From Macrostomum hystrix (taxonomy: Eukaryota; Animalia; Platyhelminthes): a DNA stretch of 64,000 bases. The stretch spans positions 14,818,001 through 14,882,000 of the forward strand of contig CATNEN010000001.1 of the NCBI GenBank assembly GCA_950097015.1. Reading direction: 5' to 3'. Position numbers and translations under genes: made by a program. How positions within the stretch are numbered: position 1 is the first letter of the stretch; every line of letters starts with the position of its first letter. Shown piece after piece: positions 1 through 64,000 of this stretch. A model generated the notes under the pieces. It did no database searches. It saw nothing but the letters and a program-made list of their open reading frames with translations, and was not told the DNA's origin.

Positions 1-1117
1 AAATCTACGATTACTCACTACCAGGGACAACTAAAACTACAGATTCTATATTCTATATATTCTATATTATATTATTCTATATTCTATATTATATATTACA
101 GATTCTATGAGTTTGAATGACAAAACCCGAGATTGAATGGCACAGAGCGATAGTCTATGGGCCAAACCGCGCCAACTGGCTGGATTAATTCTATGGGGGG
201 CTGAGTATGAATGACAAAACACTGAGATTGAATGGCAAAAGCTATATTTAATCTAACCGTTAATGCCTGATAGCAGAGAAGACTTGAAAAAGCCATAGAA
301 CAATACTTTTAAGCGAGCCCCTCAGATTTTTTGCCATGAATTGGCTCGTTTCGCGTCCCGAGGGTTTTAGTTGTCCTTGCTCACTACAATTCACAATTGT
401 CCTTTGTCCTATCAATCTGAAATCACAACAATAGCCTAGCCAGCCTCATTGTGTCCAACCCAGACTCACAATAACTGCCGCCATTTAAACTATGAGCTTT
501 ATAGACTCAAACAGCTTTGAGCCTGAGATGGGAGATGAGAATAGAGGAAGTGGGAGGCTAAGAGGGTGCGCAAACTTGGCCAATGAGTTTGGCACGTATT
601 GGCACAACCAGTAAGTTTCACACCCACCTCTGTACAGCCTCTCGCATTCGCAATTTTTTCACTTGACTTTTTTAAAGTGTTTTTTACACCAAACCCCAAA
701 CAATAGAGCACAGCGCTGCTTGATTTGCAGGCTATTTTATTATTCTAATTCAATTAATGCGCCTGCTGGTTGCTGGCATGGGTTTGTTCTAGCTCTAAGC
801 AAATCAGATTTCTGTAATTTCTGGAGTACATTAGCTGCAATGGATTTAGTATTTGATCCAGCGATTACATATGCCATTCAGTATCTGCGATAGCATCAAT
901 GTCTGTCTCTTCCCAAAGCCCCTTTCTCGGCTTAATTTGCTATAGGCATTGAACACTAACGGATTTAAAGCCAGTGAGAAGTAACGGAAGTTCAGAAATT
1001 AACAGTAACTGAAGTGCTAAAAGCGAATACTACCGAACATGTTGTAAAAATTAGCATCCAAAGTGCTGCCAGTGAGAAGCAAACGTGAAAAAGTTTTAAT
1101 TGAGAAGTTATAGAAGT

Positions 1118-1411
1118 AATAATAATAGTAATCATACTTGTAATTGCAGGAGGGCTGCCATCAATGACACATCATTTTGTGACACTAGACCCGCAGCCGG
1201 CGAGGAGGCAATTCAGAACTTTTCACTAACTACTGACTTTCTTATCGTCAGGCAGTGTGCACTTTCACTGTGTTGTGAAGGTTGTCCTTCAAGAGCGTAA
1301 ATTGCACGACAAGCCCCCAAGCCCTCTCTCCGCGGCTGCGCCCCAAATGAATGTGGCCTCGCCGTGGAATCGAGCTCAAAGACATTGGTGCAAGGGGCAG
1401 ACTCGTTAACC
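1118..1411 (-). mobile_element. SINE family A copy (tRNA-derived head, ATT-rich tail)
   Basis: Shares blocks TGACACTAGACCCGCAGCC, CTGACTTTCTTATCGTCAGGCAGTGT and CCCCAAGCC.TCTCTCCGCGGCTGCGCCCCAAATGAATG with copies at 3.1, 11.4, 21.9 and 25.7 kb. Confidence 0.75.
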
Positions 1412-1883
1412 GTTAACTTCTTTTACGAGTATATAGAAGATAAAAGCAACGGAAATGAAGACAGTGGAAAGTAACGGAAGTGCTGAATGAAAATGTAGCG
1501 GAAGTAACGAAAGAAACGGAAGTTAAAATTCAAGGAAGTCAAGAAAGCGAATATTTGCCGAATGAAGTCAGCTATAATAACAAAAAAAGTAATAATGTTG
1601 AATTGCTAGTAGTTGATACAAACGAAAGTGAATTTATGGCAGTGAAAAGTAACAGAAGTGTTGTGATATACGGCGGGAAATGTGTTGATTGCTTTTTCAT
1701 CAAAAACCTCCAAAATAGTTCCATTAATTTCTGACAGCAGCTAACGAACTCTTGTTGTTTTATCACAACGATGCGAAAGATAAGTAAAAGCAAATTTAAT
1801 TTGTATTTGCATTTGCATTGTGCGATTACAGCAACTTTGACTTAATTTTCTACAACATCAGAAGCTGAAGAAACAGATTTGTC

Positions 1884-2453
1884 TTAGACATATTCGCGCC
1901 GCACAGCTCTTGGGTGGTACAACCGATGACACCTACTGGAGCCAGCCAGTAGAGTTGACGCTTGCGCAGTCGAGGCGCTCGTTGAATTAATCGACGACGA
2001 GTCGTCAGCGTCGTCGTCCTCCAGCTCCACCACGGTGGGTATCAGCAGGACTCGCGTCTCGTCAACAATTCGACCAGCGGCGGTGGAAGCGACACCGGGA
2101 ACTGTGGCGTTGTCGCTTTGAAGGATAGGAGGCATCGGCTGCATTCGAATGCTGGAGCTAGTCTGGTGATGCTGCTGCTGCTGCTGCTGCTGGGAGCAGA
2201 GCGAGTACTGCTGGCAGCATGCGTAGTCCGATGCGCTGTCCGTCCACAGAGACTGTCCACCGCCAAGATCTTCAGCGTCGTCATTGCAGGAGGAGCCGGT
2301 GGAAAAGTAGAACTCAGCACCGCAGCAGCTGAATCTGCTGCTGTCTCGTAGGCAGCAGTACAGAGTTGCTGCCACCAGCACCCCGGCGCTCACAGCTGAC
2401 GTGGCCAACGCCAAGCACACTGGCCAAGTGGCCGAAGCCAATGTTGAAGACAT
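1884..2453 (-). CDS. Small single-pass membrane protein (189 aa), unknown family
   Basis: GC-rich ORF. N-terminal hydrophobic segment (WPVCLALATSAVSAGVLVAATLY) is followed by CCLR (possible palmitoylation), then a low-complexity Q/S/acidic tail. An apparent 5'UTR intron lies upstream (donor GTAAGT near 2641, acceptor TTTCAG near 2512). Confidence 0.6.
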   Translation of the reverse strand: MSSTLASATWPVCLALATSAVSAGVLVAATLYCCLRDSSRFSCCGAEFYFSTGSSCNDDAEDLGGGQSLWTDSASDYACCQQYSLCSQQQQQQQHHQTSSSIRMQPMPPILQSDNATVPGVASTAAGRIVDETRVLLIPTVVELEDDDADDSSSINSTSASTAQASTLLAGSSRCHRLYHPRAVRREYV

Positions 2454-3106
2454 GCTTGTTGGGCTTCTGTTCGGCTACCGTGACTGTCTTATCAAACCCG
2501 TGAGCTGCAGCTGAAATTAGGGCTCTATTGAGTCTAACGGCTATTGGCTGAAGAGAAGCAGCTCATAATAGATTCGTTCATGCTTGAGGAAAATTTAGTG
2601 TATAGTAAACCAATGAGATTTAGGCGAGCAATGAGACTTACCTTTGTGGGAGTCTGCACAAGTTGCCAGCTAAGCGGCGCCTAATTTCCTGACCCCCGCT
2701 ATCCATGCGTGCAAACAGACAGAAGACTTCCTGACTTTACTGTCATTTCCTCGCTTCGTTTCTTCCTCCCCTAGTTACAAATTGATCTACGATATCGAAT
2801 TGCTAACAAGTGTCAGATTGGTTTCAAGTTCTGAAAGTCACTAACTGCATGAGGATGAGCTTTTTTTAAAGAACTAATTAAGGATTTTTCTTAATTAGCA
2901 AGAAAACTGAAATTGCGAATCGATTAGGTACCTGATTTGAGCAAAATTGAGCAAAAATGGTGGCAAAAACAAAAAACACTCAGCTTCAACCACAATGTTA
3001 CTTGAGGCTGTAGCTGAATGTGGTCGACAGAATAATACAGTAAAGTACACATACCCCCGTTTCAGCACTTTTCAAGAAGTGTTTAAAGTAGTAAGTTAGT
3101 ATATTT

Positions 3107-3475
3107 GATAATAAAAATAATTATTAATTGCACGAGGTCTGCGGGCAATGGCACATCATTTGGTGACACTAGACCCGCAGCCAGCGAGAAGGCGATTCTG
3201 CACTTTTCACTGACTAATTTGAGCACACACGCACACAGATACTGTACGCAGGCACACGCTCACACAGGTGTGTACATCTGCCCTGACTTTCTTATCGTCA
3301 GGCAGTGTACACTTCACCGTACCTTGGAGGTTGGCCCTCAAGGGCGTAAATTGCACGACAAGCCCCCAAGCCTTCTCTCCGCGGCTGCGCCCAAATGAAT
3401 GGAGCCTCGCCGTGGAATCGAGCTTAGGGACCTTGGTGCGAGAGGCAAACGCGTTAACCGCACTGCCAGTGACCC
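3107..3475 (-). mobile_element. SINE family A copy, near full length
   Basis: Same body as the other copies. The head on the minus strand reads GGGTCACTGGCAGTGCGGTTAACGCG...AGCTCGATTCC (A/B-box-like). Confidence 0.78.
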
Positions 3476-5050
3476 TAGTAGGTTTGTCAGTCCCTAGTTT
3501 TATTTCAATATTTTAAACATCGCCTGTGCTTTCGGCTCATAATCATAAAAACGATTTATTATATAATTATGTTCTCTTGAACGTTTGGATCTCCATGATC
3601 CTATCTGCACCAATGCCACTTAACAATGCAATCAGTATTATGACGACAACATTGTCCGGATCAACTTTCGATATTAGCCCGAGCCATCAAGAATCAGCAA
3701 CAAGACAGAATAAGACCACTGGTAGTGTTACTCAGCATCACACAATGTCGGCGTCAGACTCCATTAGTGAATAAAAGTCCAACAGAAAATTCGCAGGCCT
3801 TGACAAACACCATTGCTAGTTCCCCACAGTGTGTTTGCCAAGCTCTCCGTAGCCTCACTTCTGTCCAATTCTATGCCATTATTGTGTCCAATGCGTGTGC
3901 CGCGCTTGAGTCAACAAATCCGGCAGTTTGCATTGATACCTAATCAGATATTGCTGGTAAAGGTTATAAGTGCATCGACTCGGGAGAAAGTCAGCGGAAA
4001 TGCCATGCAATTGAGATGATTGCCACAGATAGACGAGTGCATATGTGGAAATTGTGCTCTATTCACTTAATAGAATAATTAGAACTATGACTAATAGTGG
4101 TTTCAAATGGCACAGCCTCTTAGGCAACATGAGAGCTTTGAGCGAGAAATAATAGAGAATAATAATTGCAGCTGAAACTGGGAGACAAGATTAAGAGTAG
4201 CTTCCAAACTAATACCAGCCTCTGTCTGTAAAATAATGGTCATCCTATTCACTAGCAAACACCCTGCCCTACCCAGCCGCCACTGCGAATTTTTTTCACG
4301 CTTGAACGAATAGTCTATTTAGCAGTGACTTTCTTCCCACTAATAATTGAATTCTACCTGGGAAGGAACAGAAAAGGGAGGAAACGGGAGCTGAGGCTGG
4401 GCTAGGGTGACAGAAAGATGAGGTTGAGCAGGTGGGCCAGTAAGGACTCGGGAACGTCAATCACAGCCCTCGGACTGTCATCTTCCTGGGCGTTCGTTTC
4501 CTCTAAAAAATCCCGTTGAACCCCTCACTTAAGCCAGATTTAGGCTAAGCCCTATAGGCCTTCAAAGTGAAGTCAACTTAGTGAGGTTAGTGAGTCCCGG
4601 AGAGCGACTTAGAAAAGGTGTGGGCGAATAAGGCAGGATGAAAAGACACCTTCACATTTTACTTTGCCCCTCGGACCAACCTAGCTCGTATATAATTTCC
4701 TAAAGGCAGATGTGAGCACAAAGCTCTAACTGAGCGACATTCGGCTACTGAATCATGCGACAGATTTTATTATCAAGGAATGACCCATATGGTTGAGTGC
4801 ACCTCTGCCTGTGATTAGATTAGGGAATGGGTCACAGACTCCAATTGTGGGCCTAACTGTTGCTCAGGTAGAGGCACGCGATTTCTCTTAATAGGAAATA
4901 ATTTGCTCGAATTTGCATTGAGCAAATTTAAAAGAATCAACTTCAACTTGAAATTGTTAACGTCATTATATTTGTTGTAGGAGTAAAAACCTAAATACCA
5001 CAGAGCAGATATCTTCAGTATTTTGGTTTGTGTTCAGTGACCACGGCATA

Positions 5051-5157
5051 CTACTTGCATCGACCGCAGGTTTTCGAGCAAAGGCTGTGCAGTGTGGAGC
5101 ACATTTTAGATTTCTTGATGGCTTGACAATCGTTCAGCTTCAGTCGATCGTGACAAC
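5051..5157 (-). CDS. Terminal exon of the giant gene: C-terminal ShKT domain
   Basis: TTTCAG acceptor, phase 1; GCHDRLKLNDCQAIKKSKMCSTLHSLCSKTCGRCK* has the six-Cys ShKT pattern ending CxxTCGxC. Confidence 0.8.
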
Positions 5158-8100
5158 CTGAAAGTTTGAATTGGTTAAGCGATAATACATAGGCTGAGTT
5201 TCCAGCGATTCAATAGTTCCATGATTGTTGAATTATAAATCTCAGCTCAGCTTACCTTTGGCAGCGCTGACGCATTTCTCGCTTTTGGTGACTTTCTTAG
5301 CCACGCAACGGTATCCTCCGTGCTTGCTGTTGGACGAAACCGGATATGTGACGTAGTACTCAGTGCAAACCATGCGCCGACCGCATTTGCACGACGATCG
5401 GGTCTCCTTTCGCTTGGGGCACTTCGGCGAGCACTTAAACGATTCTGTGTGGGTCTGCACCACGCATTTGCCTTTGCGGCTCTTTTTCTCGGTGTACGAA
5501 GTCGTCACAGAACGCTGCCAGCCCTTTCCAGGAACATGAACACAACGGCCAACTTTGCGAGTACGGTCAAGGCCTCCGCAACCACTGCAGTCGACAATAC
5601 TAGCTCGCCTGTGAACCCTGCAATGGTCTTTGTCGCTGTGCCTGGACACAACAAGCCATGTCAGCTTGCGTTTGCCATGCTTCGAGCATCGTCCGACAAT
5701 CAATTTCGAGCCGACTGGACAGTTGACGCATCGCTTCTGGCTCTCTGACAGTCTGACGCGCCACAGGTGCATCCAATGATCGTAGTAGATGCCGCCTCGA
5801 GTGATCTTTTGCCAACCCTCCTTCGAGCAGCGACCAATCCGAAGGTGGATGAGATCAGCGTTTATCTTGTGTCTTCTGCATTGGCGGCAGCTGTGCCGGC
5901 AGAGCTGTCTGACTTTGGCGCTCTTGGAGCACTTGCCACGGTGCGCCACTTCTGTGCACCAATGCTTGGTGTCTTCACATTTGCGGCATGGCACTAGGAC
6001 GCGTTGAGTGCGTCGACGACAGCGACCGTAGTGGTGATAGTAGACGGCGACAAATGCATGACGGTAGCAGAATGGGTGTTGATGCTTGCCAAAGACTGGC
6101 CGGCAATGACACCGAGAGATTTTCAGGATGCGCCTATACGGGCAGACCAGTTTTCTGGCTTTGCAGGTCTTCTCAAACAGCAGACAGCCGGGAGTGAAAC
6201 GCAGTCCCAATGTGCCACGATGCAGACTATGATGATTTTGACGAAGGAGCTTGCAGTTGCTTGAAGCCGGGTGGTAGTCGAAGGCTCGACAGAGCGGACT
6301 AGCCTCACAGGAGCGACTGCAGGCCTCGAAAGTAGACTTCTTGGCGAGTATCAGATCAGTCTTTCCACCGATGCGGGCAGGCAGACGGGACTTGAGCTGG
6401 GAGGTGAGGCAGTGCTCTCCTGAGTAGACTATGGTTGGCTTGCTGCAGCCTGCAGGTTGATGGGTTTAAATTCCAAGAGGTCCAATGACTTAGTGTGAAC
6501 ATTGAGTGATACGAAAGCATGGCCTTTCAATGAACACTTACAATGTCCGCAGGTAGCAGCGCACAGTTGCTCAGCCAAATGTGGATGTCTCTTGCATATT
6601 TTAATGTGTTGCAAAGAGGCCCACTTCTTGCAGACCTTGCTAGGTAGTTTATCTATACACGCGGCCTTGCAATCCACAAGCTGGTTGTAGACCTTGCTCT
6701 TGCAACGGCACCGCCTTGGCAGGTAGACAGTAACGCTGACCGAGCGTTTCCCGGAGTGGCATTTTCGTCCCAGGCGAACCAGCGGCTTGCGGCACAGGAT
6801 GCGGAGCCGATTTTCTTTGCTAACCAGCCTGCAATGCCTTGAGTCGCCGTGACGCGAGCGATGTACTAGGCGGTATCGATAGATTTTCACAGACAGCAGT
6901 CGGTTGGCATGGCAACGTGTGACGCGACGTGCTCGCTTCGGACAAGCGCAGAGGCTTACGTGAGATCGGCTGGTTTGCCTATAAGAGCAGTAATGATCAA
7001 TTTTAGACGTAAATGAGTGCCATTGATACTGTACTGTGTGGCACAATCTTCCAAAACAGCTCCATTTTCGAATATCTTTATCTTTACTCTCGCACATTTT
7101 CGTGAGCTCGAATCTGCCGCGGGGGATATACTTCGTATTTACTCTTATTTGGGGTACTGCCCCAGATAGAAGGCTTGGTGGATGTTGGTGCAATCTACGA
7201 CCATGAGGGCTAACCCTCAAGGTACAGTGAGAGTGTTCACTGCCTGACAGAAAAAGTCAGGCCAGATGTACACATCAGTTGGAGTGTGTGTTCGCGGACA
7301 GTATCTGTGCGTGTGTATTCATGTGTCAGCGAAATGGGGAGAATTTGTACTATCGCCGAAAAGATCCTTACAAATATTAATAAAGTAAAACAACTTTCGA
7401 GATTTGGAGATAAGTAAAAATTCGAGCAGCATTTACCGACACTTGCAGCCATCCCTGTACTGCCACGTCACTGTAACCACTGCAAACTTTCGTCCATCAC
7501 CAGCTGCTTCTTTAGCGGCCTTGGCAGCCCGACCGTGGCCGCATCGTCCCCAGCTTCTAGTGCGACGCCGGCTGCAGGTGATTCGCTCGCGACCGACAAT
7601 CCGCTTGCGCCAGCGACAGTGGTTGTTCTGAGGATGCAGCCAGAACTCTTTGGTGACCAGAACACCGTGACTAGCTGAACATTGTGTTGACCTGCGTTTT
7701 CGTTTGATGCATCCGCATAGACGCAGGCCGCTCTTTTGAGTTTGCCTCACACAGTGACAATTGCGAACGTGCCAGCTCTGTTTGTAATAGTGTCGATAAT
7801 AGCCTGTACCATGACGCTGGCAGTGCCCCTTCAGTATGCGGCTGCCCGAGCGGCATTGAACGGCTTGTTCTGAGCGCCGGGAGATCGGACGGCAGGCCCC
7901 GTGGAGCAGCTTATGCTTAATGTGAACACGAACCCGCAAGTGCCGGTGCTTGTCACAGAAGCTGTAGTTTCGACTCGGGCGCTTGCAGCCTGTTAAAATC
8001 AACGACAAAAATATTTTTTTTGTATTTCAACAAACTTAAATTGTTGTAAAAGTAGCTCGTACGTCTAACAATAACACATACGAAAAAACTGAAAATTAAT

Positions 8101-11100
8101 TCCCACTGTTGCCACTTACAGCAAATCTCGCTCCAGGTCTTGATCTTTCTTCGGCATCGGCACCCGTGCACGCTGTACGTGATCAGACTCTGCCTTCGTT
8201 GGCAGCTGTGTCGATGGCAATGACCACGGACAAATTTGCGATTGTGTCGACAAACCACTCGACGCTTTGAACATTGTCGTCGTTTTGTACAGCCGTATGG
8301 ATGTAGCTTGTAGCCAATGCGACATCGGACCTTGTACCAGCGACCGTGCTCATCGCGACGGCATGCTCGCTGACTGCGAGACGGCGGGCAACGGCATCGG
8401 ATAGGGCGCAGGTGGCGGCGTTTTGTGCGGCATATGCATGTGTTTTGATCGACGTATCGAGTTTCAAGAACATCGCGTCGCCAGTCATCAGCATCGCATT
8501 TTCCGCGATGTCTGATAGACGCGGAACGACAGTGAGCGTACAGCGATGCGGAGATGTCGATTCGGTGGATCACGCGGCGACAGACGCTTTTATGAGCATC
8601 AAAATTATAGCTGGTTTTGATTCGGATCCGTCGTCCGTGACTGCAGATCACTCGCTCGGAGTTTTTGCCAAGGCAGCAGCACACGCGGGACTTAGTGCTA
8701 CGGGTTCGCTGGCACTTGCCAGTATGCTTGTCCCGACGCCATTCAGTGTGAGTGATCAGTCGACGGCAAGTGTCGCGCTTGCATGCGCCAACTTGTTTCT
8801 TGGGGTTTCTTTTGCAGTGCTTCTGACAGGCGCGCTCAAAGATCCGCGAGGCCGGGAAGTGGTAGCTAACAATGGAAAGTGTCAATGTATTGTATTAATG
8901 ATTTAGTCATGTCAGGTCAAAGGCTGATAATATAACTGATCAAGAAATGCATCAAGTAGTAATCAAGTAGTACGAATGCATACCATAACTCTCTATAATC
9001 CCGGAGAACATGTAACCCTAAATACTTTGTTTATTAACATATTTTGGCTAACAAAGTGCTCGCTCCGACTTACTCTCGTTTTCCTCCCATCGTGAGATAG
9101 TGTAGTCGTCTTGGCTTGCTAGCCAGCCATTTCACGTAGCGACCGTCCTTTGGTAGCGAGCCGAATCCGATGACAAACACGCGGGCCTTGCGCCTGATCT
9201 TCTCGGCGAGAGTAACTGAACTTTGACTCTCCGTGTGCTTGCCCCTGGTCACAATGAGCACGATTCTTTTCACGCCTTTCGGGTGCCTCTGGCTGCTTCG
9301 GTGCAGCTGAGCATTGATGGCTTTCAGCGCGCCATGCAGATTAGTTTTTCCGTTAGTAAAGTCGACAAACGATATCGACTTGTGCTTACCGTGCGACTTA
9401 ATATGATGTTTGTGTACCGAGGAGCTGTAGGCAAACAAGGTGGTGCGAACCTTCGACGAGCCGTACTTGAAGTGGCGTAAAACGGTTTCCAGGAATCGGG
9501 CAACGTGGCTTCGATAGCCAGAATGAGCGTCGCCACCTTTCGGCGAGTGCAAATCGACAGCGACAACCAGCTCGACAACCTTGTACTTACACGAGCAATG
9601 GCGATTGTGGAGACGCACTCTACGAACGCATCTGCAGCCTTGCTTGGCCCAATAATGCACAGCGTACTGTTGGCGCCCTTGTTTGCAACGACCGTGAATG
9701 GCGTAGCGAAGTTTTTGAGGGCAGTGCACCGGTCGGTGCGCGTCGGAGACAGAGGCGTGGCAGCGACCGTCGTGCAAGCGGTAGCTCACTGTGCGGACTC
9801 GGATAGAGCCGTGGATGCAGGAGCGACTGCGTCTTGGTGCAGGGCAGCAGCAGCGACGACCTGTCTGGTGCACCTTGGTGGATGACACACAACGGCAGGC
9901 TCGAGCGTGGAATCGCTTGATGACGACTGTGACCGCACAGCTTCCGCCACGATGGCAGCGTTTTCGCTGCTTCGAATGCGGGCAGCGAACGTGGTGCCGT
10001 CTTACACTAGTACGACGGATGCACCGACAATGCGACAAGTGCCAGCAGGTGCGTGATATTACTATCTCCTTTCCGGTCGAGCTGCATCGACGCTTCTTGA
10101 CGCACGGCTGACAGCTTAAGAAGAAATAAAAACAACTTTTAGTAGTTAAGTGACGAATAGGAATAAGTATTGATTTTCATACAGTGGTATTTACCTTGAT
10201 CGGCACGGCACCTTCTTGAACTCTCGCTTGCATAGGCAGCCGACGCGGACGGCTCTTACATAGACCTTAAAGTACAAACCCTTTTGGCTGGAGTTAAAAG
10301 CTTTATGAGAATAGCGCCATGCCTTGTGGTGACCACAGAGCACCCGACGGAACCTTCGCTTAACCGACTTAAGACAGCGCCCATGCCTGAGCTTGTAGCT
10401 TGTACGAATGTACTCTACCAGGCCACGTTTGTGATGACAGCGAGAGTATGCGCGCGGTCGCCAACACCGGCAGGTTATACAACTTCGCCGGGTCACGCGT
10501 ACGCATCGACACGCATCTCTGCGCCAGCTGATCGTCTTCTTGACGTAGTAGAAGCCATATTTTGTTGGGTGGTCGCAGCGGCTGCGGCTAACTGACTCAT
10601 ATGGGCAAACGATTGGCAGGGAGTGAACTCGAGTCTGACGGAAACAGTAGCCATCAACTAGACGCCAGTGCGTCAGCAGAATCTCATTGTTGCATTCATC
10701 ATCATCTGAGCAGCTGCAGTGTCGCCGTTTAGTTGGACGCTGGCAGCCTAATAAAAAAATTCAAAGGAAAAACCGTCAAATAAAATGTATCTAATCACGA
10801 AAGTTTTAGAAAAAACAAAGTGCAATGGCACTCACGGTATCGTTTAAAATGGGTGCGACATCGCTTTACGCAACGGCAGCCTTTGCGCACAGTCCAGCAC
10901 TTGTCGAGCTTGAGAATGCCTCCCTTGAGACGTGTACTGCGATGGGTTTCGTTGCGCTTGCACTCTGTTAAAGTTCAGAGAAACGAACAGTTTTTGTATT
11001 TAAACTGCTTCATTCCGTGTCATTGTGCCTCTAGTGTGTCTAATTGTGTGTTAGAAGGATATGTTTCAATATTTCCATAGTGAATAATATGGCAGTTACT

Positions 11101-14100
11101 CACTTATCGCACGACTAGCTTGAGAGACTTGTTTCACACACTTCCAGTTGCGCAGAACTTGCTTGACGACCGTCACCACAATTTGGCCCTCCTTGTGTCG
11201 GCACTCCTTGCTGCGCTTGAGCCCGTGGCAGCAGCATGTTCGGTGCTTGTGACTGCTTTGCCAGACGCACTCGCTGGATTTCTTATCAAGTACTTGGCGC
11301 TTGAATACTAACCGCTGGCGGCATGAGTGACGATCGCACTTGCCCACTGACAGCTTGCGGCGCGCGTGGCAACCTGTCAGGCATCGATAATAATAATAAT
11401 AACTGCAGGAGTACTGCGAACAATAGCGCATCGTTTGGTGACACTAGACCCGCAGCCAGCGAAGAGGCAATTCTGTCTATTTCGCTGACTCCCGAGTACA
11501 CACTCACACAGGTTTGTACATCTGCCCTGACTTTCTCAGCGTCAGGCAGTGTACACTCTCACTGTGCCTTGGAGTTTTGCCCTCGAGCAAACCTCCAAAC
11601 CGTATATTGCAGGAAAAGTCCACAAGTATTCTCTCCGTGGCTGCACCCTAATTTATTGTATCCTAGCCCCGCTCAGGGACCTTTGTGAGAGCAGCCAACG
11701 CGTTATCCGCTCTGCAACTCATCCCTTCCGTGAGGCATCGATTGATACAGTTAGAACTGATTGCTTCAGAATTTTATTAGCTCACCACATCGTCTTGTGT
11801 GCCTGACTACTCGCTTGTAGCACCGGCAGCTCTTCACGTACGGCTTTACAACGATAATGCTCAGACGGCCGCTGCGCTTATCGCAAATCCTTTGCTTTTG
11901 AACCCGGCCGCAGTGAACGCGTTCCCGGTGTCGTTTGACAACTACTCGGCGGCAATGACCGTTTAGGAGGCGCCGCTCAGTTACGATGGATACACGAACG
12001 AATCCCGCTAGGCAGGACAGTTTCTTAACTGGCCGAGCATCGCAGCCGCATAGATGACGCTGGATCCGTCGGCTGCGGTGGCACTTGCACCTGGAAATTG
12101 TTTTTGAACTTCTAGCTCATTTTGCGACGAGATTTATCGACACACTATTGCGATTATTCAGAGCTTCAGTGTACAACATATATAAATAAGTATATACTTT
12201 TACGAGATAAAAAACGCAACACAATAACTAAAGCATCGCTCACTTCGCAACTCGCCAGCTGGTGCAAACCTCCTTTTTGTAGAAATCGCCTTTCTTTCCA
12301 CGCTTACAATGTCCGACCTCACGAGTCTTCTTAGGACAGGTCACAGGTAACTTATTAACGCTACGCGTCACTCCACAGGCGCATTTCGAAAGTTTGTAAC
12401 TGACGCGGATAGTCAGCCAGATACGGCCGGTCTTTCCGCCGTGGCAGACGCGTTTCTCGCTGTCCTTCGGGCATCGGCAGCGGCAGCGACGCCGCTCTGT
12501 GTTCTTCAAGCATTTGCACTTTGACAATTTTTTGGTGTGAATAACAGTCAGACGGTAGCCTTCGTGATCGCAATTGTGACGTTTCACCTGACGACCGACT
12601 TTACAGGGCACCGGATGTACTTTTTGCTGCCGGTGAAGGACGCATTTAGCTTTCGGCCCTGGACTTACTAGGCGCCACTTAAGAATCGTTTTAATCCAGC
12701 TGCCATTGTTATGACATCGGGTTGAGTGCTTAGATTTCGGGCATCGACAGGGCGCTTTGGTACGGTGCGACAGTTGCCACACGCAGCGGCAGTGACGCGC
12801 GACCAAGTGGTAAAATTTGAAGGATTTCAGTCCGCTCGAGTGCTTGCACTGACCGGCTCGAATGCGAAGCTTTTTCGGACAACGGACAGCTTTGACGGTG
12901 GTTTTAAACTTCTTGACGCAGCTGTGACCGCTCTTTGCCATCCAGAATGTCCGCTTGACCAGACGGTTAGGTTCAACACATTTAACAATGTGCTTTTTAC
13001 CGCCATACTTGCGAAAGCAGTCGCAAATGCGATGCGTCACACGTTGGCTCTTGCGACAACGACAGTTCTTGGCTTTCAGGTAGACTCGTTTCACGGATTG
13101 AACGTAATCAGTCTTGGCTGTGCATTTCTTTGGTGAAACAATCCGCTGTACAAGCTGCGGATGCTTATGACAAGATAGGTGGCGCTTTTGAACTACGCGG
13201 CTTCGCTGACAGCTGTTTTTGTGCAGACGATAGGAAACACTAATTTTGAGTATTAGGTCGTCCCTGCGACACACGGTCCGATGGTACGGCTTAGGACAAC
13301 GGCAACGTCGCTTCCGCCTTTCCACAACGACCTTGATGCATTTCTTCACTAGCTTATTTGTTCCAGGGATCTTAACTCCCGTGTTTTTCAGGTGATATCC
13401 TAACCAGATGTCGTGAGCAAACCTGCGACCACACTTTCCTGGCTTGTGAATAAGAGTGTGCGGACAAGAGCATCTCTGCTTGCGAACAATGGTACGCTTC
13501 TGGCAATGGCAGGCGACGGCAAAGTGTCTGGTCTTGCGAATTTGGCGGAACCCATCCTTGCCGCACTTTGACACGCGATACTGAGGCTTTTTGCGGCCAC
13601 AGTGCACTCGGCGACTGCGGGTTACGCGCCGGCGATGACAACGATGATCTCGGAGTTCATAGCTGCTGGTGACGGCAACGATAAGGTGTCGCTTGGCGTC
13701 GCAGCTGTGCTTGGTAATGGGACCGGGGCAGCAGCAGCGAAGATTTTTGGTGGCGACTTTGTGAGCAACACAGCCACACTTAGCTAGCCGATAGGCATAC
13801 TGTTGGACAGTGAAAGAGCATTTGTGACACTTGCTCTTTTTAGAGAATTTGCCCGGACATGACAGATGCTCATCCCTAATATGCTGCTTTCCACGACAAT
13901 ATCCTTTTCCATGAACCGGCTGGTAGCTAGTAAGGATCTGACGACGAGTCTTGTCGTGAACGCATTGTTTGGTTCGATGCGATGGCCGACAGTGACAAAC
14001 GTGTTTATGCTTGCTTGCCAAACGCCAGGTGCATCCGCAGTGACCGTTGCTTTGACGACGCAGGACATGAGTGACTGAATATTTGTCGCCTTTGTGGTTC

Positions 14101-17100
14101 AACTTGCACGGGCTGCGCTTGTTCTTCACACCGGAGCAAACTAGCGGTTTGAAATGGCGAGGGATTTGAAGTCAGTTAATAATTATTTTCACACGTAAAA
14201 GGTGAAAATTATCACTTTGTCAAATATCTTGTTACAATGACGAAACAATATCTCACCAACTTTACGACTTCTATTGTGCACTCTCTTGACGCACTTGTGT
14301 CCTTTGCTGCGAAGAACGTAGTAAATCTTCTTATGAACAATTTCGCGACCCCTGCGACAGTGAACGGATCGACGAGTTTTGAAACGCTTGATGAGATGAC
14401 AGACGCATGGCACCCATTTGAAAGCGCGCTTTCGGTAGCACTTGCAACCCTTGCGGTAGTAGCTCTGCAGTAGCAGCTTCTGGTAGCCGCTATGCCGATG
14501 TCCGGCCTTTGTGACGCAGCTGCCGTGCACGATGCTTTTGGTGCGTCGATGACGGCAGTCTGAAGCGAAATTCCAGAAATAACTCTAGCAATTTGTTATT
14601 TATGCCCGTGCAAAAGACAAAAGACTACTTACGAACTGGTCGACTTATAGTTCTCTGCACCTTGACACACTTCTCGCCCCTCTGTCTGTAAGTCACAATG
14701 CGCGTAACGAAAGCTCCATGTTGGCAAACAGTCTTCTTGCTGTTCTTCTTCCAACAGTCGCACTCGGCAGTTCGTCTTCGTGTTACGCGTCTACAAGCAC
14801 ACTTTTTCTTATTTAACCGCCAGGACACGCGGCGAATTACGCGAAGACAATCGACACATTTGGAGCGTGACTCCACAGCCGCTGGGCAGGTGTGCAATCG
14901 ACTTCTACAGCGACGCTTCTTAATGCAACGCTGCTGTCGGAAGCGAAGGTGATAGGTCACGTGACATGTTTTCCAGGCGCCACAACCGTCGCACAGTGTG
15001 TAGCGTCTAGCCTTCGGACAGGCGCAAAGGAAAAGGCGTCGACTAACTTTCCGGTGGCACTTGTGGTTGCTCAGACTGAACTTGATGACGGTGCGCACTT
15101 TGTGCCGGTGAACGCAAGGGCCCCAGTGAACTCGTTTCGGAGGGCATTCTGTTGTATAGAAATAGTGTTTTTGGTCGTTTTTTATCTATTTCAAAGGTAA
15201 CAATAACAATAATCATGTTATGTATTTTTTCGAGGTAAAAGTATTTTCATACACATGTACAGGCATGGAACTCACTGCATCGACCGCGGAAAAGCTTTAC
15301 ACGACGCTTGCAGTGGCAGCCGACCCGATACCATGTGACGCGAGTCTTCTCCCAGCGTCCAGATCGGCGATGACAGACTTCGCGAGTGTTGCTACGCGGG
15401 CAGTTCACCTGCCGATGACGCTTTCTGGTTTTAGCGACAAGTTTCTTCTGGTGGGCCAGAACTTTCCCGTGACGATCTTTCAACAGCGGCACGGACGTTT
15501 TTAATCTGCGAGGAGCGAGTTTCATTAGTCTATAGGCATAGAATTTGCGTGCAATAATGACCCTTAATCACATTCTAATCGGCAGGAATTCAAAGCTTTT
15601 TATTTAAAATTAAACTGGACCCACCTGTAGTGAACAGTCTCAGTGACCCATTGGCCCGTTTTCTTCTGGCAGTAATGACGCCGTTTCGGCTTCGGCTTGC
15701 AGCACAATTGCAGCGCCGACTTGACGTAGAGTTTCTCTTGACAGTGTCTGATGTAACATTGTCGCACCGACACTGAGCGTTTGCAGTGCTTGTTGCAACC
15801 ACCAAATCGAACCTTGGCTTTGCCACCGTCTCTGAGGCACGCAACCGGAAGCTTTGTGACTTTCTTCACTTTGTGACATCCGTGCTGATGCTTGTGATTC
15901 GGACGATAACTAACGACGATCTTCACCCAGGTCTTGCCATCGATTGCACAATAAGAGCGCTTGTGACCTCGCTGACAATGACAGAATTTCCGAACGGTGC
16001 TACGCTTGCGTACACAGCCGCAGCCGCGTCTGATAGTCCACTTCACCGAGTACCGATTGTACCAGGCGTGGCGCAGCTTCAGGCCGCAGTGCCGCTTCGT
16101 GAGGCGATGCCGGCGATAGCGGCGCTCACAGCGGATGTGACGTCGCCAGCTTCTCGTTGTGCAGCTGCAGGTTGGAGCATCGTGCCGGCTGAAGCAGGAC
16201 TTACGAGTGTAGACCAGATCGCCAGATTTCGCGTCGCAACGCCGATTCATTGTGGATTTCTTCTCACAGTCTAAATTAGTCACGGTCCAATAATATTAAC
16301 TGGGTTAGGATGCGAAAACTGCAGCCCGAAATTCTACCCCAGTTAATGTTGGAACCCATTTTACAGCGGGGTAAACTGAAGCAGTAGGGAATCACGAAGT
16401 AAATGTCTCGCATCAATGACGCACTCATTTCCACGAGTTGAGACTCAAACTCCCGTCCTCGAAGTCAGAAAGTACAATTTTTTTCACTGCGTTCTAACCT
16501 CCCTTAAAGCTAAAATAAAGAATTCAGAACTCACTGCAAGCAAACACTCGAACCGAGGCGCTCCTGCGGCACTTGCAATTGTGCGGCCAGTGCTTCACCG
16601 TTGTTCGTCTGCGTTGACAGTTGTGACACTTGGACCAGCTGACAGTGCGAGCTTTGCAATGAATTGAACGATGCTTAACAGTCGTCTTGCGTTGGCACTC
16701 GTGCAGATGGATCCAGGCTTTTTGATACAAGCGTTTCACCGCGGTCAGATGCCAAGTCTGTGTCTTTGTTTCGATAACGGCGCCCTTGTGAGTACAACTG
16801 CGCTTTGTTATCGGCTTTGGACAGCGACAGGGCTCAGTGTACCTGGAATTGGGTTTCATTAGAATAATTATTTTGAAGCTTTATGAATGAAGATGACATA
16901 TGTTGAACATCCGTGTCTGCAAAGCCAGACACTAATGCAAGCCAGAGAGAAGATGCTTGCTTACCAAAGACGTTTTTGCTTCAAGCAGTGTCGTTGAGCT
17001 AGCTTCTTGTGTGGATGCGACAACCTGTACGTGATTTTATAGATGTGTCTCTTCTCCTTTTTCTTTGTGCACTTCTCCTTGATAATGCGAGGTGGTCGGC

Positions 17101-20100
17101 ACCGACAAAGCAGGCGGCGAATTCGTCGTTCTCGACGACATCGACACGCAACTCGACGATAGCGCACGATCACGGCCTTCTGATGTCGAGTGTTCGGGTC
17201 GCACTTGTATAGGCGACTCCAGCCGCCCTGACACACTACTTTATGGGACACAGTTCTGCGTTGCTTTAGACACTTGCCATCTGTGAGTCGCCAGAATACC
17301 CTGATCTTCTGGATGAGACCCCTGGCAGCTTTGCAAACCTTGCGGCTCTTCGGTCTAGGACAGCAGCACTTCTTCGTGCGAGTGAGTCGCTTCACAAGAG
17401 TGCACTTGCAGTCCTTCACTTGGTACCGCAAAATCACTCGGCGTTTCTTGCAGTCCTTATCGCAGTCTCCAATGCGAACTCTGGTGTGCCTGCACCCAAC
17501 GGTAACACGAATCTTTTTCACCTTCTTCAAGCAGCGACCCTTTGTCAGCTTGTGCCTAGTCAGCACTGTAATCCACTTGTTTCCATGGCAACGCTTGACC
17601 TTGGTAGGCTTCGGACAGCAACAGGCTATCGAATGAGCTCGAGTGATTCGCTGGCAGCGGCACTTGTGTATCTTGTACCGGTGATAAAACACTTTCCCGT
17701 GACAATCCGGCCTACCATGGCACTTGGTGACGCGCCAGTGCCGCTTTGAGCACACCACGGGGCTGACGACTCGCTTGACTTGCTTGATGCACCGATTTTC
17801 GTGCAGAGATATGCGCCAACTAGTCCTGATGTGAATCTTGTGACTATCGCCTTTGCAGAATTTTCTGCTGTGACTCTTTGGACAGTCTGCAAAAGTTAAA
17901 GTTTAAATTATAATTTCTGGTGCACTTTCACGTAAAAAGTACCAAAGCTTCAACCACTAGGCTGTAACTTGGCTGTGAAAATAATGAAAAAAACGAAAGC
18001 GAAACTCACGGCAAATGATCTTCCGCCTCACGGCGCGACTGCTGCAGTTGCATTTGTGTCTTACAGGCTCATGCGACACGCACACCTTGATGCGGTAGCC
18101 AGAGTGCTTGTCGCATTTGCTGATTCTGCAGTTGGACTTTCTGCAGACTGAAATATAGTATTTAGCATGTTAAATTAGAAGTCCGTAGGGTGGCAAGTTT
18201 TGCGAGAGCCTCTATCAAAGTCGGGGATTCATTTCTGGAGCATTGATACTAGCTAGGTTTCTAAATGCGTAGCTACTAAATTGGCAACTAAGTCACAGCT
18301 CTATAGCCAGTAAATAGCGTCTGTCTCTCGCACAGAGGTCCCTGAGCTCGAATCCGCAGCGAGGCTAAATTCATTTAAAGTGCAGCCGCCATAAGAATGC
18401 ATGGGGACTTATTGCAAGGTTTTCGACCTTTTTGTAAAAAATGCCTGGTTATAAAAAAGTCAGGGCAGATTTGCCTGTGTGAGTTGGTGATTAAAAATAA
18501 ATCTCTGTTTATGTGTGCTCAGGAGTCAGGGGAGTGAGCAGAATTGGATACGGATCAACTACGGATCGGCTACGGATCAACTGCCACGAAATGATGAAGC
18601 AATGTCCACAGACCTCGGCCGAATTTTATTACTAGGCCCCTAATAGGACACTCAACCAAATGTTTGTTACAACCTGCTTTTGCTAACCACTAAGCCTTTA
18701 ATGAGCAGCTCGCAAGAAACACACCTAGTCTTTTGACAAGCTCCACTTTCTTCCTTCGCACACAGGCCTTCCTGGAGGCAACGAACACGGTCCATCCGGT
18801 CTCCCGTTTGATCGCTCCGCTGTGCCGATCGCAGAACACCCGGCTGGAAGGATTGCGCTTGCAGCAGCAGCGAATTCGTGTAGTTCGCCGGTGCTTGCGA
18901 CACTTGAAAGTGGCGTCGTGGCCGTGGGAGGTGTACCAGGTCTTAATAACGGATTTGTGACAGCTGGCTTTATTGCATTTCGTGCGCTTTATGTGCGCGT
19001 TCGGGCAGCCTGAATGAGGATTTAAAATAAATACAAATGTGATAAAAGTGATAAAATGTTGATTTTACATTGAGGGCATGAGGCAACAAAATACTCACTG
19101 CACAGCAGTCGATGTGCGATACGTCGATACACTTGGCACCGGCAGTGCTTCGGTCGACGCAGCACCTTGCGAATTGTGCGATGCCGAGTCTTTAGATTGC
19201 ATGCGCTCCGATTAACAGTGCTGTGACACTTGCGCAAGCGGTGCAGCAACTTCTTCACTACTCGTGTTTTGCAAGTGTAGCTGTGATGATCCAGAATGCG
19301 CAGTTTGCTGTACTTCACCAGATCGCAGTCGTGCTCGCAACGAGTTTTCGACCTGACCTCAGGCCGACAGCAACAAGTTCGATGAGTGATTCGCCGATGT
19401 ACTACGCATTGGCAGCCTTTAATGCGACGCACTTTGTGAGTTATCTGACGCTTGCATGTGTGACGGTTGCAAGTGTGCACTCGAGTAGTGACTTTCTGTG
19501 AACAAGTAATTCGGCGACGATTATAGCTGATGCGTTTCACGCACTGGCCGTGAGTCAGGTGCCAGGAAATCTTGCGTCGCACCCACTCGTGCTTAGACTT
19601 GTCGCAGTACACTGGCAGATACTTAGCAGGCGGACAGCAGCAGATGTGGCTGCTGCGGCGCACTTGACGATGACACCTGCACTGGTGGACGTAAAAGCTA
19701 ATGTGTTTGACAACTCGTCGACATGTGCGCTTGTTGCATGATCCAACGTCCTTGCGCTTGGACTGACAATGGACAGGTGATCGGACTGTGCGACGCTTTC
19801 GCACGCAAACGTGTCGCGACGCGTTGAAGACGTAGGCGATTTTAGTGGAGACCCAGGCCGCTGTAGCCGAATCGCAGTGCTTAGTTCGCTTAGGTCTTTG
19901 AAGACAGCAGCAGGTTCGGTGGTGGCGCTTCACTACCACGCGGTGGCAGCGGCAGTGAGGTTGGTCTATTCGTGTTACAAGGGTGTGCAGCGGCTGTCGG
20001 CAGGTGGATCGATCGCATCTGGAAGTACGATGGTTCTCAGAAATGAGAAAATGTTTAAAAGCAGAGATCGAAATTAATTATCTTTTGATAATGATTATTA

Positions 20101-23100
20101 GTCGATCCTGACACCCACTCACTTTCCGATAACGGTCTTTGGCTTTGCATGGCACCTCCAATGCCGCACGAGGCGCAGATGAGTGACGCGCACGCAGCGC
20201 CATTGTTTGAGGTGCAGGCGCGAAGTTTTCGCATAGATTGCACTGTGCCGACAGAAGCGTCGACGCTTGGTCTTGTCGGGACAGCAGCAGACGCGTTGTT
20301 TCCCAGTGAACTTGCTGACTTTCTGACAGCGGCATCCACGGACAATGTAGCTAATCTCGCGTTGTCGACTCAGGCAAGACTTTTTCCGATCGCAGGCAAG
20401 CCAGATCAGCTGGCGATGCTTGGTGCATTCCACCCGGTCGGTCACACGCCGAAGCCATTTCTTGCAGCCGCATTTCTTGCCGCGTAGAACACGGTAACCA
20501 ACGGTGGCTTGCTGCCATGCGGTGCCTGATTTGACGCAGCGTTTTTTATGCCGCACAGTCTTCGAACAGCAGCATGGACAGGCGCGTCGCTTCACGACCG
20601 CGTAGTAACATGAGCAGCGCTTCTTGTCCAGTTTCTGCTTCATCGTGTAAATGTAGCGCTTTCGGCAGCCGGTTTTGTAGCATGGCGTGTACCGGTGCTT
20701 AATATCGCTTCGACAAGCAACGCGTCTCAGTTGTCGCTTCACCCGCTTGTAGCATCGACCGTGACGCAGAGCAAATGTCAATGTCTCGGTCACCCAGGCT
20801 CCGGCGTGGCAGAAATGCCTTCGACTGCCGGCCGGACAACGACAGCGCAGCCGACGAGTCACGTGACGAACTGTCCGGCATTGCTTCTTAGCTGAGTCCC
20901 AGCGTCTAATCTTGGTAACAATTCTACGCGTGTAGCCTCGCTTCGGACACTTGTAGCGACGAGTGATTGACTTGCAATCTGCGGGAAATTCATGATGCCA
21001 TTTTACACGCTGTTTGCATCTGCGGTGCTTTCGGAATTTTATTATTTTAATGACTCTTTAGAAATGCGTAGAAAAGTGAGGCACAAACTTACGGCAATTT
21101 CGTTTCTTTTTGATGCTTCGCTTCAAACACTTGCAACCTTTACGAATATGGTAGACCTTGGTCTCAACATAGAACTTGTTCCCAATGCACTTCGTGACGC
21201 TGTAGTGAGTCTTTTGACTGCAAGCTGTCAATTTTAATATGGGTTGCAATTCAAACATCAAATGACCAATGAATAAATGTGCCACGAATAAAAGCAGACA
21301 AATTCTCTACTTACAGACACGGTGACTCTTTTTAGTTGTCCGCTTAATGCACCGCTCCTTCTTATGGCTCCATCGTTGAGTGGTCAGCTCGGAGACCACC
21401 AATCCTTCGTCTTTGCGGCAGTATCGTTTCCGACTGGGTTCGGTGTGCGGACAGCCGCATTTTCGTGACTTCTTTTTCACAGCCCTGACACAGGAGCAGT
21501 TTCGCTTCACTGAGTAGTGCGTCACTGTGATTTGAATGCGCCTGCGTTCATCACAAGCGTGCTTCTGTGTGTAGGGCGCCGGGCAGGTGTAGCTTCTGTA
21601 ACGAGTTTTGCTTTTGCGAACGCAATGACCTTTCTTTAACACGTAGCGATAAGTGACTGTCGCTTTACGGTTGCTCGAATGATCGCAGAACTGCCTGCGA
21701 TGATGCTTGGCCGCATGGTTCTCGTGATCGCAGTCTGCGGGAATGAGTTTTAGAAATGGCTAATCAGGTTAGTAGTTTTTCCGGCATTAGAACACCTTGA
21801 TGCGATATAAGAGACAGTTATTATGATTATTTGCTCGACCTAGTAATAAATTTGATAGACTAAGAAACTTACAATAAAAATAATTGCAGGAGGGCTGTGG
21901 GCAATGGTACATCATTTAGTGACACTAGACCCGCAGCCAACCAGGAGGCAATTCGTCAGTGTGTCCCATTTCGCTGACTCCTGAGCACACACGCACACAG
22001 ATGCTGTACGCAGGCACACGCTCACACAGGTGTGTACATCTGCCCTGACTTTCTAATCGTCAGGCAGTGTATACTTTACTGGGCCTTGGAGGTTGGTCCT
22101 CAAGGGCGTAAATTGCCCCCAAGCCTTCTCTCCGCGGCTGCGCCCCAAATGAATGTGGCCTCGCCGCGGAATCGAACTTAGGGACCTTGGCGCGAGAGGC
22201 AAACGCGTTAACCGGTCTGCCACCGACCCCCCGACTAAGAAACTTACTGCATCGCAGGCGATTGTGCAGAGACCACACTCGCGCGCAGTGACAGCCCTTT
22301 GGCTTCAACACGCCAATGTAGATGGACTTCACGCCCGATTTGGCGCGACAAACATACTTTCGCCGGACGCTATGCGAACAATGCACGCGAGTGACCTTGA
22401 TGCGGTGTCGTTTAATGCACTTTCCTGACTTCAACAACCAGAAGGTTGTGCGCTGGATGTAGGCGTTTCTTTCGCTGTCACACTGACGCTTGCCAACCAC
22501 CGGTTTAGGACACTCTGGAAACATTGTTATTGGAGGCTTTAACAGGTATTTCAGAACCAGAACCTCCAAAAGCTATTAATATCCTTTTGAACCAATATGG
22601 ATTTGCCATATAGGTTTACACTGAGCAATGTTAATTGTCCTTGTCTCCAGGACCTTCGACAAGAATCGCTGAACACCTCGACGATGCGGAATCGGAAAGC
22701 TTTAAAAGTTCATCCTAAAGGTTGAAAAATTTGATAGAGATGGTGGACTTTCACGAAAATCGGTCATTCGGTTTGTGAGATGTCGTGAAGTAGGCAGTGT
22801 GTATTTGAAATTAATGGTCTTTCCGCAGGGGGAAAATAACGTGCCTTTCTACTGCTAATGAAGACTGATAACATAAAAACAAGTTTCTTTTTTAGAAAAA
22901 TGTATAATAACGAGTTGTCCAGGGATTCTTGTACTCACTGCAACGCAGATGTTTAACTCTCTTCCTTTGTACACACTTGCAACCCTTGCGCTTCCATCTG
23001 GTTACAGTGGTCGTGAGCACTCCTGACTTGCCGTCGCAGTGCCTCTGATGCTCCGCCCTGCGACAGTGCACCGGTGATCGGGACTCCCTGACGCGTTGAA

Positions 23101-26100
23101 TACAGGTGCGGCAACCGTGTAGCTTCCAGCTGACGTGTCGAGTGACCCACTCGCCCGTGTGAACATTGCAGTGTCGGCTCTTTTTCGATGGTTGACAATG
23201 TTTTCGACATTTGCGCCTGACAACGGTTTTTGAGCAGCGGCAGTTTCGGACATGCCAGTGGTAGGTGGCCAAGTAGTAGTATCCGGACTTCGGATGAGGC
23301 AGCCGTTTTGTTACAGACTTGCCCTGCAGATTGTGCGGACATCTGACCCTAACCTTGGAGATGCGGCTCAGTCTCTGGCACTCGCGCTGGTCCTTGCTGA
23401 GCTGCGTGTAAGTCACCCGGCGCATCGAATACTTCTGTGAGCGGCACCAGCGTTTAACTCGACGTTTACCCGGACAGCAGCATCGGAACTGCTGTCGCTT
23501 GAACACCTTGAAATAAATAGCGCAACATTAAAGAGCTCAAATATTTCGTTCCGCAAGTCTGGACAATAATTTGGGAAATTAATTTTACCTTGGCGTGACA
23601 ATGTTGGTCTTTGTGGCGCCCTTCTCCCTTCCGCTTGGCAAAGTAAAAGTAGGTCTTCGTATAGTGACACTCTGGGCCGCAGTGCTTGCCTCCGCTGCAG
23701 CCAGTCTTTGGACACTCGGTGGTCTTCACGAAGCTACCCCGACGGCAGCCGCACAGCTCCTTGACGGTGCGCCGGACTCGGACGCAGCTGCAGCTGCCCG
23801 GTTTTTTGCGATAGAATTCAAAGCGCACCTTGCGGAATCGAGATATGCCACGACGACCGATGTGACTGCAGGGACCGACATGACGCAACACGCCATGCTT
23901 GCAATCTGGACGGTGGATCAAGGATGAACGGTGTTATCGTTTTATAGTCTGATCTGAAAATAAAATCTGTGTGAAAAATGTTTGACTCACGAAGCCGAGC
24001 AACTTTTCTAGTCCGTCTCTTAATGCAATCGTCGCCTTTTAGAATGTACCAAACCTTGGTCGAGATCTTGGAGCCCGTGACATGGTCGCAGCGCACGCTT
24101 CTGCTTGCCTTCGGACAGGCGACGCGGAACTTTCGAGTGAAGACCTTTCGATGGCATTGGTGCTTCTCGAGTCTGTACTGAACTCGAATTAGCTTCTTCC
24201 AGTAGCGGTCCAGCCGAACTGTTTTCTTGTAGCCAGATGGACAACCTTTGAATGGGAATGATGACAAATACACATTCAATGCCATTATCTATTTCAATTT
24301 AGATAAAAAAACTACTTACAACACTTTCCAATATGTCGCTTAGCAATCTTCTTGACACACTTGCATTCTTCGAGTTTGTGATACGTTGAAACTTTCACTG
24401 CGCTGCAGGTATTTTTATTGCAGACTATTCTTGCCCGGTGATTGCGAGAGCACTTGACCTTTTGCTTGTCCTTTCGCTCCCAGCGGACGCATTTTAGGTC
24501 TTTCAAACGCAGACCGGACGTAATCGTGATCTGATATTCGCCAGAAATCGAGCAAAGCCGCTTTGAGCGCCGCTTCTTGCTGCAGGAACACCGAAGCTTT
24601 TGAACCTTCTCTAGGCGGAGCCGGCACTTGCAGTGACTGGCGTACCTCACGAACACTTTACGCTTCCTGTACTTGCTACCCGGATGGCACTTGCCCAGAA
24701 CTGTACTCTGACCAGAACAGTCTGGCAATTGTTGGTTGACATGATCATACTTAGGATTGGGAAAACGAAAACATGCTAATGGCATTACCAAAAAGTTATT
24801 TTTTTGTTACACCACGCAGGGAGAGGCGCCACACCCACCCTAAACTAACCGAGCTACTGCTGGAGATCATTTAACAGCTAGTTAGACTAAAGTAATATAA
24901 AGCTGTGCGTCTTTAAAGGACAAAACTTTCTCAATATTCGAATCCCTGACCTTCGATTAGTGAGTCCGCTTAAATTAATGAGATGTCGAGAAAAAACTCA
25001 CGAATCTTTTTAATAACTGTTCGCCGAGTTATTCTAACACACTTTGAGCAGTGCTTAGCCGGCTGGAATACCTTCGTGACTTTGATCAGGACGCTATGCC
25101 TCTCGCACTTTTTGTAGCTGACCGCCTTCTCGTAGCCCGGAGGTGGGCAATGGCATTTTCTGCTGACGCTGACAACTCTCTGAAGGCAGCGGTGCAGGCC
25201 GTGACGCTCTCGGCGCTGCTCAGTCCGCTTGCCAGAGCGAATGCCGGTGCAGTAGTTGCAGTAGTGGAACACTGTCTTAGCTTTGTCCGGACAAGCTGCG
25301 GAGAAAGTCACCCAATGAACTCGAATAAATTGTCTTTGATTTCGAATAAAAAACTGACCAGAATGTGTGCTTACATCCGCATGGCTCATAGTGCCGCAGG
25401 GTGCTCTTGACACATCTACCGTGCGGTCCCGGCAGCCAACGAATCGACGTCACTGAGCGGTTCTTGTAGCGACTGGAGCACTTGGAGACGACTCGACGAT
25501 TTGCTGGACAACCTGGCGAGACATCGAAGACGAGAAAGAAATAATAGACAGCTGCGATTGTTTATATTGATTTAATTGAGGAGGGCTGTGGGCGCAAGTG
25601 TACATCTGCCCCTGAGTTTCTTCTGATTGGTGTAAATTTTACGACTAGCCTCCGAGCCTTCTCTCCGCGGCTGCGCCTCAAATGAATGCGGCCTCGCTGC
25701 AGATTCGAGCTTTGCTACTTATCCTCTAGGATAAGGGAGTGAGTTGCAGAGCGGTTAACGTGTTCGCCAGAGCTCGATTCTTCGGTGAGGCCACATTAAA
25801 TTGGGGCGCAGCCGCGGAGAGAAGGCTTGGGGGTTTTCGTGAAATTTACGCCCTTGAGGGCCAACCTCCAAGGCACAGTGAAAGTGTACACTGCCTGACG
25901 ATGAGAAAGTCAGGGCAGATGTACACACCTGTATGAGTGTATGCCTGCGTACAGTATCTGTATGCGTGTGTGCTCAGGAGTCAGCGAAACGGGCAGAATT
26001 GCCTCCTCGCTGGCTGCAGGTCTTACTTACTTTGCAGGGGGCCTGGGGCACTTGACGCACAAACACAGAACGGCATGCCCCCAGGCCGGCGAACTAGGCG

Positions 26101-29100
26101 AGAGCCGCCCATCGCGCCGCCTCCCCTGAGCAGGCACCTCACACACACAGTAGCAAGCCAAGCGGGGAAGGGGGCGGCAGCCGGAGTGCCTCTCTCCCCA
26201 GGCCCGCACACGCACAGAGCAGACCAAGCCGGGGCGGAAGGCTGATAGAAATCAGTCCTCAGGGGGGGGGGCGGGTGACGAGTGTACACTTTATCCAATC
26301 GCGCTGACGGAAATCCAGATGAGCGCGCGGCGGTGTACACCCGCCCCCCAGCCACCCCCCGCAAGGTCTAACGCCCCAGCGCCAACGCACACAACTCACA
26401 CAACGCAGAACAGGCACACAGAAAGTAGGAGCGAAGCTATTTTTCAAGCTTTGATTGCACGAAATATGGTGCACCTCCGCCGGTCGCTACTGTCCAAACC
26501 CCCCCAACAAGTACCGAAATTAATCGTGACCTGAAGGGTGAATCGAACTAGCGTCCTTTGGAGTGCGAGGCAGCGACGTTAGCCGCTGACCCCCCTCGCC
26601 CCTTGGCTGCAGGTCTAGTGTCACCAAATTATATGCCATTGCCCGCAGCCCTCCTGAAATTAACATTATTATTATTATGCCCTAGAATAATGGGTAGCAT
26701 CGAATACTCACGGCACTTGTTGACACCGCAAGCAGCGGAGCACACTGCTCTGTAGAATTTCTTCGCGCATTTGCCTTTCCGCTTCAGTTTCAGGCACAGT
26801 TCGTCTCTGAACTGGTTCTGGCCACACTTGGGCCGGCAATGACCACAGGTCAGTCGGCAGAACTTGGCCATGGCTTCCGGATAGCGTTTGCACCTGCCAT
26901 GCGCCCGCCAGCGGAGGCACTTGCTGCGCGGCATTCGGTCTAGGCAGAGCTTTTTAAGACACTTGCACTGTTTCGGCCGCACACAATGGTTGGCTTCATC
27001 CAGAACGAACCCGGAGTCGCAACGGCAGCCCTCGGCGCTGGGCAGGTGGAAGCAGCGTTTGGGCACGCCGAAGAAATGACTGCCGCAGGTGTCAGGACAG
27101 GGGCTGGCGTTGCTGGAGAAGCTCTGATTCGGACCGCACTTCAGGGCTACGGATGGGTTCAAAGGCGAATGTTTTGTACCAGAGTCACGTGCTTGGTAAA
27201 CAATGTTTCCATTCTGCTGTAAGATGCCGTTACTTCGTTAATGCTGCTCCAAAATGATCATTCTGTGAGCAGTTTCTCATTTATATCCCATGACCCTTCT
27301 GTGAGGTTGAAGAAGGGCGAGGGGGCGAGTGGATCAGCGGCTAGCGTCGCTGCCTTGCACTCCAATGGACGCTAGTTCGATTCTCCCTTCAAGTCACGAT
27401 TAATTTCGGGACTTGTTGGAGGGTTTGGACAGTAGCGACGGCGAAGGTGCACCATATTTCGTGCAATCAAAGCTTGAAATAATAGCTTCGCTCCTACCTT
27501 CTGTGTGCCTGTTCTGCGTTGTGTGAGTTGCGTGCGTTGGCGCTGGGGCGTGAGGCCTTGCGGGGGGTGGCTGGGGGGCGGGTGTACACCGCCGCGCGCT
27601 CATCTGGATTTCCGTCAGCGCGATTGGATAAGTGTACACTCATCACCCCCTGAGGACTGATTTTTTATCAGCCTGTGCGTGTGGGGCTGGGGTGGGGGGG
27701 CACTGCTGCCTATTCTGGGTGCCCTCCCCGGCTGGTCTGTGCTGCTGTGTGTGGTGCCTGCTCAGGGGAGGCGGCGCGATGGGCGCTAAGCGCCTAGTTC
27801 GCCGGTCTGGGGGCGTGCCGCTCCGTTGCTTGTGCGACAAGTGCCCGGGCCCCCCTGCAAATAGATAGATAGAGAGAGGATGAAGAAGTTGAAGTTTGTG
27901 AACTCTTCAGATACCTGAGTATTCCCAGTGCTACGCAATGCAATGCCAAATAACAATGGGGCAGAGAAATTCTTACGACAGCCGCTATTTTTCCGCCAGG
28001 CCAGAGGTCGGTGATGCTTCGCGCATCTCCGGGACTGCAGGTAGAAATTGGCGCAAAGAATTTTTCTGCGCAATCCGTCGACTTTGTGGGCGGCGCAGGC
28101 GTCATCGATGCAAGGCTGCAGAACTTCGCCATCGTTGCAACCGTGGCCATCCCGATGCGGATCCTTGATGACTCGCTGACAAGCGTTAACAGCCTCTTGT
28201 TTAGCTTCGGGGCTCTGACAGCTGCTGCCCGAATGATCACTGTGGCAACCGGCGTTTGAAAGCCAATCATCGGGATCGTCATGTCGCTGTCCGTCACAGT
28301 TGCCAGCCAGACCAGCTACCTTGCCGCGGTATTCAGCTCCTAGCCGGTAGGTGGCGGTCCATTTGCCATCGAATGCCAGCCAGAAGTTGCAGCGCTTGTG
28401 CACCAGAACTACGTCCTCTCCGGAATAGAAGACGCGGATACCGTGGTCGACGCCGTAAGGTATCGACTTGGAGTGGCCGTTCACCTGGCGGTGGACAGTT
28501 TCGTTGAGCGGTCTAAGTTTGAACTGTCTAATAACTGTACTTGTAAGAATAATTGATTACACCTGCCCCAATTGGGCCAGATGTTCAGCCGACAGCACAG
28601 CCGCAGCTATTGCGCGGCGTGTCTGAAGGCTGCGTACGGCTGTTCAGTCCATGGACTGGGTGATGCCACACCCAATTACCCCAACAAATGCTAGTACCCA
28701 TTTAACAGCTGGGTGAACTGAAGCAATGCAGAGATAAGTGTCTTGCTTATGCACACATTTTGTTCCAATGGATCCGGGTATCGAACCCTAGACCTTTTCC
28801 CAGACAATTTTGTGCTGCACCCGAACGGAGCAACGCAAGCGCACGAAACTCAGGAACACAGGCCAAATTTTGTTGCACATCTTCTGAAACAATAATCGAG
28901 TCGCCAGCTCTTCAGGCCGTCGAGATATTCAACGGTTCTGGCCTAGGTTCTGATGTTTCCCATAAGCGCTAGTGTATTTCATACACCCCTATACAGCAAT
29001 TAGCACAGCGCCTCTGTGCGGCTTTGTCAGGCCTTCACAATTTATGTCACCCGAATGTGCCTGCATCATCTCCGTCTTCGGTGATCACCTACCTTTATCT

Positions 29101-30256
29101 AGACGGACTTCGAGGACTACAAAAGGTGAAACTAGGCCACTATGGACACCCTGACTCAGTCACCACCCAACTCTGTTAGCATTCGGGCGCTGCCAAAAAA
29201 TTCAGGGTTTAAAAAAAAGGCGGCACAAAGGCTTGGTAGTCCTACTGTTTAGTCGTGAGTCCTACCCTCGAACCACAAGGCTAAAACCTCCGCTTCAGCC
29301 CTCAAAACAGAACAACGAGTTTCTAAAAAGCAAGCATTATCAGTTATTTGTGGCCTCACCGTGAGACGCCTGCCAATCAGCAGGCTGTACTCCTTGCCGT
29401 CGACCTTCACGCTAAGGCTGCTCAATTTCGACAAGCCCAGCTTTCGATGGCCGACTGCTTTGAATGAGGCCAGAATGTCGAATTTGCATTCGCCCGAGGA
29501 TCTGGTGAGCACGAGCTGCCGGCCCAGGCAGCCACCGCCGGCCGGATCCGCTGCCAGACTGCCGCCGTCAAACTGGTACACATGACCTCTGGCTCCGCCA
29601 ACGCTTGCGTAGCAGTCTGCACAGTGTGGGGAGTTGGATGGCCTGCATCAGTCACTGCCTGCCTACACATTTTACTCGTGTACCTGCCTACTCCACTGTC
29701 TACTCACTCTACTCCACTGTCTACCCAATCTACTCTATCGTCTACCCAATCAACTCTATTGTCTACCCAATCTACTCTATTGTCTATTTAACCTACTGTA
29801 CTGTCCACTCAATCAACTCAACTATCTACCGAACCTACTCAACTGTCTACCCAATCTACTCTACTGTCTACCCAATCTACTCTACTGTCTACCCAATCTA
29901 CTCAACTTTCTACCCGATCCGATCCAATCTATTGTCAACCCAATCTACTCTCGTGTCTACCCAATCTACTCTATTGTCTACCCAATATACTCTACTATCT
30001 GCCTACTATACTTAAATGCGTACCCAATCTACTGTACTGTCTATGTACTCGTAATTTACTCTTCTCTCTGACTAGTACTGTCTAATGTCTACCTACTCCA
30101 CTCCTTCACTCCTTCGCCTAAATCTACTCAATTTCCGACGCCACCAAATGTCTCACCGTGAGCAGTCACGCGGGCCGCCGAGAGTCCGAGCAGAATGATC
30201 AGCCAGAATGGAGCCGCAATCGAGAAAAAAATTTTCGGCGCTGCCATCGGCTTCAT
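5051..30256 (-). CDS. Giant secreted Cys/Arg/Lys/His-rich mucin-like protein (SP-vWD-C8-TIL-ShKT2-[Cys-rich cationic modules]n-vWA-modules-ShKT-PAN-ShKT-modules-ShKT), about 5,482 aa, 34 exons
   Basis: Exons read by eye with GT/AG ends and consistent phases: 30256-30157, 29616-29360, 28484-27977, 27146-26712, 25512-25375, 25295-25002, 24721-24320, 24245-23991, 23905-23589, 23506-22939, 22514-22248, 21734-21315, 21224-21093, 20978-20123, 20018-19099, 19009-18725, 18147-18010, 17886-16965, 16842-16535, 16270-15625, 15505-15276, 15148-14633, 14559-14257, 14140-12244, 12090-11786, 11373-11104, 10964-10836, 10747-10195, 10114-9074, 8865-8120, 7989-7437, 6978-6542, 6449-5256, 5157-5051. Sum is 16,449 nt (divisible by 3). 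Starts MKPMAAPKIFFSIAAPFWLIILLGLSAARVTAH (signal peptide) and ends ...CSKTCGRCK*. Confidence 0.85.
6165..6420 (-). CDS. PAN/apple domain (in exon 33 of the giant gene, upstream of the listed 5242..6210 ORF start)
   Basis: In-frame translation gives HCL...STFEACSRSCEASPLCRAFDYHPASSNCKLL...LLFEKTC, the PAN signature C-x3-C...C-R-A-F-D-Y...C-x-L. Confidence 0.75.
7100..7335 (+). mobile_element. Diverged SINE family A copy (intron 31 of the giant gene)
   Basis: Degenerate match to the family (GAAGGCTTGG, CACTGCCTGAC.GAAAAAGTCAGG.CAGATGTACACA). Confidence 0.6.
9074..9590 (-). CDS. vWA domain with degenerate MIDAS (part of exon 29 of the giant gene)
   Basis: ELVVAVDLHS...FLETVLRHFKYGSSKVRTTLFAYS...GKTNLHGALKAI...VKRIVLIVTRGKH...AEKIRRKARVFVIGFG...LASKP matches the vWA strand/helix pattern. 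DxSxS and TDG are replaced by DLHSP and TRG. Confidence 0.85.
11387..11720 (-). mobile_element. SINE family A copy; tail abuts the exon 26 acceptor
   Basis: (AAT)n tail at 11387-11402, body TTTGGTGACACTAGACCCGCAGCCAGCG...GTCAGGCAGTGTACACT. Confidence 0.72.
18300..18530 (+). mobile_element. Old diverged SINE family A copy
   Basis: GTCCCTGAGCTCGAATCCGCAGCGAGGC...GCAGCCGC...AAAGTCAGGGCAGAT...GTGTGCTCAGGAGTCAG. Confidence 0.5.
21873..22232 (-). mobile_element. SINE family A, full length, with 15-bp TSD
   Basis: tRNA-like head GGGGTCGGTGGCAGACCGGTTAACGCG...GTTCGATTCC. TSD GACTAAGAAACTTAC at 21858-21872 and 22233-22247. Confidence 0.88.
25572..25712 (-). mobile_element. Internally deleted SINE family A copy
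   Basis: GAGGGCTGTGGGC...GTACATCTGCCC...GCCTTCTCTCCGCGGCTGCGCC.CAAATGAATG; inverted relative to the adjacent copy at 25742. Confidence 0.65.
25742..26672 (+). mobile_element. SINE family A copy split by a family B insertion
   Basis: 5' part 25742-26023 and 3' part 26604-26672 (CTAGTGTCACCAAA...ATTATTATT) rejoin across the duplicated TGGCTGCAGGTCT. Confidence 0.82.
26024..26603 (-). mobile_element. SINE family B (tRNA-derived, about 580 bp), nested in SINE A, 13-bp TSD
   Basis: Head GGGGCGAG...GGTCAGCGGCTAACGTCG...GTTCGATTC, tail (AGTA)n, TSD TGGCTGCAGGTCT at 26011-26023 and 26604-26616. Confidence 0.85.
26712..27146 (-). CDS. TIL + two ShKT domains (exon 4 of the giant gene)
   Basis: CGPNQSFSSNASPCPDTC...EGCRCDSGFVLDEANHCVRPKQC is TIL. 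CLDRMPRSKCLRWRAHGRC...MAKFCRLTCGHC is ShKT, followed by a second ShKT-like unit ending VCSAACG. Confidence 0.88.
27316..27875 (+). mobile_element. SINE family B copy
   Basis: Reverse-complement homolog of 26024-26603, with B-box GTTCGATTC and (ATAG)n tail. Imperfect TSD GAGGTTGAAGAAG (27303-27315) / GAGGATGAAGAAG (27876-27888). Confidence 0.83.
27977..29616 (-). CDS. vWD + C8-like domain exons (exons 2-3 of the giant gene)
   Basis: DCYASVGGARGHVYQFDG (vWD start, C..G..HY.TFDG-like); FWLAFDGKWTATYRLGAEYRGKVAGLAGNCDGQRHDD (vWD GLCGNFDG..DD motif); PCIDDAC...LCANFYLQSRRC...WRKNSGC (C8-like). Confidence 0.85.
28555..28800 (-). mobile_element. CORE-like SINE (family C) copy
   Basis: Minus strand reads GGTTCGATACC...GCAAGACACTT...CAGTTCACCCAGCTGTTAAATGGGTAC. 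Related fragments occur near 16345-16465, 24850-24960 and 35905-36030. Confidence 0.6.
29685..30060. repeat. 21-bp minisatellite (CTACTCTACTGTCTACCCAAT) in intron 1 of the giant gene
   Basis: Direct tandem copies; they generate the YSTVYPI and LLYCLPN pseudo-ORFs. Confidence 0.9.
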
Positions 30257-30369
30257 TCTCGTTGGAGGCGAGAAGAATAGCCTATTGAACTAGCAGAGTT
30301 TGAGGATTGGGGAAGTCGTGCTTTAGTTCCACTGTCCGTTTCAATTGCTAGACAGATACCTGGCACTTT

Positions 30370-30410
30370 ACTGTCGAGTCCAACAGAGCAGGATCAAGTA
30401 GTTTATATAA
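30370..30410 (-). promoter_or_regulatory. TATA box and initiator-like element of the giant gene
   Basis: Minus-strand TATATAAA at 30409-30402, with ACAGT (Inr-like) about 30 nt downstream near 30374-30370, about 115 nt upstream of the ATG at 30256. Confidence 0.55.
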
Positions 30411-30987
30411 GCGAAAAATGCCGCCAAACTTGATGATGCTAGCAAAGTGAGCAGCTCATAAACTATCCCCGCAAAATTGAACTCAGACAACGCACCTGCT
30501 CAAACTCGACCCCTTTTTTGTTCTTCGCCGAGAGTTTATTAATGAAAATGAAAATGAAAAAGCTTCTGATTTGCCTAGTTTCCAAACTAGAAAGTTAATA
30601 GATTATGGCGGCGATAGTGACAGTTCAGTCACTTCACTTCTGAACTTCAGACAGTTCAGATCGAATCGAAATCATTTGCACCTGCCCTAGAATTGTAGCA
30701 ACACTGATATTTTATGAGCACAGCTGCCTTGCCCTATCCAGACCGAAAATATCTGAGTAACCAAGTTTCTGAGATTTCTTAACATTCCCTAACAGACACA
30801 TTTCTAATATCCTTTCCATATATGGCAGAACCTAAAAACAATTGTCATAAATCTAAAATATCACGGTAGGAATGGAAAAAAGTGTAGAAAGTTCCAACTG
30901 CCAGCCTACGCTTTAGAGGACGTTTTACCAGACGCCAGATGAAGAAGTGGAAAATATTGGAGTCTAACAGATGATGCCAATCCGTGA

Positions 30988-32720
30988 CACCCGTGTCTAA
31001 CAACTAACATCCGTATCTAACAACTAACATCCGTGTCTAACAACTAACATCCATGTCTAACAACTAACATCCATGTCTAGCAACTAACATCCGTGTCTAA
31101 CAGTTGACATTCATGTCTAAACAACTAACATCCGTGTCTAACAACTAACATCCGTGTCTAGCAACTAACATCCGTGTCTAACAACTAACATCCGTGTCTA
31201 ACAACTAACATCCGTGTCTAACAACTAACATCCATGTCTAACAACTAACATCCATGTCTAGCAACTAACATCCGTGTCTAACAGTTGACATTCATGTCTA
31301 AACAACTAACATCCGTGTCTAACAACTAACATCCGTGTCTAGCAACTAACATCCGTGTCTAACAACTAACATCCGTATCTAACAACTAACATCCGTGTCT
31401 AACAACTAACATCCATGTCTAACAACTAACATCCATGTCTAGCAACTAACATCCGTGTCTAACAACTAACATCCGTGTCTAACAACTAACATCCATGTCT
31501 AACAACTAACATCCATGTCTAGCAACTAACATCCGTGTCTAACAACTAACATCCATGTCTAACAACTAACATCCGTGTCTAACAACTAACATCCGTGTCT
31601 AACAACTAACATCCGTGTCTAACAGTTGACATTCATGTCTAAACAACTAACATCCGTGTCTAACAACTAACATCCATGTCTAACAACTAACATTCATGTC
31701 TAGCAACTAACATCCGTGTCTAACAACTAACATCCATGTCTAGCAACTAACATCCGTGTCTAACAACTAACATCCGTGTCTAACAACTAACATCCATGTC
31801 TAACAACTAACATCCGTGTCTAGCAACTAACATCCGTGTCTAACAACTAACAACCGTGTCTGACAACTAACATCCATGTCTAACAACTAACATCCGTGTC
31901 TAGCAACTAACATCCGTGTCTAACAACTAACATCCGTGTCTAACAACTAACAACCGTGTCTGACAACTAACATCCATGTCTAACAACTGACATGGGTGTC
32001 TAACAGTTGACATCCATGTCTAACTAACATCCGTGTCTAACAACTAACATCCGTGTTAACAACTATAACATCCATGTCTAACAACTAACATCATTTGAAA
32101 TCCGTATAACAGTTGATACATCCATGTCTACCAGTTAATACATTCATGTCTAAAAGCTAATATCCGTGTCTAACAGTTGATATCCGTGTCTAACAGTTGA
32201 AATCCGTGTCTAACAGTTGATATCCGTGTCTAACAGTTGATATCGGTGTCTAAGAGTTAAAATCGTGTCTAACAGTTGAAATCCGTGTCCAACAGTTGAT
32301 ATCCGTGTCTAACAGTTGATATCGGTGTCTAAGAGTTGAAATCCGTGTCTAACAGTTGATATCCGTGTCTAACAGTTGATATCCGTGTCTAACAGTTGAT
32401 ATCCGTGTCTAACAGTCGATATCGGTGTCTAACAGTTGATATCGGTGTCTAACAGTTGAAATCCTTGTCTGAGAGTTGAAATCCGTGTCTAACAGTCGAT
32501 ATCGGTGTCTAACAGTTGATATCGGTGTCTAACAGTTGAAATCCTTGTCTGAGAGTTGAAATCCGTGTCTAAGAGTTAAAATCCGTGTCTAACAGTTGAT
32601 ATCCGTGTCTAACAGGTGATATCCGTGTCTAACAGTTGATTTCTGTGTCTAACAGTTGATTTCTGTGTCTAGCAGTTGATATCCATGTCTAACAGCTGAC
32701 ATCCATGTCTAACATTCGTG
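30988..32720. repeat. 20-bp minisatellite (CATCCGTGTCTAACAACTAA grading into TATCCGTGTCTAACAGTTGA)
   Basis: About 85 tandem units, intergenic. Confidence 0.95.
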
Positions 32721-33271
32721 TGTAACAGATGGAAGTTATGTCTGATAAAAACCTTGTCTAACAAAGAAAAAAACCGAAGACATTGTTGACTAAACAATTT
32801 TTTCTATCAAACAATCGGTAGAAAAATTTGAGCTAAAATTAGTTGAGTGACAATGATTAAAACTAAATCGTTTTAACTCTTTTTTATTAGATAATTGAAA
32901 ATAAAAGTAGGAAAATAAATATTCGCACTTATAAAAATAGATTGACAGGGCACTGGGATAAATGACAGCTGGACAAATTACAGAATGCATTTGTTTCAAT
33001 CTTCGATTGCACAGATACAGACAAATGAAATACTTGTCAGTTTTCAAGCAAACGGAAAGTACAATTTCTAACAATGACTACTTATTAGCAATACAAGCCA
33101 GATTTACTTCCATGGAAAAGAGAATTTGCTGTTAGAAAAAATGCGGCATAAATTTTGTTTGATAGGTAAAATAATAAGAGAAAAAAGTAACAAAAAATTG
33201 CAATCAAAATAAGGGCCAGACTGGTTATACATTTGAACAGAATAGTAAGTAAATTAGTACTAGCAATGAAA

Positions 33272-34272
33272 TGTGTGTCTAACACCTTTGATACTCTGTT
33301 CTAACAGCTAGCAGTAGTGTGTCTAACACCTTTGATACTCTGTTCTAACAGCTAGCAGTAGTGTGTCTAACACCTGTGATAATATGTTCTAACAGCTAGC
33401 ACCAGTGTGTCTAACACCTTTGATAATATGTTCTAACAGCTAGCACCAGTGTGTCTAACACCTTTGATACTCTGTTCTAACAGCTAGCAGTAGTGTGTCT
33501 AACACCTTTGATAATATGTTCTAACAGCTAGCAGTAGTGTGTCTAACACCTTTGATAATATGTTCTAACAGCTAGCACCAGTGTGTCTAACACCTGTGAT
33601 AATATGTTCTAACAGCTAGCACCAGTGTGTCTAACACCTGTGATAATATGTTCTAACAGCTAGCACCAGTGTGTCTAACACCTTTGATAATATGTTCTAA
33701 CAGCTAGCACCAGTGTGTCTAACACCTTTGATAATATGTTCTAACAGCTAGCACCAGTGTGTCTAACACCTTTGATAATCTGTTCCAACAGCTAGCAGTA
33801 GTGTGTCTAACACCTGTGATAATATGTTCTAACAGCTAGCACCAGTGTGTCTAACACCTTTGATAATATGTTCTAACAGCTAGCACCAGTGTGTCTAACA
33901 CCTTTGATACTCTGTTCTAACAGCTAGCACCAGAGTGTCTAACACCTTTGATAATCTGTTCCAACAGCTAGCAGTAGTGTGTCTAACACCTTTGATAATC
34001 TGTTCCAACAGCTAGCAGTAGTGTGTCTAACACCTTTGATAATATGTTCTAACAGCTAGCAGTAGTGTGTCTAACACCTTTGATAATATGTTCTAACAGC
34101 TAGCAGTAGTGTGTCTAACACCTTTGATAATATGTTCTAACAGCTAGCAGTAGTGTGTCTAACACAATTGATAATATGTTCTAACAGCTAGCAGTAGTGT
34201 GTCTAACACCTTTGATAATATGTTCTAACAGCTAGCAGTAGTGTGTCTAACACCTTTGATAATATGTTCTAA
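33272..34272. repeat. 44-bp minisatellite (GTGTGTCTAACACCTTTGATAATATGTTCTAACAGCTAGCAGTA)
   Basis: About 23 tandem units just downstream of the kinesin stop codon. Confidence 0.95.
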
Positions 34273-34439
34273 GCCTGAAATGTTTAATGTTTAACTGAAA
34301 CAAATGAAGAATTGAAAATCGATTCATTCATTGTAATACACTAAAAACGAAAATAGGATTACGAAATGACTAAATCGGTAGCACAAAAGCCTAAATCTGT
34401 TCGTGGTCCGCACAAAAATCTACCCAGTTAGCTAGAAGA

Positions 34440-37400
34440 CTATTTCTTTGGCTTTCTTCCGCGACCGCCTCTGGCCCCGCGTCCGACGCTGCGCAAGTAG
34501 CTGGGATCGATTGTGGGCGGCGGCAGCAGCAGGCCGCCAGGCTGCAGTGGCGGCGGGGTTTCGCCCTCGACTGGGTCAATCAGGGGCGAATCGAAGTTGG
34601 TACTGGCGGTGTAGAGTCGGTAGGTTCGCTTAGGCTCGGTGGCGCAGAGCTGTGGCGGCGGCTGCTGCAGAGTTGCCGATTTTAGCGGATTGGTTGGCGA
34701 GTGGACAGCCGAACTGGGCACGGATCTGAACATCAGCGATTGGAAAGTTACATTTTGGTCAGATATTGTTTTTTTACAAGACATCTGAGGGATGGAATCT
34801 GAGGATCTGAGGGGAAGGTGGATGGAATCTGAGGATCTGAGGGGAAGGTGGATGGAATCTGAGGATCTGAGGGGAAGGGTGGATGGAATCTGAGGGAAGG
34901 GTGGATGGAATCTGAGGATCTGAGGGGAAGGTGGATGGAATCTGAGGATCTGAGGGGAAGGTGGATGGAATCTGAGGATCTGAGGGGAAGGGTGGATGGA
35001 ATCTGAGGGAAGGGTGGATGGAATCTGAGGATCTGAGGGGAAGGTGGATGGAATCTGAGGATCTGAGGGGAAGGTGGATGGAATCTGAGGATCTGAGGGG
35101 AAGGTGGATGGAATCTGAGGGAAGGGTGGATGGAATCTGAGGATCTGAGGGGAAGGTGGATGGAATCTGAGGATCTGAGGGGAAGGTGGATGGAATCTGA
35201 GGATCTGAGGGAAGGGTGGATGGAATCTGAGGGAAGGGTGGATGGAATCTGAGGGAAGGGTGGATGGAATCTGAGGGAAGGGTGGATGGAATCTGAGGGA
35301 AGGGTGGATGGAATCTGAGGGAAGGGTGGATGGAATCTGAGAAGCATTTGAGCAGTGCTCCAGAACCGACCCGTCAGTGCCGGTGTTCCTTCTGCTGCGC
35401 AGATTCCGAGTGGAGCCAGCCGGCCCAACCATTGCGGAATGAGTGACCGGTGTTTGAAATTGAGAGGCCGCTGAAGCAGCAGCGGCGCCGGCAGCTTTGG
35501 CTCGGGTCCTGCGCGGCCGAGAGCTGCGACTCTTAGAGGAGAAAACAGACTTCCGGCGCCGCTTAGCCGAGCCGGCAGCCGGCAAAGTGCTGACGGACTT
35601 CTTAGCGACGCGGCCTCTAGCGCGAGTGGCCGCCGCCCTGGCTCCGCGCCTAGAGCTAGACGAAGAAAAAGCGTCGTCATTCTCATCTGCGACGTCGTTG
35701 TCGTTGTCGTTCTCATCATCGTCTGGGTCGTCATCATCCTCCGAGGAAAATACCGAGGCCAGGGTCATGCGCGCTGCCTGTCAAAGGGAAAGGGACCAGA
35801 AATGTTATTGGCAAGAAGTATTTCTAACATCACCAGCCTTAGAATGAGAGTGTACACAGCCTGACGATGAGAAAGCCAGAGCAGATGTACACACCTTTGG
35901 GACGTCAGAGGTTCGATTCCCAGCTCCAGCGGAACTATTTGTGTCCTTTATGTCCAATAGCAAGACACTTAATTCTGCATTGATTCAATTCTCACAGCTG
36001 TTGAATGGGTTCCAGAATTAGCTTGGGCAGAATCTAAGAGCCAGCTGATGCCCTAGCTTACCGGTCGCTTTTGACTCTTTGAGGACTGTCGGCTAGTATT
36101 AGTGTTCATAGTTGACTGCCTCAAAGGCAACTGCTGCTGCTGGACCCGAGCCTCAGCCAGCTGGTCAATCAGCTGAGTCTTAGCGAGCTGCAGGTCCGCC
36201 ACCTTGGCCATTTCAGCATCCAGCTCATGCTGTGCCTTGTCGCGCTGCTTAGCCAGGTCAGACTTCAGGGCTTCAACCTGACGGCGATGCTCCGCCCGGG
36301 CCTCCTCGAGCCGCTGGGCGTGAGCTCGAGTCTCGTCGTTTAAGTCCACCTGAAGTCTTTGCATTCGCTGACGCCAGTCTTGACAGTCGCGTTTGGCTAT
36401 TTCGGCGGCGGCTTCAGCCGCGGCTGCGCGATGCTCCGACTGGAGTGGTTGACGGGTTGGCAGCTTGATAAGCCCCACTGATTCTTCTTCTCGCTTTAAA
36501 CCATTAATGAACACCTATTCCGTCTACCCCTCTCAGCCTATTCCTTCTAGCCCTCTCACCCTATTCCGTCTACCCCTCTCAGCCTATTCCTTCTAGCCCT
36601 CTCACCCTATTCCGTCTACCCCTCTCACCCTATTCCGTCTACCCCTCTCACCCTATTCCATCTACCCCTCTCACCCTATTCCATCTACCCCTCTCACCCT
36701 ATTCCATCTACCCCTCTCACCCTATTCCATCTACCCCTCTCACCCTATTCCATCTACCCCTCTCACCCTATTCCATCTACCCCTCTCACCCAATTCCATC
36801 TACTCGTATCACCCTATTCCATCTACCCCTCTCAGCCTATTCCATCTACTCGTATCACCCTATTCCATCTACCCCTCTCAGCCTATTCCTTCTAGCCCTC
36901 TCACCCTATTCCGTCTACCCCTCTCAGCCTATTCCTTCTAGCCCTCTCACCCTATTCCGTCTACCCCTCTCACCCTATTCCATCTACCCCTCTCACCCTA
37001 TTCCATCTACCCCTCTCACCCTATTCCATCTACTCGTATCACCCTATTCCATCTACCCCTCTCACCCTATTCCATCTACTCGTATCACCCTATTCCATCT
37101 ACCCCTCTCAGCCTATTCCTTCTAGCCCACTCAGCCTTTTCCATCTACCCCTCTCACCCTATTCCGTCTACCCCTATCACCCTATTCCATCTACCCCTCT
37201 CAGCCTATTCCTTCTAGCCCTCTCAGCCTTTTCCATCTACCCCTCTCACCCTATTCCGTCTACCCCTATCACCCTATTCCATCAAGCCCTCTCATCTCAA
37301 CGCGCGAATCGATGACACTCACAGACAGCAGGTCTTGCTTAGCTTTGGCTCCACGCAGGACCAGCTGTTGCGTGAGCTCCTCGACTTTCGCCTCTTTCGC

Positions 37401-40400
37401 CCGACAATCAGCGGCCAGCTTTTCGAGTTCCTCTTTGAGCTGAAAATGAGAAGTTATTTTAGTACAAAACCTGAAAATAGCATTTCTACCCTCTAAAAAA
37501 AAGATTATATTCAAATAATGACCTCTTTAAGCTTTTGCTGAGACTGAGCCAGATCGCTTGATTGAGTCTGTTTGAGCTCGATCAGCATCTCGTCCTTAAT
37601 AACGGACTCGGCAACTTCAATCTCCAGTTGTTCGCGCAGCTGCATGATAAATTTTAAAGATTAAAAAATTAACGGCAATATCAGCAATTCTTACTACTAA
37701 CAGTAGACAGCCAAAACACAGGAAAGTTACATTGCGAATAAATACATTAGCATTTGAATAGCTAGGGATTAGGACATTGGGAAGTAGCATTTGAATAGCT
37801 AGGGATTAGGACATTGGGAAGTAGCATTTGAGTAGCTAGGGATTGGGACATTGGGAAGTAGCATATGAGTAGCTAGGGATTAGGACATTGGGAAGTAGCA
37901 TTTAAGTAGCTAGGGATTGGGACATTGGGAAGTAGCATTTGAATAGCTAGGGATTAGGACATTGGGAAGTAGCATTTGAATAGGTAGGGATTAGGACATT
38001 GGGAAGTAGCATTTGAGTAGCTAGGGATTGGGACATTGGGAAGTAGCATTTGAGTAGCTAGGGATTAGGACATTGGGAAGTAGCATTTGAGTAGCTATGG
38101 ATTAGGACATTGGGAAGTAGCATTTGAGTAGCTAGGGATTAGGACATTGGGAAGTAGCATTTGAGTAGCTAGGGATTAGGACATTGGGAAGTAGCATTTG
38201 AGTAGCTAGGGATTAGGACATTGGGAAGTAGCATTTGAATAGCTAGGGATTGGGACATTGGGAAGTAGCATTTGAGTAGCTGGGGATTAGGACATTGGGA
38301 AGTAGCATTTGAGTAGCTGGGGATTGGGACATTGGGAAGTAGCATTTGAGTAGCTAAGGTTTAGGACATTGGGAAGTAGCATTTGAATAGCTAAGGTTTA
38401 GGACATTGGGAAGTAGCATTTGAATAGCTAGGGATTAGGACATTGGGAAGTAGCATTTGAGTAGCTAGGGATTAGGACATTGGGAAGTAGCATTTGAGTA
38501 GCTAGGGATTAGGACATTGGGAAGTAGCATTTGAATAGCTAGGATTAGGACATTGGGAAGTAGCATTTGAGTAGCTAGGGATTAGGACATTGGGAAGTAG
38601 CATTTGAGTAGCTAGGGATTAGGACATTGGGAAGTAGCATTTGAATAGCTAGGATTAGGACATTGGGAAGTAGCATTTGAATAGCTAGGGATTAGGACAT
38701 TGGGAAGTAGCATTTGAGTAGCTAGGGATTAGGACATTGGGAAGTAGAAATGTCTCACATGTTGCATCTCCTTCTCGTAATTATCTTTAGTTTCGCAGAT
38801 TTCCGCCCGCATTGCAGCCAAACTGCCGTCCCTCGCCTCGAGTCTAGCCTGCTCAGCTGTGAGTTGATTTTTTACCTACAGAAAAGATAAAAAAATAATT
38901 TGAGTAGTAGCATTTGAGTAGCTAGGGATTAGGACATTGGGAAGTAGCATTTGAGTAGCTAGGGATTAGGACATTGGGAAGTAGCATTTGAATAGCTAGG
39001 ATTAGGACATTGGGAAGTAGCATTTGAGTAGCTAGGGATTAGGACATTGGGAAGTAGCATTTGAGTAGCTAGGGATTAGGACATTGGGAAGTAGCATTTG
39101 AATAGCTAGGATTAGGACATTGGGAAGTAGCATTTGAATAGCTAGGGATTAGGACATTGGGAAGTAGCATTTGAGTAGCTAGGGATTAGGACATTGGGAA
39201 GTAGAAATGTCTCACATGTTGCATCTCCTTCTCGTAATTATCTTTAGTTTCGCAGATTTCCGCCCGCATTGCAGCCAAACTGCCGTCCCTCGCCTCGAGT
39301 CTAGCCTGCTCAGCTGTGAGTTGATTTTTTACCTACAGAAAAGATAAAAAAATAATAAACAATGCTCTTACACACAGAATAGAATTGGTTTCTTATTGAA
39401 GGCCAAAAATAGACTGACCCTGTCGAGTTCCTCTCGTAATTTCGCGGTCAGTTCAGCGTTTTGCTGCTCCGACTGCAATGAAAAGTGATTAAAAAGATAA
39501 GTCGTTGGTTCTGTCCACAGACATTAAGTGGTTTGAGCTGTCCATAGACAAGTGTGGTCTGGTCTGTATATAGACAGTAAGTGTTATAAGTGATATAATC
39601 TGTCCACAGATAGTGTTCTAAACTGTCCACGGACATTAAAGTGTTCTAAACTGTCCTCAGACATAAAAGCGGTCTGAACTGTTGTCCACAGACAGTAAGT
39701 GGTTGGTTCTGAACCACTGAACTAAACCACATTAAGTGGTTTAAACTGTCCATAGACAGGTGTGGTCTGGTTTGTATATAAACAGTAAGTGATATAATCT
39801 GTCCACAGATAGTGTTCTGAACTGTCCACAGACAGTAAGTGATATAATCTGTCCACAAATAGTGTTCTGAACTGTCCACAGACATTAAGTTGTCAATTCT
39901 GCTCACAGACAGAAATATAGCTCGTAGACGATAGCGTAAAAGATAGATTGATAAATGGAGCCTTTCCTTAAACAAGATTAACATGGTTACCTGTTGTATG
40001 CGCAGATTCAGTTCTTGCATACCATCGGACAGTTCTTTGTTAAGCTGCACCAGGTCTTTGTTCTTCTCCCAGACTGGCACTCCGTTATCGACAGCCATCT
40101 CTAGCTGCTGCTTCATCTGCGAATTGTTTAAATATTTGAAAAATCCTCGAAGTAAAAACTCGATGAGAAAATATGCTATTACACAACAATGAACTCACAG
40201 TTCCAATAAGCTCATCAGCTTTAGCCTTCTCATGGGTGAGCTGCTGTTTGACAATAGCAAACTCATCATCTTTGGCCAGTGAATTGGCCAACTCAACTGC
40301 CAACTGTTGTTCGAGCTGAAAAAAAATTATATTGTGTCTTCTCTTCCCCGTATTTACACAGGTATTTCCCCAGGGGGGGCAAATAGCGAGGTCATTCTAC

Positions 40401-43400
40401 TGTTTACAAAAGCCAATAATAACATCCTACCGTTTGAATTTGATTAGTAAACTCCGTTCTGCTGTCATCGAGCTTGCTGTTGAGTTCGGTCAGTTGAATT
40501 GTCTTGGCTTCATTGTCAGCCAATTGAACAGACAGACGTGCTTCCAACTATGAAAATTTAAGGTGTTAACAAATTTGCTACTTACAAAAAAACTTATAAT
40601 GGAATCGAAAATAGTTGCTAGCGAAGAGAAACTTACATCGCAAATGTACTCTTTAGCCTTATCCAATTGAGTTGACAATTGTTCATTAGACCCGCCGAGG
40701 TCATCAGTTTGAGACTCTAACGAAGCCAACTGAGATTCAAATTGATTTTGCAGCTGAAAATTTGTGGTTTCGCACAACAATTTTTAACGACTTTGTAATG
40801 GGTTTTCAGATGACCTTTTTAAGATGCTTAGCGGTCAGTAAGCCTTTGACCCAGCTGAATGTCATGGTAAGCCTTTGACCCAGCTGAATGTCATGGTAAG
40901 CCTTTGACCCAGCTTAAATGTCATGGTAAGCCTTTGACCCAGCTTAAATGTCAAGGTAAGCCTTTGACCCAGCTTAAATGTCAAGGTAAGCCTTTGACCC
41001 AGCTTAAATGTCATGGTAAGCCTTTGACCCAGCTGAATGTCATGGTAAGCCTTTGACCCAGCTGAATGTCAAGGTAAGCCTTTGACCCAGCTGAATGTCA
41101 AGGTAAGCCTTTGACCCAGCTGAATGTCAAGGTAAGCCTTTGACCCAGCTGAATGTCATGGTAAGCCTTTGACCCAGCTGAATGTCATGGTAAGCCTTTG
41201 ACCCAGCTGAATGTCAAGGTAAGCCTTTGACCCAGCTGAATGTCATGGTAAGCCTTTGACCCAGCTTAAATGTCATGGTAAGCCTTTGACCCAGCTTAAA
41301 TGTCAAGGTAAGCCTTTGACCCAGCTGAATGTCAAGGTAAGCCTTTGACCCAGCTGAATGTCATGGTAAGCCTTTGACCCAGCTGAATGTCATGGTAAGC
41401 CTTTGACCCAGCTTAATGTCAAGGTAAGCCTTTGACCCAGCTGAATGTGAAGGTAAGCCTTTGACCCAGCTGAATGTCATGGTAAGCCTTTGACCCAGCT
41501 GAATGACATGGTAGGTCATTGACCCAACTGAATGTCATGGTAGGTCATTGACCCAACTGAATGTCATAGAAGGTCATTGACTCAACTGAATGTAATGAAT
41601 GTCATGGTAGGCAATTGACCCAACTGAATGTAATGACTGTCATGGAAGGTCATTGACCCAACTGAATGTAATGAATGTCATGGAAGGTCATTAACCCAAC
41701 TGAATGTAATGAATGTCATGGAAGGTCATTGACCCAACTGAATGTAATGAATGTCACGGTATGTCATTGACCCAACTGAATGTAATCAATGTCATGGAAG
41801 GTCATTGACCCAACTGAATGTAATGAATGTCACATGGAAGGTCATTGACAAATCTACGGGTCATAATTAGTCTCAGAAAACCCACCTTCTCAAGCCGTTC
41901 CTCAGCCTCGGAGGCAGCCTTGTCCAGCTGTTGCCTCAGCTCCGTCAGCTGAATGTCCTTGGCTGCAGACTCGGTGGCAGATGACTGCAGCGACTGCTCA
42001 GCCTGCTGCAACTGCTCATTCTGGATTATGGAAACACAGTTTGAGGAGAATTAAAACAAGCACGATGGCTCAAGACTCAAATACAGCTCAAACACAGGTG
42101 CTGCAGTAGACTCACCTGCTTCTTTAGATTTTCAGCAAGGGCTTCATTCTGAGCAGATTGCTGACACTCCAGCTGCTGCTTCAGATCCGTCAGTTGCTGA
42201 TTGAGCTGAACAGGTTAAATACGAATAGGTCATTCATATTATGTACTTATAATTATCTTCAGTGCAGGTAAGTAAGGATGTCTCAACATCTTGTGATAGC
42301 TACAAGTACAGAGTACAGCTTTTGGCTTCAACAATCATTTAGACGGATCTCAACGAACCTCATCAATCTGTCCCTGAGCATCACCGGCTGCCTCGTCCAG
42401 CCTCTGCCGCAGGTCCGTCAGCTGAAGGTCCTTGGCGGCAGACTCTGCGGCAGCTGACTGTAGTGACAGCTCAGCCTGCTGTAACTGCTCAGACTAAAAA
42501 AGTCGAAAGTTAGACACAATGTCTTTAAAGGAAATCAAACAAATCCGGTCTGAAAGTGAAGAATTTGGCTTGAAGACTCACCAGTTCTTTAACCGCTTCA
42601 GTTTGAGCAGTCTCAACTGAAACTCTAGTCTCGAATTCCTGTCTGAGATCAGTCAATTGTTGCTCTGAAGCCTCCAGAGCAGCCGATGTAGAGTATAGCT
42701 GTTGTCTGAGCTGAATAGCAGAGTGAATTATCCTATTTTAGGCTACTTGAAAAATTTAATAGTGTCCTTGATGGGTCACAACACAACCCAATATGTTTGG
42801 TGGGTCATGACACAACCCAATGTGTTTGGTGGGTCATTGACACAACTGAATATCAATGAAGGTCATTTAACCAACTTAATTTCATGAAAGGTCATTGACC
42901 CGACTGAATGTAATGAATGTCATGGTAGGTAATTGACCCAACTGAATGTAATGCATGTCATGGCAGGTAATTAACCCAACTGAATGTAATGAATGTCATG
43001 AAAGGTCATTGACCCAACTGAATGTAATGAATGTCATGAAAGGTCATTAACCCAACTGAATGTAATGAATGTCATGGAAGGTCATTGACCCAACTGAATG
43101 TAATGAATGTCATGGTAGTTAATTAACCCAACTAAATGTAATGAATGTCATGGAAGGTCATTGACCCAACTGAATGTAATGAATGTCATGGTAGTTAATT
43201 AACCCAACTAAATGTAATGAATGTCATGAAAGGTCATTGACCCAACTGAATGTAATGAATGTCACGGTATGTCATTGACCCAACTGAATGTAATGAATGT
43301 CACATGGAAGGTCATTGACAAATCTACGGGTCATAATTAGTCTCAGAAAACCCACCTTCTCAAGCCGTTCCTCAGCCTCGGAGGCAGCCTTGTCCAGCTG

Positions 43401-46400
43401 TTGCCTCAGCTCCGTCAGCTGAATGTCCTTGGCTGCAGACTCGGTGGCAGCTGACTGCAGCGACTGCTCAGCCTGCTGCAACTGCTCATTCTGGATTATG
43501 GGAACACAGTTTGAGGAGAATTAAAACAAGCACGATGGCTCAAGACTCAAATACAGCTCAAACACAGGTGCTGCAGTAGACTCACCTGCTTCTTTAGATT
43601 TTCAGCAAGGGCTTCATTCTGAGCAGATTGCTGACACTCCAGCTGCTGCTTCAGATCCGTCAGTTGCTGATTGAGCTGAACAGGTTAAATACGAATAGGT
43701 CATTCATATTATGTACTTATAACTATCTTCAGTGCAGGTAAGTAAGGATGTCTCAACATCTTGTGATAGCTACAAGTACAGAGTACAGCTTTTGGCTTCA
43801 ACAATCATTTAGACGGATCTCAACGAACCTCATCAATCTGTCCCTGAGCATCACCGGCTGCCTCGTCCAGCCTCTGCCGCAGGTCCGTCAGCTGAAGGTC
43901 CTTGGCTGCAGACTCCGCGGCAGCTGACTGTAGTGACAGCTCAGCCTGCTGTAACTGCTCAGTCTGATAAAAATGGGAGAAAACGATATTTGTTAAACTT
44001 TATAGGTGCAATAAAAATAAAAGCGAGTATAAATCTGACTCACCAAATTAGTGACCTCTTCATTAAGCTGCTTGAACTAAAAAGACAATAATAGATAACA
44101 ATGCATTAATTAACTCACACAATACAATGCATAATTAATCATTGAAATCGAGGCCAACCTTCTCAGCCTGTTCTTCAGCATCGGCCATTCGATGAATGAG
44201 CATTTCGTGCAGGTCGGCTATCTGGTTATCCTTCAGGGCCGACTCGGCAGTTGCGGACATTAGCGAGCGCCTGGCTTCCCTTAACTGCTCTGTCTAGAAG
44301 AAGTTGCAATTTTTTATGTAATAAATAATTTTATGAAATTCAATAATTAATAAATAAACTAACCAGTTGCCAACATTTCGAGTTTTGGGCTGCGCTAGGC
44401 GCTTGGGACTGAAGCTTGAGCTGCAACTCATTTAACTGCTGCTCGCATGCTTTCAGGGCGCCTAGTTCATTGCTGTGCTGCTGTTTGAGCTGGGAATCGA
44501 AGCGAATAGGACATTAATGACTTTGAGATCCTTTGCGTCATTCTAGGACTTCTTAGTTACGACATAGGAACTGGGACTTCTCAACAATAATATAGGATCT
44601 GGGACTTCTAAACTATGATATGGGATCTGGGACTTCTAAACTATGATATGGGATCTGGGACTTCTAAACTATGATATGGGATCTGGGACTTCTAAACTAT
44701 GATATGGGATCTGGGACTTCTAAACTATGATATGGGATCTGGGACTTCTAAACTATGATATGGGATCTGGGACTTCTAAACTATGATATGGGATCTGGGA
44801 CTTCTAAACTATGATACAGGATCTGGGACTTCTAAACTATGATATAGGATCTGGGACTTCTAAACTATGATATGGGATCTGGGACTTCTAAACTATGATA
44901 TGGGATCTGGGGCTTCTCAACAATGATATAGGATCTGGGACTTCTAAACTATGATATGGGATCTGGGACTTCTAAACTATGATATGGGATCTGGGACTTC
45001 TAAACTATGATATGGGATCTGGGACTTCTAAACTATGATATAGGATATGGGCCTTCTAAACTATGATATATGATCTGGGACTTCTAAACTATGATATAGG
45101 ATCTGGGACTTCTAAACTATGATATAGGATCTGGGGAGCCCTTCTAAACTATGATATGGGATCTGGGACTTCTAAACTATGATATGGGATCTGGGACTTC
45201 TAAACTATGATATGGGATCAGGGACTTCTAAACTATGATATAGGATCTGGGGCTTCTAAACTATGATATGGGATCTGGGACTTCTAAACTATGATATGGG
45301 ATCTGGGACTTCTAAACTATGATATGGGATCTGGGACTTCTAAACTATGATATGGGATCTGGGACTTCTAAACTATGATATGGGATCAGGGACTTCTAAA
45401 CTATGATATAGGATCTGGGGCTTCTAAACTATGATATGGGATCTGGGACTTCTAAACTATGATATGGGATCTGGGACTTCTAAACTATGATATAGGATCT
45501 GGGACTTCTAAACTATGATATGGGATCTGGGACTTCTAAACTATGATATGGGATCTGGGACTTCTAAACTATGATATGGGATCTGGGACTTCTAAACTAT
45601 GATATGGGATCTGGGACTTCTAAACTATGATATAGGATCTGGGACTTCTAAACTATGATATGGGATCTGGGACTTCTAAACTATGATATGGGATCTGGGA
45701 CTTCTAAACTATGATATGGGATCTGGGACTTCTAAACTATGATATGGGATCTGGGACTTCTAAACTATGATATGGGATCTGGGACTTCTAAACTATGATA
45801 CAGGATCTGGGACTTCTAAACTATGATATGGGATCTGGGACTTCTAAACTATGATATAGGATCTGGGACTTCTCAACAATGATATAGGATCTGGGACTTC
45901 TAAACTATGATATGGGATCTGGGACTTCTAAACTATGATATGGGATCTGGGACTTCTAAACTATGATATGGGATCTGGGACTTCTAAACTATGATATGGG
46001 ATCTGGGACTTCTCAACAATGATATAGGATCTGGGACTTCTAAACTATGATATGGGATCTGGGACTTCTAAACTAAGATATGGGATCTGGGACTTCTAAA
46101 CTATGATATGGGATCTGGGACTTCTAAACTATGATATAGGATATGGGCCTTCTAAACTATGATATAGGATCTGGGACTTCTAAACTATGATATATGATCT
46201 GGGACTTCTAAACTATGATATGGGATCTGGGACTTCTAAACTATGATATGGGATATGGGACTTCTAAACTATGATATGGGATCTGGGACTTCTAAACTAT
46301 GATATGGGATCAGGGACTTCTAAACTATGATATAGGATCTGGGGCTTCTAAACTATGATATGGGATCTGGGACTTCTAAACTATGATATGGGATCTGGGA

Positions 46401-49400
46401 CTTCTAAACTATGATATGGGATCTGGGACTTCTCAAAAATGATATGGGATCTGGGACTTCTAAACTATGATATGGGATCTGGGACTTCTAGATCTAGAAG
46501 ATAGATTCATTTGTTTATAGACTAGAACTCACCAGCTCGTTCTGTGCATCAGCTTCACGTTTCTGCTCAGCCAGAATGCTCAGTTGTTTATCTTTGGCTT
46601 TCGAAGCGCTTGTTTCAATAGCGAGTTGCTGTGCAAGCTTGATAAAGGAAAATATTTGATTAGATTGGAGACTGATATCCGATACGATAAGTATAACTAG
46701 GGTGATAAGAGATTCAGATTGGACTGAGTGAGATTAGATGTGAGATTAGACTGAGATATGTTTGAGATTAGACTGAGATATGTTTGAGATTAGACTGAGA
46801 TATGTTTGAGATTAGACTGAGATATGTTTGAGATTAGACTGAGATATGTTTGAGATTAGACTGAGATATGTTTGAGATTAGATTGAGATATGTTTGAGAT
46901 TAGACTGAGATATGTTTGAGATTAGATTGAGATATGTTTGAGATTAGATTGAGATATGTTTGAGATTAGACTGAGATATGTTTGAGATTAGACTGAGATA
47001 TGTTTGAGATTAGATTGAGATATGTTTGAGATTAGATTGAGATATGTTTGAGATTAGACTGAGATAGGTTTGAGATTAGACTGAGATATGTTTGAGATTA
47101 GACTGAGATATGTTTGAGATTAGATTGAGATATGTTTGAGATTAGACTGAGATATGTTTGAGATTAGACTGAGATATGTTTAAGATTAGACTGAGATATG
47201 TTTGAGATTAGATTGAGATATGTTTGAGATTAGACTGAGATAGGTTTGAGATTAGACTGAGATATGTTTGAGAATAGACTGATATATGTTTGAGATTAGA
47301 CTGAGATGGGTTTGAGATTAGACTCAGATAGCACACTCACCTGCTGCAGCTGTGCCTCAGCCTCGGAACTGTATGTCAGTAGCTGCTGTTTAAGAGAAGC
47401 GACTTGCTCATCCTTCGCAACGGATGCTGTCAGTGCAGCGGCCAATTGCTCCTCTAGCTGAGTATTTAGAAAGAAAAAATGAGTCAAATCATATTAAGGA
47501 TACCTTATGCGGGATCACGCGATTGTAGGACTGTACAGAATGCACCAACCATGTCTAGTTTTTCTCTGAAGTCGTCCTTCTTGGCAGCCTTCTTGACGGT
47601 ATCAGTCACGAACGACTCATCGGAACAGCTCCTGTCAGACTGGTTGCCATTGCTGTTGTTTGAATCGCGCCTAGCTGGGCTATAGTCAATAGTCATTCTA
47701 CAGTCAACTCCACGATTGTGCTGCTGAAGCTCCTCGATTTGTTGCTCGAGCTGCTCAATGTGATTGGTCTGGAATGTTTACAAGTACGCAAAATATTTGG
47801 TATTAAAACTCTAGGTCTTACCCTTCCCAAGCCTTCCAAAACTCAGATCCCAAACCTTTCTATTCTTAGATCCCAAAACCATTCGATTCTCAGATCCAAG
47901 CCTTTCCAAAACTCAGAAAACCAGCCTTCTCACTCAAACTGAAATCCCAAACTCTTCCCACATTCCAATCCCCAGCCTTCCTAAACTCAGATCCCAAACA
48001 TTCCCACCATCAAATCCCAAACATTCCCACCATCAAACCCCAAACATTCCCACCATCAAATCCCAAACATTCCCACCATCAAATCCCAAACATTCCCACC
48101 ATCAAATCCCAAACATTCCCACCATCAAATCCCAAACATTCCCACCATCAAATCCCAAACATTCCCACCATCAAATCCCAAACATTCCCACCATCAAATC
48201 CCAAACATTCCCACCATCAAATCCCAAACATTCCCACCATCAAATCCCAAACATTCCCACCATCAAATCCCAAACATTCCCACCATCAGATGCCTTTATT
48301 GCCCCATTCAAATCCCATTACTCCCACCCTCAGATCCCCAAGCTCATTAATGTAGTGCGCATTCCTCACCGCTGCCTCTAGTTCGCTGCTCAGAGCGTCT
48401 CTCTCATTCCTGAGACAGTCCATCATCTCCTGTGAGCAGGCCAATGAAGCGGTCATGGCGCCGACCTCCCGCTGCCTGTTCTCCTGTTCCTCGATGAGTT
48501 CGGCCTCCACTTCGTGACGCAGAAATGAATCATTTGGTCCGAGAGTGGCTCTCATGGCGTTGGTCATAGCCAGGCGGGGAAGCGGTTGCCTAACCATGCT
48601 AATATCGGCAGCTACAATGGCGGATTCAGCTAGTCGGCGCTGCATTTCGCCTATACGTTTGACTCGAATATTCAACTCGGAATCAACAGTCTGTTTGATT
48701 GTGGCACTCTGCTCGAGCAGTTGCCGATTCGCTAACTCTAGTTGCATCTGCAGATTCTCTCGCTCCATGTCCAGGTGAGCTACCTGCTCCTCTAGATTGG
48801 CTTGCTCAGATCTAGCTTCGCCAAGGCTATCCTCTAATGTTGCAATTCGCTCTCTGAGGCTTTTTATTTTCTCTTCGTGGGCTTCGTTAAGACGCTTCTC
48901 TCGATTGTCCGAGATGCGCGACGAAGTGCTGAGGTATTCGCGCAGGCGGGCGTCGTGGCGATCCTGAGAGGTAGTACGACTTAACTATGAATGGATACAC
49001 CCGGCTGATGTCCAAGGTGGGGGTGGATACCCGATCTGATGTCTAGGGTGGGGTGAATACCCGACTGATGTCTATGGTGGGGTGGATACCCGATCTGATG
49101 TCTAGGGTGGGGGTGGATACCCGATCTGATGTCCAAGGTGTGGGTGGATACCCGATCTGATGTCTAGGGTGGGGTGAATACCCGGTCTGATGTTTAGGGT
49201 GGGGGTGGATACCCGACTGATGTCTAGGGTGGGGTGAATACCCGAATGATGTCCAAGGTGGGGGTGGATACCCGATCTGATGTCCAAGGTGGGGGTGGAT
49301 ACCCGATCTGATGTCCAAGGTGGGGGTGGATACCCGATCTGATGTCCAAGGTGTGGGTGGATACCCGATCTGATGTCTAGGGTGGGGTGGATACCCGATC

Positions 49401-52400
49401 TGATGTCCAAGGTGTGGGTGGATACCCGATCTGATGTCTAGGGTGGGGTGGATACCCGACTGATGTCCAAGGTGGGGGTGGATACCCGATCTGATGCCCA
49501 AGGTGGGGGTGGATACCCGATCTGATGCCCAAGGTGGGGGTGGATACCCGATCTGATGTCCAAGGTGGGGGTGGATACCCGATCTGATGTCCAAGGTGGG
49601 GGTGGATACCCGGTCTGATGTCTAGGGTGGGGGTGGATACCCGATCTGATGTCCAAGGTGGGGGTGGATACCCGATCTGATGTCCAAGGTGGGGGTGGAT
49701 ACCCGATCTGATGTCTAGGGTGGGGTGGATACCCGATCTGATGTCTAGGTTGGGGTGAATAACCGGTCTGATGTCTAGGGTGGGGTGAATACCCGACTAT
49801 GTCTAGGGTGGGGTGGATACCCGACTGATGTCTAGGGTGGGGTGAATACCCGACTGATGTCTAGGGTGGGGTGAATACCCGACTATGTCTAGGGTGGGGT
49901 GAATACCCGACTGATGTCTAGGGTCGGGTGGATACCCGACTGATGTCTAGGGTGGGGTGAATACCCGGTCTGATGTCTAGGGTGGGGTGAATACCCGGTC
50001 TGATGTCTAGGGTGGGGGTGGATACCCGATCTGATGTCCAAGGTGTGGGTGGATACCCGATCTGATGTCTAGGGTGGGGTGGATACCCGACTGATGTCCA
50101 AGGTGGGGGTGGATACCCGATCTGATGTCCAAGGTGGGGGTGGATACCCGATCTGATGTCCAAGGTGGGGGTGGATACCCGATCTGATGTCCAAGGTGTG
50201 GGTGGATACCCGATCTGATGTCTAGGGTGGGGTGGATACCCGATCTGATGTCAAAGGTGTGGGTTGATACCCGATCTGATGTCTAGGGTGGGGTGGATAC
50301 CCGACTGATGTCCAAGGTGGGGGTGGATACCCGATCTGATGCCCAAGGTGGGGGTGGATACCCGATCTGATGTCCAAGGTGGGGGTGGATACCCGATCTG
50401 ATGTCCAAGGTGGGGGTGGATACCCGGTCTGATGTCTAGGGTGGGGGTGGATACCCGATCTGATGTCCAAGGTGTGGGTGGATACCCGATCTGATGTCTA
50501 GGTTGGGGTGAATAACCGGTCTGATGTCTAGGGTGGGGTGAATACCCGACTATGTCTAGGGTGGGGTGAATACCCGACTGATGTCTAGGGTGGGGTGAAT
50601 ACCCGACTGATGTCTAGGGTGGGGGTGGATACCCGATCTGATGTCTAGGGTGGGGTGAATACCCGACTGATGTCTAGGGTGGGGTGAATACCCGACTGAT
50701 GTCTAGGGTGGGGTGAATACCCGACTATGTCTAGGGTGGGGTGAATACCCGACTGATGTCTAGGGTGGGGGTGGATACCCGATCTGATGTCTAGGGTGGG
50801 GTGAATACCCGACTGATGTCTAGGGTGGGGTGGATACCCCCCCAATAAACGATTTAGTTTGTCCTCAGCCAAAGTTTTCAGCCATACACACCTCGAGCAG
50901 CTCCTTCTGCTCCTGCATTTGCTGCTCGAATCGCTCCTCCATTTCATTCATGCGGCGGTCTCGCTCGGCGATCAGCTCCCGACGAATGCGCAGCTCGCGC
51001 TCTTCGAAGTCTTCTTCCAGCTGCCGGGCCGACTGACGCAGCGAAGCGATCAGCTTGAGCAGTTGCTGAGCACACGAGTTGGATTAATGCGGTTTTCGTA
51101 ATAAATACAATTCATATAGATAGATAAAACATAGAAGACAGAAGAACCAGATGTAACGAGAAACAACTAGAAGTAACGAGTCAGACAGCCAGAAGTAACG
51201 AGACAGACAACTAGAAGTGACGAGACGGACAGCCAGAAGTAACGAGACAGACAATCAATACAGAGATACAGAGTGGCAGACAGGCAGCGAGACCGACTAA
51301 CCTCATTGTTTAATTGAGCAATATCGGCCATTTCAAATTCGTCCTCATCAACGTAAGTGACTTCGTACTGCTGCTCAGTAATGGACTCTTGTCCAGCCTC
51401 ATTATCGTCGCCGGCCTGTTCGTCATTTTCCTCCACGGTCAGATCGATGATATCAATGACTTCGTTAGTAACGACTGGCGCCGTTGATGGCACACTCGAG
51501 CCAGCATTATTAGCTTCAGTATTTGTTGTCGCCGGTCTGGTAGTCTTTGTAGCCAGCCTAGTAGAGCCAATCGCGATATTTTTAACGCCGTAGCCGGGCG
51601 AAGCGGCATTTGGGGCAGCCAGATGTAGCCGTTGCGGTGTCGGCGCTGTCACGACGATGTTGCTAGCCAGAGCACTGAATCGCAGCACATTAAAGGTCTC
51701 ATCGTAGAGGCTGGCGCACCGGCTGATGTTGACAATCATGGTGGCGCGGCCGCTGCCGCTGAAGTAGGGCTGAATTAGTCTAGTCAGCTTGGATTCGCGA
51801 AACGGCACCAACCTGGCTGTCTTGGGATTCTGCTGATTGTGCTGAAGGGTTTCAATGCATCGCCGAAGTGTCAGCAGGCTGGAATTGATGCTGCCGGCTT
51901 CGCGCACTCGATCGCCGCAGCCTGGCGCAGCTGCTGAATGACCGCCAGTTGAACGCTGACGCTCGGAGCCAGCCAGGTCACAGAATGTCAGACTAGAGAC
52001 CTGGCAGTTAAGGAACCAAATATGCCCAAATTCAGGCGAAATATTCTCACACACGCAGAAGCAAACCTTCACTAGCCAGACATCCATAGAAGCTTCAGGA
52101 GCCAGACATCCATAGAAGCTTCAGGAGCCAATTATCCTCTGATTTTCCGGACCCGTACACTTCCCAAATATTCAGGGGTTAAGTCCTACAAATAACAGTA
52201 TGCTCACACGTTTCAGAAGTCAAAACCAACTCACCACTCCCACATTAGGCGAGTCCCTATCCATGCTGGTGACTAGTCTTATAGCAAACAGCGAGTGACT
52301 CCTAGAGGACTGCTGATTTAATTTTGTAGCGGCCACCTGCTGATTTTGTTTGCCTAGCAACACAAGCCTACAAGCCTCTTTAGCATTGCGCACAGGTAGG

Positions 52401-55400
52401 CAGCGCAGATCCCTGATGTAGAACGATCCAGATCTATCCGATCGAATTTCTAAAGCTGTCCGACTAGGCCTTCGACCTCGCTGTCCGATTGGCTCCAGCA
52501 GATCGTACACAACTTCGTTGTAAATTTCGGCATACGACACCCACACACAGAAACGATACTCCGCAGAGTTTGTTGGAGCATTGTCCGGGTCGGCTGAAAC
52601 ACTGCCATACGACTGGCCGCAGCCAGAATTGCGACGCGAAGCGAAATTCGAACTGCGCGAGTTGTGAAACCTGAAATCAATAGTGGGATTCTAGAATGGG
52701 ATAGTGGGATTCTAGAATGGAATAGTGGAATTCTAGAATGGGATAGTGGAATTCTAGAATGGGATAGTGGGATTCTAGAATGGGATAGTGGAATTCTAGA
52801 ATGGGATAGTGGAATTCTAGAATGGGATAGTGGAATTCTAGAATGGAATAGTGGTATTTGAAGAATTGAATAGTGGAATTCTAGAATGGAATAGTGGAAT
52901 TCTAGAATGGGATAGTGGTATTCTAGAATTGAATAGTGGTATTTGTAGAATTGAATAGTGGAATTCTAGAATGGAATAGTGGAATTCTAGAATGGAATAG
53001 TGGAATTCTGGAAAAATGACTGTAGAATTCGGAAAAAATTCATAGCAAAGAACTTTTATTTACCAAGCCGCGGCCAGACTTTCACCGGTCTCGTCGGATT
53101 TGATCAGCTGTTCGGTCTCTCTAAAAGCGGCTTGGGCATTGCGCTGATCCAGTGGTTCGGCCTGGAGAAAGCTAGTTGGTCGCAACAGTGGCGCCTGCCG
53201 AGAATGGGGCAATAGTCGGCCGCCGATATTAGCAAAGAGGGAGTTTAGGGCGCGCGGCAAGATTCCCGGCTGATCGCTGCTGCCCTAGAAGGGATGAGAG
53301 AGAAACTATTTTTAATAGGGACATATGAGACAGTGGAAGATAAGATATTGGACATATGAGACAGTGGCAGATAAGATACTGGACACACCAGACAGTGGAA
53401 GATAAGATACTGGACACATGAGACAGTGGCAGATAAGATAACATTCTGGATAACTTCTGGACACATGAGACAGTGGCAGATAAGATACTGGACACATGAG
53501 ACAGTGGCAGATAAGATACTGGACACATGAGACAGTGGCAGATAAGATACTGGACATATGAGACAGTGGCAGATAAGATACTGGACATATGAGACAGTGG
53601 AAGATAAGATATTGGACATATGAGACAGTGGAAGATAAGATACTCGACATATGAGACAGTGGCAGATAAGATACTGGACACATGAGACAGTGGCAGATAA
53701 GATACTGGACACATGAGACAGGGGCAGATAAGATACTGGACACATGAGACAGGGGCAGATAAGATACTGGACACATGAGACAGGGGCAGATAAGATACTG
53801 GACACATGAGACAGTGGCAGATAAGATACTGGACACATGAGACAGGGGCAGATAAGATACTGGACACATGAGACAGTGGCAGATAAGATACTGGACACAT
53901 GAGACAGGGGCAGATAAGATACTGGACACATAAGACAGGGGCAGATAAGATACTGGACACATGAGACAGTGGAAGATAAGATACTGGACACATGAGACAG
54001 TGGCAGATAAGATACTGGACACATGAGACAGTGGCAGATAAGATACTGGACATGAGACAGTGGAAGATAAGATACTGGACACATGAGACAGTGGCAGATA
54101 AGATACTGGACACATGAGACAGTGGAAGATAAGATACTGGACACATGAGACAGTGGAAGATAAGATACTGGACACATGAGACAGTGGAAGATAAGATACT
54201 GGACACATGAGACAGTGGAAGATAAGATACTGGACACATGAGACAGTGGCAGATAAGATACTGGACATATGAGACAGTGGCAGATAAGATACTGGACACA
54301 TGAGACAGTGGAATAAGAGACAGCGCGTTCTAAATTCGACCAACCTGAATCGTGTGCGTCTTTCCTGCGCTCGTCACGCCATAGCTAAACACTAGGCCGC
54401 TGTGGCCCTCAATGAGCTGCATGACTAAGTCCGAGACGGTGTCCTCATACATCTGCGCCTGGCTAACCGACTCGTTGAATACCCGAGTAAACGTGAATCT
54501 ATGAGACGTATTTTCGCTATCCCGCTGGCCCGCGGCCTTGGGTCCCGGCGCATTAGTCACAATCGACCTTGGCCCGTCAACCTGAAAGCAGCGCTTCTCT
54601 TCGCCGGCTGCTAGCTCGGCTTCTGTCAGCGGTCGCACTCTGAGATAGACTTTCATCCTGTCTAGACGCGAAGCAGTGGCACAGCTAGCAGTTTTGGAAC
54701 TTGCGTTGACACTGTTGATATTAATAGACGAACCATTTGTTACAGCTGCAGTGGAGGCCGAGCTGGTCTGCTCGCACACGCTGACGTCCAGACTGCTGAA
54801 TCGAAGTCTTTGACGAATCGATTGCAATGGCAGCTGGGCCTCGAGTTCTAGGGGGTCGGGCGGCTGAGGCAGCGGGGCTGCTGCCATGAGCCGGCGACCT
54901 TGCAGCTCAGCCAGGGTGTCTTTTAAAGAGAAAATAAACAAGAGAATGTTGCACCATAAGGATTTGACAAGTCTGAGAGCTTGAATCTGGGACCAGGCAA
55001 CATTTTTTGAGGAGCAGCAGTAGAGAGAAAGTTTTGGGGGCATGAAAAATGTACAGTTCCCTAATACCCAAAGCACAGATGTGATTGTGATTGGGCAGAT
55101 GTGATTCTGCCTGCATATCTATCAGTTTTGCGTGCTTTCAAGATTTAACCGAATGGCCAAATTTAGATAATGCTAACACTTTTATGCCAGTGCCCACATC
55201 CCCACTGGAATTATTCATTATGGTGATAGTGATTCCAAACGATTCGGACACATTAAAAAACACAAATCAGTTTTGTCCCAATAAGGAGTACTGTCTAAAT
55301 TACTGTCTAAATAGCTAGATTTACTGATTTACTGATTTATCACAGTCTAAAAAGATACAAGTCTATAAATTATTTATACTAATGTGTCAATATAAAAAAC

Positions 55401-57831
55401 TGACCAGCTATGCATATTGTCTATTATAAAAAAGCTGACAATAGCTACACATATACACCAATGTCTGTGCAAAATAAACTTTTTTAGAAATTTGAAGTGG
55501 AGTTCTTTTAATATTCTATAAAAATGGTTGATTAAGTTTTTTAAATATATTATGCCTTATCCTGAATATTATTTTTAAAAATTATTAACAATGGCAAGCA
55601 GTTATACCTGGGGTTAACACTATATTATTTTCTGGCATATTCAATATATATAACAAAATCAGCTCTATCAATATACTACATATGCCAATTTTAGTATTAG
55701 CAATGAACAATATACACAGAAGTTATTTTTACACATTTTTAATTATTTTAAGCCTAATTTCCAACCAGAAATTTTGGTCTTTTTGAACTTAATCCTTTAA
55801 AATAGTTCCAGCTTTAGCACATTCAGTTCATCATTTAGTACACATAAATATGTGTCTATATTGGTTCTTAGGGTTGCTGAAAAACTTTTTTGTTTTATCT
55901 AAACAACTACTTTCTATGGAATGGATTTTTTATCACAAGATGACCACACCTTGTGAGATATAGGGAAAAAATACTTTTAGCTGGTTTTAGCTAAAACAAA
56001 CAATTTTAGCTGGCTTTTTGGGAATTACAAAAAATATTAAAATGTAATAGAGTGAAGGGGGACTTATTAAATATTACTCATACTTATTCAAGAATTGGCC
56101 TTAAGACTTTTTTGGGTTACCCAATACATAGGAATACCATAGTAAGTGAGGCATTACGTTTTAAAGGTTTCTGAGTTAGGTAAATTTTATGTGATGTAAG
56201 AAAAATAAAAAGGCTTAAACTTTAATTGTGGGATATGTCCTACTAAAGATAAAATTATTTATTTATTATAGAGTAAGAAAGACTTTTGGCGGTATCCAAA
56301 TATATATGCATCAGAAACTTTTACAATAAAAAAATGATAGCAACTACATCATACATGCGCAACCTCCCAAATCTTAGCCGGCCGTGCGACTTAGTTTTTG
56401 CTCTCATTTGCGACTTAGTTCGTTTCATTGCTCTATTTACGACTTAGTTTGCTCTCATTTGCTCTTTTTCTCTCCCCTTTTTCCTTTTCTTCACGCCTTC
56501 CTTTTTTGTCCCTTGGTCCCCCCTTTGATTTTTTTGCGCTTGGTCGATTGGTTTTTGCGACTTACCTTGCTTGGCCCTCGTTTCACCCGGCCGGTTCGGC
56601 CGGGTCGGCCGGGTGTTGCGCATGTATGAACTACATTCTTCCAATGAAGCTGATACTTATTTTGTTTGCTAATTTTTTAATTTCATAGACAATTATTGTT
56701 TTTTTAATTAGGTTAAATCAGACTAGTTTTCACTTAACTTTTCATAAAACTATGTCTATGATCAAACACCAACTTTACAAAACATTTTTCTAAGTTTACA
56801 GGTAAACTACAACAGATTGTCAACAACCCTATTTTCTATTGGGTCATAACCTATTGGAAAACCAAAAATATTTTATAGGATTAAAGTTAAAGAAGCCCAA
56901 AATTTCAGGCATATTCAACATTAAATGTACTATGGAAACTAGTCAGTGCTAGCCTACTATTCAGTGGATCAAATGTGACAAAGAAAAATTAAGTTTTTTT
57001 TTCTTTAAGATTATATTATATTTAATTTAATTTCTAAGCACAAAATAAAAGACAGTACACTACAAAATATAAAATTGAAGTGGATTTACTATGCAAGCAA
57101 GATGAGTAGATACTAAAAAAGCATTAGGATTAGGCCTATAATCTCAAAAAAGTTATGTTGCCAGTTGGGAACAGCATTTGGAATTTGACAAATGTCTAAC
57201 TTTATATAGCAAGTACCAAAATAGGCCTAAACAAAAAAGTTACTGCCTTATTTTTTTACAGTTACAAAAGTTACTGTTTACTTTTTTTATTTACTTTTAT
57301 ATCTTATTAAAAATTGTGTCACTAAATGCTTTAAAATACTATTGTCTTTAAATTGGTCATAGGGGCCTATTTCAACACATTTAGCAATTTTAACTAATAT
57401 ACAGTCATTATCAATTATACTAAAAAAGAAAAGTGTGGGTCAATTCACTCAAAGTGGCCTTGTTGTTGTTCTAGCAAATGTGTTGTCCGATTTATAGATT
57501 TTTTCTAGTTGAGTTACTTAAATTGCGTATACAGATAAGGTTAGGCCTCAGAGACTTTGACAATGACAACGTAGTTGGAGAGATTAGTAGCTTTAGCTAG
57601 GCCTACTAAAACTACAAAATATTCTTAGGCAAGCAAAACTAGTCCTAGGCTCTAGCAAAGTAATAAAAACTGGACATAAAACATATTATATAAAACTGGA
57701 TATAAACACACCACTTAACGTTTCCTACTTTGTAAATTGCAATGCTGAGTAAGGAACTAGAAACAATGTATTTATCAAGTTAAAGTTAAACGGAATAATA
57801 AAAAGCACTCACTCGTTGGATCATGTTCCAT
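34440..57831 (-). CDS. KIF20B: Kinesin-6 family motor (KIF20A/KIF20B, MKLP2/MPP1-like) with long coiled-coil stalk, about 2,145 aa, 32 exons
   Basis: Motor motifs MKVYLRVRP, FTFTRVF, GLVFSYGVTSAGKTHTIQG (P-loop, kinesin-6-type GVT), PGILPRALNSLF, long loop-6 insert, VWVSYAEIYNEVVYDLL, NQQSSRSHS, CDLAGSER, EAGSINSSLLTL, VPFRESKLTRLIQ, YDETFNVLRFSALA. Exons: 57831-57813, 54919-54345, 53284-53064, 52670-52235, 52000-51302, 51065-50892, 48963-48328, 47768-47550, 47457-47341, 46637-46533, 44489-44364, 44293-44159, 44076-44044, 43963-43829, 43675-43586, 43490-43356, 42710-42582, 42493-42359, 42205-42116, 42020-41886, 40753-40637, 40547-40431, 40315-40199, 40116-39991, 39472-39419, 39332-39216, 38875-38759, 37639-37523, 37439-37323, 36463-36062, 35777-35371, 34725-34440 (6,438 nt). 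Family assignment is firm; A versus B orthology is not. Confidence 0.9.
34786..35341. repeat. 22/31-bp minisatellite (TGAGGGAAGGGTGGATGGAATC with or without TGAGGATC) in the last kinesin intron
   Basis: Direct tandem copies. Confidence 0.93.
35840..36030 (+). mobile_element. SINE A fragment followed by a CORE-like SINE C fragment
   Basis: GTGTACACAGCCTGACGATGAGAAAG..CAGATGTACACACC, then GGTTCGATTCCC...GCAAGACACTT...CAGCTGTTGAATGGGT. Confidence 0.55.
36513..37282. repeat. 23-bp minisatellite (ACCCTATTCCATCTACCCCTCTC)
   Basis: Intronic tandem array. Confidence 0.95.
37748..39205. repeat. 37-bp minisatellite (TAGCATTTGAGTAGCTAGGGATTAGGACATTGGGAAG), in two blocks separated by a duplicated exon
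   Basis: Blocks 37748-38747 and 38906-39205. Confidence 0.95.
40837..41850. repeat. 29-bp minisatellite (GGTAAGCCTTTGACCCAGCTGAATGTCAT) grading into a related 38-bp unit
   Basis: The 38-bp unit GAATGTCATGGAAGGTCATTGACCCAACTGAATGTAAT recurs at about 42880-43320. Confidence 0.93.
41740..43962. repeat. Segmental tandem duplication (1470-bp offset) containing three kinesin stalk exons
   Basis: About 41740-42492 is nearly identical to about 43210-43962, introns included, with only a handful of substitutions. Confidence 0.9.
44570..46490. repeat. 28-bp minisatellite (GGGATCTGGGACTTCTAAACTATGATAT)
   Basis: About 68 tandem units, intronic. Confidence 0.96.
46741..47330. repeat. 22-bp minisatellite (GAGATTAGACTGAGATATGTTT)
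   Basis: Intronic tandem array. Confidence 0.95.
47990..48287. repeat. 23-bp minisatellite (AAATCCCAAACATTCCCACCATC)
   Basis: Intronic tandem array with degenerate units upstream. Confidence 0.95.
49003..50840. repeat. 28-31-bp G-rich minisatellite (GATGTCCAAGGTGGGGGTGGATACCCGATCT)
   Basis: About 60 units, intronic. Confidence 0.95.
51302..54919 (-). CDS. KIF20B: Kinesin motor domain exons (exons 2-5 of the KIF20-like gene)
   Basis: P-loop GVTSAGKT, switch I SSRSH and switch II DLAGSE are all intact across phase-compatible splice junctions. Confidence 0.93.
52680..53010. repeat. 21-bp minisatellite (ATAGTGGAATTCTAGAATGGG)
   Basis: Intronic tandem array in the motor region. Confidence 0.93.
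53319..54312. repeat. 31-bp minisatellite (GACACATGAGACAGTGGCAGATAAGATACTG)
   Basis: About 32 units, intronic; source of the three overlapping CVQYLICHCLMCP pseudo-ORFs. Confidence 0.96.
56350..56628. mobile_element. hAT-type MITE in kinesin intron 1
   Basis: 14-bp perfect TIR CATACATGCGCAAC / GTTGCGCATGTATG; 8-bp TSD AACTACAT at 56342-56349 and 56629-56636; internal repeats GCGACTTAGTT and CGGCCG. Confidence 0.88.
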
Positions 57832-58279
57832 TGATTAGGACTCAAAATAAAGTTCAAATATAAAGCTGGCGACAGTTGAATATAATAATAAAGTGCCAGT
57901 CGTTTCGTCTGCTGCCAGACGTCTTAACTTTCCCGATTGACATGTGACGACATGTTCATTTATCGTAGCCGTACAATTCTTGTAAATACTATCTTTTTTT
58001 CTTATTATAACAATACAGTATCAGAAATATTATGTACGGTACACTATTCTGGTTTTTATTTAGTACTTCACTCTTCATATGTAATTACAAGCTTTTTGCC
58101 TTACATTTATTTTATTCTGTGAGTAGAATTTGGCTCTGACCTTGACCCTATCTGAACAGAAGCCAATAATTTTTTTAAATCAAGAGGCTTTTATCTATCA
58201 CTGAAGTATCCTGCTTTTAATAATTTAATTTTCGCACATTTGCTAATATATTTGAAAAGACTGGGGTGTACTACACATT

Positions 58280-60331
58280 GGGTGTGTATAAAGCCAGGGC
58301 TCGGCTGGAGGTCAGTGGCATTAAAACAAAGTTTAAAGAATAGTCGGGCAGATAAGTCGAAACATGAAGAATAAAAGAAATTCCTGTGCGTGTATTAATT
58401 ATGATTCTTATTATAAATTTTTTAATAATCTTTACATCACGAAATTAGTTACATAAAATTTTTTAATCTCATTTTTCCGGCCGTAATTACGTCAAATATT
58501 AAGTCACATATTAATATTGATATAAAGTCAAATAGACGCTATTCGAATTTTAAAACGGCGAAAGCTTTCGTATAAAAATTTTATCGTAGGGGCTTATAAA
58601 CCGCTCATAAACCCGTCATAAGCCGAAGGTTGGTTTTTTGAACGACCAGACCAAGTTATAAGTAACAAAGCTGCTTGAAACAATTAGTGGCGAATAAGAG
58701 CTACATCAAGATCTAGTAGAAAAGTTGTTTTCCATTTGTGGCGAACGAGTTTAAAAAAAGTGGGTTTATAGCGAGTCGCTAGTGAAACGTGAGTGTTAGA
58801 AGTAACATCGCTGCTTGAAATAAATTAGTGGCGAATAAGAGTTACATCAAGATCTAGTAGAAAAGTTTTTCATTTGTGGCGAACGAGTTTTAAAAAAGTG
58901 GGTTTATAGCGAGTCGCTAGTGAAACGTTCGTGTAATCTTATCTAATCTTTCGCTTCCGCTTGAAATAATACGAGAGTTTTAGCATAACCAATGCTCGAT
59001 TGTACACGCAATATTTTCTCAATATTGTAATTCAATATCGAAAATATCATTGCAAAGCGATATTCTCAAAATAATATATTATAAAATACAGAATAAAAAG
59101 AATTTTTTAATACAAATGCCATAATCAAGCCCTTGTTTTGCAATAACATGGTGGTAAATTCTAGCAATTTTCGCAATCTTTAACTTCAACCGTGTACTCT
59201 AAAAAGACTTAAACCTAAAGTGCAGCTGAAAGTAAAGTGTTAAAGCAGTTATAGTGACGTCCTGCTCGATAATTTCCGATGGCCTTTTGTCTAGGACGCT
59301 TGAATGTCTTGGACGCGTACATGACATTTTGGTTCGAATCTGTCGGCAATGCATTTTTGTCCGAGAGTGTTTTTAATCAAAGTTTTACACTGACCAGCTG
59401 CAATCGTCTAACAACACCAATATACTATGTTTTTAGTATAACTTCTAACCATTTCTCTAAATAATTGAACTTTTTATAGTCGTACTTATTAGCGTATGCT
59501 GTCTGAATTTATCACGAAAAAGGTAACCGATATGTTTAGAAAAACTGAAAATAGAATTTTAGGATCTTTTCCATTTGCGTCAATGGAATTTATTCTGATT
59601 GGATAGGTCAGCAAAGTTATAACAAAAAACATTTGCTTTGGTAATAATTTGTTATTTGCAAACCTCAATATGTTAATATGGCTTGTGGCTTGAAGTTGTT
59701 ATTGTACTAAGATTCTATGATGTGAATCAACCCACCCTTCTCCTTAAGGTTCTATGTTTCTAATGTTCAAATTTAAATTATTTTTTCAAAAAGCTTTCTA
59801 AAATACAACCATTTCGTTCGCTATAATTAAATTATTTATTTGATAAATTAAGCTTCTGAAAACTATTTTAGCGCTGAGCTGTCCAACTGTACAGATTTTT
59901 TCTCAAAGTTTACATAATAACTTTTGATACTAAATAAAAGCCTGCTTGCTTGTCCATACTTTTGAATTATACAAAAATTAAAAATTTTGTGTGCAAAATT
60001 TTATTATGTATATGCATAAAAGTTGTTCTAAAAAATTAAAGAAAAATTTATACGATAATTTATTTATACGAAAGCTTTCGCCGTTTTAAAATTCGAATAG
60101 CCTCTATTTCAATTTGACGTAATTACGGCCGGTAAAAAGGAAATTAAAAAATTCAATGTAACTAATTTTGTGATGTAAAGATTAATTAAAAAATTTATGA
60201 AAACAATCATAATTAATACGCGCATATGAAATTATTTTATTCTTCATGTTTCGACTTATCTGCCCGACTATTCTTTAAACTTTGTTTTAACGCCACTGAC
60301 CTCCAGCCGAGCCCTGGCTTTATACACACCC
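58280..60331. mobile_element. Non-autonomous Mutator-like (MULE) element, about 2.05 kb
   Basis: About 290-bp terminal inverted repeats (58280-~58572 versus ~60068-60331) beginning GGGTGTGTATAAAGCC; 9-bp TSD CTACACATT at 58271-58279 and 60332-60340; AT-rich non-coding interior. Confidence 0.88.
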
Positions 60332-60610
60332 CTACACATTCTAAATAAAATACGCGTACAAGTTTGCATGTCAAATTTGCGCGCATACGGCTACTGTACA
60401 TCTGATACCAAAACTACACAATTTCAAGACGAGAATGTGAAGACTAATTATTCGTTTATTCTACTTAATCATTGAGCTACATTTTTTTTACTTTATTTCG
60501 AGATTTAGTCTGTTTAGCTTTTGTTTTATTAGAGAGGTTAAAATGAACTTAAACTGCAGTTTAGGGTGCGTTCGAGTAGCTTAAAATGACTTAAACTAAA
60601 CTTAAACTTA

Positions 60611-60701
60611 AATTTAAGCTCTCAGCATTTAAGCTCTCAGCATTTAAGCTCTCAGCATTTAAGCTCTCAGAATTTAAGCTCTCAGCATTTAAGCTCTCAG
60701 C
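60611..60701. repeat. 15-bp tandem repeat (ATTTAAGCTCTCAGC) x6
   Basis: Direct copies next to a splice donor. Confidence 0.9.
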
Positions 60702-60709
60702 ACACTTAC

Positions 60710-61646
60710 CAACTGGTGGATCAAGGCGGTCGACTACCATTGCCGCCTGAAGCCGCTGCGCCTCACCCAGCACGTCGACTGGCTGCTGGTGTTCCTGGTC
60801 GACCGGCTGCTGGTTCGACGGGGCGACCGACCCCTGCAGAATGGCCGGCAGAGTGCGCAGGTCGCTGCCCTTGACTTGGACGCCGTGGGTCCACAGTGCG
60901 CAGCGGGCACCCACGCGCCAGTACATCCTCTGGATTAAAATGGAATGGGTGGGATACAGCTCTCAGGTCAGCAAGAGAGCGAGAGCGAGAGCGACAGAGA
61001 GCGAGAGAGCGAGAGCGAGAGAGCGAGAGCGAAAGCGAGAGCGAAAGCAAGAGCGAAAGCGAGAGCGAAAGTGAGAGCGAAAGTGAGAGCGAAAGTGAGA
61101 GCGAAAGTGAGCGAAAGCGAGAGCGAAAGCGAGAGCGAAAGCGAAAGCGAGAGCAAGAGCGAGAGCGAAAGCGAAAGCGAGAGCGAAAGCGAGAGCGAAA
61201 GCGAGAGCGAAAGCGAGAGCGAAAGCGAAAGCGAGAGCAAGAGCGAGAGCGAAAGCGAAAGCGAGAGCGAAAGCGAGAGCGAAAGCGAGAGCGAAAGCGA
61301 GAGCGAAAGCGAGAGCGAAAGCGAGAGCGAGAGAGCAAGAGCGTGCGAGCGAGAGCGAGAGAGCGAGAGAGCGAGAGCAAGTGGCAGGGAAGGAAAATAA
61401 TAACATAGGATGAGTACTTACGGCGTTCCCGCCAGAGTACTGATACGTCTGCGGGGCGTGCCTCCTCGCCGGACCCGCACCCAGAAGGCACAGGCACAAA
61501 CGATCCCGCACCTGTGCGGGTTTGACTTCCATGTTTACCCAGATGGCAAATTTGCCAACTGGGCAAACAAAATGGGCCCCGACTGCTGGCTCGATTACGC
61601 CCATTTCTCCTGGGCCCCGCTGTAAGATCTCTTCCACCTTCATGTC
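60710..61646 (-). CDS. Two phase-compatible internal exons (61646-61422, 60929-60710) of an unidentified gene
   Basis: GC-rich islands bounded by CAG acceptors and GTAAGT donors. They join in frame as DMKVEEILQRGPGEMG...YQYSGGNA|RMYWRVGARCALWTHG...DRLDPPV. No start or terminal exon identified. Confidence 0.45.
60975..61378. repeat. Hexamer microsatellite (GCGAGA/GCGAAA)n
   Basis: Intronic; produces the ES/RERK/RS/LS pseudo-ORFs. Confidence 0.95.
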
Positions 61647-61899
61647 CTGGTTGATGAAATGAAATGACTAATTTCTAGGAAGCTGAAATGGAAAGACGAA
61701 TTAAGAGTTTCCTTATTGAACCTTTCGCAAGGGCTGCAATTGCCATAGACATCTTGCGTACGTAACGTACCACTAGCCTTCGTGATGATATTCATTGGTT
61801 ATTTTATGAAATACACAAGCTTACACAAAATTAAAAAAACGTCCATAAACACTTGGCCACACTGGCGGTCCCCACTGGCGGGTAAATGTTGTACATAGC

Positions 61900-62285
61900 C
61901 AGGCGCCATGCTATATAGAATAGCTTAGTAGTTATAGGAACATTCTCTGCCATGCTGTTTCTTACAATGCGCCATGCTGTTTCTTACAATGCGCCATGCT
62001 GTTTTTTACAATGCGCCATGCTGTTTCTAAAAGTGCGCCATGCTGTTTCTAATAATGTGCGCCATGCTGTTTCTAATGAACAGTGCCATGCTGTTTCTGA
62101 TTAACAACGCCATGCTGTTTTAATTACAAGCGCCATGCTATAAGGAATAGCATGGTACATATAGAAACATAGGCCGCCGAGCTGTTTCTGATAAAGTGCG
62201 CCATCCTGTTTCTTTTGACAGTGTCATGCTGTTTTAAATTAACAGCGCCATGCTATAAGGAATAGCATGGTACATATAGGAACAT
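61900..62285. repeat. Degenerate ~22-bp repeat with GCGCCATGCTGTTT core plus an internal duplication of about 113 bp
   Basis: Repeated GCCATGCT cores; GCGCCATGCTATAAGGAATAGCATGGTACATATAG occurs twice. Confidence 0.75.
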
Positions 62286-63180
62286 TTGCAAAAATGAAAC
62301 CCTAATCTCTTAGAGTTTCTATAGGAGCGAATACTCTAAGTTAGACGCCAATCAGTGGCCGAAAACCTCTCAGCCGGTTCACGGCGACATAGGAGTCTCC
62401 AGAAAAGGAACTCAAAATCCAGGCGCATTTTTTAGTCTGCACATCCTTTTGTTATTAATTATGCGATTGCCAGATTGCCAGTTATATTTTGTAGCAAATT
62501 ACGTGCACAAAAGAAGAAATGCAAAAAAGTTGCAAAGTTTGATTACTCCTGTCTCCATGCCTGCTGGATCGAATTTTCTCAAATTTGTTTCATTTTAAAG
62601 ACCATATTTCGCAATTTCTAAGCTATATTTCACTTTTCCTCTATACCCTTTGCAATTTGCAATCGTGTTTTCACTCATTTAGCCAGATTTGTGACTTAGT
62701 TCTGCTTCTGTGAGCTACTCATTGGACTGCCTATTTAGGGCTTCAGATGCAATGACTCTTTGTCGATACTAATTCTGTCCCACTACAAATAAAAAACCAT
62801 GGCATTGGCGGTGTCAACTATAGGAAATTTTCTAAAGACAAAAGTTGTTTTCAGAAGCAAAATACTAAAACTTGAACTCGAAGTCCAAGCAAATAAATAT
62901 TTGTATGTATGTGACAATGTTTTAGTTGTATCATTATGTTTTATTGTATATACGTTCTGCTCTTATTATAAAAAAAAGTAAAAATATAAAAAATCAAAAA
63001 CGCACCAAAAATATATATTTTGTTAATCTTTGTACCATAATAAAAGTAATACTGTGTGTAAATAATTTTGTTTTATTTTTTATCTTGTAAATAATATTGT
63101 GTAAAATGTTGCCATTAAAACAAAAGTTAATTTTTCTCTGTATATATAGCCGCAAATTTTGACTAAGAAAAATAAAGGGC

Positions 63181-63689
63181 TGTAAAGGGTAGTTTGAAGT
63201 TGAAGTTAAAGTTAAAGTTAAAGTTAAAGTTAGTTAAAGTTAAAGTTAAAGTTAAAGTTGAAGTTGAAGTTGAAGTTGAAGTTGAAGTTGTGAGTTGTGT
63301 GTTAAGTTGTGTAAAGTGTAAAGTGTAAAGTGTTAAGTGTGTGTTTTAAAGCAAATTTCGAAGTTTGAAGTGTTACATTGTGTTATTCATTTTAAGAGAA
63401 GATAGTAGTGAGAATTATACTCAGAACCATACTCAGAATTATACTAAGAATATTGCAAAAAGGAAACTGCTAAACTCTAATCTCGGGGACGCCTAATTGA
63501 CTGGAAACGTGTACAGTTGCCTAGTTACCGCTCGTGCAAATACATACGCTACCATTTGAGAAGCTAAAACGGCCCATTTAAGGACCGCCAGTTAAATATC
63601 TTTTAAATTGAGTCAACAGCGGTGGGATTTTCTTATAAAAGCCAGTTATTAAGTTAGCCCTGTAACAACTTTGGTGACAGCGGTGGGAT
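63181..63689 (+). mobile_element. Probable LTR plus tRNA-Leu primer-binding site
   Basis: TGTAAAGGG at 63181 and CCCTGTAACA ending at 63667 form imperfect TG..CA inverted ends. Four nt later TGGTGACAGCGGTGGGAT (63672-63689) is complementary to a tRNA-Leu-type 3' end. No gag/pol in the window. Confidence 0.45.
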
Positions 63690-64000
63690 AGTTAATTTCC
63701 ACCTGCAACAACTTCGGTGTCAGCGTGTCAGCGATAGAATAAAAAGTTAAATTTATTAAATAAGGCCCATAACATGTACAAATATGCTTAATCGAGTGAA
63801 GTTCAAACAGCGAATGACTCACCTATCAGTTAAAATCGCCTGAGTTAAGAATAGATAGCTACTCGAAAGCACAATTCCGATAGAAGCAACGCCAAAAGGA
63901 TTCTAGATTTTTTACTAACTTTAAGTACAGATACAGAGTAGATAAAATAGACTCGATCGATATTTTATCAACGTGTTTTATTTGTTACGAAGCCAGTTTA

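What the first reader, a model, noticed from the sequence alone, without database searches (positions are those of the whole stretch)
5051..30256. Giant (~5,480 aa) secreted polycationic, disulfide-rich mucin-like protein: candidate undescribed flatworm glue, coat or rhabdite protein
Seen: dozens of fragmentary ORFs join into one 34-exon frame with consistent phases, a signal peptide and a TATA promoter. The N-terminus has the vWD-C8-TIL assembly of gel-forming mucins and vWF. In place of a Ser/Thr PTS core it has roughly 4,500 aa of Cys/Arg/Lys/His-rich modules with few acidic residues, plus vWA, PAN and five ShKT domains. Established: vWD-C8-TIL drives disulfide multimerisation, and large Lys/Arg-rich vWD proteins act in flatworm temporary adhesion (Macrostomum Mlig-ap1/ap2). 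Inference: this is a polymerising cationic secretion (adhesive, rhabdite/mucus, egg-case or antimicrobial coat) with an architecture I do not recognise from described adhesins.
Basis: partly seen in the sequence, partly recalled or inferred. Interest (0 to 1): 0.92.

Follow-up and report, generated by a model that had tools for sequence, protein, structure and literature searches.

The report
Giant positively charged secreted flatworm protein
This Macrostomum flatworm has one real, expressed gene for a secreted protein of about 5,500 residues, built mostly from some 40 copies of an unnamed cysteine-rich, strongly positive module; uncharacterised relatives occur across flatworms, parasites included, so it is probably a structural matrix or secretion protein rather than the known glue.

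Summary
On the minus strand, from ATG 30256 to the stop at 5051, lies one multi-exon gene. My model has 34 exons and 5,539 codons. Spliced RNA contigs confirm the first six introns and the start of the seventh. They join the signal peptide, VWD, TIL and ShKT exons to the cationic core.

Pfam finds VWD (second half only), TIL, VWA, PAN and three ShKT matches. C8 is not detected.

About 78% of the core consists of a 93-residue unit with 8 conserved cysteines, about 39 unit equivalents. The unit has no Pfam, PDB-sequence or fold match, although its predicted model is confident (pLDDT 93.5).

Composition: Cys 9.4%, Lys+Arg 26%, His 6.6%, Asp+Glu 4.5%, net charge about +1,190.

It is neither Mlig-ap1 nor Mlig-ap2, and it is not a mucin: it has no PTS region and no cystine-knot end.

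It belongs to an uncharacterised flatworm family with members in Macrostomum lignano, Echinostoma, Echinococcus, Sparganum and Cichlidogyrus. Those parasite members weaken the glue or rhabdite reading.

Most likely it is a disulfide-locked polycationic extracellular scaffold. Its tissue and function are untested.

The scan noted this same stretch once before (s1-848293).

The parts
30403..30409 (-). TATATAA, candidate TATA box about 150 nt upstream of the ATG
   Evidence: Sequence read. RNA contigs reach at least 30300. Function not tested.
30157..30256 (-). Exon 1: ATG and signal-peptide-like N-terminus (MKPMAAPKIFFSIAAPFWLIILLGLSAARVTAH)
   Evidence: RNA joint 29616|30157 in three runs. Translation. 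The signal peptide is judged by eye; no predictor was run.
29360..29616 (-). Exon 2: presumed first half of the VWD domain (..GHVYQFDG..)
   Evidence: RNA contigs join it to exons 1 and 3. There is no significant Pfam or pairwise match, so the assignment rests on position only.
27977..28484 (-). Exon 3: second half of VWD (about 28275-28478) followed by a C8-like eight-cysteine stretch
   Evidence: Pfam VWD 23.8-27.3 bits. PDB phmmer hit to FCGBP 8rde, E 4.5e-9, with a weak collinear C8 alignment. 27% identical to P0005 residues 161-352 and 46% to M. lignano Mlig022069.
26712..27146 (-). Exon 4: TIL (about 26965-27138), ShKT (about 26836-26940) and a second ShKT-like stretch (about 26713-26826)
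   Evidence: Pfam TIL 35.6 bits and ShK 20.5-21.9 bits. RNA joints on both sides. 43% identical to P0005 residues 354-496.
24320..25512 (-). Exons 5-7 (25512-25375, 25295-25002, 24721-24320): first cationic Cys-rich units
   Evidence: RNA joints 25510|26710 (cut +2), 25295|25375 and 24721|25002. Unit-HMM hits.
10195..24245 (-). Exons 8-28 (predicted): core of tandem 93-residue units. Coordinates: 24245-23991, 23905-23589, 23506-22939, 22424-22248, 21734-21315, 21224-21093, 20978-20123, 20018-19099, 19009-18725, 18147-18010, 17886-16965, 16842-16535, 16270-15625, 15505-15276, 15148-14633, 14559-14257, 14140-12244, 12090-11786, 11373-11104, 10964-10836, 10747-10195
   Evidence: Stop-free Cys/K/R/H-rich pieces. 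Splice-site dynamic programming with consistent phases. Exons 15-25 are collinear with M. lignano A0A1I8GF89. Not RNA-verified here.
12244..14140 (-). Exon 24, the largest exon (631 codons, seven units); used as the query for the homology searches
9074..10114 (-). Exon 29: two and a half units, then the VWA domain (about 9097-9507)
   Evidence: One stop-free piece holds both. Pfam VWA 41.6 bits. Aligns with the VWA regions of the Echinococcus and Echinostoma relatives.
6542..8865 (-). Exons 30-32 (8865-8120, 7989-7437, 7239-6542; predicted): further units, ending in a ShKT-like stretch (about 6542-6665) whose sixth Cys codon is completed by exon 33
   Evidence: The T|GC codon across the predicted junction restores the ShKT cysteine pattern.
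5256..6449 (-). Exon 33: PAN/apple (about 6163-6360), ShKT (about 5878-5982) and a Cys-rich tail
   Evidence: Pfam PAN_1 34.6 bits and ShK 17.6 bits. 27% identical over 395 residues to the C-terminus of M. lignano A0A1I8GF89, E 3.5e-24; E 1e-13 to the Sparganum relative.
5051..5157 (-). Exon 34: C-terminal ShKT and stop codon (5053-5051). The acceptor is 5157, or alternatively 5193.
   Evidence: Pfam ShK 19.5 bits, below the cut-off of 20.9. The two dynamic-programming runs choose different acceptors.
25513..26711 (.). Large intron 4, holding interspersed repeats. The same applies to introns 27147-27976 and 28485-29359.
   Evidence: Contig depth of hundreds to thousands with many variants, against 5-8 on the exons.

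Best explanation
This is one transcribed gene for a secreted protein of about 5,500 residues. It belongs to a flatworm-restricted, uncharacterised family.

Layout: signal peptide; one VWD-(C8)-TIL assembly of the FCGBP/zonadhesin type; two ShKT-like domains; about 39 unit equivalents of a 93-residue all-beta unit; a VWA domain set among the units; then ShKT, PAN, ShKT, a Cys-rich tail and a final ShKT.

Each unit has two three-stranded sub-domains, 8 conserved cysteines and an optional fifth cysteine pair.

Inferred mechanism:
- The chain folds in the secretory pathway into a long string of small, disulfide-locked beta modules.
- The N-terminal D assembly links chains by disulfides.
- The surface charge (net about +1,190, with 6.6% His) lets the chain bind and condense polyanions such as sulfated or acidic glycans and anionic surfaces. 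The protein would then serve as a cohesive extracellular scaffold.

The extreme charge is specific to the macrostomid members, so I favour an externally deployed secretion or matrix in this worm.

Shown: gene structure at the 5' end, expression, domains, composition and family.
Inferred: multimerisation, polyanion binding and site of action.
For: - One gene: spliced RNA contigs join exons 1-7, and phases are consistent over 34 exons.
- Comparative support: P0005, a relative read as one uninterrupted 4,171-residue frame on a 12.9 kb contig, has the same order from signal peptide to C-terminal ShKT-PAN. M. lignano A0A1I8GF89 is collinear with exons 15-33.
- Domains. The D assembly of P0005 matches FCGBP, zonadhesin, otogelin, hemocytin and SCO-spondin, and exon 3 hits FCGBP 8rde.
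- Unit: 49 HMM hits cover 78% of the core. Cysteines are invariant. The AlphaFold2 model has pLDDT 93.5 and six strands. Paired presence or absence of two extra cysteines is 10/1/0/10, Fisher p 3e-5.
- Charge and composition.
- Family: 26 hits in an exhaustive HMMER search; every named one is a flatworm protein, and the relatives scanned also carry a VWA domain.
Against: - No tissue or cell-type data, so where the protein acts is unknown.
- Exons 8-34 are predicted only.
- There is a single D assembly and no C-terminal dimerising cystine knot, so polymerisation is not assured.
- The first half of VWD and the C8 are not recognisable in the window gene.
- The GDPH motif present in P0005 is absent here.
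- Parasite relatives are only mildly basic, with pI 8.7-9.3. Charge-based binding therefore cannot be the family's common function.
Confidence: 0.5

Rival explanations
1. It is an internal extracellular-matrix or basement-membrane protein shared by all flatworms, a long modular fibre comparable in role to fibrillin, hemicentin or SCO-spondin. It would not be an external secretion.
For: The architecture (units, VWA, ShKT-PAN tail) is conserved in cestodes, a trematode and a monogenean. VWA and PAN are typical matrix-interaction domains.
Against: The charge is several-fold higher in the macrostomid members, which suggests a lineage-specific use. Several paralogues exist in this genome, so functions may have diverged. 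No localisation data are available.
Confidence: 0.25
2. It is a component of an adhesive secretion, either the duo-gland organs or the cement glands, acting as a cationic cohesive partner like Mlig-ap1.
For: It is polycationic, Cys-rich and carries a VWD/TIL assembly, as ap1 does. Its size is similar to ap1's 5,407 residues.
Against: It has no C-type lectin, EGF, LDLa or TSP-1 domains and no ap1/ap2 repeat peptides. The ten adhesive-organ transcripts found in the M. lignano screens all belong to ap1 or ap2, and double RNAi removes the adhesive vesicles (PMC6410801). Relatives occur in parasites that lack such organs.
Confidence: 0.1
3. It is an antimicrobial coat, or a polyprotein cut into cationic, disulfide-stabilised beta-hairpin peptides.
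For: Each roughly 45-residue sub-domain is a cationic, disulfide-braced beta sheet. Net charge is about +1,190.
Against: There are no conserved processing sites between units: the linkers vary and are often only 'C-x-C-P'. Interaction domains at both ends (VWD/TIL, VWA, PAN) fit an intact scaffold.
Confidence: 0.07
4. It is not one functional gene: several genes, a pseudogene, or an artefact of repeats.
For: Exons 8-34 rest on prediction. The large 5' introns hold repeats.
Against: There are no stops in about 5,500 codons across 34 in-phase exons. Spliced RNA covers exons 1-7. Full-length homologues are collinear. The units are diverged, with mean column identity 28%, yet keep every cysteine.
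Confidence: 0.03

Closest known systems
Uncharacterised flatworm proteins: M. lignano A0A1I8GF89 / PAA50356.1 (3,733-3,945 aa), M. lignano Mlig022069 models (PAA78532.1 and others), Echinostoma caproni A0A183ADW1, Echinococcus granulosus W6UV63 ('Collagen alpha-3(VI) chain'), Sparganum proliferum BHF74423.1, Cichlidogyrus casuarinus KAL3320257/8
   Same: They share the 93-residue cysteine unit in tandem. Relatives scanned also have an embedded VWA. Some have the C-terminal PAN/ShKT tail, and some have the N-terminal VWD-TIL-ShKT head.
   Different: Identity is only 25-46%. The window protein is longer and far more basic and His-rich than the parasite members: net +1,194 against +131 to +188. 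None has a described function, and no paper in the library cites their accession numbers.
Mlig-ap1, the cohesive glue protein of Macrostomum lignano (GenBank MH586844; PMC6410801)
   Same: Giant (5,407 aa), secreted, very Lys/Arg-rich, with a vWD-C8-TIL assembly and a high cysteine content in its domain region.
   Different: The cationic parts of ap1 are low-complexity GRK/SRK repeats at both ends. Its core has a C-type lectin and 17 EGF modules. Here the cationic part is made of folded 8-Cys units, and there is no lectin, no EGF and no ap1 epitope repeat.
IgGFc-binding protein / zonadhesin / otogelin / hemocytin / SCO-spondin D assemblies
   Same: The N-terminal VWD-(C8)-TIL block is homologous.
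   Different: Those proteins carry many D assemblies. This one has a single assembly, lacks the GDPH motif, and spends about 85% of its length on an unrelated unit.
Midkine / pleiotrophin (basic, heparin-binding, two small disulfide-braced beta domains)
   Same: This is an analogy only. One unit has two three-stranded beta sub-domains with 8-10 cysteines and a high positive charge. Pleiotrophin appears among the weak fold hits.
   Different: There is no significant fold or sequence match: Foldseek probability 0.23, VIA Z 3.3 at rank 47, and no Pfam PTN_MK hit. The cysteine spacing also differs.

Membership tests
Gel-forming mucin / vWF type polymer | Several N-terminal VWD-C8-TIL assemblies | tested here: not met
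   Only one VWD and one TIL match in all the stop-free pieces of the gene.
Gel-forming mucin / vWF type polymer | Central Pro/Thr/Ser-rich O-glycosylated region | tested here: not met
   S+T is 12.5% overall. The core is made of Cys/K/R/H-rich folded units.
Gel-forming mucin / vWF type polymer | C-terminal cystine-knot (CTCK) dimerisation domain | tested here: not met
   No cystine-knot family is matched. The C-terminus is a ShKT-like domain.
Macrostomum adhesion protein 1 (ap1) | C-type lectin + vWD-C8-TIL + EGF array, flanked by GRK/SRK low-complexity repeats | tested here: not met
   No lectin or EGF hit. The repeat peptides used as ap1 epitopes occur 0 times. Definition taken from PMC6410801 and PMC8621496.
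Macrostomum adhesion protein 2 (ap2) | LDL-receptor domain, TSP-1 repeats, 221/255-residue repeat arrays | tested here: not met
   No LDLa or TSP-1 hit. The repeat here is a 93-residue Cys unit. The ap2 epitope peptides occur 0 times.
Unnamed flatworm family of giant unit-VWA-PAN-ShKT proteins | Tandem 93-residue units with 8 conserved cysteines | tested here: met
   49 HMM hits in the window gene. The relatives are matched over many stretches.
Unnamed flatworm family of giant unit-VWA-PAN-ShKT proteins | VWA domain embedded among the units | tested here: met
   The window gene has VWA in exon 29. P0017 and P0002 also have a VWA. Exon 29 aligns across the VWA regions of P0015 and P0002.
Unnamed flatworm family of giant unit-VWA-PAN-ShKT proteins | C-terminal PAN/ShKT/Cys-rich tail | tested here: met
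   Exon 33 against the C-termini of P0001/P0027, E about 4e-23, and against P0017, E 1e-13.
Unnamed flatworm family of giant unit-VWA-PAN-ShKT proteins | N-terminal signal peptide, VWD-C8-TIL and two ShKT | tested here: met
   Exons 3 and 4 match P0005 residues 161-496 and the M. lignano Mlig022069 models. This head is not seen in the Echinococcus model at E 1e-4.
FCGBP/zonadhesin-type D assembly | Complete VWD, C8 and TIL in order | tested here: inconclusive
   The second half of VWD and the TIL are met. C8 and the first half of VWD are not detected in the window gene. They are clear in the relative P0005.
Midkine/pleiotrophin-like heparin-binding fold | Significant fold or profile similarity of the unit | tested here: not met
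   Best Foldseek E is 0.096 (an unrelated protein), and pleiotrophin has probability 0.23. The best VIA Z is 4.3, with pleiotrophin at Z 3.3. There is no Pfam or PDB profile hit.

The most novel reading that the evidence does not exclude
The 93-residue unit is a new extracellular domain type restricted to flatworms. In free-living macrostomids, the supercharged, His-rich version forms a charge- or pH-switchable secreted material. It could, for example, be the so far molecularly unknown matrix of rhabdites or mucus rods, condensed with acidic glycans in the granule and released on discharge.
Probability: 0.15. Interest if true: 0.8.

Novelty: new variant of a known kind. Interest (0 to 1): 0.55.

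Why it matters
This would be a third kind of giant cationic secreted protein in Macrostomum, beside the two known glue proteins. Unlike them, its positive charge sits on folded, disulfide-locked modules rather than on low-complexity repeats.

The module is not catalogued in Pfam and has no match among solved structures, although its predicted structure is confident. It defines a protein family that runs through free-living and parasitic flatworms, including Echinococcus, where one member is misnamed as a collagen.

Localising and knocking down this gene would show whether flatworms have an undescribed structural polymer. The unit itself could be of interest as a compact polyanion-binding scaffold.

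Tried and rejected
- **Same gene as Mlig-ap1 or ap2:** rejected on architecture and on the absence of their repeat peptides.
- **Other described flatworm adhesion proteins** (Minona ap3-5 and ao1; Theama ap3, krg1 and others): different builds.
- **First dynamic-programming exon model:** it rewarded introns and was wrong.
- **Length-maximising model:** it over-called non-coding frames in the 5' introns, which the RNA contradicts.
- **Composition-based model:** it dropped the VWA and PAN exons. I therefore used a hybrid model.
- **ESM Atlas:** no usable lead; best score 0.76, to a viral cluster.
- **Fold searches of the unit:** nothing above noise.
- **Profile of the unit against PDB sequences and Pfam:** nothing.
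- **Exon 2 against the VWD of P0005:** score no better than shuffles.
- **Literature searches by accession numbers and by domain words:** no paper on the family.
- **Earlier findings searched by words:** nothing relevant.
- **Tool limits:** P0015 was too long for the Pfam scan, and P0027 was too long for the own-genome search.
- **Two-unit alignment (A2):** not folded, because the tool returns no shape measure that would show a rod.
Full report
**What is in the sequence**

All long Cys/Lys/Arg/His-rich stop-free stretches between 30289 and 5054 lie on the minus strand. The first has an ATG at 30256 followed by a hydrophobic, signal-peptide-like N-terminus. The last ends ...CSKTCGRCK, with the stop at 5053-5051. 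Earlier notes of this scan name the genome as a Macrostomum flatworm. The assembly has 220 Mb in 42 contigs, and the window is C1:14818001-14882000.

**Is it one transcribed gene?**

I laid the contigs of public runs on 24301-30300, the part with the longest introns, where the N-terminal domains must join the cationic core.

- Three runs of one study give contigs at depth 5-8 that cover only the exons. Unique intron sequence has almost no coverage, so these libraries are RNA.
- The contigs skip 29617-30156, 28485-29359, 27147-27976, 25513-26711, 25296-25374 and 24722-25001.
- Every skip has CT..AC on the plus strand, that is GT..AG on the minus strand.
- Contigs continue beyond a donor at about 24319.
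- Exons 1-7 are therefore 30256-30157, 29616-29360, 28484-27977, 27146-26712, 25512-25375, 25295-25002 and 24721-24320. They stay in frame, and six of these seven introns are in phase 1 (the seventh by its donor only).

For the rest I combined two dynamic-programming models with the Pfam evidence. This gives a 34-exon model of 16,617 nt, or 5,539 codons, with consistent phases and no stop. Those exons are predictions, but three things support them:

- Exons 15-33 map collinearly onto an annotated M. lignano protein, and neighbouring exons land on adjoining residues.
- Exons 3 and 4 match P0005, a relative read as one uninterrupted 4,171-residue frame on a 12.9 kb contig. P0005 has the same overall order from signal peptide to C-terminal tail.
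- The predicted exon 32/33 junction completes the sixth cysteine codon of a ShKT pattern.

All searches used single exons or stop-free pieces by reference. Whole-protein figures are sums over the exon peptides.

**Domains**

Pfam results:

| Domain | Where | Score |
|---|---|---|
| VWD, second half only | exon 3 | 23.8-27.3 bits (cut-off 22.9) |
| TIL | exon 4 | 34-36 bits |
| ShK | exon 4 | 20.5-21.9 bits (cut-off 20.9) |
| VWA | exon 29, in the same open frame as repeat units | 41 bits |
| PAN_1 | exon 33 | 35 bits |
| ShK | exon 33 | 17.5 bits |
| ShK | last exon | 19.5 bits |

- Two further ShKT-like six-cysteine stretches are visible by pattern only, one in exon 4 and one at the end of exon 32.
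- C8 is not detected. Only a weak collinear alignment to the C8 of FCGBP exists.
- Exon 2, which should hold the first half of VWD, matches nothing.
- The homologous region of P0005 is a clear D assembly, related to FCGBP, zonadhesin, otogelin, hemocytin and SCO-spondin. The assignment for the window gene is therefore sound but divergent.

**The core**

- An HMM iterated on the exon peptides finds 49 hits to a 93-residue unit. These cover 78% of exons 5-32, about 39 unit equivalents.
- The unit has eight conserved cysteines, in the pattern C...CxC...CxCP...C...C...C. It falls into two halves of about 45 residues, and exon borders lie at either half.
- Two further cysteines occur together or not at all: one shortly after the first cysteine, and the middle one of 'CCC'. 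The counts are 10/1/0/10, Fisher p 3e-5. I read this as an optional fifth disulfide.
- The units are old. Mean column identity is 28%, yet the cysteines are invariant.
- AlphaFold2 on 30 units gives a confident all-beta model, pLDDT 93.5, with two three-stranded sub-domains.
- Nothing known matches the unit. Foldseek finds nothing below E 0.096. VIA-align against 48,161 chains gives at best Z 4.3, which is generic beta-meander similarity. Pleiotrophin appears only at noise level.
- Pfam scans of all 30 units and a profile search of PDB sequences find nothing.

**Composition**

Summed over the exon peptides: Cys 9.4%, Lys 11.7%, Arg 14.5%, His 6.6%, Asp+Glu 4.5%, Ser+Thr 12.5%, net charge +1,194, and 519 cysteines. 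There is no Ser/Thr-rich region.

**Relatives**

An exhaustive HMMER search of 1.84 billion representatives with exon 24 gives only 26 hits.

- Every hit that carries an organism name is a flatworm protein. They are several M. lignano proteins, and proteins of Echinostoma caproni, Echinococcus granulosus (named 'Collagen alpha-3(VI) chain'), Sparganum proliferum and Cichlidogyrus casuarinus.
- They share more than the unit. Relatives scanned have the embedded VWA. Some have the PAN/ShKT tail, and some have the VWD-TIL-ShKT head.
- Identity is low, 25-46%. The window protein itself is not in the libraries.
- This genome has paralogues on C27 (44% identity), C39, C38 and C11.
- The parasite members are only mildly basic, with pI 8.7-9.3. 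The macrostomid and the two Logan members are strongly basic.
- No paper in the library cites any of the accession numbers.

**Comparison with the known glue**

- Mlig-ap1 (5,407 aa) has low-complexity Lys/Arg repeats at both ends. Its core has a C-type lectin, vWD-C8-TIL and 17 EGF modules.
- Mlig-ap2 has LDL and TSP-1 domains and 221/255-residue repeats (PMC6410801, PMC8621496).
- None of these features is present here, and their repeat peptides are absent.
- The adhesion proteins of Minona and Theama are also built differently.
- In M. lignano, all ten adhesive-organ transcripts found in the screens belong to ap1 or ap2. Double knock-down abolishes the adhesive vesicles.
- Together with the relatives in parasites that lack duo-gland organs and rhabdites, this makes the glue reading unlikely. 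The rhabdite reading stays unsupported but is not excluded for this paralogue.

**Most likely mechanism (inferred)**

The protein is probably a long string of about 80 small, disulfide-locked beta sub-domains. The chains would be linked through the N-terminal D assembly, with VWA and PAN as protein or glycan contacts. The very positive, His-rich surface would bind and condense polyanions, giving a cohesive extracellular scaffold. Whether it is released to the outside or built into internal matrix cannot be decided from sequence.

**Limits**

- Only one 6 kb stretch could be checked with reads.
- No signal-peptide predictor was available.

Noticed in passing
window 25513-26711, 27147-27976, 28485-29359: The three large 5' introns hold interspersed repeats. 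RNA-run contigs pile up there at depths of hundreds to thousands with many variants, against 5-8 on the exons, so these are probably transcribed transposable-element families.
   Followed up: no
G000:C27:1-2832 and C27:16479-20783 (L002, L003): A paralogue 43-44% identical to exon 24 occurs twice in inverted orientation on a small contig. Each copy has one TAA inside the match, which could be an intron or a break.
   Followed up: partly
P0033/P0034 (M. lignano Mlig022069 g3, g2): In these public gene models the VWD-TIL-ShKT block sits at the C-terminal end, after about 1,600 residues of units. That is the reverse of the order in the window gene and in P0005. It may reflect a fusion of tandem genes in the annotation or a real rearrangement.
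   Followed up: no
P0038 (M. lignano A0A1I8HBY8, 180 aa): A fragment in the same 90% cluster as a unit-bearing protein is labelled 'CTCK domain-containing' by its source. Pfam finds no cystine-knot family in the 30 units scanned here, so the label may be a weak profile hit on the unit's cysteine pattern.
   Followed up: partly
P0017 (Sparganum proliferum BHF74423.1) residues 3555-3689: This relative ends in a lysine methyltransferase domain (Methyltransf_16, E 2.5e-13), most likely a gene-model fusion with a neighbouring gene.
   Followed up: no
window 34400-37300, 47800-50600, 52400-54400, 60900-61700: Long tandem-repeat tracts give open frames in several frames and strong GC-skew swings. A kinesin-motor-like motif (..DLAGSERQ..) lies on the minus strand at about 51170-52120.
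   Followed up: no
P0005 residues about 75-85: The relative P0005 has the GDPH motif at the start of its VWD (..YGDPHYKTFDG..), the site of autocatalytic cleavage in FCGBP and some mucins. The window gene has ..GHVYQFDG.. instead.
   Followed up: partly
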